Of a stretch of 64,000 nucleotides of DNA, positions 1 through 64,000 are shown one piece after another. Made by a program: the position numbers and the translations under genes. Source of the DNA: Ascidiella aspersa. Its lineage: Eukaryota. Numbering within the stretch: position 1 is the stretch's first letter; every line of letters begins with the position of its first letter. The notes below the pieces were generated by a model. That model was not told where the DNA came from. It made no database searches and saw nothing but the letters and a program-made list of their open reading frames with translations. The stretch lies in contig OZ004607.1 of NCBI GenBank assembly GCA_963924565.1, positions 9,176,001-9,240,000 of the forward strand, in the 5' to 3' direction.

Positions 1-3000
1 CCCTGAAAATAAATACTTTTTCACTTCCTAGTTTAAAATTAACTTTGCTGATTTAGCCATGGTGTTGACGGTATTTGGTTTTAGATCGGATCTCGAATAA
101 TTTTACTCAGAGTACATCGTGTATCAGTTTGGGAATCAAACAAGACCAACAATCGGACACCCCGAGCTAAAACCAACGTCGTTACCAGCCACAAACCAAA
201 ACAACAAGCGTTACCTGCTGCTGCGACAGCGGTTCAGCGGCGCCGGTGATCGGACCAAGAAGGCCGACGTACTGAAGGTCGAAGGCTGCCGACGTGTTAC
301 CGCTTCTCCCTTCTTGATCATGTTCTGCCCAGAAAGTCGAACCGTTTCTATGTCTCAGTGTTGGCGCAAAGGCGCGGCCGGACCCGACCGCTACGTGACC
401 TTTGAACCCGGCCAACGTGCAGGGGGAATTGCCGGACGTTCGGGCCACGGCGGTGCCGTCGACGTAGAGAAGGCACCTGGTGGCGGGACAGAGCGGTGTA
501 AAAGTGTTCGACTATATTGTCTCGTGAGAAAAAAAAAAAAAAAAAAAATTTAATTGAGAACTAGGTTTGTGAACAGAAAGAAAAAAATTGGTCGAAGGTT
601 GGTACACTCGTGAATTACAACAATTATTCGACTACTCGAATTGATGCTTTTTAGTTGACTCTTTATTGTTAAAAAATTTGTCATATTGTGTCTCTCATCG
701 TTAAATTACACATGCGGAAAATGCATTCAAAGTTCTTTTTTGATTTATATTTGAAAAGAATTTTAGAAAAATAAATTGCTTGTGTTTAAAAAATCTAACA
801 AGCCCTAATCTGTAAAAAATACCAAACGCACTACTTTTACATGGACTAAAAACATTTGAACTTATACAAACCCTATTATAAAAAAATAAATTTATTATTT
901 TTTTAAGTAAGCATTTTTTTTCTGTAACAAATTTATTGTGCGTTTCAAATTTCCGAATTATGTGTCAAGGTTTAGAAAATAGTGGAAAGATCAGCTAAAC
1001 CAAGTTTCGATAAAAAAGCGACAGAAGTTAAAAAAAAAACTTTTCTTACCTGGAGTGTTGATCTTGTTCGTCCTGCCACCCCGTTACGGCGCAAACGTGG
1101 CGCCACTGGCCGCCAGTCAACAAGCCTGCATCAAAGGGGGTCGCGGCGCCGTCGGGCGTCAGGAACACCACCGCCTCGCTCCCGGCGCCGCTCTCGGCCA
1201 CGGCCAGCAGGGGGCGCATTCCGTCCTCGGCAAAGTACATCAAGGTTCCGACCTTTTCCGCCGAAATCCACAAACAAAGGGCGGAGATCGCAGTTCGCGT
1301 CAGAGTGACGTAGGAAAGAGTATCGGTCAGGGGGAATTCAAGGGCGCCGGTGTCCATGATTTGCGAGTAGCCGGCCTGGTGTCTGCCAACTGTGTGGGAG
1401 GCCAGGCACACCGCCGTTCCAGCTTCGGTTTCGCTCGTAGATTCGACCATGCAGCTCTGGGAGCCGCGGATCAGAGAGCCGAAGTCGGACCTGTGAGATA
1501 AACAAGCGATGACCATTAGGCCGGTGATTCTTGAATGCTTTATTAGCTTGCGGTACACTTAGGTAGCGGCCAAACAAAATTTCAGCTTTCGGTAACCAAT
1601 CTAAAAAACACAGCAATGAGACCTAACTATAGTAAGACAGACGGCTAAACGATTAATTCATTTTATCGCAACATATTGGCTGTACACCAGGGGTTCAATT
1701 TTTTTACCGCGTAACACTAAAATTTGTTTTACTTCGCTTGGGCCTAGAGGGCAAGGCATTTTAGAGATGACGTCACAATACAAATAGATTTTAGAAATCT
1801 GATATTCAGTCCAAAAAATGTAAAAGTGAAATGAAGCCTAAATGTTCATTAAGTGCAAAAACGTTTCATTTATAAATAAACCCTTTTCTTAAAAAAAATG
1901 ATTACTTTTCAAATATACACTGATATTTAAATTAGGCCTTCACTGACCCCAAGGGGCCTTGGACCCCAGTTTAAGAACCCCTGCTGTACACGATATTATA
2001 CAATCTGTACAAATTAGACCCGATTCCAATTCAATTACCAAGCCCACGCCTAATATAAAGAAAATAAGATTATTGGAAAAACTTTTTTAAACTGAGACTA
2101 CTCCGTTTTGGTTTAAGGTTCTAAAACTTTTTGTAATTGTTTTAAAAATTAATTGGCAGCTATTCAAAGCAGTTAGTTTGGCGCAGTAGTATGCTTCCCA
2201 TAAGAATATAGTTTAAAAAATATATTTTTTAAAGCAATTGCTTTGTAGCATTTTACCTTGGCTTTTCCGCGCTTACGTCAAGTCCGAAACAACCAACACA
2301 CCGCTGAATTGTAGGACAGGAGGCTGTGTTAAAACCGCCGTGCAACTTCACCACAGACCTCGTGTAGATTTGACTTTCCAGCAATGGCCTGCAGAAAACC
2401 ACTCCTACACAGTAAAGCGCCTTTTAATTTGTAGGCCAGTGTTACGTCAAGTCCAAGTAAAGTCTTTTAAATAGATACCAAGTCAAGTTCCAATCCATGT
2501 CATCCGTTGTCTAAGTCAAGTCCTATAGTCAAATTCTGGTTAGAGCAAGTTAACTTTAAGTCAAGGCCTTGTCATAAAACTTTTAACGTTCAACTATTAA
2601 AATTGGTAAACTTGGCGAATTATGAGTAGTAACATACACGACCAAATTTATAAAACTTATTGCTTAATGAAAACACTTTATTTTAATCTAAGTCATTTGT
2701 CCCAGAGACTGAAGTCTAGGCAAGTCATCTCAAGTCATTTGTAAGTATCTTAAGTGTACTTAAGCCAAGTCCTTGATTTAGGTCATTACAACACTGGTGA
2801 AAATAGCCTTGTCTAGCATCATACTGGGATGGGTATATTTTAAAAACGCAAATACCTCTACGACTATGTTGAATGTCTTCAATGTTTAATGGACCTTATC
2901 TTGCGTAGGCTACGGGTCATAAACTATTTTCTGAACTTTGATCGATATTGAGTTTAGGCATAATCGAGCATCAGGGTGAGTTTAACTTTTTATATTGTAT

Positions 3001-6000
3001 AGTAGGCTACATTTTATAGCACATTTTATTTGGCAGTTCTTTTTTTATTTTGGCAGTTTCATCAGTTTCCTAAAAGCATCGACGCTGATGTTTTAATTTT
3101 ATAAATGCGTTTCGTTGTTTGCACGGGAATTCTAATTTGGATGCAGGTTTGCTTCAATATTTTTTTGGAATTTCTGAGTTGAACGGCGCTCAAGTTATGA
3201 AGGTTGAAACAAAACATGCATATCGGGCCAGCGATCGTTAACCTTTGCAGTTATTCATCCGTTTATTCAGAAGATATTTTATGACAGCTGCATTAGAGCG
3301 TAATAAAACGCTTGTAAAACACAGATCAATCAATTTGCGGCTAATATTACCGACACTGACCTTTGTCTTGTACATTGTAACCGTCCGGATTGGGGCGGAA
3401 ATGCATGACGCAACTTTCCGGGGTCTCGTCGGAGATCCGGATACCGAAACAGTGCTCGTTGCGGCACCGGCAGTCGGTCAGCCAGTGGTTGCTCGGACAA
3501 GTCACCCCTACGTCATTGACCATCCATTCACTGACCACTGTCATGTCGAGCCAGTGGTCCCCGGTGCGTTTAAAAGGTTGCCCACAGCGCGGTACATTGC
3601 ACGCCTCGAAACTTCAAAGAACAAGGAATTAGGTTAAGCAGATTAACAACAGCTTAAGTTAGAAATTTAAGTTACGTGAACCAGGATGGTCAATTTTTCA
3701 TAGATGACGTCGCAACACAAGAGGACTTAAAAAAAAAACTACTTCCGGTCGTAATTGTGGAAATATTATGATAAGTCTTAACACATTTAAGAATATGGCA
3801 AAGCGTACTAATGATTTCTGTTTTCTTTTGATGAATTATTCGTTTCTAAATATATAACTGAGATAAAAAAACTAAACAAAACAAAAAATAGTCCACGGAC
3901 GGACCCCAGTTTAAACATTTCTGTCTTCAATATTGATTCGGTAAACTTTCGTCAGTAAATGTTTGTGTATTTTATAAAGACAGAAAATATTCGACGGTTC
4001 ACGAGAAGCCTTTAGTTTAAACTAACGATATCCTTAAAACGAGATAAAACATAACTATAACAAATACATTTGCGCGAGGGGCAGTATTTTGCATGATGGG
4101 GGTCGGACATGGCCTGGTGCCCAAGCCCTGTAAAGAACGTGGGTTTTGATTACACATAGCCCTAATGGTTCGTAAAAAGTAGCAAATTAAAATATAAAAA
4201 AGTTGCCAAAACCCCAACAAATTTAAAAACTAGAGTAGCCCAAAAAGTTTTAAAAAGCACGTACAATTTTTTATTACCTAGACGCACGACTATTTTAATG
4301 CAAACCGGTGTTTCTCAGCCCATAGGTCGCCTTTTAAATTGGTTGGAACTCCGACTGCAATAGTTCGCATGGTCAAAACGATCAATCGCATATTTGAGTA
4401 AATTGCGGTGAAGTATGCACACATATAATGGCTCGTATTAATTGAAGGCGAACTTACTTTAGCCTTCCTAGGTTTTCTTCGCTTACAAAAAGTTCAGTGA
4501 AGAGAATTGGGTCTCCAAAGATTCGCTGTTACACTTACGCTCGATATTTCGGTAGATGGGTAGAAAGGTTGAGAAACACTGATTTAATCATTAAAATCAA
4601 TACACAGAAAGTAAAATAACATTGTATTACAGTAGAGCTAACTAAGGCCTTACGTCAACAGCGGTTGTTGCGTGATACAGAAGGGGGCGAAATATCCGTC
4701 AAAGGCTCGGCATTGGTCGTGCGGCTCAGCAGGGAAATGGTGAGTGTGGGGCGAATGGGCAGACCACTCCTGGCACTTGAAACCCGACAGAGTCTCGCTT
4801 CGCTGTAAAATATTACGACGTTTTTTTCAGATTCAAACGAGCTTTTATGAAACCCAAGACTGTATGAAATAGCTTCTTGTGTGTGTTTAAGATATTCGAG
4901 GAGGACTGAAAAACGGCAACTTAAAAGATACGTTAGTCTTAGCACCTTAATTTTTATCACAATAACGTTTATTTTGCTACTGGCTGCTATGTCCCAATTA
5001 AATATGTATATTGTGAGTGTGCCGCCGCATTATTTTAGCTCTGTTAGTATGCCGCAAGTGACAAAATCCTTATATTTGGTTTAAATTTGCAAATATTTCA
5101 ATTCAAAGGATACGCAAAAAAGTAAAAAAAACGCATTTTTTCTAAAAAGATTTCGGATAAGTTTACAAAGTTTACACTGCTCAACAGGCATATATGGCGG
5201 CTATGGGCTGAATTGATAGCCTAAAACGGGCCAAAAAATAATAATAGCAGAACAAAAATAAAGTTTTATGGCAAATAAGGTTGTATGTACGAATAGGATG
5301 CAGCAGACTGCGTATAGCTTAATTGGTAGTAGGACGGTTTTGTTTTTGCCGGAGGTCGTGAGTTGTAACCACACCTCAGATGTTTTTTAGGCCTTTGCCT
5401 TAAAAAACAAAGAGACATAATTTCGCATCTTAAAGTAATAAAGCGGCTCACCCGTCCCAAGTAGGTCTGCGGACTTTCGTTCCAGCATTCGACGGAGGCG
5501 CAAAGCGACGGCAGCTTGGCCGAGCAGTCCTCGGCGTGCCAGACCCCGGCCAAGTCCACCGCCACGCAGAAGGAACCCTGGGGCGGCTGGTAAGTACCCG
5601 GAAAGGCGGTGTGGGTGACCGGTTCCCCACTGACCCAATGAAGGCCTTCTCCTTCAGAACTCAAACCGATCCAAAGCCTGTGAAAAACATTTTTAGGGTA
5701 CTTAAATTCGGCCTTTGGGCAATAAAATGGTCGGCTGGAAATAGACTAAATAAAGGTCATTTAAATTTGAATTGAAATCATTCATCAATAGAGTCTTCTC
5801 TTATGGGATTTCGTATTGTATTCCCATTATTAGAGCGGTGCAATTTTGCCTGAATCAAAACGTAGAAACAAATGATAGGCGGATTTTTTGTGAAAAAAGA
5901 CGACTTAATAAAGTTTCAATCTGAACAACTTATGTAGAGCAGAGTTACGCGAAAGTACTGAACTCTACGTGATAAGATAAGGAATAAACGTCATTACATA

Positions 6001-9000
6001 GGAATAAACAGGCGAAAGGCGAGGCGCAAAATGAAGACGAGGCAAGAAAAGTTAAGTGGGTGAAAAAAGGTGAAAACAACACACAAACAAACGATCAAAC
6101 ATTAATTGCCACAATCGTTCCAAGTTGCAGTAGAAACGGCTTACTTGTCCGAAATCAACCACTTGTAAGTTGCCAGAACCGACACAAGACTGCTGTGTTC
6201 GTCCTGCGACTCAAAGGTAGCCAGCACGTTGCAGGCGGCCGACCAAGAACCGGTGGTGGTTGTAAAAGAGTAGCAGCCCTCCTTGCCCGCATAGGGGATG
6301 TGGCCCGACTGACAAAAGTCGGCTGACAGTAGCGCAGTGCTTTCCTCAAGGGCCTCGGAAATGGTTAGGCTGCTGTCCCAAGACTGCGCAGGAAAACACG
6401 AAATAAAAAACAACTTACACGTAGTTAAATTTCTGCCACGTGGCCATTCCCCAACTGTATTTTTTGCCTATTTTAACTATACGTTTTTTAGCGCTATTTC
6501 TCTAACCTAAAAAAATTAACAAATTGTGTGCTGTTCTTAAGGTTACCCTTTTATTTAGTGACGTTTTCTCTAAAAACATTGCCATAAAAAATTGACCCTT
6601 AGCATAAACTAGCCTCTTAAGAAAAACAATTTCTCCCTGTTACCAATAAAAAAATGTCATGATGAATCCTTAATTTCGGAGTTTTAGTTTCATACCATAA
6701 GTTAACAACCTATACCACGTCGAACCTCGTTTCGATGCTCCGCTTGGCAAATGAAGGTGTTTTTTAGTGAGTAAGGCTGCATGCTGACCCACTCCTGGGC
6801 AGTTTCGTTCGATGGCCTGAGAACTGCACAGTTACCGCTCGCTACGCTGGATTCCAGGCTCAAACTAATGTTCGACGTGTCAGAAGCCAAACGCAGCTGC
6901 GTGGAATCTAAAGTGAAAAATAACAGTTAAGCAAGTAGGCCTATGGATACGATTGTCAAAAAAGTGTGCCACCAGAAACTCAATAGTAACTGTTGACATT
7001 GGCAGGTACTGTTTTAATTGTTAAAATTTTTTTGGGCTAGCCAGGTGACAATCCCCTTATTTATAAAAGTAAGTGCTTTTTTACTGACTGGAGGAACAAA
7101 CAGGTTACAGTTCGAGCTGTGGTTTTCAACTTTTTTTCTTTCGTGTCCCTTTGTACAAAAATTATGTGGCTCAATAAATTTTCATTAACAAAAAAATGAC
7201 ACTATTTTGAGACACTAAAATACACCATTTCTTTTTGTAAAGGTTGCGTTTTGTTATAAAACACCATTTTATTTGTGAATTTCGGGGATGCCTGGAATCC
7301 AAGTCCAAATATTAAGTCAAACAATAAACTTCTATTCGGTTGACTGGATAGAAAATATGCATAAAATTAGGTGTAAAACTTAGGAAGAGCTGAATTGTTT
7401 ACCCGGTTCACCTCACAATATAAATATCGTGAACTTTGAATCTCGCCCTTTAGGTTTTCTATGGCTATACAATAATAGCAATATAAATAATATGCAAGAC
7501 AGCAAATACCTTGGCCGCACATCCCGGTCCAGGGATTGTTCAGGCCTCGTAGTGTAGCAAACAGACCCACTAGAACGTTGTGCTTCGTTTTATCGTCCTC
7601 CAAGTAGGCCAGACTGCCCCATTTGGAACAAGTGGCCTGGGCTATTGGCCACATAGTTGCGGTTGAGGTCGTTGCAAAGCAAGAGTCGTCAGCGTAAACC
7701 TCGAATCCGTCGGGACAGTACGAGAAAGTTTCCGGTATTACCAGTTTGCGGATGTCGGCTGAATTAAAACAGTGCAAAATTATGTAAATAGTTTTTGACC
7801 GGACAAATTTTAGCGATTCAGGTGGACTGTTAAGCCTAAAACGGTATCAATTTTGTCACTAAATTACGCCTTTCACAAAAATATTTTTTTTAAATGGCTG
7901 TGAACCGTTTTAAGCAAGCCTGGTTCAAATTTTAGTTTAATTTCTATTTTTTGCGACTTCAAAAATTCTAATTCTGCTCTAATCGGGGAAAACTAAAAAG
8001 CTGTAATTTCAAACTAAAAACACGAACCACGTTGTTAAATTCTGGTTTGGGATACAGGAAAAGTAGGTGAGCGTACTTACGATCTGTGCAAATCACTCCG
8101 GCTGTTGAAGTACAAGGCGCCCAGGCGAGGTGTGGAAAATTGGGTTCCACTACAAGAATCGAGCAGCCGTTAGCCTCGTCCTGATGATTGCTGAACAGCT
8201 TGCTAAACTTTAAAGGGTCGACGAAGGGCAACCAGAACTAAAACGAAAGGATTTGTGGAAAATTTGGAATCGCAAAGGCCATACAGAGGCGCTTAAAAAT
8301 CATTGATATCATTGGTACTTAAAACTTTTTCTGTAATTTGGAATCGCAAAGACCATGGAGGCGATTAAAAATGAATTATAGCATGCTGGGTTTTTTAACG
8401 TGAGTCTGTGGACTCCTTGGGGAACGTGAACTAGTTTTAAGGGCTCCGCGAACTAAAATATTTACTTATAATTAAAAAAAGAAATACACTGTTTAAAAGA
8501 AACGAGTGTTTTAAAAAAGCTAGCGCCTTCTTTTTGAATCTATTTATACTCCATTTCAGTTTCACATTTTTCGGCCGAAAACAGCAGGTTTCGTGCAACT
8601 TCTTATTTGTGACGTCATCTCTAAAAAAATTCATACCGACCTTGGTTAACGCGATCCCCATTTTTTTGTTTGAGGGTCCGCGTTAATAAAGTTTAAGAAC
8701 CCCTGATTATGGCAACTTGAAAATACTGGTTTACATGGACATTAGAAATGCCCAAATAAGCGAATACTTTTTTTTTGCGATACCTGGTGTTTTGAGAAAA
8801 GCATATGGCTGTTTGACCCGATGCCAAAGTGTGACATTACTATGACCAGCGCATAGTAATGTATTTGAATTAAAAAAAATAACTTTATGCCTAATTAACC
8901 TGTGGTTGCTACAAAACAGAATTTAAATATTTGTAACTTGTTTTTTTATTTGTTTTTATTTGTTTTAGGCCACAAGTGACATACAACAACGTGACCTTAA

Positions 9001-12000
9001 AGTTATACCCAGCGGTCGGCAAACTGTGCACCGAGGACCGCAAGTTATTTTTTTATATTCTAGATTTATCATTATAGTTGTGGACCGCTTGATAGCCGTA
9101 CATTCATTGTACTGTATATTTCAAGTTGGTGTTGCAAAGAGTTTTGTTTCGGCTCATTGGTAAATCACAGAACCAGTAGGCCATGGCTGGCCCCAATAAA
9201 CTATAATTTTAGGCAAGTTCAACAAAAAAACAAAAAAAATAAAAATAAAAAACAATTGTTTTCGCGTTTCATGCGAATTTATCCGTTTTACCTAAATCTA
9301 TTCAGCCCAAAGGCGTATGCATTTTATGGCTTCTTGCGTCGTGCGACTCATAAACTCTGCAGTCCAATTATACGTTACATCGGAATATAAATGCTGTTAT
9401 TCGATCAATACTCGAATATCCCTATATGTAGGCTTCCTGATGCGTCAGGTATCCTTTAAATTTTTAATTTCAGGTATCCTTTAAATTTAAAAGTTTTTCC
9501 GGTTTACTACAGATTATCGCATTTTTTTCGCGCTACGTGCGATTAGACTGAATATTAGCTGCATATTTGCGCACGAGTTCGCTCGAGAACAACAGGTGGT
9601 TTTAGAATTACTTTATTATTACGTAAACTTACAAATCATTCTATGGCTATATTCCAGAATCACGAAGGATTTATTCAAGTTCAAACCTTATTGTGTTTTG
9701 TGTTTTTCGCATACGGAAGCCTAAATGTTTTGGCGAGATCATGTTCGTCATCGACCAGGAAAGGATGTTGATTGTATCGTGAACAGAGGTCGCTCGCGTT
9801 TCGAAAATTCAACGCATCAAGAGGCACCAAATGGTTCTTGTTTTTGTGTTTGAACGAGGAATCTGGAAAGCAGAAATAAAAAGCAACTTATTAATGGCAA
9901 AAAAAAGCTGCGTTATGGTTGTTTTTCTTTACAGTGTTACGCTTTGAACATTCATTTTCGGCCGTTTTACCCTGCGAATGCCAGTGTTCCAACTTGAGTG
10001 AACTTAAGTCACTGTTTTGAAATTTTTTTAACATGATGAAAATAACTTAAATTGGACTTTAGTCACTTATAAATAGGACTTGTAACATATTTGGTAAACT
10101 TCTTGTTTACGTGGTTGATTTTATAATGCTTAAAACGTTATGAAAGCATAACTTTTTATAGTTCTTTTCATTGTGACGTAAATGACTTGATTTGGCCAAA
10201 TACTTGCTTTAACACACTTGCAGTGCAACACCTTCACTTACAACTACAACTTACATTTTTTTACAATTAATTCAAATACAGACGCCCGAAATACAAACCT
10301 TGGGATCGTATGAACTGGCATATGAACGGCAGTGAACTGTTGCAAGGTTGAGAGCTCCAGTCGGATTTTGTGGTCGCCACACAGTCACCAAGACCAGAAG
10401 GTTCACCTTCTCCCCATTTACTGTTTCCAGTCAGTGGCTCTCCGTTTTTGAAAGTGTATTCTTGCAACGTTATGTTCTTTCGGATGCCTTTAAAAGGCAA
10501 AATAGTAGGCAAACGACATTTACTTATTTGTTTTAATAAACTACCCTAATTCGTAAAAGTAGCATAAGTAAGCGTAGAATTAAAAAATCCAATAATGAAA
10601 CAACTTTAAAAGTATCCATTGAAGATGCCTGCAATACGTAAATCAAAATATCGCTAGATTTTTAACTCAAAAATCTTATACATATTTGGAATATTTAAAA
10701 CTTGAGGTAAAACGAGAATTTTTTTGTAACACATAAATCCCAACGACGGCCCAGCTAAACACACAATTTTGCCAGTTTGCCAATTGCCACAACACGTTAA
10801 ACAATTATTTTAACTTTAAAACAGCAACCCTGTATTTGAAACACCAACCTGTCCAGTAGAGCTCATTAACGCTGCTCTTGGTCCAAATAAGACGGAAAAA
10901 AGGGCTCCAGAGAACAGAATCCACCAAGTGGCCTCCGTTTCGCTCGCGAGCGCAAATAGCCGCAGCCTCATCGAAGCTTCGCTTGGCGGAATAGAACTTT
11001 AACCATTGGGAACTTCGGAAAAAATACCGACCTGGGCATCGGAAATATAAAATTAAAAAAATAGATATACCAAACAACCGACCGCCAGATCAATTTCGTA
11101 TAGAAAAGGCCCCCAAATTGTAATTGTAAAACACAAAAGCATAACTTTCAAAAGGCGGAAGGCCGCTTGGCTACCCAATCCCCCGCCCATCACAAGCCAA
11201 AACCCCTTTCTTAATTAAAGCCAACTCAAGGAAACGGTCCGGGGGACCCCCGTCGATATCGGAATAAACTGTCAAGTGTAGGATATCCTACAAAGTTTGA
11301 CTTCTCAAAGAAGGTGTAGGATATCCTACAAAGTTTGACTTCTTAAAGAACTTTTTAAATATTTTTATTAAAAATGCCCGCGCTGTATTACGGCTATTTC
11401 ACAATTTCAAGCATTATGAATGTCGATATGCCACTAAAGGGTATAACAACACTATTTTAGATACAGTTCACCTACATGGCTGTTAATAGTAGAAGACTCA
11501 ATTGAGAAACAAACGTAAGTTCTTACCGCTTTCGCAAACGAACGGCATCGACTGAGAGCAGTTGACTGGTTGAAAAGCTCCTTCAGCTGTGAGAGCGAGG
11601 CAGCCGCTCGCATCTGCCTTCGTATTCAATTCGTATGCCACTTCGTACACCTGGAGAGTGTCCTCGTTTTCTTGCCATTTCCACGTATCTTGCGAGCTGG
11701 TGCGATAAAACCCTACAAAACAGTTCTAGAATAAGTAAGGTACTTTCCTACACTTGTTGAAATAGCTGGTGGGATGGTGATCGTCTGGCTCCGTCAGTAT
11801 TTAAAAGTAATTTGTACGGGTTTTCACGTTGTGGCAAGACAATAGAACATTGCAAAATGCACCTTGGCTGGAATGCATACCAGTACCTTCCCAAAAAGAT
11901 CTTAGGAAATACTTCACAAAAAACTGCTAATGAAGTAATCTGACGAAGCGTTACGCCACGCCACGACAATGATATTACATACTGCAAAACTTAGCGTAAA

Positions 12001-15000
12001 TACGTTTTCAGACAAAAGGTCGACGTACAACTTGAAAAAAAAGTAGGCCTATGGGGTGCAGGTGGTCACTTAGCTTTGACTGCCTTGTTTTATAAATGTG
12101 CGTAGCTTCTTTTAGCTGTTACAATCGTACGAAAATGTCTTTAGTCACAAAACTCATAACAAAAGCAAGTTTTTTTTACAAGAACTTGCATTGGCCAAAC
12201 TAAGGCTAATTGTACGAATGCAGGATTATTCCCTAAACGTAACGACTTGATTTTAATATTCATTTTTTGGTTTGCCTTGTGACCTTCTTCCCGCTTTGCT
12301 GATTTCGTTGTTATCATAACGAGTGGTTGTTTTAAAATATATTTCATTTTTTCTTGTTTTATTGGCAATTTAAATTCTCTTATTTCGTACAAAACATTTA
12401 TGTTAGTTTTATAAATTTAGTGCTAAACCGGCAAGAAACTGAAAATCTGCTTTGCTAGAAACCTAATCTTAAAATTCTGAACTATACTAATCTATTCATT
12501 CTCAATTTGACAGCTTAAAAAGAACCGTGCTATTAAAATTAAGTAATGAAAATGTAATTATGCGAGTTGATTACACGAACAGACTTTTTTTTATATCAAC
12601 GCGACAAAATATTCGAGCGACGCAGTAATTAAGTTAATTGCTGCTAATCACACCTAAAGCATAACACAGTACGCCCACAGCTTATTAAGACCCGATCCTC
12701 TGCCAACGATTAATGAGCTATGGTTGATGGAATCAAGGGATTAGGCCAGCACTTGTTTTGACTTTAATTTGTGTTAAAATTATACCAATACCATATAGTT
12801 GCTTATTTTAGCGATGGGTATTATTTTAACGTCTACGTTCGTACGTTTTACTTTTTAGTTATACAAAGTTACTTCTGCGAACCAGTCGGCTTAAGGAAAA
12901 CAGAAGGCTATTTAGTCAAACCACACCTCAGTACAAAAGGTGTTCTTAGAATTTATGGAATTTTATACAAATAAAAAAATTCACGGAAAACTTCAATAAA
13001 ACACTAACATCACAAACCTGTCCAGACAGAAGTGTTGTCTTTAGACATTTCGGCTGTTATATGTTCCCGAGATTGGATTGTGACTGGTGCCGCCAGAAAG
13101 CCGTCCAACGAATTGCAAACTTTCTGCGCCTTTTCTGAACTTAGTATGTTGGAAATTGGTAGGTACGATGTGTACTCGAATGAAGCGGCTTTAATTTCTG
13201 AAAATTAGAAAGCTTTAAATTGTTTTATCGTTGCCCTATGTGCGATTCCTATGATCTACTAAGTTTATTACTTGTTTTAAAAGTGTTGCTATGGGCTAAG
13301 TAAAAAGGCAGGATGATTTATAGACTTAAACAGTTACGAAAAGTAGATAAATAACTTACCCAAAAATGGACCACAATGGAAACATTTTTCTAAGTAGAAT
13401 TTGCTGGTTACCAGTGACTCAAATAATAAAAAAGGTATACATCAAAAAAATTGTGTGTGTATGGGCCTGTCGACAATCCTTAATTTTGTTTAGCAGCATA
13501 CTTACTTTCCGTTGTTACTATCGACATCGGAAGGCCGTATGACGGGTTTTCGGTGGACATCAAAATGATTAATCCATCGGTTGTCGTCGTTACTGTCAAG
13601 TCCATGGCAATCTACGCGATATAAATTAAAATATTAGTATCCCGTATGATTCGATGCCTTACTTTTGCACATTAGTTGTCCGTAGCTAGCTGCATCTATT
13701 ATAATACGCTTTTTCAGTTTTTACGAGAAAATAAAAAACATCGCAAAACACAACACGAGATTCACCAGAAATTTCCATAGATAAATCAAATTTAGATGTT
13801 CGAGAAATATAAAGTTAATTTAAATAGTCCGCCTTCGCATGTGTATTAGAACAGAAACTTAGTCCAGATGTAGCGTCAAATAATACTCAGAAATATTTTA
13901 CTAAGTTGCCCGGTTGGATAAAGTCATTAGTTACTCTAAATTAAACAAAAGAAAAAATAAACCTGTCAACTTCGTAACACTTCTCAATCAAATTCTGAAA
14001 AGTTATGAAAAGAAAATATTTTCAAAAGAAAAATGGCAGTAGGCCTACCACTTTGCAAACTTCGAGTCAAAATATGATCTTCTCATTTAAAGAACACAAC
14101 AAAAAGCCAAATTATTTGTTTTTACCAAAACGCTGGGGTACTTGTCCGGGGCGTCTTTGGCGGTTCGAACAGCCCAGATGGTTTCGGCGCCGTTGTGCCG
14201 GGTGAGCCGGTTCCAGCCCGCCAGATGGGAGGGTTGCTTCTGTTCAAAAATGTCTTCCATCTCGTCGGTCGACTCATAGTAGCCGCGCAACTCGAGAACC
14301 GAAACGTCGCCGATATACGTTTCGCCGACCGGGACATCACCAAAGATTATGATATTGGTTCCTGGGTACAATGTCAGATAAAATAGATTTGCCCGCTGTC
14401 CGCTGTCAGGTGATTGTATCACTACTCTACTCGGTACTGGATGGCCTACACTTGACTCATACCGATACCCGATAATTTGAATTAAAAGTATCGCACTATG
14501 ATCCGATTATAAATGACGTAATTAGTATGCCCAAGGAAAAAAATAAATAGAATTAAACCTTCAAAGGAAATTTCTTTTCAGGTTGTTAGACCCAAGTTGC
14601 TTTAGCGTTAAGAAGTTCAGATACCTGCAGGTGCTTAAAAAAGAATAGCCTAACTTTCAAGGTATAATTACTGCGTTGGATTGCAAATCGTGGCGGAAAC
14701 TCCTATAATAATTTGAGATCGGGTCGTCAGCGATACCACCTTATTATTGGACAATTATTATCGATACTACCAGACGGCATAGGGTGTCGGCTACGATCCG
14801 ATAATATTGTGTTTTAAAAGCGCGAATAAAGGAAACAACACAGGGGCTACATTTTCTAGGCATTGTAGGCTATATCAGTTTTGCTTTCACGCAATAATAA
14901 AAAAACACATATCTAATAAAAAACACATATTCTCTGTTACCGTGGAATCGCAAAAATTCACTAAACATCGAATATATCTAGATGGGATGACAGCCAAGGT

Positions 15001-15194
15001 CATCTTTGGAAAATTTCGACATTTCTATATTTCACCTAAGACCTACTGGGCTATATATTTTTTTAGAATGACAAAATGTCGAAAAACAATATTATAGTCG
15101 AGAAAAATACGCTTGGTCTCTTACCTTTTGTGAATCCTATCATAAGAAACGAGACTATACTGATCAAAATCAATAATATGCGTTGATTGTGCAT
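1..15194 (-). CDS. Multi-domain secreted/extracellular mosaic protein: signal peptide + 5 CTLD + kringle + 2 PCSK9-C-terminal-like Cys modules + pentraxin/LamG; 3'-incomplete (continues off window start)
   Basis: Phase-consistent GT-AG exons on minus strand: 15194-15125 (MHNQRILLILISIVSFLMIGFTK, signal peptide), 14361-14126, 13611-13506, 13197-13018, 11712-11527, 11031-10849, 10487-10299, 9862-9687, 8237-8081, 7758-7510, 6907-6726, 6383-6145, 5677-5452, 4802-4654, 3611-3351, 2388-2257, 1490-1050, 476-215; next acceptor (attttcag) at positions 10-3. Total 3624 nt = 1208 aa. CTLD motifs: AQKVC..DGFLA, VWTG, SFDEAAAIC..GGHLV, WGEGEPSGLGDCV..WSSQPCNSSLPFICQ, LWIGL. Kringle: ECW..TYLG..SETLSGFKCQEWSAHSPHTH..CRAFDG..PFC..FEACNVPRC. 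Pentraxin: ALEFP..SYVTL..LCLWI..GTLMYF..GQWRHVCAV..LLYVDG. Confidence 0.88.
1688..1983. mobile_element. hAT-type MITE
   Basis: Termini caggggttc...gaacccctg; perfect 8-bp TSD ctgtacac on both sides. Confidence 0.8.
2437..2796. mobile_element. hAT-type MITE, 'gacttgacttaagtc' family (reverse orientation relative to the 16291 copy)
   Basis: cagtgtt...acaacactg termini; interior rich in aagtc/aagtcaagtc, like the 16291, 23537 and 33994 copies. Confidence 0.7.
11276..11350. repeat. 38-bp tandem duplication, each unit with a perfect 16-bp palindrome
   Basis: gtgtaggatatcctacaaagtttgacttct(c/t)aaagaa x2; tgtaggatatcctaca is self-complementary. Confidence 0.85.
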
Positions 15195-16290
15195 TTGGAA
15201 TGTGTTTACCAACTTCTATTCTGACAATAAGTTTCGTTTTATTTAGATTGGCACAAGCGTACCTATACGAAATAAAAAAAACGTTTTGACTATACTCGAA
15301 TCTTTGACAATAACTACTTTTTGTCGGTGTACAAAATATAGGTACGTTTCAACAATAAAACAGGCTACCATTTTATTTCCCTAATGAATTATTAATGTGC
15401 CAATTCGCCATTGATAGGTTTAATTGAATACCTCCGCCCATAATAATATTCGTCGTTATACGCGACTGGTAATACAACCAATTTAATGCGAAAAATAAAC
15501 TGTTTAATTAAATTTAAAACCCTCTAAAGAACGATGGGCGAGAAAGTAAACCACATTTTTACCAGCCCCGCTTTCACAGACAATGTTGAACATTCAATAT
15601 TTTTTTGTTAAGCCGCTTGAATGCTAACCTTAAGTAATATTAAAAAACCTAAAATGTCCCATAATTTACACAGCTACAGTCTCGCTGAAAATCTGTTGAA
15701 AAATCAGCAAACGGCTGTTGCACCAATGTTTCTTTTGTAAGCTTGCAGGTGCTTTTAATTCTCGTTAAATAATTTTTTCTAATAAACTATTTTTTTGTGT
15801 TTATATCAGTCTCCGTTTGAAGCAAACTAGGTTTTGTGTAATTATTTAAAATACAAGTTTAAAAAAGTAACAGCATATTATTGAACTTTCTACATAATAA
15901 ATATAAAAACGTTTGCTTTATATAGCTACAGCTGTAAGTCTATATAAAAATATAACATAAATTTATGCAAGCAGCAAAAATAACTAAGAAGCAAAGAGAT
16001 ATGCTGCCGCTTTGGATTAGGAAATAGTTTCTGTTGTTTTAAAAGGGACGCGGTTGTCTTGAAAACCGCTGCAGCAGTTTTGACGAATTCGCTTGTTTGC
16101 GTAAAATGTACATCGTTTTGGGACTTTTTAATGTTGCTTTTAAACACTTAACCCAAATTATTATTTGATGGCTACCAGAAAAAATTTATTGTTGTTTTAG
16201 TATCAACCAACAATCACTCTTGTGTAATCATTAGAAGAGGCTATTTACCGAACAACAAAGTCATTAGATCGATATATATTTACTGATTGG

Positions 16291-16846
16291 CAGTGTTGTA
16301 ATAACTTAAGTCAATGACTTGACTTAAGTCACTGTTTTCAAATGACTTGACTTGACTTAAGTCATTTGGGCAAAATGACTTGACTTGACTTAAGTCATTT
16401 GGGCAAAATGACTTGACTTGACTTAAGTCATTCGGGCAAATGACTTGACTTGACTTAAGTCTTTTGGGCAAATTACTTAGGTTGAATTAAAGTGCTTTCT
16501 GTAAGTCTTTTTTTAATAAAATTGAGCTATTTATCCAAATGTTTGCACATAAAACAATTTGTTTGCTATAAGTTGCGTTTTTCTCATTTTTTAGTTCAGT
16601 TATTGCTCATAATCGTACGAGATTAAAAATTCCAATAGTTCAACGTTTTATTTTTACGACAAGGACGTGACTTGAAGTTGACTTGCTCTAATTATGACTT
16701 GACTGGGACTTGACTTGCGCAACCGATAAATTGGACTGGGACTTGACTTGTTATTTATTCAAAAAGACTTGACTTGGACTTAAGTTATTTTACAAATAAC
16801 TTGACTGGGACTTAAGTCATTTCAAAATGACTTGTTTACAACACTG
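16291..16846. mobile_element. hAT-type MITE, 'gacttgacttaagtc' family, with internal 33-bp tandem array
   Basis: 11-bp TIR cagtgttgtaa/ttacaacactg; perfect 8-bp TSD ctgattgg; ~4 copies of aaatgacttgacttgacttaagtcatt(t/c)gggca at ~16340-16470. Confidence 0.9.
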
Positions 16847-16870
16847 CTGATTGGTGTACTGTAAACTTAC

Positions 16871-17629
16871 CTGAGCGAGTTGGGCAAATGTCCAATAGGT
16901 AATTACAGAGGATTTGAAATGGATTAGTGAATAAATATTAGAAATAATGTAAAACTCGATGATATGGGCAAATAGCAGACCGTATGTCCGATTGCATTCC
17001 AGTGCTTTCCTGACTAAGATCTTTGATGTTAAATGCTTGCAAAAAATGGAAATATCGCCGGCCTAATAAGTTTACCCCAAAAAAATTGTCCTATTTTGGC
17101 GTAGGATTTAAGCCGAAAAAATTTTGGCGCAAATATTTGGCTGCCACAAATTATGGAATGTAATCAGAAGTTGGTGATTATTTTATATTTTTCATCGTTT
17201 TCAGTACTGCACTAATTTTAGATATAATTTTTTTTTTACAGTCGACCAAGGTTTATAAGTAATTTAATACATACTTATAATTTAGGTCTCGCTCAATATT
17301 GAGTTTTTAATCTAGGTCAGGGTTTCTTAACCGTGGCCCTCCGACCCCCCTGGGGGCCACGGAGCAGTGTTTGGGGGGCCACGGGCATAATCCTCAAAGT
17401 GTCACTAGTAACAAAATTTACCAGTTAACCTAATTTTGTTTTTAATAGTTGAGAGCCTTTCAAAGGGGGCAACGAAGCATAAAAGGTTGAGAACCACTGA
17501 TCTAGGTGGTGCCAGTTGTCCGTTTATTAATTCAGCAACACAACATGTTGACTAAATCCTTTATATTACGAAAGTTATTAACCATGTACACTTTGTTTTA
17601 AGAGAATGTTATTAAAATTGTAAAGCATC
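16871..17629. promoter_or_regulatory. Candidate divergent (head-to-head) promoter region for the lectin-mosaic gene and CEP290
   Basis: Minus-strand donor ctcag|gtaagt at 16871/16870 pairs with acceptor atttcgtatag| at 15262, suggesting a 5'UTR exon for gene 1. CEP290 ATG is at 17630. E2F-like tttggcgc at 17123-17130. TSSs are inferred only. Confidence 0.35.
17318..17499. mobile_element. hAT-type MITE 130 bp upstream of the CEP290 ATG
   Basis: Termini cagggtttcttaacc/ggttgagaaccactg; perfect 8-bp TSD atctaggt. Confidence 0.85.
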
Positions 17630-20600
17630 ATGCCACCCAACGTTAATTGGGATATAATCGATTCGGTGGTGAAAGGAGGATCAAAGACAGAAGATGAGGA
17701 ATTTATGGAAGAAGCATTTACACAACTGAGAGATGTTGATGGCTCAAAATTTAAGGATGATCCACAAAAGCTACTTCTGCTGTTTGAATCGGCTAAGGCC
17801 ATTATGGATGTATGTACACACATCTTAGTTTTTTAAAGGTTATGTGCAACAACCATATTGTACTTATCAATTTTCTTATCAATTTAAATAAATATTTAGT
17901 GATGTCCTGTCTGCATTTTATGACACTTTTCACTATATTTAATGTGTAGCTCTAAATTGTCAGGTGCAATTAATTTTTTTCAGGCTGATGTGTTAAAGGG
18001 GAATATAAATTCAGGTGTACACAAAAATTTACAAAAGGAAATTAGGTAAACATTTGTCACAGAATGCAATCTGGAGTGATGAACGAGAAGCCCCAATCAA
18101 AACTCAATTTTTGGCTTGTGATATACTTTTTACAAAATTAACTTTAAACTTTATAGCAAAATCCAAATTATAATAATTTGCCCAAACCTATGGAATGAAG
18201 AGAGCAATGGTGTAATAATTAATGACTATATGAAGTATTTATTACAAAAGATCTTCATTTGTGTGCTGTTTGATCTGCACAAAACTTGTTGTTTTTGGAT
18301 GCCAATTTACCCCCAACCCAGTATAATGGGTTTATTCTAGGACTGCAGATTTAGTTAAAAATAACCACTCTGTCACAAATTTAATTATTGTAACCCTTTG
18401 AAGCGTAACTAACGAGCGAATCGGACGCATTTTGAGCACAGTTTGCAATCTCGGTGGTTAGAGACAAGCTGAAGCCTTATGCGATTACTTGGTGTGCAAT
18501 GGTTTGCCTTATACTGATTGTCGTTCTGTCCAATAAACGTCTTGCTTGAGAAAGTAAAGTCATTCCTATCCTTAGCAGCTACTTTGGGGATCGTTTCCCG
18601 ATCTAGTCTGTGACACACTCCAGGCAAAAGTTGATATTTTTTAGCAATCCGCTCATAGGGGTGTCATTTCACTCATCCACTCACAATAGATAATTGAAAA
18701 ACATTTTACTCTATTCTAATCCATTTTTACAATTTACAGTTTGTGGCCTTATCAGTTTTATTTGACTCTAGTAATCTACTTAGTCTCACTTCAGCAAAAT
18801 TAAACAACTATATCAAGTCCCGAGAAGTTTGCTAATTATAGACATTAAACCAGTAAAATACAATTATCTTGTTGTGATCTCTAATTTTTGTTCTAATCAA
18901 ACCTGTTTTAGTACCGAGAGAAAACTGTGGATGCTCTCATGCAAGAACAAGCTGACATTCTTGACGACAAAGAAGCTGAAATCCAACATTTAACCAAGGA
19001 ACTAGATGGAGAAAGGGTAAATTGTGTAATTTACCCATTGGTTATATCGCATAAAACTGCTTTTTTGAAAAAAAGTTACATTTAGACCCTTTCTGTTTTA
19101 TAAGAATTTTTATTTTTCATAAGTGTGAAAAATAACAAGTTTCCCTTGAAAACTTTTGTAGCGATTTGGTGCCAGTGGAAGTCTTCCACAGGACGCTGAG
19201 TCATATCGAGCAGAAAATCGCCGACTCATGCAAAACGTGGAAATCCTTCAAGAAAACTTGGAAAACATAAAGCAGGAGCTAAGCGAAATAACTGCGGAAA
19301 AAAATGATCTAGATCAAGAACTGGACAAAGAAAGAAAACTAAGCAAAGATCTAAAAATTGAGGTACCATGCCTAAAAATATTATTTAACTATGAATGGTA
19401 ACTTAACACCAGGGGCGTGCAACCTTTCATACTGCCGGGCCAAATATGTGTATTCGGATTAGACCACGGGCCACTTGCATATCTCGTCGTCTACCTGTTA
19501 GTGCAGTGGTCGACAAACGTTTTGTTGCGGCCCAAAGTAGTCTTTTCAGAGCTACTTGAAGGCCCACTACGTAAAACTACAACGAAAACTGAGGCGGATT
19601 CAGGAGGATATTTGGTTTTAGGGTGAAATATTCTACATATACACGCGAAGCGCAAAACATTTGCGTATACATAGAGTTGAAGTTGGCAAAAAATATAGTT
19701 TTACATGCTCACAAGACCACATTTGGCACGTGGGTCTTTCCAAGCTGAGCCAATTTAAAACATTATATGCCACACCAATTGTTAAAATAAAGTCCAATGA
19801 ATGTACGGCTGTCATGCGGCCAACAACTACGGTACATGATAACACCAAGCTATTCAAAAATAAATTGTGGTCCACAGTTGGCCTACCACTGTGTTAGTGA
19901 CTACCATAAAAAAAATTGCTCACACACGTACGTTACCGAACAATGCCACCTTAAAAGCGACTAATTTTCTCAGCTGTGCAAACTTATTTAGATCGAGATG
20001 TTCGCCGTAAAAAACTACTTTTTTGCTGCGCTGCGCAGAGAAATTTGTTTCTTTTTTTTACAACTCACATGAACATTGAAATTGAATATAAAACAATTAC
20101 ATTTCAAATGAGCGAAAAAGATCAAACGGACATTTTTAATAAGCTTTTTTTACATGGTCATAAGTAGCTATTCGAAAGCAAGAACAAAAAAATTGCAGCG
20201 CTCAGTGCAATTCACTTTCACACAAAGTTGTTTTTCACAAAAGTAAATTTACATGCTATATAAGGCGACCTAGACTAAGGAACAGTCAGGAAGTTTCAAT
20301 ATTTTAACAGTTACCTGAATGTTTAGTGGTGCGGGCCAAAAGACCAAAGCACACTGCGGGCCACATATTTTGGTTCCGCGGGCCGCAGGTTGCACGCCCC
20401 TGACTTAAACGAATAAATTATAACAAGTTCAACTTTATAAGAAAAAAGGTGTTCATCCATTAAATTAATGCCTGCTTTACTAAAGAATATTAAAGTCAAA
20501 GTTTTCAATTTTGAAAAACGCATACTTATTTTCAATAATATTAAGAGGAATTATATGGTTTTATCAAATCACAAATAATACCCTAATAGTCTGATGTAGG

Positions 20601-23600
20601 TGAAAAGCCTGTAGGTTAAAGATAAAATGATGCTATTTCATCTATTTTACTTAAAAATATATATTTCTGTAGCTAGTTTTCTTTTACTTGATGTATATAT
20701 AGTTGTCCCAATTTATAACTAGCTGTTGCGGTTCAAATCCCGGCTTTACTACTTTTGCTACATATAGTTTTCCTTGCACTGATTGTAATTACAAAAATGT
20801 TGGGTTGCAACTGAAAGAAAGCAATTTATTTAAACCAGGGAAGTAAACATTTCCGTACCAATACATACTGCAATACTGCATAGGTTATAAAAACGCCTAA
20901 ATTGCAGGAATAAATTTTTTTTGTGAAATCTATAGTTATATTCATATAATTTTGGTGCAAATTTTATGAACAAAAAAAGTAGTCAAAAAAATTAGTGTCA
21001 ACAGTCATTTGCTCGCAACTTTTTTGCTTATAGGTAAAAGAGATCCGTCAAGAGGTGAGAGATTACCGAAGCATCATCGATGACCACCAGCAGCAAAAGT
21101 TCTCTGCAAAGGGACAGGAAAACACAGAAACCCGCGAAAAAATGATGGAGAAGAATGCACAAATATCCGATCTGCTCACTCAAATTACGGTAACAAACGG
21201 CTTGTTTTGTGACTTCCTTTGAACTCATGTTTATTTAATTTACTTAAATTACGATCAAAATCGGTTCGTTTTATGACTTCTTTAAAGCTTAAGGTAATTT
21301 GATTTACTCAAATATATAAAAAACAGTTGATTTTATCTATTCTTTAAATTCAAGTTTTAAAAATGAACCCAAATTACAATAATAAACATTTTTTTTTAAT
21401 TCTTTTCTAAATGCAACTTGAACAATCATATGTCCTTGTCTTAAACTATTTAGGATTATGTTTTACATGGTAACACCTATAAGCAAAACCAAATTTAATT
21501 ACATTTGACAGTACCTATTTCATGCAAAAATATAGTAATAAATATGTTAGTAAAATTTTTTTGCAATCATCATTTTATGTTAGTTACCATGACTTACAAT
21601 TAAATATATCCATTTTAGATAAGAGCAGTATTGAAATAGAATAACTTTGTCCACAATATATAATAAATTGGAAAAAAACAAACCGTGTCTTTTAGAAACT
21701 GGAGGAGAGGAACCGTGAACTGGAGGAGGAGAAGCGCAACATCCAACAGATGATGGACAGCGGTCAGCAGGACATGGAAAAGATGGTGGATGAATATGAG
21801 AAAATGAAGAAACTTGTCGGAGTGTCGGATCATTTCACCGACGACCTGCATCGGCAAAATGCCCAGTTCAAAATGCAGGTCAGGTCCACACTTGTGTTAT
21901 GAATATCTTAACATCATTCACCTGGCCTTCTACCAAAACTATCTTAACCCGAAGTTGCAATGCTAACTAATTGGTCTATGTTTATTAAGCAACAGTTTTA
22001 GGATGAATCTCAGCTATTTATTTGAACCAAAACGTTTCTCAAACGGTTTAGCAACAAGTTTGTTTGACAATAACCAGAACTTTTAAATTGATCCCAACCT
22101 ATGCAGGAACAGAACAGTTTTCTGAAAAAATTCCAGCAAAGAATAATGCTTTGACCAGGGCTGCGGAGTCGATTAAAAATACCCCGAATCCGACTCTGGT
22201 CAATTGTGCGATTTTGACGAGTCCCAAGTCTGGTCCCGACTCTACAGCCTGTATTCCGCCTATTTACGTAACTAAAATAGCGTGGACACTCAGTAATCCA
22301 CTTACAGGGATGTCGTATAATTTATTCACTTACAATGCGTGGTTGGAAAATTTTCACCATGTGCTATTCCACCTTTACAATTTCCAGTTGGCGGACAAAT
22401 TAGTTTAAAAATTTGGTACTGCGCATGCACATGTCGGACCCTCGGGTAGTTTTACGTGGTCTTACTCGAGTCCCAAGTCCAACTCCAGCAAATCAAACAG
22501 ACTCCTTGAGTCTCAAGTCCGACTCTGCAGCACTGGATGAAGGTTAGCTATTCAATTCAACCCGAAACTTTTGCAATGACTTTGGTTTGACAATAACCAG
22601 AACTTTTAAATTGATCCCAACATATGCAGGAACGTGGAACACAAACTTAAACAGAAAAGACTAATGCTTCGACCTACTTTTAAGTCGAATAAAATCTAAA
22701 GAGAAATACTCAACATCCAGGTGGCCGACTTCCAAGATCAGCTGCGCAGCAAGGCTGAAGAAGAGGACTCGATCGCGAACGCGGTGAATGAGAAGGTGGA
22801 GGAGTGGAGACGGAGGTTGCAGGAGCAAGATAAAGATGTTGCCGACAAGGCGCGCACCATCGCCGTCCTTCGAGAGAAGATCGCAGCCGCTTCGCTGGAT
22901 CGTGACAGGATCAACGTGGAGCGATTGACAAAGGTGTGAGAGTTTGTTAAAAGCATAGCTGCTTCACTCATTTTTTTAACCCAATGGTTCCCAACATTTT
23001 GGAATCTCTAAGTGCCAGTAGTTTTGAAAAACGGAATCCTGGTTCGGAACCTCTGATTTTTAACCCATTGGACAAACAAAATAATTACATGATGCAAACC
23101 ATTGTTAAGAAACCTGTGTTTATTCCTGGCAATAATGTTTATTCTAGGCAATCTGGGTCAACCTTTCTAGGCTATAAAGGCGTATATTTTTTCTCTCTTT
23201 TTCAATAGAGTAAAATCTGGAATTACGTTTTTAATTCATTCAATCCGAAACATCGGGTATCTGTGTATGAACGAAATACGGTGCATTAGCCATATTGATG
23301 TGTACTTTTATCGTATGTAAGAAGGCCTAGTTTTCCAAGGACTACTTACGGATTCATAAAGTAAAAATACTGATACACGTGCTGTATGCTTTTTTATTTT
23401 ACTTAAAATTTACTACATGTTTTATCTCGGTGTTCTATACCATCAGTTTACCTGTAGTGCTTACTGTAACTTGACTGTAATTATGTTAACTACAGTGTGG
23501 TGTTAAGCAAATATTGTACCAGTATATGGTACAGGACAGTGTTTTAATGAATTGACTTAAGTGCGCTTAAGTCACTGTTTGTAAATGACTTAACTTGACT

Positions 23601-26600
23601 TCATTATTTTGCCCAAACTTGACTTGGACTTAAGTAATCGAGTGAATGACTTGAGTCGAAATTTTGGGAATGACTTGAATTGAAAAAATGTTTTGTTTTG
23701 TAAAATTCGACTATTTATCTCAATTTTTTTTTAAATAGTTGGTATTATATATGTTGTTTTTGGTTAAATTATTGTTTATAACAGTCGGCTAAGTTTACCA
23801 ATGTTATGAGTTTATCGTTTTATTTTTATATCATTGAATTGACTTGGAGTTTTGACTACTTTAACAAATGATTCGACTTGGGCAACTGATGACTTGGACT
23901 AGGACTTAACAACCTGACTTAGACTTTAGTTATTTCACAAATTACATGAATTTGGGACTTGGGTCATTTCAAAATGACTTGTTTATAACACTGGTACAGA
24001 ATACTAACGAACTTATTGCAAACATGTAGAAAGTGGAAGAAAGAGACGACCAGATCAAAGCCTTGCAGGAGGGACTAAACCAAGCCGTCAACGATCTGGA
24101 AGAACAAACCGCCATTGTACAAGATCTCAGGCGGGATAAGGGGACAAATAGAGAAACTCTTGCCTACAAATCGCAGATCAGGGAACTGCAGGTAACACTT
24201 TTTACAAGATCCAGGTTGTTTTTATAGACCGAAAAAAAAAAACAGGTGCGATAAAACCAGAAAAAAATTGTATTTCGGTAAATTATTTTCAAACTAAAAA
24301 CAATTCTATTGTTGGGATGAGCAGTGGTTATCATTTTTTTAGTATTGTACGACCTATATATTGTGTCGTTTTTGCTGACCCATACAACTTGATTTTAGAA
24401 AAAACAGTTTAATAAAATGTAGTTAACTCCTTAATATATAAATGTAGTTAAATCCTTAAATCATCTCGATAAGGACGTTTGTATACGAGCTTGTACCATC
24501 TTCAGTTAATGTATCAAGGCGATACAAGCTCGTGTCGAAACGTCTTAATCAAGCTGATGTCGATCTACTCGACATTTTTGGCTTTGTAATTCATTATCAA
24601 GCTACATTACAGATCCGTGCATAGTGTACAGTGCCCTAAAATAAATATCACATGAACTCTTCATAAGTGCTTGTCGCTAATTTTATATTCTATATCTATT
24701 TAATATGCCGAAAAAATATTTGTACTCACGGCAACCGCAGTGTAATTTCACCCACTGCATTTTTTTGGAACTCTGCCTGATACCCAGAACTGCTTATCCA
24801 CTGCTAGGTTTTGGGACTTATGTAATACAGTAACCTCTAAAACACAAAATGCTATACAGTTCCAATATGGCGCTTTTTAAGATTTGCTTGTTTTTTGCCT
24901 TTATCATCAAAAACCATTTGGGACGATAGAATTTTCATTCTTTGATCCCCAATCGACAAAAATAGTTTTAAACGACACATTTCATGAGTCACCTGCTCTA
25001 CTCCTGCTACAGTATTCCGTAGTCTCTTCTAAGTTAAAACAACAACAGTTTAAAACCTATATCAAATTACAGAATGAAGTCCAAAAGCAGCAGTCGTCGG
25101 TTCGAGACGCCGAGAACCTTCGAACAAATGCCGAGAACGAAGCAGTTAATAACGACGCCAAGCTAACCGAGGCCCTTAAGCGCATATCCAAGCTGGAATC
25201 AGGGCAGTACGGGCTCACAGAAGCTGTCAACGAGATCAAAGGTAACTTTACTACCGGGACTCGTTAAAATCGACGGTATCGGTCTGTGGTTTCTAACCTT
25301 GCGGTGTACTGGTCTCTTAGGTGTACACTGATAAAGACTTCAGTATCGGATCGGATCCATTAGTTTTCATACTGGTCTCTTAGGTACTTAGAGTTCTCTT
25401 AGGTACGAAGAGTTTCATTAGACTTTTGAGCTTCTTTTAACTTTCAAATGTTGCCAAATTAGTAAGCTTCCTGATGTAACTGTTGGAGTACGACTAAAGA
25501 ATAAGAAATATTCCCCTGTATCCGCAACATTTAAAATATTTTTGTTTCGATTTTGTTTTTTTGTGAAGCTTTCCAGTTGCCCCTTAGCAAAAATGCTAGT
25601 ATGTGTATCGAAAAAACAAAGGTTGCACAGGTGAATGCCACTTTTAAGAAATATATGCATTCCTTTCTAAAGTTTTTTAAGTTTTCAATTCTATTATTAC
25701 TTATGTTTTAAACGTTCTTTAATATGTATTTAGTGCCAGGTAGCAATCGTAAAAATCAATGCGTCAAATTGTTCGAACCGGCAAATTACTGAAATTATTT
25801 TTTCATTTTCTTTTCACCAGAATGCAAGGAACAAATCCGCACGAGGGAGCAAAAGATTCAGGATCTGACGAAACACATCAACCTTGTTGAGGAGAAGCTA
25901 AACGATGTAAGTTGATAGACGAAAAATTGCGCTTTATTTCGTTTAGTACAAGTTTTGCTTAACCCCTAATTGAAGTAACTTTGCCCAACGGCGTTTAAAT
26001 CGGTTTAATTCCAAAAGAGGACCTGCCTTAGGAAGCAAATTGCGCACTACGAAAACCCTTTGCGAATAACTTTGTTTTAGTCATATTCACATCAAATTAT
26101 TTCTGTCATCGTTCAAATAAATTGTTGATTCAACTTATTTTTAAAATGTTAATAATGTAATATAAATAAAAAAAGGTAAACAAATTCTCTATGAACCCAT
26201 TTGAAACAAAATAATTTGTTCAGGATGTTTTTTTTAAACTTAACGAGACTTCATAACCAATTAATAAAAATTGAATGATAAAACGAGGGTTAATTTAAGG
26301 AAAAAGTCACCCAAAATTTTATTTACAAGTGTACAAAACAAGCAAGACAATTTCGTTTTGATGTATTTTATAAAGAGTTACTTATTTTAATAGCTCATTT
26401 TTTGTGCTTTTTGAGGTTAAAACACTTTTAGGTTTTTTTTTATCTAATCTTGATAGCAAATCCTAATGCGCAAATGATCTGGTGATGCTTAGAGGAAGAA
26501 ATAAAGAAAACCCAAATATCTTCTTCTTCATTAACAGCTCCTGGAGGAAAACGAGGACTACCGGGACCGTCTGGGAGTCGCTCCTCGGAACCTGGAGGAC

Positions 26601-29600
26601 ATTGCTCACCTCCGGAAGTCCCGAGCCCTGAGGCAGCAGCAGTACAGAGCCGAGAACCAGGTCCTCCTCAAGGAGATCGAGAAGTTGGAAGATGAGAGAT
26701 TGGAGCTGAAGCTGCAGGTATCTTCCTCTGTTTCAGTCCATGTGAGGGATGTCCGACAATTACGATAAAATATCGGAAACGCACGATAAGACCTACAGCG
26801 CATTAATTAAAAAGCATAGCAATCTATTATACCATAGTATTTAGACCAACAACATAATAAAGCCAAATACACAGTAATACCCACGAGAGAATGTATGTCT
26901 GTATAGTATTGGTGCTACGTTGTTCTAGAAATCTAGACTGATATCGGTTTGGTGACGGTTTACGATCTAACGCAGCGTTTTCGACCTTGAAAGAGCTATC
27001 TTCTCGGTTCTTGACATGTTGCTCTGAGTGTCCGTATGTCGTTCGTAAGTTCGGATTTGTTTGTCAATCGACCTATAAAAAGGCTCTAATAGGTATAACA
27101 AAACGTTAATATGCCCTGTGTGTTTTGAGGCAGCGAAATGGCCTCTCGAAGTATAGCTGTACACAAAAATATGGGTATTTGTACCGAACTTGGTTAAATA
27201 GTGGTCTCTTAATGCAATGTCTTATTTTTTTAGGTGTCACGAAAGACAAATTTAAAAAACGTATTTTTACTGTTTCCTGGTAATAAGTAAAGGCATAGTT
27301 TAAAACCCCAAGTAAATAGAAAAATATGTGCCATGATGAAAGACGGTTCTTTAGCTCCATGTTTTTTTGTTTTTATTTGTGTATAAAAATAGGATTTTTT
27401 TAAAGCGCTTATTGCGTTGCTGGTACTAATCGATTTATTGCGGGAAAAAAACATTATTCTCAATATGTTTTTTTGTTAAGTTTTATATAGCGGTTCTTTC
27501 AAATTACTTCAAAATGGCTATGAACTACTATTGTAATGCATTTTGTTTCTAATCCTTCATTTTACTGTTGGTGACAAAAATAAATGCAATTTCTCCTTCC
27601 ATTTAAAAGTGCAGAAAATATTATAGTTGTACTCGAAGTTTTGGGTTCCGTATTTTATATAAAGATCACCAAATCACTAAACGTTTTCATAAAGGGCAAA
27701 CTCAACTTTATTACCTCGATAATCGTTAAACGAAGAAACTACACATTTTTATTAAACAAAAACTGTCGTGAAATATCACAGTACATCGAAAGCTATTTAA
27801 GGTGTTACTTGAAATCAGTTATCAAATGGAGATTTAACCACGATCGTTATTTCTTGCCGCAGGTTCGTCTCCAGGCGCAGTCTTACACACAGAAGGCGAT
27901 GGGCGAAGGCTTGCATCCCGACGACTTCAACGACATCAACAACTTTATCGACCAACTGAAGAGAAAGCGCAAACTGGGACAAACCAGCGACAAGTAGGAA
28001 ATTATATGAAAATATGTGCTCTTATTAATTTCGTTCTGGAAAAATTGTAAGTATTTCAGCGGAATGATGACCCTTTTTCCCCCAAAACACGGCACTTTTT
28101 GTAGAACGTAAATTATTCCACGATGTTTTTATTTTTTGTTGTTTACAATAATTGCGTTTTATTTTAGACAAAAAAAAACACAAAAAAGTGCTCAGAAAGT
28201 GTTCAAACTAAGAGTATAGCAAAATACTTCATGCTTTTTGTTAAGCTCCAAAAGATAAAATCACAAACAAACTAAAACACACCTTAAGAAAGTCAAAACT
28301 GTCTTTAAACATATTTTTGCCAGATGAAGGTAGCTCACACAACTATTCAAACACAAAAAAACACTAAAAAAATTAAAACGGTCACTTTGAATTGGCTAAT
28401 AAAGTAAGCATGTTTTGCACAGGAGCGTCAGTCGAAGCGACTTTGACGTGAGCAGACAAGTGGAAAAAAGTCTGGCTCAAGAAATGAACAAGTTGAGTGG
28501 AGAGGCTGAAGTAACAGCCAGGAGGTTGAGTGAAGCTCAAGCCGACAACATGCGTCTTACCAAGGTAGGAAATTGTCCTGTTTTTATTTGTTTGTTTTAA
28601 GAATGTGAGAATTCGTCGTCGACTTTTTAAAATTAGTTTAGCAAAATTTTATCAACATTTTGGATTTTGATGTTTGGCATTTTTTGACAATACAATTTTA
28701 GTACGCAATACGCATACAATGCATGAATATGAAACAGTCACTGACTTTACCCGAGAAAGTCTGGCGTTGAACTCACTTATATGGTGTCACAACTGTCACA
28801 TATTACAACTATTTATCATGGAAAAAGGCTTTGGTCGATTTAACAAAGTTTGTCCCTCTTTTTTGGTCTTTTGGTAACCTGCTCGATTGCTTGTGTCGTT
28901 GTTAAACGGCAGATAAACTACCTGGTTATAACATATACGTGGCCTATCTATTTTACGCTTTGTAACTTTGTTACACCTTTTTTAATGTGCGGCGCGCGTA
29001 AAAAAATCTAGGTAAATCATTAAACAATTAAGATAATACGTCTTAGAAAAATAGGAAAATAACCAATTTTACCGTCATAAAAAATCGCCACTTAAATCTA
29101 AATTATATCATTGAACCCTGAATACGAATTGCAATTTTTATTATTTTTTTCGTTTTCAATGCAAACCAAAAAATAAGCTATGTAAATTATTGGACTTTAA
29201 TTCAATATACAACTAAACATAACAGTGGAATCTGCAAAAAGAAGCAACTACAAATACAAATTGCTGCTGTTGTTTATTACGTTTCTGTATGTGTGGTTTA
29301 GAGCATTTATTTCGAACATAAACTGTATCAAGTAGACTGTTTTACGTGTCATAAAACATTAAAAAATAGTCAAAAATACATTCACCCTATTTGTCTAAAC
29401 TAATCAAGTCCAGGGTTCATGGACGATTTATTGTTGTTGATCACTTTTTAAGGCCCGTTTACACTACAGCTGCGCTGAGCTGAGATGGGCGTAAAATTGC
29501 GTTTGTACTATGGCTGCGTAAGAAGTAAAAGCGTGAAAATCGCTCCAAAGCATAATTTTTTGCTAGCTGCGTAACTTTTTTACGGGGCTTGAGTTTACCA

Positions 29601-32600
29601 TAGCGTGAACAATTCAAATGAAATACAAATTACACTTTGGTCAGCTCAGCGCGTGTAGTTGTGTAAACGGATGCATATTTGTTTCAGGAGAGCGAGCGAA
29701 TAGCAACTGAGAACGAGCAGCTACGCGCCGCCATGAAAGACACGCTAGAGGCGCTCAAGAGCTCACAGAACGCTCCGCAACGCAATGACGTCATCAGGGT
29801 GCCGTCGCTCGAAAGATTGCTTCACGTGAGTTTGCGCGATAAGAGATATTAGTTACCAATATTTACCAATGAAAACATTTGGGTAGGAAAAATAGCTGTC
29901 AGTAACGTGTTGACTGTTCTTGAAGTTAGAAAGAAGTTCAATCAGCTCTTTTAAAACAATCTTTTGTAAAAAGTGTTCACGCAAACTAGAAAGCGTAATG
30001 TATCCAACATGTTAACAAATAAAAGCTATTTATTACTGTCAGCCATTTTGTCTATCATAGATTCATTATGCTACACTTCCATTGTTTAAGTAATTTAGGC
30101 CCTCACAGTGGTGGTAAAACTAAAAAAACACGCATTATTTTAAACCAATGTTTGGCTCATCGCTTAACCAGAAGTTTGGAAACTAATACGATGCGAAATA
30201 TTTCATATAACTTTAAACTTATCTTTAAAAGTTTAAAAAGTGAATATTAATTAGGGTTATGACGTTGAAAACGTTTACAAAGTCATATAATAACTACTGT
30301 TATAATATTCACACAAAAAACTGCTTGAGATTTTTTAAAAGGCGCACACTTCCTTTTTTATTCGGGGTTTGTGGATGTCGATGCGATTTCACTGCTTAAT
30401 GTTTAAACAAACTTCTTTTGCAGGCCATGGAGGCTAAGCAAACCGACGAAGGGTCAGGCTTTCTGCGAGGCCAAGTTGACCAGCTGACCGGCCGGAACGA
30501 CGAGCTGCGGGCCGAACTTAAGCACTTGAGGACAGAAAACTCGGCCTTTGTGGCCAAGACGGAAAACACGCAACGCCAGGTATAAACGCATACATTTCGC
30601 TGCTTGAGATACCTCGTTATCTTTTTTGAGCTTAAATTTCTTGTATTTTAAGCTTATTGTACTGATGGCACTTTTTGTATTTTAAGCTTATTGTACTGTA
30701 TAGCACTTTTTTCGGCAATTGATAAGTTTAACAAATTGATAAATTTACTTCCAAATGAGTGTTTTTTAATTTTTAATAGTAATATATAAAACCTTTTTTT
30801 AGAATAGCATTCCCAAGTCTACAGGTATAGGCCAGTTTACCTAACGTTAAAGTTTGAACACGTTTTTCAAAATAAATAAACTGGGAAAACGTTACGCTTT
30901 GCATTTTCGGACTGATTTTTTAATTAGAATCACAGTTCTGTGCGTTTTTTAACTGGACGACAAAAGTCAGTGGTTTGTCAAGGTTTTCTTTGGTCTTTCA
31001 ATTTACCTTTTTTGAACCACAACAACACAGAAGAGAAAATCTAGCAACTATGCAGGTTCAAACATTTTAAACACACAAACATTCTTGGCGCTTATCTAAT
31101 AAATGACTTACCGCTCTGAAAAAAACTAACAATTGTAATGTAAATTAAATTGACAACTTTGTATTTTTTTCAGGTCGCTCAACTTCAGGCAGAACTCGGG
31201 ACAATGACTCAGTTGGCCCAGCAGGGCGGCCCGTCCGCCCTCTCGGTCCGGGGAATCCCCAAGAAGGTGGATCCGAGCGCCGAGGATGTCATCAACGCCC
31301 TCAACGAACAGCTGATACAGGTGCTATGACGTCACATTGTCCCTGAAAATTGTATACTAATCCGTGAATTTTTTTTACCCCAAAATAGTTATACCTAAGG
31401 TTATAAAACTCTTGGTAAACACTCCCAAAAGAGCAAACTTGATTTTTAGACGGTATTTTTTGCCACAGATATAAATAAATAAAACTATATTATACTACTT
31501 CGCAGAAAAAAAAATTATGTTTGCCTTCTATCTATACATGCCTTACTTCTTTAGTTTTATATGTTATATTTATAAGTCGGTCATAAAATCAAATTGTTTT
31601 TATAACCTGCTTTTGTCCACGAAATGTTCTAAATTTTCCCTGCTAAATATTCCCCGAAAGCATTAAGAAAATGAACGTTGTAGTGTATATAACAGACTTT
31701 ATATCCAGTGATATACTGATATATATGTGTTTCTTTTCTAACCAAAAATAGTGTTAAATGACAGAACCGTACACTTTGATCTAATTTGGTTTGGACGCAA
31801 TCGAATGAAATGTACATATCGTCGTTGTAATCCAACCCACCAAACATTGGTAAAGGGCAGTTAAACAATTTTTAACAATCTAATCAACGTTTTTTCTAGA
31901 CTTTGGAGGAACTTTCCAAGAAAGATTCGTCAATTTCGGGTTTGAAGGAATCGCTCGAAAAATCACGAAGCCAACTAAGTGTATTACGTCACCAGACTCA
32001 CCTTATTTATAAAAGTGGGTTTCAGTTAAATGTGACAAATCGAGTAAAAAGCATTGCCTGCCCCTGGAGATTGGAATACTGTTTTATTATTGAATACAAT
32101 TTTCGACAACCCTGATATGACGTAATTTACCTTAAAAACAAGATTCAAAATCCGATTGTAATTATTTTTTTTGAATATATAGCTTTTAGCCGGTTTCTAT
32201 CTCAAATCGTTAGGAAATGTTATTTTAGCACGTGCTAGGCTTCCCGTGACATAGATATGCGCAAGATTTTTCAGATCTTTTTTTGATCACCGCTAAGATG
32301 TTTTAAGGGACCGCAACGATTGTGTTGCTCATTGTCTGCTTAGTAGCTTATTATTTGCTATAGTGACAAAAGTAGGTCAAGTTGTGAGAGATCGTTTTAG
32401 AAATTTGAGAGTCCGTTACGCTTCCTCATAACACCTTTAAATAACACCAGATATGCGTGTCTTATATTCGCCAGTATATGGATCAGAATGAACTATAAAT
32501 ACGCAGTATTACACGTGCGTTAAAAATGCTTCAGTAAATACTCAAATGTAAACAACTGAACTCTTTCGTTAAAGTAAAAATGTTTCCTGAAACAGTAATA

Positions 32601-35600
32601 AATCAGACTTTAGGAAAGGCAATTTTTTCTTATTTTAAAGCTGTTACCATCTTTGTTTTTCGGGGATTTGGTCGTCAAACGGCCAAAATTGCTTTTACAT
32701 TTTATAAACTAAACTATACAGTTTACGTATTTCACAATTCGTTTTATTCCAGCGCATTCGGACGAGAAGGAAAAGTGGAGCGCCGAAAAGAAAACTTTAA
32801 ACGGCGAGAAAACGAGATTGCAGGGAAAGATTGAAACTGACGAAGTTCAGATGCAGGAATATGAGGTTCGTTTAAATTTAATAATTTTATCAATAGTCCA
32901 GCCGACTAAAACATTCACATACACAATGTGTATGATCTGTGATCACGCCCTTCTTGCCCAGTACGACTTCACACTTTGTATATATAAGTGTTTCAGTTGC
33001 TGAATACAGACAGTTGACCCCCTTTAAATGATGTTGGATTTACGAGCATGGTTCAGCTGGCAACAATGCTATGTTTTCTCGACCAGCTCCCACTGAGCCT
33101 TCAACCAAACGTATGGCTCAGTAAATAGAGCGACGGTCGTCGTTTGGTTGTCGTGAGTTCAAACCTCACTGAAGGCTAGTTTTTCTACCTTCGCCTTGCT
33201 TGCACGAAAATCCTGATAAGGCCGACTGATTTTGATAATATTTTCAGAAGGAATACAAAGCTGTAGACTGTGAAGTGAAGATTTTTAATTTTATTTTTAG
33301 TTTGCTATTTCTTTAAACTTAAACTGTATTTAAAAAAAGTTTCTATATGTGTCAAAATTAATTTTTAGATTTGGATACGCAATTCAATAAATTTTACCAT
33401 AATAAACAAGAAACAATTTTTTATCGTTTATTAGGTCAATTTTTTTTATTCAAGGTGACCAGCAAACCCGGATTTAATACCAAACGGCGTCATAACAAAT
33501 TTTCGCCTATCCGATAACAAATGACATCATTACGAATTTTCGCCGATATAATTTGATACATGATGACGTAATTACGAAAAAAAATTAAAAGTTGTAACAG
33601 ATGATGCAAAAAAAATGCATTTTCTGCTAACTTTTTTTTCATCCTGCGTTATTTATTTTTCACGAAAATCCAAAATTTTGACATCTTGTTGTTTCCTCCA
33701 GCGACTTCTCGACACGTTGAAGTCGAGTCCGGAACAGATGAAGAAGAAGCTCTCGGAAACCTCCAGGAAAGTCTCGCTCCTCCGAGTCAACGAGAAAACG
33801 CTGATACGAAGACACAGAGGTAAGACAAGCTCCGTAAAGTCGGTTTCTCGTTTTTGTACTTGCACGTGTTCGGTCAATTTAAGTAAGTTTAAATGGCGAT
33901 AAATGACATGATTTTCTTTAACGTGTGGCCGAACTCAAGCTTTTTGATTTTTTTTTTTTAAGTATCATAAACGTCCTTTTTATTTATATGTACCAGTGTT
34001 GAATGTGCACTTAAGTTACTGTTTTCAAATGACTTGACTTGACTTAAGTCTTTTTGACAAATGACTTGGGTTGAAATGAAGTGTTTTTATGAGCAAAGTT
34101 TTAAAATTAGGCTATTTATCTTGGTTTTTGCACATAAGACAACTTGCTTGCTATATGTTGCAAGTTATTTTTTACTTTGACTTATTACCCATAATCGGAT
34201 GAGTTTATACTTTTAATAGTTTTTTTTTTTTTTTTATAAAAAGTACTTGACTTGCTTTAATTATGACTTGACTGATACCTAACTTGTTATTTTTCGAAAC
34301 GACTAGACTTGAATTTAAGTTATTTTACGAATGACTTGACTGAAACTTAGGTCATTTCAAAATGACTTATTTACAACACTGATTATGTACTCAATATTAA
34401 GCTGATTATCTTGCTTCGTATATTTTTCTACTGAGGGATGCTTATCTAGTTATAACGATGAATTTGTATCAGTAAGTTTTTAGATTAGTTTTTAAATATG
34501 TTTTATCTGTTTTTGTATTGGTCGTTAATTTGGCATTGGTACAACTTTTTTACCTTGAAATTTTTCCTTAAAGCTTCGTAAAAAAAATTGTATTTAAATC
34601 CGATTTAAATTAAGGTGCTATAAATCCCCATGTTGCATTAGTACAAAAATATGAGTGCTAAGTTTGGTTTCCAACTGCTGTACTTATCTTCAGCTCTCGA
34701 ATCGACCGAGGATTTGCTGACGTCACAGAACACACGATTGCGCAACGAGATTACTCAGATGGAGAAGGCGGTGGCCGAACGGATCGGCTATCTGGAGCGC
34801 TACAAAGCGATGGCCGCCTATAAAATAAGTAAGAAACAAACGCCATATTTGAACGCCTGTGACCTGTGTGCTGTCCAGAAAGAAAACATATAAAGAGCTA
34901 TAAAAGACCTACTTTTGTAACAAAAAACGAAAAAAATGTGAAACAGGGATTATTCTTTAAAAAAATATTAGGACTATATACGTAAATTAGATATAGGCTA
35001 AGGCATATGAAAAACTTTTTGTTAAATTTAATATAATCCTAATTATAGCATAGACCAGAGCTCCTTATCCTTTTTTGGTTTGGTGAACCTTGTTGTCACG
35101 AACTCATGCACCCTGCGGTAAACTGAGGTAAAAAGTGATGCGAAAAATCATTACGTATATCAGTATCACCATGTCAATTAAACCGAGCTGAGCTGCCGAG
35201 TTTTACACACTGTCCGTGAGAGTTCGATTATGGCTGCAGTACTATGTCATAAAACAGCATTCAGATAAACTTGAGAAAAAAGACAGCATTTAAACACACT
35301 TTAGAAGTCAAATAAATTTAAACATACTTTAGAAGTCAAAAAATATCATTGATTCATAAGAAGTTTGTGATGCACGGTTGTATACCTTGTCGTAGTAGTG
35401 CACCACATACATTTTTTGTGCACCTATAGTGTCACCGTGCACACCGTTTGAAGAGCGCTGGCATAGACTTAAATGTCTTAAGCAAGCCAAGGTTCCATAC
35501 ATTAGTGTTCCATATTTTATTTGATTTTTTTATTTTCAAAACTGCTTTCTGGCATTTTGGATTATGTTTCATAAAAATTCTAATTCCCTTTGAACAGCGG

Positions 35601-36458
35601 CCCTGCAGAAAGCGCTGGAAGGGAGTGTCCCCGAATCGGAACTGTCGGTTGTGAATCGACGTTTCGACGAACTTACGTCAAAATACCGCGACCTGCTGCA
35701 GAAGGAAAACCAATTCGTCGCCAAGAACGTAAAGGCCGAAACTTTGCAGGCAAGTTTTTGTTGTATGTCGGTTCCTAAGCGGGTTGTTTTATTTTTTTGT
35801 TTGTTGTAATTGGAACGGTGAAATGTACGGCTGGGCATTGATTCATGGAAACTTTACTATCTTAAATCATTATATATATATTAGGTGCTCATTGTTTTAT
35901 TAACGTATAAACAATGCTATTTACTTCTGTACAGTATATGCTTTTCACATTTTTTTCAGTAATTTCGTTTTGATATTTTCAGAACGTTTCGAATAAATCT
36001 TAAGATAGTGGTTGGAGGTCGTAGTTAGTCACAGAATAAATATCAAAAACCATACACAAGTAGGTAGCAGTTTGTGAACGTATATATAAATTTTATTTAT
36101 TTAAGAATATATACGGACTTAGATATTTCACCAAACAAACCATTTATTTAACACACGTTATGTGAATGTTGCATTGTTAAAGCAATCATCAAAGTTTCTA
36201 AACCAACACTTAAGCAAAGTTTATTCATTAACCCAGACACAATTCTAACATTTGCAACGTTACGAACAGTGAGATTTGACTTGCTCTAATACTTTTCAGG
36301 AAGAAGTGAAGATTATCACGGAAGAATCGGAGGTGCTCCGTCAGGAATTGGCGCTGGAGAAGGAGAAGAGACACGCGCTGGAGGAAACACTCAGGAAGTC
36401 GGGATCAACATCCGCAAGGTCCTCTTCCAAGTTTGAAGTCTCCTCGGCTCTCAAGCAG
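17630..36458 (+). CDS. CEP290: Centrosomal protein CEP290 orthologue, N-terminal 1047 aa (21 exons); remainder not found in window
   Basis: Exons 17630-17809, 18912-19016, 19162-19362, 21034-21189, 21696-21878, 22721-22933, 24030-24191, 25073-25241, 25821-25906, 26538-26717, 27863-27993, 28423-28564, 29688-29825, 30424-30579, 31174-31320, 31900-32014, 32753-32865, 33702-33819, 34694-34828, 35598-35749 (GC donor), 36300-36458 splice in frame. Diagnostic CEP290 strings: MPPNVNW, MEKMVDEY, EEEDSIANAVNEKVEEW, ESGQYGLTEAVNEIK, RQQQYRAENQVLLKEIEKLEDERLELK, PSLERL, QVDQLTGRNDELR, LRVNEKTLIR, ERIGYLERYKAMAAYKI, ELTSKYRDLLQKEN. Confidence 0.95.
19410..20402. mobile_element. Non-autonomous hAT-type DNA transposon (~1 kb) in CEP290 intron 3
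   Basis: Perfect 16-bp TIR caggggcgtgcaacct/aggttgcacgcccctg; near-TSD acttaacac/acttaaac; subterminal gcgggcc motifs. Confidence 0.8.
22156..22535. mobile_element. hAT-type MITE, 'cagggctgcggagtc' family (inverted copy of the 63256 element)
   Basis: Termini cagggctgcggagtcg/cgactctgcagcactg; interior is the reverse complement of 63256-63606 (e.g. ggtactgcgcatgcacatgtcggac). Confidence 0.8.
23537..23993. mobile_element. hAT-type MITE, 'gacttgacttaagtc' family
   Basis: cagtgtt...aacactg termini; TSD gtacagga/gtacagaa (7/8). Confidence 0.8.
33112..33235 (+). mobile_element. tRNA-derived SINE fragment
   Basis: A-box-like tggctcagtaaatagagcg and B-box-like gagttcaaacc, followed by tcactgaaggctag...tcctgataaggccgactgat. 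A homologous piece lies on the minus strand at ~42400-42500. Confidence 0.55.
33994..34381. mobile_element. hAT-type MITE, 'gacttgacttaagtc' family
   Basis: cagtgttg...caacactg termini; flanks atatgtac/attatgtac; interior co-linear with the 16291 copy. Confidence 0.8.
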
Positions 36459-38722
36459 GTCAGAGGGGATTCCCCTTTATTGTTTGACAATGGCCTTACT
36501 TTAACTCGGTTTTGTTGCAGTCTTTAAGAGGTTACTTATCAAGTTTTTAATTTGTGTATTGCCAATCATTTAGAACTTGACAACGTTTATGTTTATGCGT
36601 CGCAAAATCATTGTTTTAAAATTAATTCCTAAAAGGTAGTTTGGGGTGTATAGGATATGATGGGGGGAAGGTATATGTAAAGCACTTTGTGTGCTCTTTC
36701 AAAGAGTTTGGAGCTCTCAGAGCGGATTCTTTGTGCAGAAATATCTAGGATTGAATCAAGCTTTGGTCTCATGTTTTCCGCGTTACCCGCGAACATGAAA
36801 TAGATTAACTTGTTTTTACAAGTTCGACAATGCCTAGCAGCAATCAATAGGTTATTACCTAATTTAAAATTGTATATTTGAACTAAAATGTTAGCACGTG
36901 TTCTATTTACAATTAAATTAAAATTATACAATATTTCGGTCTCGTCTGTCGTTTAAAGCTGCAGCATGCTGCTTTTACGAAAAGTTATGAATGTATGGAT
37001 GCACTTTAAGCTAAGAACAAGTAATATGTTTTAAACCTACTAAATACGTTTAAAGTTGAACCTGTTTGTTTCGACTTGTTTATGTAAACAACAGATTGTG
37101 TGAAACTGCGCAATAAGAAAGTAAAATCATTAATATATTGTTTGCTAAAGTTCTATTTTTTTTTTACTTTCACCATTTGGGCGATTTTATTTGTGTTATC
37201 TGTTTATTACGTCACTTTTATTGCTCCAACAACAAAAGCACACTACATTGTGCGTGTGTTTTATACTTTTACATATTGTACCTATATATGACTGTCTTAA
37301 TTCTCCGTAAACTTGATGTTTCGTATGAGACAAGATTTTCCAGAATTTCGTGCTAAACAAATCTTCGACGAAATTCCGAGCTTCGTAAACTATACTTTTG
37401 ATCACACAACGAAAGACAAACCGTTTGAGTAATGCTACAAACAAACCAGTGCTTGACAAGGCTCTTTAAAATACTATTTCGAGAGCCTGTGCTGTTACGC
37501 TTTTGGTGGAGGGCAAGCAAAACAACAACCCTGACCACTTGCGGTACCCGAGAGCACTTGCAAGGAGCGTCACTTAGCGCATGAGTGAACACGACGCGTT
37601 TAGCTTAGGAAGGAAGCTAATCTCCCGATTAGGTTGGACGCTGAGCGATTTGGCTGATGCTGTCTGAGTTTTACGGTGAGCAGCCTGGAGCGTTTAGCAC
37701 AGTTGTTTATTCGCTTGATAACTTTCAGGCGCGCATTTTAGGGTTTGTGCCTATTTTAGTGTTGTAAGAGTTTTGTACCAATTGCCTACAGTTTTTGGAG
37801 TAGTTTAGAGTGTTGTTATTATGGTTATTCATTGAGATTTAGTTTTGCGGTTTATTTGTTTGCAAACATCTTGCAATGTCATGATTATCAAAAACTGTTT
37901 TCTAATCAATAGACAAAGAACGCGCAAATCCAGGCTGTTTTTTTTTTTTCAAAAGTTTAAAAAAAGCTTTCCCAGAGCAGCTCTTCGAACGTTTGTAGGT
38001 TTAGCAAATCACGCTTCGTTTATTACGGCTGGATCGACTGGCCAATGTGCACAGCTACAATCGTATCCTGTGTTCAGCCATGCAATTCTAAGGCATTTTG
38101 GGCGTTTCGCTATCGCCCTGCTGCACGGTTTTGTTCTGTTTCCAGGATACGCTTATCGGCGCAAAGGTTTTGCTAAATTCTAGCGTTGTACAAATCGCAA
38201 AGCAGATACTCACGCTGCCACAGATTCGTTCGCTTTTAATAAGTTCCAGTACTTTAGGTTCATGTAACATTTTTAGAATACAGTTAGATTAAATCACTTT
38301 GTAAATTGAAATACTTTTTGTACATATATGTTGATGGTATTTTTTGCTTAATGCTACATTATCTTGTTAGGTCAAGTGGAGGTTTAGAACCGAATGCTTT
38401 CTTAGGCGTATTATTCGTCGATGCTTCTTATCTAAATTATTTAACGTTTATTTGTAAAACTACCTCTCTTTAACCACTAAAATAAAAACAGGGGAGTCTT
38501 CTTAATTAATCAGCCTATTTGTTATCGTTTTGTGTTAATCGTTTTCAGTTTACGACACTCAGATAGCCAGCTGTTTACCCATACTTATCAACTACATTGC
38601 ATACAGCAGTAATTAGCATACAAAGGCAGGCAAACTTAGTAAAACTTGCTGTAGAACGACGACTGGTTTTGTGTGGGTCGCCAGTTGCAACCGAAAAGGA
38701 CATGGGAAGCCATTAACGTGCC

Positions 38723-41700
38723 ATGGAATATCGAACGAAGCTCGACTCTATTGAGGAGGTATCAAGCCAACCGTCACCCGTCCATCGATCAAAGGTTAGT
38801 ACAAAGGCAAACATTTATACAGTTTTTCTTGTTGCAATTATCTATGCAAAAACTGTTTTGTTTTGCAATTTATAAGAGTGTTTTCGCGTTTTTTAGGTTT
38901 CAAAGAAAGACATTGTAGCCGTTTGTAGGTTTTAAATAACAAGACAATTTTGCTATTGAGCTAAATTTCGCTATCGTGTTAAATTAAGGTCATATAGACG
39001 CTATATAAAGCGCACACCGACAAGACAAAATCTTAAAGTAACTTGCCCAATTTAAGCGTCTTTTTCGCAATGTTCAGATTCACATGACATTTTACTACAA
39101 AATAACCTCCAGTACCATAACTTGTAATCTAAAGTAGCACACGGCGGTAGTAGTTATTCGTTAATAACTTTGCCTTTGTGCAAATGGTGCAACAAACTAT
39201 GTTTCATGGGCAACAGGTTTTTCATTTATAGAAGATACAAATTTCACATCTTAACCATCCGACGACATCTAAGCTCTTACAGTTTATAATTAATTAACAC
39301 CCCTGACTTCCTGTCACTTTGTAACTTTGTGCAAAGTAATTTCACGCGAGTCACGTCACTTTTTGCCTAAATTCGGCGCCCGCCCGAAATGTTCTAACCG
39401 TAGTTTCAAAACTTGTGTCGCTTTTTCCAGAACGATCGCGACCGCCTCAGTCGCGCCTATGACGTCATAAACCAGCATTTGAAAGCGCGTAAAAGCGTGG
39501 CCAAGCACGCAAAGTGGAAGTTTCTCTTCATCACTGTCTTCCTGGTCACACTGCAGCTCCTACAGGTAACAGTGCTTTCGTGTAGGCCGGGGTCACCAAA
39601 CTACGGCCCGCGGGTCACATTAAGCCCGCCGGGTTAAATAAACTGGCCCGCGTCACGTTTGGTTAATGAAGATGAAGTACAGTTAAAATGTTATCGCATG
39701 CAATTCCAAACTAATTGTTGGTGGCTTGTTAACTGTACGACAACTTAGTAAGGCTCTTGACAGTTTTTATTGCATAGATATTTATATTTTTTTATTGCGA
39801 TAACCAAGTTAATAAAGTTCGACAACAATATTTATATCCGCGATCGTAAACTCATCAGCTATCCGGCCCGCCTTATGGTCAGGCCTTAGTTAGAGTCATC
39901 CGACTCTTTTAAAAAATGTTCTCTCAACCAATGGGTCGCGTTTATTTTATTTTGTCTATGTTGATAAACCTAATGGTATTTGTTACAATAGCGAAGGCTT
40001 CAAATGCCTTAATTAACGCCACAAAGAGTTCTCATAGTGAAAACCTACAAGATGTGACAAACCACCATTTTTTTGCATTTTTATTACAGCCTTTGACCGT
40101 CTCTGAGTTTATTACGGTTTTGATCCTCGTAACCAGATGTTTTTTCACGGAAGTTTATATTTTAACGGCTTCATACTGTTTGCTGAATAAAATGAAAAAA
40201 GTCAGAGAACAGGTGAGATGTGCACCGTTTTAATCGAGATCGTGCATTTCTCTATTCAGCTCATTCTTCTCCACACGATTCACGTCACAAACTTCCTTTT
40301 CTCGTCGCTTTTCACAGCCTTTGCGGCGCTCACCATTGTCGTGAAGCTGTTCGAAGAGTGTTGGCCGCTGCGGAAGAACTACACCAGGGCAAAGAAAAGT
40401 GAGTTGCGGGCAAGAGATGGAACGATTCATTTTGCTTCTACCTATATATCAGTATCGGTAAATTTTGGCCCATATTTCGGCCGATATTTTACTACAAAAC
40501 TATGATATAGTTAGACGTAATAAGAATATCAAAGCCCATACAAAGTAGGTATCATTTTGAACGTTTCGAATAACTCTTTATTCATTTTCATCAGTTATTC
40601 GAAAACGTTCAAAATGATACCTACTTCTGTATGGGCTTTGATATTCTTATTACGTCTTACTACAACCTCGAAACCATTATGCTCCTATGATATAGTTGTT
40701 TCTACAAAACAAACAAATTTTCTATTTTGACGTTTCCAGGGCCAAGAAAAGTAAGTTGTGGACTAGAGATAGACCGATATATCAGTTTGCCTATAATATC
40801 GGGCGATATTTCGCTTCTAACCATATATCGGTAAATTTTTTTGACTACGAAAATATGACCCGTTAATCACACGTTCGGTGCCAATGCACTGCTTCATAAG
40901 TTAATGAGCATTGCGATCGTCATTGGGTAAATCATTGTCTTTTTTATGAAAAAAAATTAGTGTTTAAATGGCCATGTTTTAATGTATACGCCTGTCATCA
41001 AATCAGCTGTTATTTTGCGCCAACAGCAAAACAGCAAAACATCAAAGCAACAGCAAAACATCAACAGTTTTTTCGGAAGCTTTACTTGGTTGGTCGTAGC
41101 AACACGGTTTTCACAACGTACATTTTGGCGAACGACGGCTGTGCCTTTTTGTGGATCGCCCGTTACGCTAATAAACTAGTGTCCGTTAGGAAGTCCAGTA
41201 CCACGCTAAAACTATACACAATAGCGCGTATACAAGTTGGGCTATATCTTTTATAAGTTTGAAATTTTGTACTGGTATTCTACTGAAACGTCATACGCCA
41301 AGTTGCTATTTACCAGTAGATAGGCATTCCAGGCATTATGAATTCGTTTTTGTCAAACTCGTTTAAATGCACATGGCAAACCAAGCGTTTGTGTTAAAAA
41401 CATAATAAAGTGTTGAGAAGTATATCCTTGGTTACCATCTGCCAAGAAAGAAAAAATAAGCACGGAATGGTAACCCTAAGTATAGCTAATTGCCTTACTA
41501 CTTTTGCGTAATTACATGTGCTAGTCATGTTATCATGGTTGTTTTTCACAAAGTTTTTTCTGGTGAAAATTGGTCGCATATTGCCGTCATATTCAACGGG
41601 AACTTCCACCATCAGCGAAGATAACCTTTAAAAGGCGCAGTGTCATGCAACTGGACTGCCCATTTGCGTCACATTGTAAAGCTCTCGATCCACGATAGAG

Positions 41701-43252
41701 CGATTATAAATCACAATGATGTGATATAGTGGCGTCTTCCGTCCGCCTAAATAGCACACAACCTGCCACAAAGCCAAACTGCACTAAGCGAAGCAAACAG
41801 ACTGTTTCACTGTGTATTGCTCACTCTATATGTATATGAGCCCTGCAGTACTAACATGGTGCAAATACAATGAAACTATATTGTTTTTTAAAGTTATTAC
41901 CTCCTGGACCGAAATAATAGGTTATGCGGACTGTATGCTGAGCAGATATCAACTCTGCGGTTTGAGTGTGTCGCGGGTTAAATAACTAATAGCACAGTTG
42001 TATAGTTGCATCTATAAGTATATAACACGTCGTCTTTCGTATTTTACTCTTTGTCTATGTAAGGTTGTTGGTTAATTACTTTTAACTATTTCCAAAGGTA
42101 AATTACGAATAAATAACTCATTTAAATTAACAAGGTAATTACTCTAAACTCATTGATCAATTACTAAGTCATACTATAACAAAGCTCTCCGCTACTTATT
42201 TATTTGGTATTTTTTTACAAATATAAGTACCGAAAAAGCTTCTTAGCTTCTTTAGTATACTATACCTGGTATTAACAGCATATTTATTAACTAAGCCATG
42301 GAATCCATATGTGCAGTTATCCAACTCTGCTGAAGTATTGCTGAGTGACGGCTACGAGATACTTATAATAATATATCGGATGTCCCATTGGCATAATTAT
42401 CAGTTGGCATAATCAGGATTGTAGTACAACCAAGACAAGGCTAGTAAATCCTAGCCTGCGGCGAGGTTCGAACTCGCGACCTTGTTCGAACTCGCGACCT
42501 TGTTCGACTCGACCAACATTCGATATATTTGGTCAGTTAATTCCTCCATTTTTAATTAACGGCGTATCTTTATGGAATCCAAACAAGTGGCAGCAGGTTT
42601 CTGTTTGTCGATTACTGTTCCGCTGATTTCAATTTTAGCGAACCTAAATGGTTAAAATAACTTATCCCTCTATAAACATACAAAAACGGATTAGGTAACC
42701 AACATTTACGCTTTGTCTGACCTAAGCACGTCTTTTTTTTCCTTTACATCTCGACTTGTGTTTATCGAATATCACGGAAGTTTGCCATGAACGCGCGGCG
42801 CTGATTTGCTTTAAAGCCATAGCTTTCTTTCTGACAGACTGTGACTGTTTTGTTCTTAACTCTTTACATTACCTATACTGCTTTCATATTATGTTTTTGA
42901 CACTTTAATTTTATTGTTACTTTGCTATGTATTAATATTTTACTTTACTTAAAGGAATTGGCGATATGCGAAATAATTATTCCTTTAAAAAATGTCCGAT
43001 ACTGGTTTCACTCGGGTTTTTAAACTTTGAGTTTCATTGTTGGGTTTCTTTAATTTTGTTTTATGAAATTTTTATTATTGCTATAACCAAACCTAATTCA
43101 TCAAGACTGTGTTCTTTATTGCGACAGAGATCGCCCCCTTGTGGCACGCCAAGCAACGCATCGAGTACTCTCACATGGCCGCCACTTGTGGCGCCCGAGT
43201 GTCTAACTCCGGCAAAATGGTTTCGGAGGTTTTGGCGATGGATGGAAGTTGA
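38723..43252 (+). CDS. Two-TM protein, SLATT/DUF4231-like family, paralogue A (divergent, ~156 aa)
   Basis: Exons 38723-38794 (MEYRTKLDSIEEVSSQPSPVHRSK), 39431-39565 (NDRDRLSRAYDVINQHLKARKSVAKHAKWKFLFITVFLVTLQLLQ), 40260-40398 (139 nt; LILLHTIHVTNFLFSSLFTAFAALTIVVKLFEECWPLRKNYTRAKK), 43128-43252 (KIAPLWHAKQRIEYSHMAATCGARVSNSGKMVSEVLAMDGS*). Intron positions/phases (0,0,1) and the 139-nt exon match paralogues B-D. The first exon is the least certain. Confidence 0.7.
40513..40684. repeat. Fold-back insertion: ~63-bp inverted arms, flanked by a 13-bp direct repeat
   Basis: Arms 40513-40575 and 40593-40657 are near-perfect reverse complements; ctatgatatagtt occurs at 40500-40512 and 40685-40697. 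Confidence 0.85.
42399..42510 (-). mobile_element. tRNA-derived SINE fragment (same family as 33112)
   Basis: Minus strand reads gtcgcgagttcgaacctcgccgcaggctag...tcctgattatgccaactgat; contains a local 19-bp duplication gttcgaactcgcgacctt. Confidence 0.5.
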
Positions 43253-44980
43253 GCTTCTTCACAAGTTTGCGAAAACATTTTGCCTAATAGTTGACAGAAA
43301 GATGAAGTTGCAAGTCAATAGCAGACTTTGTCTTTTTTGCAGCGACCCTGGTTTTAACTCAAAAGAAGGGAATTTATTTCATGCTTCCAGTATGCCTTTA
43401 ATGCAGTTTGTTTTTCGTTCATAATATTTGAAAATTTTGATTAAATAATTGTTTCCCATTTAGGCGTTTTTAAAGAGGTTCTTCGGTTCAGTCACCGTTC
43501 ATTTTTATCAAATGTTAACAGCGGACTTTTGAACGGATTAAGTACCATAGTAACCCACTGTCCATCAATAGTCACCATACTAGACTAGACCGTATAGGTC
43601 TGGTAAATATAACAAAGTATAGTGCCATTCCTTATGTTTGCTAAAATGGCATCCAAATGTGGATTTTCTTTTCAAGCTGAAACTGGTCGATTTTGTAGCG
43701 TTTTCCTTGCTTAATCCCCCCTTTTACACGGCTCATTTAGCCCTAGGATCGATTGAAGTTTAAAGGGTTGCCGGGCGAACATGTGTAGAAATAAATGTTT
43801 TTATTTGTTAGCGTTGTCTTTTGCCTAACATGGGAAACTTTTTGCTTTGTATGTTGCTTTTTTGCTTGTTCATTGATTCATTTAATACACGATCGCGCTA
43901 ACCAGGAAATGGGTGTTTTAAATAAGTCAGATTTTTCTAAAACACAGGACAACATGTTTTAAAACAGATTAGTCCGTTTTGAACCATGAACATAATTAAA
44001 ACCTTGTCGGCCAAGGTTTTTTTTTGCAAAGTGTCTCTTAGAATGAATGACCGTATAACCATCATGGCTATACACAAGCATTGTTCAGTATGTGACGTTT
44101 GGTAGAATGTTGTATTTTATAAACGTAGTTGGTTTGTTCATTAACAAAAAATTTTTGTTTCACAAAAATCAGAAAATCTTTACAACTTTCTTTTGAAACG
44201 GCTCTTTAAAATAACTTGGCTCTTTTTGTAAATGGTTTATTTTGTCTGAGAAAGGCGCATGCGCTCCTGTTTGCGAAACTATAACTGAAAATTTGACCTG
44301 CATTGATGACGTTCGTCGAATATGACGTAACAATGTGCATCGACTGACCAAAACACTGCACGATTTGCGTTCGGCGAGCGGTCGATAAACAGTTGCGATC
44401 TAACTGAGTTTATGCTTGCCGAAAGGACACGACATTGTCTTAGATGAATGAGAAATTCGCACGTTTTGGGTCCTATTATAATTACACACAACCAAAGGCT
44501 GACATTTGGTTTTATTTGCGCTGTGTCATTCAAATAATTTTATTTGAAAGTAGCAGCCAAACAAGTTGCTTATATGTTTTGGTAGCAGGATTGTAAAGGA
44601 CAGTTTTTCGTAACTATATCTACGAATCTTACTCTGAAGTTTAGTCCGTTGTAATGGACTTAACCTGAGCTACAAAATATGATCTTCAACTCCGGATAGT
44701 TTTAACTTTAAACAGTGGTCTAGCGAAAGCGAGATATCAAGATGAAGATAAAAAGCTCTAGCTATTTGCTTTAGGCACTGTTTACTCTATATATTTTAAT
44801 TTTGATATCCTAACATGTGATCAACTGATCAGGATTTACCAACTTAATCAAAGACGAGAGTTACTGAGTTCTCGCATTGTTGATATGTTAAATTTTGACA
44901 AGGCTTGCTTAAAAATACAATTAACTTGCTCACGTTGAGTAACCAACGAATAGTTAAGCTGCCATATTCTACTACGTTCT

Positions 44981-47900
44981 ATGTCAAGACTAGCCTTTTC
45001 GAGAAAGAGTAGGCTTAACCCAGCTTCTGAAGACGATTCTCACGAAGCTAGTCCACTGCTTTCGAGTCAGTCGCAACCCTCGCTGGCCCGAGACCTCGAC
45101 AGCATATTGGTGGCCGGCGACGCCGAAGATTCACTTTTTGCCGATATGGATCCGGGTAAGTCATCACTTTTTTTGTTTTTGTACTTCGGAACGTTTGCAA
45201 ATGGTAAAATGACAGTTTATTTGCTGTTTTTTTGCGGTATTGCAAATGTTTGCCTTTTTGATATTTTTACGGAAGCTATTGAAACGTAGAACGATTTCAA
45301 GTAATGATAGATGTTTTAAATTCAAAATGACATTTGTCTGATTTTATGTTGGTAGAGAATTTCCTTACAATAGTACAATGATGACTTTACGTATTTTTAA
45401 TTCATTCATCTATAACATTATACCCCAAATTTCTAGGCGGTAGATTTGTGTTACGAGTGATAAAATCACACTGTTAGTTTTTTCTATAGTGATTTAACGT
45501 GGTTAGGTTTTAAACTTGTCCGTTCCTCGCAGACATTAATATGGAGGAGGGTCGGGCTTCAGATGCCTCAATCAGAAGCATGAGCAGTATGAGTAGCAAA
45601 AGCAGTAGGAGCCGAAAAAGTAGAAGAAGTGGCGGGAGCAGCAGTAGCAGCTCCAGTGGAAGCCCCCTCTCCGAAGAATTAGAATACAACAGAAGTAGCA
45701 GCAGCAGCAGTAGTATGAGCGGCAGTAGCCTTTCCGAAGAAGAAGACAGCCGTAGCAGCATTTCAGATGGTAAGTTCTACTGTATGATTTGTTTAAAAGC
45801 TTGGTTGGCAAACTCTAGCAAGAGAGCCGCAAGTTTTACGCGTCTCTCTTGTATTTTCGCATTTACATTGAACGGTATATTTTACCAATTTGCCAAAGTG
45901 ATTGGTTGTGGCGCGCGTCTATTCACATGCTATTACTTTTCTGCAGAATCAATTTTAAAGCTTTAACACCGTTTCACCCCAAAACGCTCAATGAGTAACA
46001 TCACATTTTTTTCTAGTTTTCACTTGCGTTAAATTAAAACATTTGTGGTCTAATTATATTACCTTGGTTCGCTTAATCTAAATAATTTTTTTATAACGAG
46101 CGATACTCATTATTACTAAGTATTACTAAGTACTCGTAACGCGAAGCACGCCTAATATATATAACGTTTCGATACCACTTCATTTATGTTTAACTTTTGA
46201 TAAGGTTCAAATATTACCTACGTCTATATTGGCCTTGGTATTTCTACTACTAACAAAATATAATTTCTATAAAATTGCAGTACTTTCCCGTGATTTAAAG
46301 AAGGGGGGCATCCATCACGAGATGGACCTCGCTCATATCGAGCATCACGACGATCATCTGCACTCTCTGCCCATCGAGGGACAACTGAGCGCCAAGAAAG
46401 TGGTCATGATCAAGAAACCGCCCTTCATTGAACGCCATATGGAGGTTGGTTGCCCAGATCGTACAGTTGAAATGTTTTTTTTGACCGAAAGATGTTATTT
46501 GCTGGTAGTTAAATACACTTTTGAGTTAAGTTACGCTTTTAGACTTTTGAAAATCTTTGTAATTAAAATATCGTTTTTCATTTGGTGACAGACCTGTACG
46601 CCAAAATGTCACCTTTGAATTAAACAGCGCTTTAACAGTTAATAAACTTTATAGAATTTGACCAAATGCTCTCGTTACTGAAAACCGATCATAAAAATCT
46701 ACCTTTTTCAGAAAAGAAGAACACATAAAGTGTTTCTGCTATGATGCAATATTCGCATGTGCAAACGAGCATAAATTTGTTGAATCCCAACTACCGTGCA
46801 CTTGTTTTTTACAATAAGTTTAGTTTCACCTCGTTTTTTTTGTATTAAACTTAAGCCCACTGCTATAAATAGACTTGCATTAAAAATAGTGATTTGCGAT
46901 ACATGACATTTTATTCCGATTCCCAATGTTTTTAGCAAAAAGTCCCTCGAAATGAAATAACGTCATTTATACGCTCAACTGAGCAAAAAAGGGGAACTTG
47001 AAACATTTATTTAGTGTTAAGAAGTTTAAAATCATGCCGAAAATTCCTACCACAATTTAGTATCGGATCGGCACCGATACAACCCTACTACAATCAGCTA
47101 CGATCCGATATTATCTGACATCCCTAATTATAAACTAGAGATAGACCGATTTATAGGTTCATTGATAATATCGGTCAATATTTGGCTTCTACTGATATAT
47201 CGGTATTGGTAATTGTAGGCCGATACTTTGGCCGATATTTCATTGCAAAAATATGATAACATTTTTCCTGTACAACTAACGACTTACCGATTGTTTGATT
47301 AAAAATATTGGGTTTTAGCATTACGATAAGTTAATATGCAAAATGATGTTTTAATAATTAATAAAAGTTTATAAACGCAAACGTTATTGGGATTTTATTT
47401 TCAATTAATTCAGGTTTTGAACATTTCCCAGGTACATGAAAAATCAGTATCGGTATCCGGTATCGGTTGACTAAATAGTAAAAAATCGTGTATCGGTATC
47501 GGCCAAAAGAGTGATAACGGTCGATCTCTATTATAAACTCAATCCAGGTTGACCCTACGAGTGCTTGCAACGACCGAGTGTTACTTGAAGAGCTGCGCAA
47601 TCGCTTCCATCGATCCTACAGAAGGTGGAAGCGTACGGCCAAGTTCTTCGAGGCCGCCAACCTCCTCGTTACCGTCATGCTCGTTTGTTTCCAGGTCGCC
47701 CAGGTAAGAGATTCGAAAGAGGTTTGATTAACTTAGTGAGCGATTATTATTATTTTTTTAATTTTAGGGAAATAAAAATTTGCAAAAAAAAAACTTCGTA
47801 CTCGGATGTCCGTTGATTTATTGATATTATTTTTTTACTTATTTTGCTCATTTTTCTCTCTATTTACTATCGTCTATTTTCTTTGTTGTGAAAAGTTATA

Positions 47901-49350
47901 TATATATAACTCTTTTTTAAATAGTTTTCTTGTTGTGAGTTTTCCTTGTCTTTTTCTCTATATTTCTAATTTTCTTATCTATTCCTATTCTCTACCACTC
48001 CATTCTCTCTCATTACTATTTTTTACAATTGGTTGTTTTAAATTATAAGATGAGAATCCCCCAATTGATTTTTTATACGTCCAATTCGTCGCACGTCATA
48101 AAAAATTTGCACATAAGCACAAAAGTCCATCTGTTTTGTTTTCAGGTTTAACTGATTTAAATTTAATGGCCGTGCCAAGAGAGTCTCAACTTTTATTTTT
48201 TATGTTGATATGTTTTTCTAAACTCAGCTGAAAACTGCTTTCAAACGCAACATTTTTTTTTGAGCGAACCAAACTAAGCACTGAACTTAAAATATAATAA
48301 TCAATTTGGTTGTATCTAAAAAATAAATACTCCTATGAAAAGAATCATGAGATTTTAATTCATCGAAGTCCTACCTTGGAATAGTTTTTTAGTTAAAGTA
48401 TATTTATTTATAGGTTATTATATTTCAACTTCCCGAAATCAGTCCCAAGACGAAGCAGATTGTAGCGACGATCCTTTCGGCTATGACTGCTTCTATTCTC
48501 GCCCTTCAACTTAAGTTGGGCTGGGCCGACAAGGCTGCTAAGAGCGAGCGAAGTGAGTGTTTTAATGGGCTATTCGTACCTGTAGCGACCGTAGAAATAA
48601 CTGTTATTGATTTATTTTAAATGATTTTTTGCCATCCCTCAAGAAGCGTATTTGTATTTTAGAGAATATGATTAGGATTTTAACGTGCAAATATTTAAAA
48701 TGCCAAATCAGTTATACCCCACAAAGCACCTTAATTAATTAAAGTATTGTAGTGGTCCGAAATTACTAGTTGACCAACAAATATTTTTTCCTGCATAAGT
48801 CGGCGAACGTATAAAAAGCACTAAGGGGCGATCAACTGATCCGAAATTGTGCGCGGGTCAAAGTTTTACAAAAATAACGTTAAACTGACAAAAAATTATA
48901 TTCTAATTTTTTTCCAAAAAAACAAAAAAAAATTTAATAAAAACTCGCGTTTTAATCGAAAAATTGTTTTCACGATTATAATCAAGCATGCTTCTGTTTT
49001 TAAATTGTGATAGGCAGTCAAAATGCTGTGTGCCGACAATCATACAGCTAGATATTGGGACGATTCGCGTAATCGCAAACGCCTCACACGTTTTTTCGCA
49101 GAAATTTCCCATTTTTTGCCAAAAACCAACAAAACTGAATAAAACTAAAAGCGACAAGACGCTTGTTAGCCGGAAATTAACTTTCTGTCACGTTTCAGGC
49201 GCCCTACTTTGCGGCAAGCTTCTGCATCACGCCGAGTACCGCATCAGCGTGTTACAGGCAGGCGGGCATCTGCACGACGTCGTCAAGCTGTGGAATGTTT
49301 CTCTGCAAATCGAGACCAAGGATATCCCTCCTTTCCTCATACCCTACTGA
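44981..49350 (+). CDS. Two-TM protein, SLATT/DUF4231-like family, paralogue B (340 aa, long Ser-rich/His-rich N-terminal extension)
   Basis: Exons 44981-45155, 45533-45769, 46281-46444, 47548-47703 (156 nt), 48414-48552 (139 nt), 49199-49350 (152 nt) splice in frame (1023 nt). Core: KKPPFIERHME-VDPTSACNDRVLLEELRNRFHRSYRRWKRTAKFFEAANLLVTVMLVCFQVAQ-VIIFQLPEISPKTKQIVATILSAMTASILALQLKLGWADKAAKSERS-ALLCGKLLHHAEYRISVLQAGGHLHDVVKLWNVSLQIETKDIPPFLIPY*. Confidence 0.85.
47136..47530. mobile_element. hAT (Ac-like TAG..AT terminus) MITE
   Basis: TIR tagagatagaccg/cggtcgatctcta; perfect 8-bp TSD ttataaac; subterminal atcgg/ccgat repeats. A partial copy starts at ~40763. Confidence 0.88.
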
Positions 49351-49710
49351 TAACAAACAAGATCAAAATTGTTAGTTTGTTTCAAACTTGGTTCAATCAA
49401 GGTTTAAGAACGACTTTCGTACAAACTACTTTGGTTACTGAGGAAATTTTAACCAATATTTGCTACTTATTACCCCACTGATCCCGACCCGACGAACAAG
49501 ATCAAATTTGTCTTTTGTTTCAAACTGAATTTAAACTCGACTTTCGTTTAAGGTACCATACTGTGGTTACTGAGGAAAATTCTAAACAATATACGCTTCG
49601 TATTACCCTACTGATCCCGACAGCACATACAAGATCAAATTTTTTTGTTCAAACTTGGTTCAAGGTTTAAGCACGACTTTCTTACAAAGTACTTTGGTTA
49701 CTGAGGAAAG
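49340..49710 (+). repeat. ~130-bp tandem repeat x3 beginning in the last codons of paralogue B
   Basis: Units start taccc(t/c)actgat..acaagatcaaa..ttcaaact..cgactttc..tggttactgaggaaa at ~49340, ~49471 and ~49603. Confidence 0.8.
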
Positions 49711-51629
49711 TTGAATCAAGAAGAGGTTAAATCTTGATTAAACCATACAAGAAAGAGTATGAAAGTTAATTAGAAGAATTTTAATCAAGCGTTTGACGTA
49801 CTACCTTCGCGATTTTATTCCTAAAATGGAACACAAATATTATAACCCCTTATAAAAGCAGAGTACTAGCAGTAACTCGAAGGAATTTGAATTCATCTAC
49901 TTGATATTATCCTACTTTTGTTAGAAAAAATATGATAAAACGCAAGGATTTTCGAATGAATTTTTTTTAACTTTTTCATGAACTTTGTTCGAAACAAAGT
50001 ACTTCATTTACAGTTTACACCAATGAATTTAATAAATTTACTTGATATCTCTTACCCTACCAATTTTGATCAAAAATTGCTGAAGAAACGCAAGCATCTT
50101 CTAACGAATTTGTTTCAACTCTAAATATGCCAAGCCAAGGGCTTCATCTCCGCCTGTAAAGCTTCGAAAAACTTTATTAGACGAACCCACTTGTTTACAT
50201 TCCACTCATGTGCATGCTCTAAACGGGGTTTTGTAAGGCATTTTACTGCAGTTTCGGCAAGTTAGCAGTCGCCAGCTGGAAAATAATATTTTTAATAAGT
50301 TGCTGTAATTTAAATGCATCGTGCTAATTTCGACGTGAAATTTTCAATAAAATCGTGTATGTGTGGCGTGCGTCTTGCAAAAAGCATATGATAATGTGGA
50401 AACACGAATCAATCGCTTGCGACAGTTCTGCAGCGAATTGATTCTGATTTGATTGTATTCCACTTCTTGCACGAAACAATGTTCAATATGACGTCGACAA
50501 CAACAATGATGATGTCGACAAAAAACAAAGTTTTATTCAAAACTGAACTGTTAACCACCTGTTTGTATTGGCTTTGATGCTCAAAGTTTCTCGACTTTAA
50601 ACAATGAACAATAATAGGTAAAATAAGTTTGAAAAATCACTAACAACTTGAATTGCCTGCAAATAACGTGTATCTGTTTTAAAATAGTATTTTTGACTGA
50701 TATTAACCGGGTGATTGGCTATTAAAAACGGCGTGCATTACTCTGGCAAGTTATGCATTTAAAATGACATAGGACTATCTGCTTGTCACCTTATTTACAG
50801 AGTCGATTAACCATGGGTTTATAACCTTAATTGCCTTTGATGAAGGATGGCCCTGGTTTGAGCTTAAACATTTCACTGATATCATTATATATGTGGGATA
50901 AAATTTATTGATTGTTTCAGGTTCAAACTGAATTGTTTGATCGCAGAAGACGTTGATGTTCTGATAGGTATTTTTAGCGTCCTTTACAAGAGTTAAGCAA
51001 TTGCAATTCTGTATCTGTTTGTGAACACTCGTCCCCGTACTGGCGTACTGCGTTTAAGCGTTATTTATTAAAACGTCTGTTTTTCTTATAAAAAAAGTTT
51101 GCACCCTGTCATGTTCAGCCTTTTACGCGGTCGACTGTATTCGCCGCAACAGACTAACTGTGACGTCAGAAATTCGTGCACGCGGCGAAAAAATGTCACT
51201 TCGTGGTGCGATGTGGGGGGGTTCGATGTTACCTTCCTTACAGAACGCGCCTTCGATTTAAGGCAACGCCGCAGTTTCAAGAGTCGTTTTTCAGTTTTAC
51301 CATTTCGTTTTGACTGAGCAATGCATATAAATAGAAGCAAAAGTTTTTTGCTTTTTAGGCGTAAACCTATAGCTATGTCTAAAATCAAAAAAATAGTATG
51401 AAGAATGAGGTTATTGAGGAAAATTGTTTTTTTATGTAACTAAACTTCTGGGACTGTGTTTTTATACTAAATATTTCTGGATCGCAAGTGCCAATTTCGA
51501 AGTGTAAAGTAGAACTGAGGCAGGAGAGTGCTGAGATCAGATTCCGGACCTTTTAAAAGTTTGCCTTTGCATCCAGTTTCAGACAGTATTTGTTATTCAA
51601 GTTTGGAAATTTGATTCTTAAATGAAACG

Positions 51630-53640
51630 ATGGCGGCCGACACAACACCCCAACGTAAGTTATAAATTCGTATCTACTTAAAAAACAGTAAGTGTGCGAG
51701 TTAAATATTTTTCTCTGCCCTTTCTTGATCTCTGCCCTTTCTTACAGAAAACAATGTAGAGCCTACAAAATGTGTCGAAGCACCTGGCAATGGTGACCCG
51801 AAAAAGAAGCAACCCCCTTTTTGGGAAAGGGAAGTCAAGGTGAGATGTTTTTTCGCTTTAATCAGGGTCCTTAATTAATAACATAGCAGCCAACCGCTCG
51901 TAATTCTTTTAGAAATTATGCATATCGTGGTTTCCAACATCTAGGTGTGCTATTTAAACAGCACTTTATTTATTAATTTATAAAATTTCAGTAAGAACAT
52001 TGATCTAAACCAGTGGTTGTCAACCGGGGTACCGCGGCACCCTAGGGTGCCATTTATAATGCTCAAGGTGTAAGATTAGAGTGAAATGAATTCAATTTTA
52101 ACTTCCTATGTTGTGCAGAGTTGATATGTGTTGTTTCAGTTCCGTTTATTGTGACATACATTCCAGTGAATTACCTACGCAAAACTCTTGTAGGGGTGCC
52201 GCAATATATTTATTATATCTGAGAGATGCCGCAAGCCATAAAGGGTTGAGAACCACTGATCTAAACTAAAAAGCGTGAATCGTTTTTTGCCTGTAATTCT
52301 TGACGATAACGCGCTAAATTTTTACACAATTCTTTACGCAGATCGAAAATGCGAAAGACGTTGACGCGGAAGGTTTGCTGACCGAAATGTACGGCAAATA
52401 CATCGGAGAGTTTAGGCGTTGGAAGCGCAAGGCCAAGGTTTTTAAGTGTACCAACATGCTAGTCACGTTGCTAATCGTAGCAATGCAAGTAGCGCAGGTA
52501 AATACTATCAGGTTTCATCAGAAATTAGCCTACTTCTACAATGTTTTTAATGTTTTCTTCTAAGTTAACTTAGTTTAACAAAGTTTAAAATTGCAGTCAA
52601 ATTCAACGGCGTAACTGTTTAAACAACGTAAATACAGTATAAAACAGCAGCAGAATTGGACAGCAAGCGGTGATACTAAAAATGCGCATATCTTGATCAA
52701 TAAATTTGAAATTTTTGTCGTGATTGCCATTATTCGTGCAAGAGACGTTGCTATACGTTAGCCAGAATTTGAATTTGGCAAATTTCCACGAAAAATTATG
52801 ATATAACCTTTTCGGGGCCATTGTACTCTAGTAAATGGCGTTTCAATAACGCCTCGGTACGTTATTTGAAAACAAAATGATAATGATTTAATCGATGAAT
52901 TCTCAGAAGGTTTTTAACCCGGTATTGAATTTTCACTTGATACTTTAAGGTTATCTTGTTCCAAATCCCCGAACTGGATATGGAAAAGAAAGCAGCTTTG
53001 GCCACAATCCTTCCAACTGTAACTGGCGCCGTTCTTGCTATTCAGTTGAAGCTAGGTTGGGCTGAAAAATCTGTCAAGTCCAAAAAGAGTAAGTGACCTC
53101 ACTCTTCGTCTTTTTAGTTTGGCTTAAAATTAGAATTACCTACTTAACGAAAAATAGAGTTTGACTTAAAATATGAACAGTTAATCAATTGAAGGTAATT
53201 TACAGTCGATTTTGAGGAAATCGAAATTCCCTCTTAGTACTAAATTGGTAACTATCATCCTTAAATTCCAAGTCTGCTTGGTACCTTATTTGCCATTGGA
53301 GCGTTTTGTAAACAGGCCCTATTATTAAGCATTTAAAGTAGCATCGGTAGGAAAGGTACTACCAAAACCAGTCATGTTATAGGTTAATTTTAGAAATAAA
53401 CACTTGGTTTTATTCCTGCCATGTAGTTGGGGCCATTACATTATTCATAAGGGTAAAACAGCTAACTTTTTTACATTTCTTCTTGAAGGTGCCAGACTGT
53501 ACCACAAACTTGCAAAACATACCGAATACCGCCTGAGCGTTATGAAGGCTGGCGGTGAAGTGTCGGACTCGATCAAAGTTTGGAATGCCGCCCTTAAGGC
53601 TGAGGCAACCGAGATACCACCTTTTCTTGTGGCTTACTGA
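51630..53640 (+). CDS. Two-TM protein, SLATT/DUF4231-like family, paralogue C (187 aa)
   Basis: Exons 51630-51654, 51748-51839, 52342-52497 (156), 52950-53088 (139), 53489-53640 (152). Core: KKKQPPFWEREVK-IENAKDVDAEGLLTEMYGKYIGEFRRWKRKAKVFKCTNMLVTLLIVAMQVAQ-VILFQIPELDMEKKAALATILPTVTGAVLAIQLKLGWAEKSVKSKKS-ARLYHKLAKHTEYRLSVMKAGGEVSDSIKVWNAALKAEATEIPPFLVAY*. Confidence 0.88.
52011..52258. mobile_element. hAT-type MITE
   Basis: TIR cagtggttgtcaacc/ggttgagaaccactg; perfect 8-bp TSD atctaaac. Confidence 0.88.
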
Positions 53641-53891
53641 ACTGATGTTGGTGTTAGTTTTTCGGTGTATATTTTTGGAACCTCAAGAATTATATCGCCC
53701 TTTTTCGATTTGTATTGCTGTGAAGTTAATTTCATTAAAATTTACTCAAAATACACGTTTTCACTTTGTTTAATGTTGTAATACGTGTTTCATACTTTTC
53801 ATAAATAACAAGCATTATTTTCATAAATAACAAGCATTTCGAATGAGGCGAGAATCACTTAATCATAAAACTATATTGATTACCTCTATAC

Positions 53892-54346
53892 CAGTGCGTT
53901 TTAAACTGGTGTATAAAAGATACAGCACACCCCAGGTGTACCAATATTGTGCAAGGGTGTACCACATTGATGGGGTGTACTGGGGTATACAAGATACCGC
54001 ATTACACTAAAGCCTGTGCTCAGTCAGGTATCATAATAAATAAACAAGTTTATTACCATTCTGACTGGATTGTACACTACATGAATGTCGCCACGTGTCA
54101 CTACGTGTATTTAAGCGTACGTAGCTTATAAGATGCTATATTCTATATTGTGACATCATAACCAAATATTTCTCTTCATAATCGTTATTGTGGGGTACTA
54201 ACTAGTTCTTCATAGCGGTTAATGTTCTTTTCGCAGTACAACAGGGTATATGTTTTTAAGTTCAGTACATTGCGTGGACTGGGGTGTACAAGTTCTTCAG
54301 TAAACGTAAAAGTGGTTACTGTTCAAAAAAAGGTTGACAGGCACTG
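53892..54346. mobile_element. hAT-type MITE
   Basis: cagtgc...gcactg termini; TSD ctctatac/ccctatac (7/8); ggggtgtac subterminal repeats. Confidence 0.7.
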
Positions 54347-55076
54347 CCCTATACAACTACTGATATTTAAGCGGTATTCCCTTTACATTTTAACACAGTT
54401 ATTGCAATTTGGAAGAATTATTTACATTCTACTAAACGTTTGCTGAAGCAAATGTCACGGTAGAAAAAAGTATTTTAAAACTAATCATCAAAACCAGAAT
54501 AAGGAGAAGCATCATATTTGTCCTTGTTGCGAAATGTATTCTTGGTCGATTGTAACTAGTTCTGAAAAAAAAACAGCAGAAGGTTGTTTACGCAGCTCTG
54601 TTGTTTTCGCCCCTGGCACAATGTTTTTATGTAAATCGTAACAGTCTAATTTGTTTGCGTTACAGCAGGGCATTAAACACTTAATGTAACTGTTTCAGAT
54701 TATAACATAAAGTGTTCCGACTTAAAAACACTTGTTTTTGTCTGAACGACACGAAACACACAAAAAACTCCTCGCAGACCAGTTGGTGTCCCGTGGAGCA
54801 GTTTTATCCGCTAATAAAAGGTCTTCATTCCCAAGCAGACAAAAAACAGCTAATAAAAGGATCGACTAATCATTAAAAAAATATACAAGTTGTCCCCACG
54901 TAATTTTGTTGAGGTACACTTTGCACGGATCTGGAATGCAGCTTAATAAGGAATGTCAATGTCATCAAAACGTCTTTATCAAGATGATGACAATTTACTT
55001 GACATTCAGTATTAAGCAAATTTTGTTTAGTTTGTGAATCACCAATCCATCGGATTTATAGCGAAAAATTACTTAC

Positions 55077-55235
55077 CCATGCATGAGGGCCGTTGAGTTT
55101 TCCACAAGACCGGCACTTTTGCCACAAGTTCGCCCAGCTACTTCTACTTTTCCAGCTTCTACCACAATTGCACCGATAAAACACGTAACGGCTTTGTCTT
55201 TCTTTTCGGGAAGCTTTACGATTTTGTCGATCCAT
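55077..55235 (-). pseudogene. Diverged duplicate of the ZCCHC24-like zf-3CxxC micro-gene (exon 1 intact; cognate exon 2 not recognisable): truncated gene or pseudogene
   Basis: 159-nt ATG-to-donor (gtaagt) exon, same length as the neighbour's exon 1: MDRQNRKASRKERQSRYVFYRCNCGRSWKSRSSWANLWQKCRSCGKLNGPHAW (26/53 identical by eye). Downstream acceptors near 54810/54850 give short frames lacking HPQHLCEKC. Confidence 0.6.
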
Positions 55236-56201
55236 TTTTTATCAAATTTTCATAATAAACAGAGAGTCGAACTATTTTTTAGATTCTGAAAGTAATGGTT
55301 TACTTGATAAACCCCTCATCTAAGAGGCTATCCCTTACCCCACTCTATCCACCACGTGCTGATAGTTTCTCTAACAAAAGGTACAATTGGTGCCAGTACA
55401 CAAATCGTGGAAAAGTGACAAGTCCCAGTCAATTCATTTGTGAAATAGTCCAAGTGGTGTCTTTTAAAAAAAAAAGCAAGTCTCAGTCCATCAGTTGCCA
55501 AAGCCAATGTCCAGTCAAGTAATTATTAGAGCAAGTCAACTTCTAGCCATTTAAATTAGTAAACTCGTCCGATTATTATGAGCAAACTAATTCAACTAAA
55601 ACATAACAAAAACCCAGCATATCGCAAGCTAATTGTTTTACGTGCAAAAATGAAGATAAATATCACAATTTTATAATACAGTGTTAATTGTAACCAAAGT
55701 CATTTGCAAAATCAAGTCATTCGAAAACAGTGACTTAAGTGCACTTAATTCAAGTCGCTATACTGATTAATACTGGTGGGTACTAGCAACAGCGCCAAAC
55801 CAAAAGTTGAATAAAGGCACATTTGACGTGCAATTGCTGTGATGTCTGCATGCCGAACAATTAAAACTTTTAGGGGGGTGACTTAAGCGTTTACTAAAGT
55901 GGATAAATTGGAGTTGAAATATAGTCTCGAACTAAACTGAATCCATTGAGTTTGTTAATTTCCTTTAACGTTTATTGTTGTAAGAAAAAAGCAATACAAA
56001 AAAGACGCAACTCACGAAAAGGAATTAAATACAAGTCTATAACATTACATACCTACTTTTAAACAAATATTGTGCCTTTTTTTAAAAAAAGAAAGAAATC
56101 AGAAAGTATCATATCGCAGCTAATCTTATAGCTGACTATTTTTGAAAGCTATAAAAAGTTGGTTAGGGTAATAACATATACAGTTTTCGTAAGCGTTTCA
56201 T

Positions 56202-56290
56202 TAATATGTATATAACTTAATTTATAAGTTTGTCAGTGTACTACCCCTAATATGTATATAACTTAATTTATAAGTTTGTCAGTGTACTAC
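56202..56290. repeat. 43-bp direct duplication (period 46)
   Basis: taatatgtatataacttaatttataagtttgtcagtgtactac at 56202-56244 and 56248-56290. Confidence 0.85.
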
Positions 56291-56459
56291 TGTTATATGT
56301 ATTAGAACTGCTGGATTTGCAGATTATATTTTTCAATTTTTTAAAACAACAAAACAACATCAAATATATGCAATAGCTGGTCTATAGATTCTACGAGAGG
56401 GTTACATTCATACGAAAAAAGGGTCCAATCTAAATATTTGAAGAAAGTTTTCTGGCGCG

Positions 56460-57439
<980 letters not shown>

Positions 57440-59706
57440 TTACAAAAGTCTGTTCTAATGACACCAGTTTCGGTCAATTGCATACCACGATGGATTTTAA
57501 TTGGCACTGTACCGCTTACCAACCGAAAACCGATTATAATTTACCCAAGTTAAAAACATTTTAAGTCGAGTTATTGCTGTATTGAGATCTTTCTATGAGT
57601 TTCCAATGAATAATAATGTAACTACGACTGACAGAAATTATCATAGGCAACAAAAAAGTTTTTTAGTTTGCTTTGTTTTATTGTATAACGCTGTAAATAC
57701 CGTTGTTGCCATGTCATGGTAAGATGAATGAGCGAAAGTGCTATAAAACCTCATAACATGAAACTAAATCTAGCCCATGGGTGACTTAGCTGCACACAGA
57801 AAGACCTGTCAATAAACGGCTTTCGCCTTTTGAAATGATGTTTTTCCCGAACGATCAGAATCAATTATTAGCTACAGACTAGTAGGCGAATTACTTACGT
57901 GTTTTTCTGACGCGCATCATCGTAGGCGTTACACAGTACGTAACTTCCTTAGATTGTTCAGGTCGTCATTGTTGAGATGTCAAAAAGGTAAAATAAATTC
58001 ACCTGGACTTTGCCGACAACTCTAAGGCCACTTTTAATTTAAACGCCATTTTTGTAAACGATCTTTGGCGCTACTAGTTACTCTGGTCAAGCAACATTCA
58101 AACTAATAAAAAAAACTTGAGTTTCGATTCTTTACGCTGGGAATGGTGTAAGCTGTGCTGTACGACATACCAACCTTCAGCAAAACAACCAAAGTTGAAC
58201 TGTTGTTTTTTCAAACGCGAAACCTTAGTTTCGTTGGCCATTCAAGTCACGTGATGAACGCTGCCGTCTGCGGTGTTTTTTAAATTCCACACAATACACA
58301 CAAATTACACCACCAATATGACGTGAGCGGACAGCGGAGAGTGCAACTAAACACGTAGTTTGTACAATATTATTGACTTGTTTGTTTTGACAAATTTATT
58401 TAGCGAATCCCGTTGTGTATATGTATTATTATGTCTAATCACAACTCAACTGTTTAAATATGTTATCTTTTAATGCAACAATTTTTGCGTTTCTGCTTGC
58501 TTGGACGCGGTCCGTCCATTTAGCGGCTTAAAAACTTTACAATTTAGGTTGTCATGTAATGGGAAGGTACAGGTTTTTTTTATTAAGCCAATACAAAGTA
58601 CCGTGGGTTGTTTTATTTCAACAACAGTTGACAAGCCAAATGTAAATCAAGCGTATTGTACATAATAGCTGCCTATGCCAGCCACGGCTGTACCATGTTT
58701 TGACACACCTCATACTGTAAATCATACGAAGGTAGAGTAGCATGGTTTGGTGGAAAGTTTGCCATCCAGGCATTGTGGGTTCATTTAGTTATATGACAAC
58801 CCAACAAGTTTACTGTATTTCAATCCCCTGAGAGTAATTATTTTTATATTGGTTATTTACTTTACATCTATTTGGTTATGTATTTATACTAATGATCCTA
58901 TGTAAAAATTGACTCGATTTTAAAGGCCGGGGTCGTAGCCCTTGTCGGTATCATTGCGGCTTTAAACTTGTTTTGACTTCATTTTCGATAAAATGCATTC
59001 CGGTAATGCATTTAGATGAGGTAAAACTTATAGATGATTACCAACCTAATAGAAAACTAACCAAAAGACGAAAAACGGCAAATTTTACTACGAATACTTC
59101 GATGATTCTTTTCCGCATACATTTGTCCTATTAAACCTGTGTGGGTTTGCTGTAATGATTTTATTTTGCAGTTCAAACATAAATGTGGAGATTACATAGT
59201 AAACCCATGATATTTTCTCACGTACTCTGCTGTTGTTTACCATTGAGCAGTTGCCTGTTTGCCGTTTCCGTATTGCCTTGCTTTTATTTCGTTCGGAGCA
59301 TTTAGACCGACTTCGCAGACTTTGATACAAATTACAATCGTTTTCGATCGATGTTTTTTTTTTTACTTTTTTTAATACACGGTTATCGGCAAGTGGCAGG
59401 TGTGAGCTGTATAACTTTTTTAAATTACAATCAAATTGGTAAAAGGAAGGACTTAAACAAAAACAATTTTTCGGCTACAGGGCCTGTAAAATAACCTTGT
59501 TATTGTGAACAGTTTTATTAATAAAAAGTATTTGTAGCCAAGCCCCTTTCATCACAGAGGTACTTTCTGCATGTTCATGAGATGAGAAAAAGCCTTAACA
59601 CTACTGAGTTATTTAAGTTAATAGGTAAGTTTCGACGCTTATGAAATGCACGTTCAAAGGGGCTCTCCATAGTAACGTGATTTCCTTTACCCAGGAGACC
59701 AGCAAT

Positions 59707-62700
59707 ATGCAATATACCCAGGAGACCTTCACCGACAAAGCCTACAAGAATAAAGCCGGAAAAATCGGGTCAACGATTTGGGGTCGTCAGTGCAAGGTAA
59801 AATATGCAAGTTCCCTATTTTGTACGTTTACGTAATACGGATAGCCTTTCAATTTTTGTCCAAATTGAAAAAATCACACAGAACTTACAATTGAAATTAC
59901 TTCGTTGGTCCACTTCACATATATTTTTTCAGCACTTGATTAATTAGCTTCTACATATATTTTTAACTTACTTTGCATTTGTACGTCATTGTATCTAAAG
60001 AAAAATAAAGAGAGGGCTTGCTTTATTAAAGCTTTTTTTGCCTTTGAAGACTAGCAACGTTAACCAAAATTAAACACATGTAAATACGTATTTTGTTATA
60101 TTGCGGGTAACTCATTTACTACGGCAAAAGTGTCAATGACCTACAAAAACACTTCGATGTCCAGATTTAACATTTGTTAGCTCAAAATCATCGTTACATT
60201 CCGAGTTAGTTTAATCGCAATTTTTACTTTTGACAACCATTTTAAATTTTGAAAATTTTACAACCACAACTGGATATTAATCATACTTTCGTCAATAATT
60301 CAATTACCCAAAATATTTCCTTAACCTAAATTTCGAATATTGGTAAAGAAAGTAGTAGTAGTCACGGCTTTATAATGTTATTGGCAAGCCGTTCTTTGTA
60401 TTCCTTTTGTAAATCTTTTGAATCCTTCTATCTTGGTGAAAGAGCAGCTGTTATCAGATGATCAAGCAAATTGAAAAAATAAATGAAACAAAACCAAAGC
60501 CTGCAAAGCTTACGTGGCGATCACTAATGGCTACCAAAGCAAATGCAATTTGTTCAGCTTGAAATATTCTTGGTATGCCTAAAATTTATTGGATTTTTTT
60601 TTTATATATCTTAGATCCCTAACTCAAAGGACATTGATGCTGAAAGCCTGCTACGCCAAATGCACTCTCAAGCAAAGGAGTCCTTCAAATACTGGACTCG
60701 TAAGGCTTCCAAGTTTAAGGGCTCGCACATTGCATTCATTATTGCCATCCTGTTACTACAACTCGCCCAGGTTGTTATTACTAATGCTAAAACGAGTCAA
60801 GCAACTCGGCAATTATTTGCCAAGTACTGGTTTAACTGTGTGCCATTTTAGGGTATAACCCATACGAGTAAATGTCGCAAGAACTCGAACGAGTCAATTT
60901 AATAAACTCGTAGAGTACTCACTCACGTACAGATTTATTTTGAATTTGGTGATTCTTTGCTTACAGCAATTTTTAATAGAAAATGTCATGTAAAGCAGGG
61001 GTCGGCAAACTTTTTGGCCCTGCGGACCGGTTTGAAACTTAAAATTTTCCGCGGACCGGCTTTAAAAAACAACAAATGTTCAGTAAAGGTAGTTGATTAA
61101 AACATTTTTTCAATGGACTAATTAAAATGCATACGCTTGTGTCTAACACTTTCCTGCCTGAACATCAAAATAATAAATCGTTTTTCAATGCATCTCATAT
61201 GGTCACAGCACACTGGTTTGTTTTGAACCTCACGAGTGCTTAATACTAATTGCGATTTTTTATCAAACTAATCAACCATGGAGTATGCTTAAACGAAAGT
61301 TAATATGTTTTGAATAGAAAACTACATTTAAATGATTTTGACTTATTTCTTAGCATTTTGCGTACGGTTTGGGTTTGAATCAAAATTTTAATCTGGCAAC
61401 CCTGCTACGGACCGGTAACGAACTCCTCGCCGCGGACCGGTGGTTGCCGACCACTGATGTAAAGTACGAAGGCCATTGACAAGTTATTACAGTTTATGGG
61501 GCTTTCCATTTTGTATGATTTTGTAATTGATTACTTCGTTTCCAACAACAGAAACATGTGGCCATGTTAGAGCGCACAAATATATATACAACAATTATTT
61601 TGCTAGAAATAAAAAAAAAATTAAAATTATGAACTACAAAAATATATCTAAAATCAAGATCTTAACAGAAAACCGTTCCTGCATTCCATAAAACTCTTAC
61701 GAGAAAATACCAAATGTATATAGCATAGTAGAGTGGCCGGCAAACCGTTTGCCGCAGAGCCATTTTAGTGGGCCGCTAGTTAGCCTATTCTTGAATAGCT
61801 TAGTGTTATCATGTAGTGGTGGGTTAGCCGTACATTCATTGCACTTTATTTTAAAAGTTCGTGTGGCTAAGTTTTTTCATGTTGTCTCAGCGTGGTTCAG
61901 ACCGCCGTGCCAAATGTGGTCCTGAGAGCCTGTCGAACTATATTTTTTGCCAACTTTAACTATATGTCAACGCAAACTTTTAACTACATATATACACAAA
62001 GGTTTTACGTCGTGGGCCTTCAATAGCTGTGAAAAGTAAGCTTTGGGCCGCGACAAAAAAGTTTGTCGAACACTGGTATAGTACTTTTTTTGCTTAGATA
62101 CGCATTTAATGAAGTTGTGATTCTTTTAGGTGATTGTCTTTCAACTGCAAACTATTTCCGGCTCTGTCAAATCCGCTCTGGCGGTTATCATACCCTCGCT
62201 TACAGCTGCCGTGTTGACCATGCTACACAAGCTAAACTGGCTTTCTAAAGCGACAAAGAGCAAGCGGTGTAAGTATACCACAGAGACAATATGTGGAATC
62301 GGAAATCGATGTCTTATAATTTGTAGCGAAAAAAAAAAAATATATATATATATATATATTAAATGTATATAAATATTTTTTTTTCGCAATTCATTAAACC
62401 AGTACTCAGACAGGGAGTCGAACCGTTTGACTTTTCTGGTTGAGATTCGGTTCGGGTTGAAGATTTTTTTTTCGGGATCCAGTCTAGTTCGGTTTCGGTT
62501 CGGAGCAAATTAAACGTTCCGTTTCATCTCCGGCTGGACTAAATTTATTTTCAAAACTGGTTTATAGAGTTCAATATAAGTTGCGTTTAAGGTAAAAATG
62601 TGGTCCAATAAATGTAGAGAATAATTATTAAATTATAACGCGTATTTATTTTAAGTTTCGTGACGTATTAGGTAACGGCAGCTTATTTTTGAAATATCTA

Positions 62701-63964
62701 AAAAATAAAAAATACACGTTTTATTTAATCAGTATTCATTTTTTTCCATAAAAGTTCGAACATGGCATAACTTGACTCGGTATGCTGAAGTGAACCATTT
62801 TTTGACAGGTTAGGGTTCAGGTTATTTCAAAATATTTAGCTCCTTAAAATTTTAGGGTTCAGGTTCGGAAAACATTGGCCCCAAACCGGTTCATAAAGTT
62901 CCTATTCCGGTTCGGTTCGACTTCATGTCCTCAAACATTTTTTTGTTCGACACCTTTGAAAAAGTTTTTTTAACTTGCGACGCGTTCAACAATAGAAACT
63001 TGCTATTTTGTAATTTTTTTCAGCCGTTTGTTTCTGAAAATCATAAACAACTGCTGTTTTTTTTCTAACCACAAGTCACATGTCGGAGATAAAACACATG
63101 TTGGAGATAATGGAAACTGTAAGCACTTTATTACCGCGAATCATTTTATATACGAAACGTAACCATTATGCGACGCCCGAAAATTTTCTTTTAAGAACCT
63201 CTGCGTTAGGGCTTTAATTTTCCTTGTACTTCGATAACCTATGCAAAAGACAAACCAGGGCTGCGGAGTCGGACTCGGGACTCGAGGAGTCGGTTTGTTT
63301 TCCTGGAGTTGGACTCGGGACTCGAGTAAGACCACGTAAAACTGAGTCCCGAGTCCGACGTGCGCATGTGCAGTACCAAATTTTTAAACTGATATGACCG
63401 CCAACTGGAAACTGTAAAGGTGGAATAGCATATGGGCATATGGTGGGATATTTTCCAACCATGTGTTGTGAGTGAATGAAATATACGACACCCCTATAAG
63501 TGGATTGCTGAATCTCCGCGTTATTTTAGTTACGTAAATTGGCGGAGTACAGGCTGTATAGTCATGACCGGACTCGGGACTCGACGAAATCGACTCTGCA
63601 GCCCTGAGACAAACAACTGTTTTTTTTTCGACTTATTAGGCTAAAAGCATTCACTTTTTTTGTTTCAGCGAAGGGAGATTACCATAAAACGAATGCCAGT
63701 TTTTAAAACTAGACTTTTTGGTTTAGAATGTGTGCTTTATCCCTGATAGTTCTCCAGTGGCCAGCCCATAGCTTGTGAAACCACAATATTTATACATATG
63801 TATTTTTAACAGGTGCCGCCTTCTTCGACAAGATTGCCAAGCACACCGGATACCGCCTGAAATTAATGGAGTTTGGTGGCGAGGTTACCGACTCGGTCAA
63901 AATTTGGAATGCAGCCTTATTGGGGGAGGCAACTGAAATCCCACCCTTTCTCATGAGCTATTGA
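59707..63964 (+). CDS. Two-TM protein, SLATT/DUF4231-like family, paralogue D (178 aa)
   Basis: Exons 59707-59796, 60615-60770 (156), 62130-62268 (139), 63813-63964 (152): MQYTQETFTDKAYKNKAGKIGSTIWGRQCK-IPNSKDIDAESLLRQMHSQAKESFKYWTRKASKFKGSHIAFIIAILLLQLAQ-VIVFQLQTISGSVKSALAVIIPSLTAAVLTMLHKLNWLSKATKSKRC-AAFFDKIAKHTGYRLKLMEFGGEVTDSVKIWNAALLGEATEIPPFLMSY*. Last exon 32/49 identical to paralogue C by eye. Confidence 0.87.
60996..61456. mobile_element. hAT-type MITE
   Basis: TIR caggggtcggcaa/ttgccgaccactg; perfect 8-bp TSD atgtaaag; gcggaccgg subterminal repeats. Confidence 0.88.
63256..63606. mobile_element. hAT-type MITE, 'cagggctgcggagtc' family
   Basis: TIR cagggctgcggagtcg/cgactctgcagccctg; perfect 8-bp TSD agacaaac; ggactcgggactcg subterminal repeats. 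Confidence 0.9.
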
Positions 63965-64000
63965 GTTATTGGCTTTTTTTTCTGCACGTTGTCAAAAATC

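Follow-up and report, generated by a model that had tools for sequence, protein, structure and literature searches.

Nested genes favour long introns and lack a strong bias in orientation in mouse and human (PMC11694760), while in human genes, retention of introns lying upstream of a nested gene that runs in the same direction has been documented (Kaer et al. 2011, PMC3192792). A preliminary description of the locus studied here took same-strand nested genes to be uncommon, a premise which, given the lack of a strong orientation bias in mouse and human (PMC11694760), is weaker than it was put there. The gene in question is CEP290, which in amphioxus spans 39.7 kb, with introns all below 2.3 kb and no gene called inside. 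We analysed a stretch of 64,000 nucleotides of Ascidiella aspersa (the window), in which the CEP290 coding sequence appears to break off before a series of smaller genes. Our results indicate that CEP290 is very probably whole and that its intron 21 acts as the host of nested, independent genes which would be skipped by splicing.

Results

CEP290 resumes beyond the window

Exon 21 is bordered by the acceptor ttttcag and the donor ...ctcaagcag/gtcag, and its translation runs to ...KFEVSSALKQ; the exon end reported earlier, at 36458 with the donor cag/gtcag, was thus confirmed in the sequence. An RNA contig (X3 record 16) unites positions 34692-34828, 35598-35746 and 36297-36462, its last piece reaching 4 nt past the donor. 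By joining exons 19, 20 and 21, this contig shows that exon 21 is real, as are its neighbours, and that they are spliced. The earlier figures of 1047 aa up to this point and of 20 introns below 1.7 kb appear consistent with the homologue coordinates and with gaps of at most 3 kb between the matched blocks. The features of the locus are summarized in Table 1.

Table 1 Features of the CEP290 locus. Positions are those of the window unless a contig or locus is named.
Feature	Position	Strand	Remarks
CEP290 exon 19	34690-34830	+	tblastn to CEP290 homologues; spliced piece 34692-34828 in X3 record 16
CEP290 exon 20	35598-35749	+	X3 record 16 (piece 35598-35746); tblastn; open frame ending ...KAETLQ
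CEP290 exon 21	36300-36458	+	53 aa, both ends in phase 0; final CEP290 exon inside the window
CEP290 intron 21	36459 to C1:9251429 (75429 in continued numbering); window part 36459-64000	+	38,971 bp
Read-through stretch past the exon 21 donor	36459-37431	+	Unspliced; in-frame stop at 36525-36527
2TM gene 1, first exon	38005-38794	+	5' UTR, ATG at 38723, 24 codons, donor aag/gttagt
2TM gene 1, TM1 exon	39431-39565	+	45 aa, both ends in phase 0; X3 record 21
2TM gene 1, TM2 exon	40260-40400 (3' end approximate)	+	LILLHTIHVT...
2TM gene 2	45541-49350	+	tblastn between paralogues, motif scan, alignment A1; upstream exons predicted
2TM gene 2, parts	KKPPFIERHMEV exon ~46130-46450; TM1 47548-47703; TM2 ~48414-48557; C-terminal ~49192-49347	+	Ser-rich N-terminal frame; stop after the C-terminal exon
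2TM gene 3	51747-53640	+	At least one additional 5' exon, unplaced
2TM gene 3, parts	exon ending KKKQPPFWEREVK 51747-51839; TM1 52342-52497; TM2 ~52950-53093; C-terminal ~53476-53637	+	Stop after the C-terminal exon
3CxxC zinc-ribbon locus	55059-55238	-	Zn_ribbon_3CxxC_2, E 0.011, 16.2 bits, under cut-off
3CxxC zinc-ribbon gene	57119-57439	-	Open frame of 107 aa; PF17180 match
2TM gene 4	60615-63964	+	TM1 60615-60770; TM2 ~62130-62273; C-terminal ~63800-63961, then stop
2TM gene 5	Beyond the window, inside intron 21	+	Clear paralogue
CEP290 exon 22	C1:9251430-9251564 (L005:1430-1564)	+	Acceptor ctacag/GTCACC, opening VTVLEMKELNERQRAEH...; downstream DNA

All searches for CEP290 and the 2TM genes were run exon by exon. 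The absence of a CEP290 exon from 36459-64000, as described before, was borne out by tblastn with 21 full-length homologues (word size 2, E up to 10), which detected no CEP290-like sequence in 36459-75429. As the best E-value in this range was 0.49, on the wrong strand and within the noise, a CEP290 exon missed within the window was rejected. The claim that CEP290 stops mid-protein did not hold: it is the window edge that produces the apparent truncation, and exon 22 was found 11.4 kb beyond it. This exon, which had been expected to resemble VTVLEMKELNERQRAEH, is located on the same strand at C1:9251430, corresponding to 75430 when the window numbering is continued past 64000, and follows a phase-0 acceptor. 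Its frame (75400-75570 in continued numbering) contains ctacag/GTCACC, codes for VTVLEMKELNERQRAEHANRMYNKLK... and ends at the donor cag/gtttct. The acceptor is in the matching phase, the exon is devoid of a start codon context of its own, and exon 23 follows at L005:2405.

The CEP290 proteins of amphioxus (Branchiostoma lanceolatum, XP_066265930.1, P0005), lamprey (Lethenteron reissneri, XP_061435038.1, P0016) and coelacanth (Latimeria, H3A222, P0183), which comprise 2468-2474 aa, aligned collinearly in tblastn between 21.7 kb and the stop codon at 105 kb, i.e. from residue ~160 to the final residue of each protein, with a likeness of ~46-49% over the recognised exons. Exon 20 ends at homologue residue 996/1001/1000 and exon 22 starts at 1057/1060/1062, with the 53 aa of exon 21 in between. 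Across intron 21 the homologue numbering is accordingly continuous apart from a poorly conserved linker of 5-8 residues, for which a micro-exon is conceivable. Every recognised downstream exon is open, and the other gaps between CEP290 blocks are either at most 3 kb or contain further coiled-coil frames.

The downstream half also resembles CEP290 orthologues in its CEP209_CC5 domain, in its conserved C-terminal ...FFDEIEDLKYNY... exon and in being single-copy. CEP209_CC5 (PF16574) gave three exon-wise matches (36.8-39.2 bits against a cut-off of 25) at C1:9257251-9258815 on the plus strand, the strand of exon 21, 45 kb downstream of its donor. A second CEP290 copy was rejected, as a whole-genome profile search with PF16574 returned matches at the CEP290 locus alone. 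The C-terminal exon (L008:749-1021), a conserved exon followed by a stop codon, matched the C-termini of CEP290 proteins from the representative library, with E-values down to 1e-33, 28 proteins being found at E<=1e-10. Judged from its sequence, CEP290 is one complete single-copy gene of ~87 kb, extending from window position 17630 to C1:9281024.

Intron 21 contains seven loci

Intron 21 is more than ten times as long as any other intron of CEP290, the others measuring about 3 kb at most. It contains five same-strand 2TM genes and two opposite-strand 3CxxC zinc-ribbon loci, all exons of which fall within 38005-72438 (continued numbering), between the end of exon 21 at 36458 and the start of exon 22 at 75430. 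We recovered the four same-strand 2TM genes previously noted in the window (TM1 exons at 39431, 47548, 52342 and 60615) as well as the two opposite-strand zinc-finger loci, which are minus-strand zinc-ribbons at 55059-55238 and 57119-57439. The earlier proposal of a gene cluster within one CEP290 intron is hence supported, with an intron of 38,971 bp, a following exon 22 and one extra 2TM gene past the window. Among the intron's larger unexplained frames, a Pfam search found no match, of SMODS or SLOG type or otherwise.

Since an intron exceeding the others more than tenfold is unusual for CEP290, an assembly error might have inserted an unrelated cluster or enlarged intron 21; an assembly join at 36.5-38.5 kb had indeed been suggested. 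This is contradicted by two other DNA runs, whose DNA-like contigs together cover 35999-39649 (X1, 36265-39649; X2, 35999-39621) and cross the boundary of exon 21 and the intron as well as the first 3.2 kb of the latter. The contigs carry their own SNPs and indels relative to the assembly and therefore represent other haplotypes. In addition, the two halves of CEP290 enclose the cluster in matching orientation and order, on a 41-Mb contig free of N, and pairwise identity among the nested paralogues is only 38-42% (alignment A1), which identifies them as old local duplicates and not as collapsed or duplicated assembly copies. We regard an assembly error as extremely improbable.

For gene 1, RNA contigs provide the junctions 38794>39431 and 39565>40260. 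X3 record 19 covers 38005-38792 plus 30 further letters at depth 29, and X3 record 21 covers 39429-39565 at depth 123, with a loose end after 39565 that forms the start of the next exon. The letters of this loose end code for LILLHTIHVT, were located in the frame 40191-40502 and are unique in the genome. With an RNA contig that begins at ~38005, its own ATG and a depth of 29-123 versus 6.4 for CEP290, the nested gene 1 possesses a start of transcription and a start codon of its own and reaches a depth ~20x that of CEP290 in one RNA run. The TM1 exon of gene 1 is 22% identical to those of genes 2-5, and a search of 39.6-45 kb with profiles of the TM2 and C-terminal exons of the paralogues found nothing; kinship of gene 1 to genes 2-5 is therefore unproven. 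Gene 1 is divergent, and genes 2-5 are four clear paralogues.

Five of the six genome copies of this small 2TM family are situated in intron 21. The sole copy outside, on contig C8 (L010), has the same exons, separated by introns of 1.1-2.0 kb, and shares its exon structure with gene 3. A retrocopy providing the 2TM protein free of introns was rejected, since the C8 copy has introns and so offers no single whole-protein frame.

The 2TM proteins share the plan of the SLATT/DUF4231 group (PF18181, PF18183, PF18142, PF14015), in which a basic amphipathic stretch precedes a pair of TM helices lying close to each other. This plan was read by eye from alignment A1 and the TM2 exons as RRWKRKAKVFK plus a hydrophobic 20-mer, and then ...ATILPxVTGAVLAIQLKLGW. 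A language-model feature search placed the TM1 exon near the SLATT_1, SLATT_2, SLATT_fungal and DUF4231 clusters (scores 0.88-0.93), with which it has 179-204 of 256 features in common. Unlike SLATT/DUF4231 members, the 2TM genes are without a SMODS or SLOG partner recognised by Pfam among the larger frames of the intron and without a Pfam match for any exon: exon-wise hmmscan against Pfam gave no SLATT/DUF4231 match up to E 10, a weak negative as the domain would span two exons, and no match to any other family for single 2TM exons. A word search with the alignment of the six TM1 exons yielded 30 candidates, none of them significant; as candidates were limited to proteins of ~29-91 aa, this negative carries little weight. 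Similarly, an atlas search with the C-terminal 2TM exon gave no usable match (best score 0.79).

The zinc-ribbon frame at 57119-57439 resembles PF17180 proteins in its nearly full-length match to Zn_ribbon_3CxxC_2 (51.9 bits against a cut-off of 27, E 8e-14) and differs from them in that the frames found here are short and stand alone; two more copies of it occur on contig C3. The 3CxxC zinc ribbon is a kind of domain also found in ZAR1 and in RTP proteins. At 55059-55238, the wider match to the neighbouring copy obtained in a genome search includes one TGA and one TAA, and this locus is possibly decayed.

Unspliced RNA at the exon 21 donor

The frame read past the exon 21 donor codes for VRGDSPLLFDNGLTLTRFCCSL and then meets a stop codon. 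RNA from this region is present: X3 record 17 covers 36433-37431 at depth 8.7, compared to 6.4 for the CEP290 exons, so that read-through in this sample is as deep as the exons and not negligible. Stranded X4 reads extend to ~36650, at a depth of ~1-2x that is too thin for a junction listing. The only canonical signal in 36459-38100 is one ATTAAA at 36912.

X3 record 16 ends at 36462, and the GTCA following the donor is common to the intron (gtcaG) and exon 22 (GTCAC). If spliced and unspliced forms coexist, a k=31 graph must therefore branch at 36462. The end of record 16 as branch point and record 17 as the unspliced branch are indirectly a sign of splicing between exons 21 and 22; a polymorphism at 36463 could alternatively cause the contig to end. 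Based on homology and this indirect RNA sign, the phase-0 donor at 36458 would be spliced to the phase-0 acceptor at C1:9251430, skipping the cluster, and the letters ...TCGGCTCTCAAGCAG would then precede C1:9251430 in the RNA.

The unspliced RNA could also be taken to mean that CEP290 is naturally split, its main product consisting of the N-terminal 1047 aa and a read-through tail of 22 aa, and the downstream exons being a separate gene or unused. In line with this, record 17 is unspliced at exon-like depth, the X4 reads extend to ~36650, and five same-strand genes, each presumably with a poly(A) site, separate the two halves. Against it, the downstream half is intact, single-copy, collinear and open on the same strand through the conserved C-terminal exon and its stop; the acceptor of exon 22 is in the right phase, and the exon is without a start context; the X3 contig breaks exactly at the branch expected for 21-22 splicing; and the ATTAAA at 36912 stands alone. 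As the main state of the gene, a split or truncated CEP290, which had been considered earlier, is contradicted by this downstream half and in our view very unlikely.

Phase 0, pointed out before for donor 36458 and acceptor 39431 alike, was seen in the sequence. It would allow the 2TM exons to serve as alternative 3' parts of CEP290, forming in-frame chimeras from 36458 to 39431 or 47548. In X3, moreover, plus-strand transcription runs unbroken between exon 21 and gene 1, and the depth of 123 at the 39431 exon exceeds that of the upstream paths seen (29 + 9), which leaves room for more upstream partners. The observed partner of 39431, however, is the gene 1 exon with its own ATG, and CEP290, at a depth of 6.4, could account for only a small part of the 123. 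Further, the 39431 exon opens with AACG, whereas the contig runs 4 nt (GTCA) past the donor; a chimera with this exon would branch at 36458, not at 36462. We give such chimeras, none of which was observed, little credence.

Returning to an intact CEP290 with a host intron, the nested genes would use their own promoters, as was seen for one of them, gene 1 (ATG 38723, exon 1 to 39431). Some host transcription would remain unspliced at exon 21 and continue into the intron toward gene 1, and this failed splicing would correspond to the known interference by a same-direction nested gene. The read-through matches the effect reported for same-direction nested genes in human genes. It could also give rise to a minor truncated product ending in ...ALKQVRGDSPLLFDNGLTLTRFCCSL; that such a minor CEP290 isoform is made is conceivable, albeit doubtful.

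Discussion

Our analysis removes a false lead, as it supports neither a split or truncation of CEP290 as main state nor a misassembly. Instead, it provides an example of a conserved ciliary gene in which one intron has grown to 39 kb and houses nearly a whole small gene family on the host strand. Expression of gene 1 is strong and independent, and just upstream of it some host RNA is left unspliced. The locus could be used for studying how a host gene is read through several same-strand genes. A more far-reaching scenario would be that the strongly expressed gene 1, starting 0.8-1.5 kb past exon 21, switches CEP290 between full length and a ~1070-aa product by read-through and intronic termination, and that the 2TM genes are animal members of the SLATT/DUF4231 membrane-effector superfamily, with nearly all of the family in this genome located in this one intron. 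Taken together, this combination is speculative and rather improbable.

Amphioxus CEP290 lacks an intron where intron 21 lies here, its exon borders being at residues ~1034 and ~1086. The host/nested arrangement as such is ordinary, and the phenomenon is already well described in other animals. In common with known host/nested pairs (PMC11694760; PMC3192792), the nested genes are contained entirely in the host's longest intron, gene 1 has a promoter of its own, and unspliced host RNA occurs at the exon just upstream of a same-direction gene. Unlike in the known pairs, the nested units come for the most part from a single small family that duplicated in place (four paralogues and the divergent 2TM gene), and because of this in-place duplication, there are five same-strand genes that the host polymerase has to pass.

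CEP290 continues downstream of the window

Exon 21 of CEP290 was found at 36300-36458 as described before, with the acceptor ttttcag/, the donor ...ctcaagcag/gtcag and a translation reading ...SSKFEVSSALKQ; the read-through frame behind it reaches a stop after 22 codons. The window (G000:C1:9176001-9240000, plus strand) contains no N. In a whole-genome search with the profile CEP209_CC5 (PF16574), three exon-wise matches passed the cut-off. They all lie at C1:9257251-9258815 on the plus strand, 17 kb past the window end; no match occurred elsewhere in the genome. In the downstream DNA examined (C1:9240001-9290000, L004-L008, window numbering extended past 64000), plus-strand coiled-coil frames start again at about 75.4 kb and continue to the final CEP290 exon. 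The sequence that the preliminary description had predicted as the continuation of CEP290 is located outside the window, in the frame 75400-75570. Here, exon 22 follows the acceptor ...tttaaactacag/, begins with GTCACC, codes for VTVLEMKELNERQRAEHANRMYNKLKSSLDEVQSRNDELETKFSQ and ends at the donor cag/gtttct. Its start at C1:9251430 therefore sets intron 21 at 36459-75429 (38,971 bp).

Full-length CEP290 proteins were pulled from a representative library with the last exon as query (by source name those of Branchiostoma, Lethenteron, Erpetoichthys and Ciona), and additional homologues by a word search with amphioxus CEP290 residues 900-1300. In tblastn against the window and downstream DNA, these gave collinear matches (21.7 kb to the stop codon), and stops in some HSPs fall where alignments overrun into introns. 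Exon 20 ends at residues 996, 1001 and 1000, and exon 22 starts at residues 1057, 1060 and 1062, of amphioxus (P0005), lamprey (P0016) and coelacanth (P0183) CEP290, respectively. As exon 21 contributes 53 residues, this leaves unaligned just 5-8 residues, from a linker of low conservation. When 21 long homologues were compared with intron 21 alone in a relaxed tblastn, no CEP290-like exon came up (best E 0.49). All other gaps between CEP290-like blocks are at most 3 kb, bar one of 6.3 kb that contains three more coiled-coil frames, so that no other CEP290 intron reaches a tenth of the length of intron 21. The tBLASTn comparison suggested earlier hence places the rest of CEP290 collinearly on C1, and exons running through to the stop codon reject a split or truncated CEP290 as the main state. 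The apparent truncation is a product of the window edge; a minor truncated or chimeric isoform may also occur.

Features of the CEP290 locus and of the 2TM family (window numbering, carried on past 64000, unless a contig or locus is named)
Feature	Position	Strand	Remarks
CEP290 exon 22	C1:9251430-9251564 = L005:1430-1564	+	135 nt; both ends in phase 0
CEP290 exon 23	L005:2405-2542	+	next exon after exon 22
Last CEP290 exon	104749-105021	+	contains ...FFDEIEDLKYNYTEAVKRNVLYEDQL..., then stop
2TM gene 1, exon 1	~38005 (possibly ~37250 in X4) to 38794	+	ATG 38723, 24 codons
2TM gene 1, exon 2 (TM1)	39431-39565	+	X3 RNA
2TM gene 1, TM2 exon	starts 40260	+	X3 loose end behind 39565 codes LILLHTIHVT
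2TM gene 2, TM1 exon	starts 47548	+	paralogue comparison
2TM gene 3, TM1 exon	starts 52342	+	paralogue comparison
2TM gene 4, TM1 exon	starts 60615	+	paralogue comparison
2TM gene 5, TM1 exon	starts 70328	+	paralogue comparison
2TM copy on C8	L010:4506-9487 = G000:C8:24775505-24780486	-	sole paralogue outside the CEP290 intron
Zn_ribbon_3CxxC_2 frame	57119-57439	-	clear match, 51.9 bits
Zn_ribbon_3CxxC_2 copy	55059-55238	-	weaker, possibly decayed

Sequencing reads at the exon 21 boundary

Reads from four runs (X1-X4) were examined over 33650-39649. X1 and X2 are DNA-like, with even depth over this region. A single X1 contig spans 36265-39649 and a single X2 contig 35999-39621; since both cross the boundary with SNPs of their own relative to the assembly, there is no misjoin at 36.5-38.5 kb, and an assembly join at this place, also considered previously, is rejected. 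X2 carries an 87-letter insertion at 36265; 8 letters that the assembly lacks (TTTTTATT) follow 35791 in X1 and X2 alike, and the two indel sites are intronic.

X3 is RNA-like, with zero depth in CEP290 introns 18-20. Its assembled contig (record) 16 (1855 nt, depth 6.4) splices 34692-34828, 35598-35746 and 36297-36462, thus ending 4 letters past the exon 21 donor. These letters, GTCA, are common to intron 21 (gtcaG) and exon 22 (GTCAC), so that a k=31 graph must branch at 36462 if both forms exist. Record 17 is the unspliced branch (36433-37431, depth 8.7) and overlaps record 16 by 30 letters, as expected. From the end of record 16 at this branch point we infer the exon 21>22 junction. In X4, a stranded RNA run with a depth of merely 1-2, all first mates over the CEP290 exons and 37250-39649 lie on the minus strand, indicating plus-strand RNA.

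The segment 33850-34450 (intron 18) is a very high-copy repeat, probably a short mobile element family, with a summed contig depth of 1e5 in the DNA runs (flanks ~50-100), dozens of joints and loose ends, and X4 RNA reads on both strands. Repeated sequence also occurs at 35050-35249 (intron 19) and 35850-36049 (intron 20), where depth is 1,400-4,500 over the two stretches vs ~50-100.

Genes nested in intron 21

The four same-strand 2TM genes noticed in the window were recovered, with a fifth beyond it. For gene 1, X3 record 19 comprises 38005-38792 plus 30 extra letters and record 21 begins at 39429; as the last letters of exon 1 are AAAG and those of the intron CCAG, with AG in common, the junction was placed at 38794>39431. 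X3 depth is 29-123 over gene 1 vs 6.4 for CEP290. Genes 2-5 have three core exons of similar size in common, namely TM1 (52 aa), TM2 (~48 aa) and a C-terminal exon closing with ...EIPPFLVAY-stop, with pairwise identities of 38-42% (TM1) and 50-65% (C-terminal exon). An upstream exon ending KKKQPPFW/LEREVK is common to genes 3 and 5. At the corresponding position gene 2 has KKPPFIERHMEV, 3' of a serine-rich open frame (45541-45760, plus strand, first residues MEEGRASDASIRSMSSMSSKSSRSRKSRR...) that is possibly its N-terminal exon and has no Pfam match. A short element, probably a repeat fragment, occurs at 40440-40502 (3' of the gene 1 TM2 exon; ...SVSVNFGPYFGRYF...) and 47179-47253 (5' of the gene 2 TM1 exon; ...SVLVIVGRYFGRYF...), 60% identical in translation.

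Genome-wide, the family comprises genes 2-5, one copy on contig C8 and the divergent gene 1; no further copies were found. With gene 3 the C8 copy shares 71-82% identity and all four exons, the ...KKKQPPFWEREIK exon among them, but its introns are longer (1.1-2.0 kb). It is a duplicate made at the DNA level fairly recently and no retrocopy. Exon-by-exon searches matched no Pfam family, nor did the TM1 alignment find relatives when used as query in a word search. In a language-model feature search the TM1 exon adjoins SLATT/DUF4231 clusters (scores 0.88-0.93), a lead only to a possible relationship.

Both opposite-strand zinc-finger loci were likewise present, one as a clear and one as a weaker match; two additional copies lie on contig C3. 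Between the two loci is a perfect 46-bp tandem repeat (56202-56290, 1.9 copies). Upstream of CEP290, C-type lectin domain exons occur on the minus strand at 5269-5745 and 10270-10545 (Lectin_C, Pfam, E 5e-6 each); together with comparable frames at 5-14.5 kb, they point to either a multi-CTLD gene or a tandem set.

Comparison with other host genes

With exon 22 lying beyond the nested genes, the preliminary description's gene cluster within one CEP290 intron is borne out, and the locus is an ordinary host/nested arrangement. Branchiostoma lanceolatum CEP290, in contrast, spans 39.7 kb with every intron below 2.3 kb and no other genes called inside, and its exon borders around the break fall close to residues 1034 and 1086 instead of 1056. 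Amphioxus thus lacks both the long intron and the genes that it carries. In the amphioxus locus (L009:23813-25148), a piece coding for CEP290 residues 1369-1392 is repeated about nine times, mostly with a 115-bp period, directly 5' of the exon actually used, a pattern resembling a tandem array of exon-like copies within an intron. Nested genes in the same direction have been reported to lead to intron retention and cryptic polyadenylation at the upstream host exon (PMC3192792), and the read-through RNA behind exon 21 resembles this effect.

Follow-up and report, generated by a model that had tools for sequence, protein, structure and literature searches.

Views of the origin of innate immunity have changed with the bacterial defence modules that survive in animals, for example cGAS, STING, gasdermin, TIR and viperin; SLATT is one of the membrane effectors most often predicted in conflict systems of bacteria and viruses. 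A stretch of the Ascidiella aspersa genome of 64,000 nt, referred to below as the window (assembly GCA_963924565.1, contig OZ004607.1, positions 9,176,001-9,240,000 of the forward strand), raises the question of whether an animal encodes proteins of this type in spliced genes of its own, where such genes come from and what their products may do. The explanation that best fits the data as a whole, and which we consider probable, is that of a spliced tandem family of SLATT/DUF4231-like genes, the products of which would be hairpins making membranes leaky, acquired from a virus-like element.

Tandem array of spliced genes

The window covers part of a tandem array of real, spliced genes on the plus strand. 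Genes B, C and D lie within it; the array continues with a fifth tandem copy, E, directly past the window end (6-8 kb beyond it), and with a very divergent gene, A, upstream of B, C and D. Two further copies, F and G, are located on another chromosome (contig C8), and the genome search recognised 6 family members in A. aspersa. Of the four tandem genes described in the initial annotation, B, C and D are confirmed, but A is doubtful; the array is larger than proposed, with E in addition, and F and G lie outside it. Genes for C-type lectin and zf-3CxxC proteins were identified around the array, and zf-3CxxC micro-genes are interleaved in it.

The exons are listed below by position in the window; bit scores on the core exons are those of the family profile search of the window, and the 152 nt of core exon 3 include the stop codon.

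39431-39565, plus strand: gene A, exon like core exon 1, 135 nt, phase 0/0; basic helix and TM1, AG/GT borders (7.6 bits)
40260-40398, plus strand: gene A, exon like core exon 2, 139 nt, phase 0/1; hydrophobic TM2 and ..KK end, borders read (2.7 bits)
43128-43252, plus strand: gene A, weak candidate for the last exon, 125 nt with stop, entered in phase 1; no IPPFL tail (1.7 bits)
46418-46444, plus strand: gene B, end of an upstream exon (exon end only); conserved KKPPF..R..E motif before the core
47548-47703, plus strand: gene B, core exon 1, 156 nt; amphipathic basic helix and first part of TM1 (44 bits)
48414-48552, plus strand: gene B, core exon 2, 139 nt; remainder of TM1 with the short loop and TM2, then the beginning of the K-rich stretch (49 bits)
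49199-49350, plus strand: gene B, core exon 3, 152 nt; two C-terminal helices and IPPFL..Y end (47 bits)
51630-51654, plus strand: gene C, start codon and putative first coding exon, 25 nt coding, donor GTAAGT; model from the sequence as read
51748-51839, plus strand: gene C, exon 2, 92 nt; found by tblastx against E and F and by tblastn with P0055
52342-52497, plus strand: gene C, core exon 1, 156 nt (47 bits)
52950-53088, plus strand: gene C, core exon 2, 139 nt (53 bits)
53489-53640, plus strand: gene C, core exon 3, 152 nt (58 bits)
59707-59796, plus strand: gene D, weak candidate upstream exon from an open reading frame; ends in ..W.R..K before gtaaaa, like gene C
60615-60770, plus strand: gene D, core exon 1, 156 nt (44 bits)
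62130-62268, plus strand: gene D, core exon 2, 139 nt (31 bits)
63813-63964, plus strand: gene D, core exon 3, 152 nt (51 bits)

The lengths of the core exons of B, C and D (156, 139 and 152 nt) and their phases, as claimed previously, were confirmed to the base, with canonical AG/GT borders; the phases are 0/0, 0/1 and 1/stop, the sites are of the GT-AG type, and the split codon is S, S and C. All of the motifs said to be shared were found in each of the three genes. In pairwise tblastn comparisons B, C and D match each other with E-values of 1e-10 to 1e-20, the range among paralogues being 1e-10 to 1e-26. Copy G carries core exons 2 and 3 fused in a single open frame, which aligns colinearly with the split exons elsewhere in the family, and full-length homologues run contiguously over both predicted core junctions. 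Upstream of the core, the KKKQPPF.ERE.K motif of gene C exon 2 is common to copies E and F and to the Ciona protein; the candidate upstream exon of gene D gave no match by profile or regular expression.

Expression is low. RNA-seq coverage is thin, with 27 reads over 6 kb, all in plus-strand sense, and no splice joint attained the reporting limit. Reads cross 49301-49500 in the region of core exon 3 of gene B, depth was recorded at 51501-51900 around the 5' exons of gene C, and the deepest bin, with reads also in the plus sense, corresponds to core exon 3 of gene C.

For gene A, the 139-nt exon and the phases correspond to those of the other genes, as had been noted, but the similarity is not significant and the IPPFL end is absent; its membership in the family is doubtful. 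Its three profile matches are colinear with each other, and the first exon, ending in ..LQLLQ immediately before gt, shares the ..Q/gt ending with the other genes and is the best non-family profile match in the window (E 0.48). No tblastn match to gene A was obtained with 87 family proteins, and no further copy of the exons at 39431-39565 and 40260-40398 was found in the genome. A stretch encoding IPPFLI at 42540-42557 lies in an unrelated frame and context; it was rejected as the C-terminus of gene A because the preceding residues are unlike the last exon of the family and no stop is present where family proteins end.

Protein architecture and relationship to SLATT/DUF4231

The predicted proteins comprise about 190-250 residues, as estimated from exon lengths and full-length homologues. 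Ahead of the core (about 150 residues) lie an N-terminal tail, short or disordered, and the conserved K-rich PPF motif. In the core, a long basic amphipathic helix leads into TM1; a loop of about 8-10 residues connects TM1 to TM2, after which come a lysine-rich turn and two further helices. Two hydrophobic 19-residue windows (KD 1.5-1.9) were located, one where core exon 1 ends and the other midway through core exon 2, and both termini are predicted from the charge distribution to lie in the cytosol. The AlphaFold model of the homologue P0003 has pLDDT above 90 in the core, with helices at 98-146, 152-176, 178-207 and 215-229. With an amphipathic helix before the two-TM hairpin core and cytosolic helices after it, the predicted arrangement corresponds to the SLATT/DUF4231 layout.

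Sequence and model comparisons place the core, as a remote member, in the SLATT/DUF4231 superfamily. Queries were single exons, database homologues or copy G in its naturally unsplit frame. With a limit of E 0.05, NCBIfam SLATT_4 was the commonest match, in 26 of 32 members, followed by SLATT_1 (6), SLATT_fungal (2) and the next unrelated family (2). The best SLATT_4 match has an E-value of 2.1e-8, and in members with listed alignments these are in register over the helix, TM1 and TM2 (approximately profile positions 14-109). All matches are under the curated cut-off of 55 bits, the maximum for the family being 34 and the best tunicate member reaching 31.5; no tunicate member attains a curated Pfam or NCBIfam cut-off. 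Pfam SLATT models gave no match better than E 0.01 for tunicate or tunicate-like members, P0055 has no Pfam match, and Pfam searches with single exons and with the fused open frame of copy G identified no family. The SLATT_4 HMM found no match in the six-frame translated genome, and the same result in control genomes makes this search uninformative.

The link to DUF4231 (PF14015) passes through an intermediate sequence. Tunicate members themselves match DUF4231 with E-values of 0.07 or worse; P0033, a distant two-domain relative reached by the window profile at E 2.4e-9, scores 27.0 bits against a Pfam gathering cut-off of 24.7, with the match in register over the helix, TM1 and TM2. Weak PADLOC matches to models of the CBASS 2TM effector and of RT-associated SLATT (about E 1e-3) were also obtained. 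ESM-Atlas neighbours include clusters of SLATT_4 and DUF4231, the best ones being Nucleocytoviricota proteins, and UniProt names the orthologues from Ciona savignyi and Clavelina as SLATT-domain proteins. In the BFVD fold search with the AlphaFold model, at least 9 of the best 35 matches are named SLATT; these Foldseek matches have probabilities near 1, but E-values of 1e-3 to 1e-1 and TM-scores of 0.3-0.6. In the PDB, searched by Foldseek and by profile against its sequences, only generic helical bundles and nothing comparable were found. Remote homology thus appears consistently across the family and via intermediate sequences, and the assignment once made by eye stands as remote homology on the SLATT_4 tally, the P0033 bridge, PADLOC, ESM-Atlas, BFVD and the UniProt names.

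Every direct match being under curated cut-offs and the Foldseek E-values being weak (1e-3 to 1e-1), the proteins might instead form a tunicate-specific two-pass family unrelated to SLATT, with the signals arising from generic helical-hairpin composition; TM-rich profiles do draw spurious matches, for example the PKD protein of Deinococcus. We consider this very unlikely: SLATT_4 tops the tally with 26 of 32 members against 2 for the next unrelated family, the listed alignments keep register over the helix and both TM segments, and the link passes via a specific motif after TM2 and not through TM segments alone. Moreover, the intermediate sequence exceeds the DUF4231 threshold, and the feature-based and fold-based searches agree independently.

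Distribution, origin and possible function

The profile search returned 54 matches, the named ones belonging to Ciona, Clavelina and Styela. Two of the 54 matches, the Deinococcus PKD protein P0045 and the 2174-residue P0032, probably match through repeats or composition and were set aside. Nearly all homologues with names come from ascidians, the sole other animal match being a weak one in an acoel, and the family appears to be confined mostly to sea squirts; the term "lineage-specific" used for it earlier fits, since nearly all named homologues are tunicate. No experimental or published analysis of the SLATT-named tunicate orthologues was found in the literature searched, but the family is known to some extent, its members having received the SLATT label through automatic annotation. 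The homologues fall into two old subfamilies, both common to Styela and Clavelina. Between paralogues pS is saturated (0.65-0.77) against pN of 0.11-0.44; the paralogues are, by this measure, old and under purifying selection.

In the midpoint-rooted tree, P0037 is sister to the tunicate clade with support of 87/87 and is the nearest outgroup. The contig carrying P0037 is polinton-like, with genes for packaging ATPase, integrase, protein-primed polymerase and capsid proteins. The location of the nearest outgroup on a polinton-like element makes virus-to-host transfer testable. Most likely, the genes would derive from a virus-like element, polinton-like or giant virus, by a single acquisition in the tunicate stem, or by exchange with such an element, and introns would have been gained and copies duplicated after the acquisition.

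As for other SLATT proteins, the products would be hairpins inserted in the membrane, with cytosolic helices that would govern their assembly with one another into a structure making the membrane leaky. Because the proteins stand alone, a separate trigger would be required, namely a factor or modification that targets either the N-terminal tail or the C-terminal helices. By analogy, a pore-forming or immune function may be suggested. To our knowledge, not even the bacterial SLATT proteins are proven pore formers. Published work presents SLATT proteins as predicted pore-forming effectors (PMC7159879; bioRxiv 10.64898/2026.04.29.721553), their activation mechanism is still open even in CBASS/DRT10 settings (bioRxiv 10.64898/2026.04.29.721553), and neither a mechanism established by experiment nor a discussed animal example was found in the searchable papers. 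No SMODS gene was found in the whole genome, where control genomes responded, and no nucleotide-related genes were noticed in the window, which was sampled; the classic SLATT context is accordingly missing, and genome-wide no association with a nucleotide-generating partner of the SMODS type was found.

Two further readings accept the superfamily assignment. The proteins may be constitutive small membrane proteins with a housekeeping role (organelle or ion-homeostasis factors, membrane adaptors) and not triggered lytic or immune effectors, which we regard as possible but rather doubtful. Strongly purifying selection on very old paralogues, retention of both subfamilies across distant ascidians, the lack of a fused sensor domain and of a detected SMODS gene, and low but present transcription in an ordinary RNA-seq sample agree with such a role; it also counts against effectors that the paralogues are old and conserved, unlike those expected of a family in a fast arms race. 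Tandem expansion to at least 4-5 copies, however, is more typical of conflict-related or environment-facing genes, relatives are located in viruses and mobile elements, and in bacteria every related family occurs in a defence context (PMC7159879). The genes could also be domesticated viral ones, encoding a SLATT protein similar to a viroporin or holin, which a tunicate ancestor captured from a polinton-like virus, an adintovirus or a giant virus and which is now antiviral, interfering with related viruses, or simply co-opted. The position of P0037 as nearest outgroup on a polinton-like contig and the Nucleocytoviricota proteins among the best feature and fold neighbours point to this, as does the SLATT homologue annotated in a virus with adinto-like genes (PMC8502044). 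That paper itself, however, describes the viral gene as homologous to host proteins, the midpoint root does not fix the direction of transfer, no viral genes lie beside the array, the genes are old with several introns, and a scan of IMG/VR with P0037 gave no confirmed close viral relative; domestication of this kind is put forward tentatively, as a somewhat unlikely alternative.

The preferred reading, that of a spliced SLATT/DUF4231-like family of membrane-leak hairpins, has a bolder version, which we consider unlikely: tunicates, the sister group of vertebrates, would have gained a SLATT family from a polinton-like or giant virus and would use it as a pore, triggered for cell death or antiviral action, possibly in concert with the interleaved zf-3CxxC micro-genes. 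If true, SLATT effectors would be at work in an animal with no cyclic-nucleotide synthase involved. Two points temper the finding: the label is already present in automatic annotation, and the function is inferred. With this conserved and expanded SLATT-like family, ascidians, among them the laboratory model Ciona, offer a tractable eukaryotic system for the role of the hairpin.

Comparison with known systems

Proteins of NCBIfam SLATT_4 share with the tunicate proteins the N-terminal helix, the two TM helices and the helix after them. The tunicate proteins differ in being encoded by spliced eukaryotic genes and in having a disordered N-terminal tail, the KKKQPPF motif and the IPPFL..Y end; their genes are standalone, with no nucleotide-synthase or sensor neighbour identified. 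For DUF4231 (PF14015), the likeness lies in P0033, which passes the gathering score, and the difference in the tunicate members, with E-values of at least 0.07.

CBASS 2TM effectors and the RT-associated SLATT proteins of DRT10/UG17 come from settings with functional studies, where a defence system has a 2TM or SLATT protein as its toxic output; the likeness here consists of the weak PADLOC matches. These proteins need a partner, either a cyclase or a reverse transcriptase with an ncRNA, and no such partner was found in Ascidiella.

The best viral fold matches and ESM-Atlas neighbours are SLATT-named giant-virus proteins, of Fadolivirus, Klosneuvirus, Marseillevirus, Pyramimonas orientalis virus, Heterosigma akashiwo virus and Aureococcus anophagefferens virus. 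The SLATT proteins of giant viruses and of viruses with adinto-like genes (PMC8502044) are of similar size and standalone, and the relative P0037 lies on a polinton-like contig; they differ in being encoded by viral, intronless genes and are 10-20% identical to the tunicate proteins. The SLATT-named tunicate proteins belong to other species and bear automatic names; they are orthologues or close paralogues of the window genes, with which P0055 and P0004 are colinear over the whole core.

Structure and copy number of the genes

Core exon structure is identical in the plus-strand genes B, C and D: the three coding exons measure 156, 139 and 152 nt (stop codon counted in the third) and have phases of 0/0, 0/1 and 1/stop, with canonical AG or GT at all core-exon borders read in the sequence. 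These borders match exactly the common exon lengths and phases proposed in the initial annotation, and all motifs listed there were found in the three translations, namely a basic W-containing helix, a first transmembrane segment (TM1) ending Q.AQ, a second (TM2) followed by KL.W, and the end IPPFL..Y. Exon translations of B, C and D match each other in tblastn with E values of 1e-10 to 1e-20; searches were carried out with single exons, the unsplit frame of copy G or database homologues.

Exons of genes B, C and D (window positions)
47548-47703, 48414-48552, 49199-49350, plus strand: core exons 1, 2 and 3 of gene B (156/139/152 nt, borders read)
51630-51654, plus strand: first coding exon of gene C, with ATG (25 nt coding)
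51748-51839, plus strand: exon of gene C with K-rich PPF motif (92 nt)
52342-52497, 52950-53088, 53489-53640, plus strand: core exons 1, 2 and 3 of gene C (156/139/152 nt, borders read)
60615-60770, 62130-62268, 63813-63964, plus strand: core exons 1, 2 and 3 of gene D (156/139/152 nt, borders read)

The K-rich PPF motif is conserved in copies E, F and B, as well as in a Ciona savignyi protein. From the summed exon lengths, the product of gene C would comprise about 190 residues.

Exactly six recognisable members, B to G, were found by family profile search in the 308-Mb genome, in which the window spans C1:9176001-9240000.

Copies outside the window
6-8 kb past the window end (L001): copy E, with the same three core exons
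Contig C8 (L002): copy F, with 71-86% identity to C in the individual exons
Contig C8 (L003): copy G, of the second subfamily

Core exons 2 and 3 of copy G form a single uninterrupted open frame (L003:4829-5107), which is colinear with the split exons of the other copies, a single residue standing for the split codon; the join of exons 2 and 3 is thus naturally supported. Synonymous differences between paralogues, counted exon by exon and then summed, are saturated (pS 0.65-0.77), while pN is 0.11 for C versus F and 0.26-0.44 for other pairs. None of the five copies B-F has a stop interrupting the core exons, and the splice sites read, those of B, C and D, are intact. The copies are old duplicates under purifying selection, neither a recent burst of duplication nor pseudogenes.

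Gene A was also assigned to the family in the initial annotation. Its 139-nt exon and phases agree with this, while the profile scores are very low and none of 87 family proteins gave a tblastn match to it.

Pieces of gene A (window positions)
39431-39565, plus strand: exon, phase 0/0, ending in Q followed by gt as in the other genes (135 nt; profile 7.6 bits)
40260-40398, plus strand: exon with the phase of core exon 2 (139 nt; profile 2.7 bits)
43128-43252, plus strand: possible last exon (125 nt; profile 1.7 bits)

The three pieces are colinear and, at these scores, represent the top three plus-strand profile matches of the region; no other copy of the first two was found in the genome. Gene A is a probable, unproven, very divergent relative of the family. 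The sequence IPPFLI at 42540 was rejected as its C-terminal motif, being a chance match. The peptide read from the end of the 139-nt exon into the intron (40380-40505, plus strand) has a similar counterpart some 350 bases further downstream, at 40740-40866 (plus strand), which suggests a small local duplication.

Surroundings and expression of the array

No nucleotide-synthase neighbour of the array was found in the sampled parts of the window, and SMODS had no match anywhere in the genome, while control genomes responded. The following minus-strand features were detected.

Neighbouring features (window positions)
5266-11077, minus strand: several C-type lectin-like open frames upstream of the array (one weak Pfam Lectin_C match, E 0.003)
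55056-55235, minus strand: single-exon zinc-ribbon 3CxxC gene between C and D, with the same CxxC spacing as the next, apparently a shorter paralogue
57116-57421, minus strand: single-exon zinc-ribbon 3CxxC gene between C and D (Pfam Zn_ribbon_3CxxC_2, E 7e-14)

The lectin-like frames suggest a multi-domain C-type lectin gene.

Transcription of the genes is low. In a single RNA-seq run from this species, 27 reads fell on 47701-53700, all oriented as plus-strand transcripts predict, with depth on the last exon of both B and C, the 5' exons of C, 49701-50500 and 50901-51300; no splice joint reached the reporting limit of three reads among these 27. At 50123, within the transcribed stretch 49701-50500 between B and C, all five RNA reads carry G versus A in the assembly and DNA contigs, which could represent an allele or editing, RNA and DNA not being from one individual. 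In the intron before core exon 1 of C, word depth in the DNA run is about 29,000 over 52087-52300 versus about 106, and one contig skips 130 bases (52087-52218); the pattern resembles that of a high-copy repeat carrying an insertion/deletion allele.

Relationship to SLATT/DUF4231 proteins and predicted fold

The family very probably represents a distant branch within the SLATT/DUF4231 superfamily, so that the earlier assignment made by eye holds as remote homology. NCBIfam SLATT_4 matches 26 of 32 members at E <=0.05 (best 2.1e-8, below the curated cut-off), in register over helix, TM1 and TM2 in the members with listed alignments; SLATT_1 matches six of the 32 and SLATT_fungal two, as does the next unrelated model. 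The Pfam tally is headed by DUF4231, SLATT_1 and SLATT_5. In PADLOC, CBASS '2TM effector' models and the RT-associated SLATT model were matched with E values of about 1e-3. Neighbouring clusters in ESM-Atlas are those of giant viruses (0.94), one of SLATT_4 (0.92) and one of DUF4231 (0.91). All direct matches to family models lie under curated cut-offs, yet are mutually consistent. Through TM2 and the motif following it, the window profile also finds a distant two-domain relative, P0033 (E 2.4e-9), which exceeds the DUF4231 gathering score (27.0 versus 24.7 bits). The family falls outside any single curated SLATT/DUF4231 family.

AlphaFold2 modelling of the homologue P0003 with a 23-sequence alignment predicted about 80 disordered N-terminal residues and a core with pLDDT >90, consisting of helices 98-146 (amphipathic helix into TM1), 152-176 (TM2), 178-207 and 215-229. 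According to the hydropathy of the window exons, TM1 spans the border of exons 1 and 2, and TM2 lies midway along exon 2. Lys and Arg are dense before TM1 and after TM2, and the intervening loop of 8-10 residues is mixed to acidic, so both termini are predicted by the positive-inside rule to be cytosolic, as anticipated together with two transmembrane segments in the initial annotation. The modelled fold is a transmembrane hairpin with cytosolic helices. Nothing comparable was found in the PDB; in a viral structure library the best fold matches belong to Nucleocytoviricota, at least nine of the top 35 being named SLATT, with E values of just 1e-3 to 1e-1.

Two members of one family alignment (A2) match NCBIfam 'seadornavirus VP11' (best E 1.9e-4), and VP11 of Micromonas pusilla reovirus (BFVD Q1I0U1) is among the matches of the AlphaFold model, with a TM-score of 0.45-0.54; a SLATT-like fold may thus be shared by some reovirus VP11 proteins.

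Relatives, viral link and possible function

A profile built from the G frame and exon 2 and 3 translations of B-F gave 54 matches at E <=1e-3 (27 at <=1e-10) among 1.84 billion representative proteins. Named matches among the 30 looked up belong to Ciona intestinalis (several loci), Clavelina lepadiformis and Styela clava; a Deinococcus PKD protein is regarded as spurious. The sole named non-tunicate animal among them is the acoel Convolutriloba macropyga, whose weakly matching protein (P0052, XP_075265131; E 3.9e-4) has a very long branch among outgroup sequences and could represent a separate acquisition, a contaminant or a viral contig. A Ciona savignyi homologue was found by word-indexed search. 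The remaining matches are marine-sample contigs of about 1 kb, mostly from JGI/IMG, Logan, ENA and a Tara-derived set, taken as transcripts because they contain complete intronless coding sequences. Full-length homologues run unbroken across both predicted core junctions. Two subfamilies are represented, both present in Styela and Clavelina, and the tunicate-type clade has support of 99/98 in a midpoint-rooted tree. An ascidian is accordingly the most probable source of the window.

Four intronless proteins of about 380-550 residues from marine eukaryotes or viruses (P0031, P0033, P0049 and P0050; metagenome contigs L006-L008) contain two tandem SLATT-like domains. In the tree, the two domains of P0031 and P0033 group according to position, which points to an old duplication.

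In the midpoint-rooted tree, the closest outgroup and sister of the tunicate clade is P0037, encoded on a 14.7-kb metagenomic contig.

Relative on a polinton-like contig
L004 8001-8567: gene of P0037 (188 residues), amid polinton-like genes

Its neighbours encode a Pox_A32-type packaging ATPase, an rve integrase, a protein-primed B-family polymerase and a capsid-like protein, which identifies the contig as a polinton-like element. A SLATT homologue is annotated in viruses with adinto-like genes (PMC8502044). Accordingly, gene exchange between tunicates and polinton- or adinto-like viruses is plausible, in either direction with midpoint rooting only.

SLATT proteins are viewed as conflict-system outputs that form pores or perturb membranes (PMC7159879). 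By extension from that family, the tunicate proteins would sit in the membrane as hairpins, a cytosolic cue would act on the N-terminal tail or the C-terminal helices, and the cued proteins would assemble with one another, rendering the membrane leaky; as a whole, this mechanism is tentatively proposed, with somewhat less than even confidence. A non-lytic housekeeping role is judged only slightly less probable; the age of the paralogues, the constraint on them and their lack of a partner enzyme give it weight. In DRT10, SLATT is needed for defence, and its activation is an open question even there (bioRxiv 10.64898/2026.04.29.721553).

The genes are real, related to SLATT and conserved. No paper linking SLATT with tunicates or animals was found in the literature search. 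This kind of protein is already known, and tunicate orthologues, those of Ciona savignyi and Clavelina in UniProt, already carry an automatic SLATT name; through this family, a SLATT-type protein is present in the sister group of vertebrates and has a link to polinton-like viruses.
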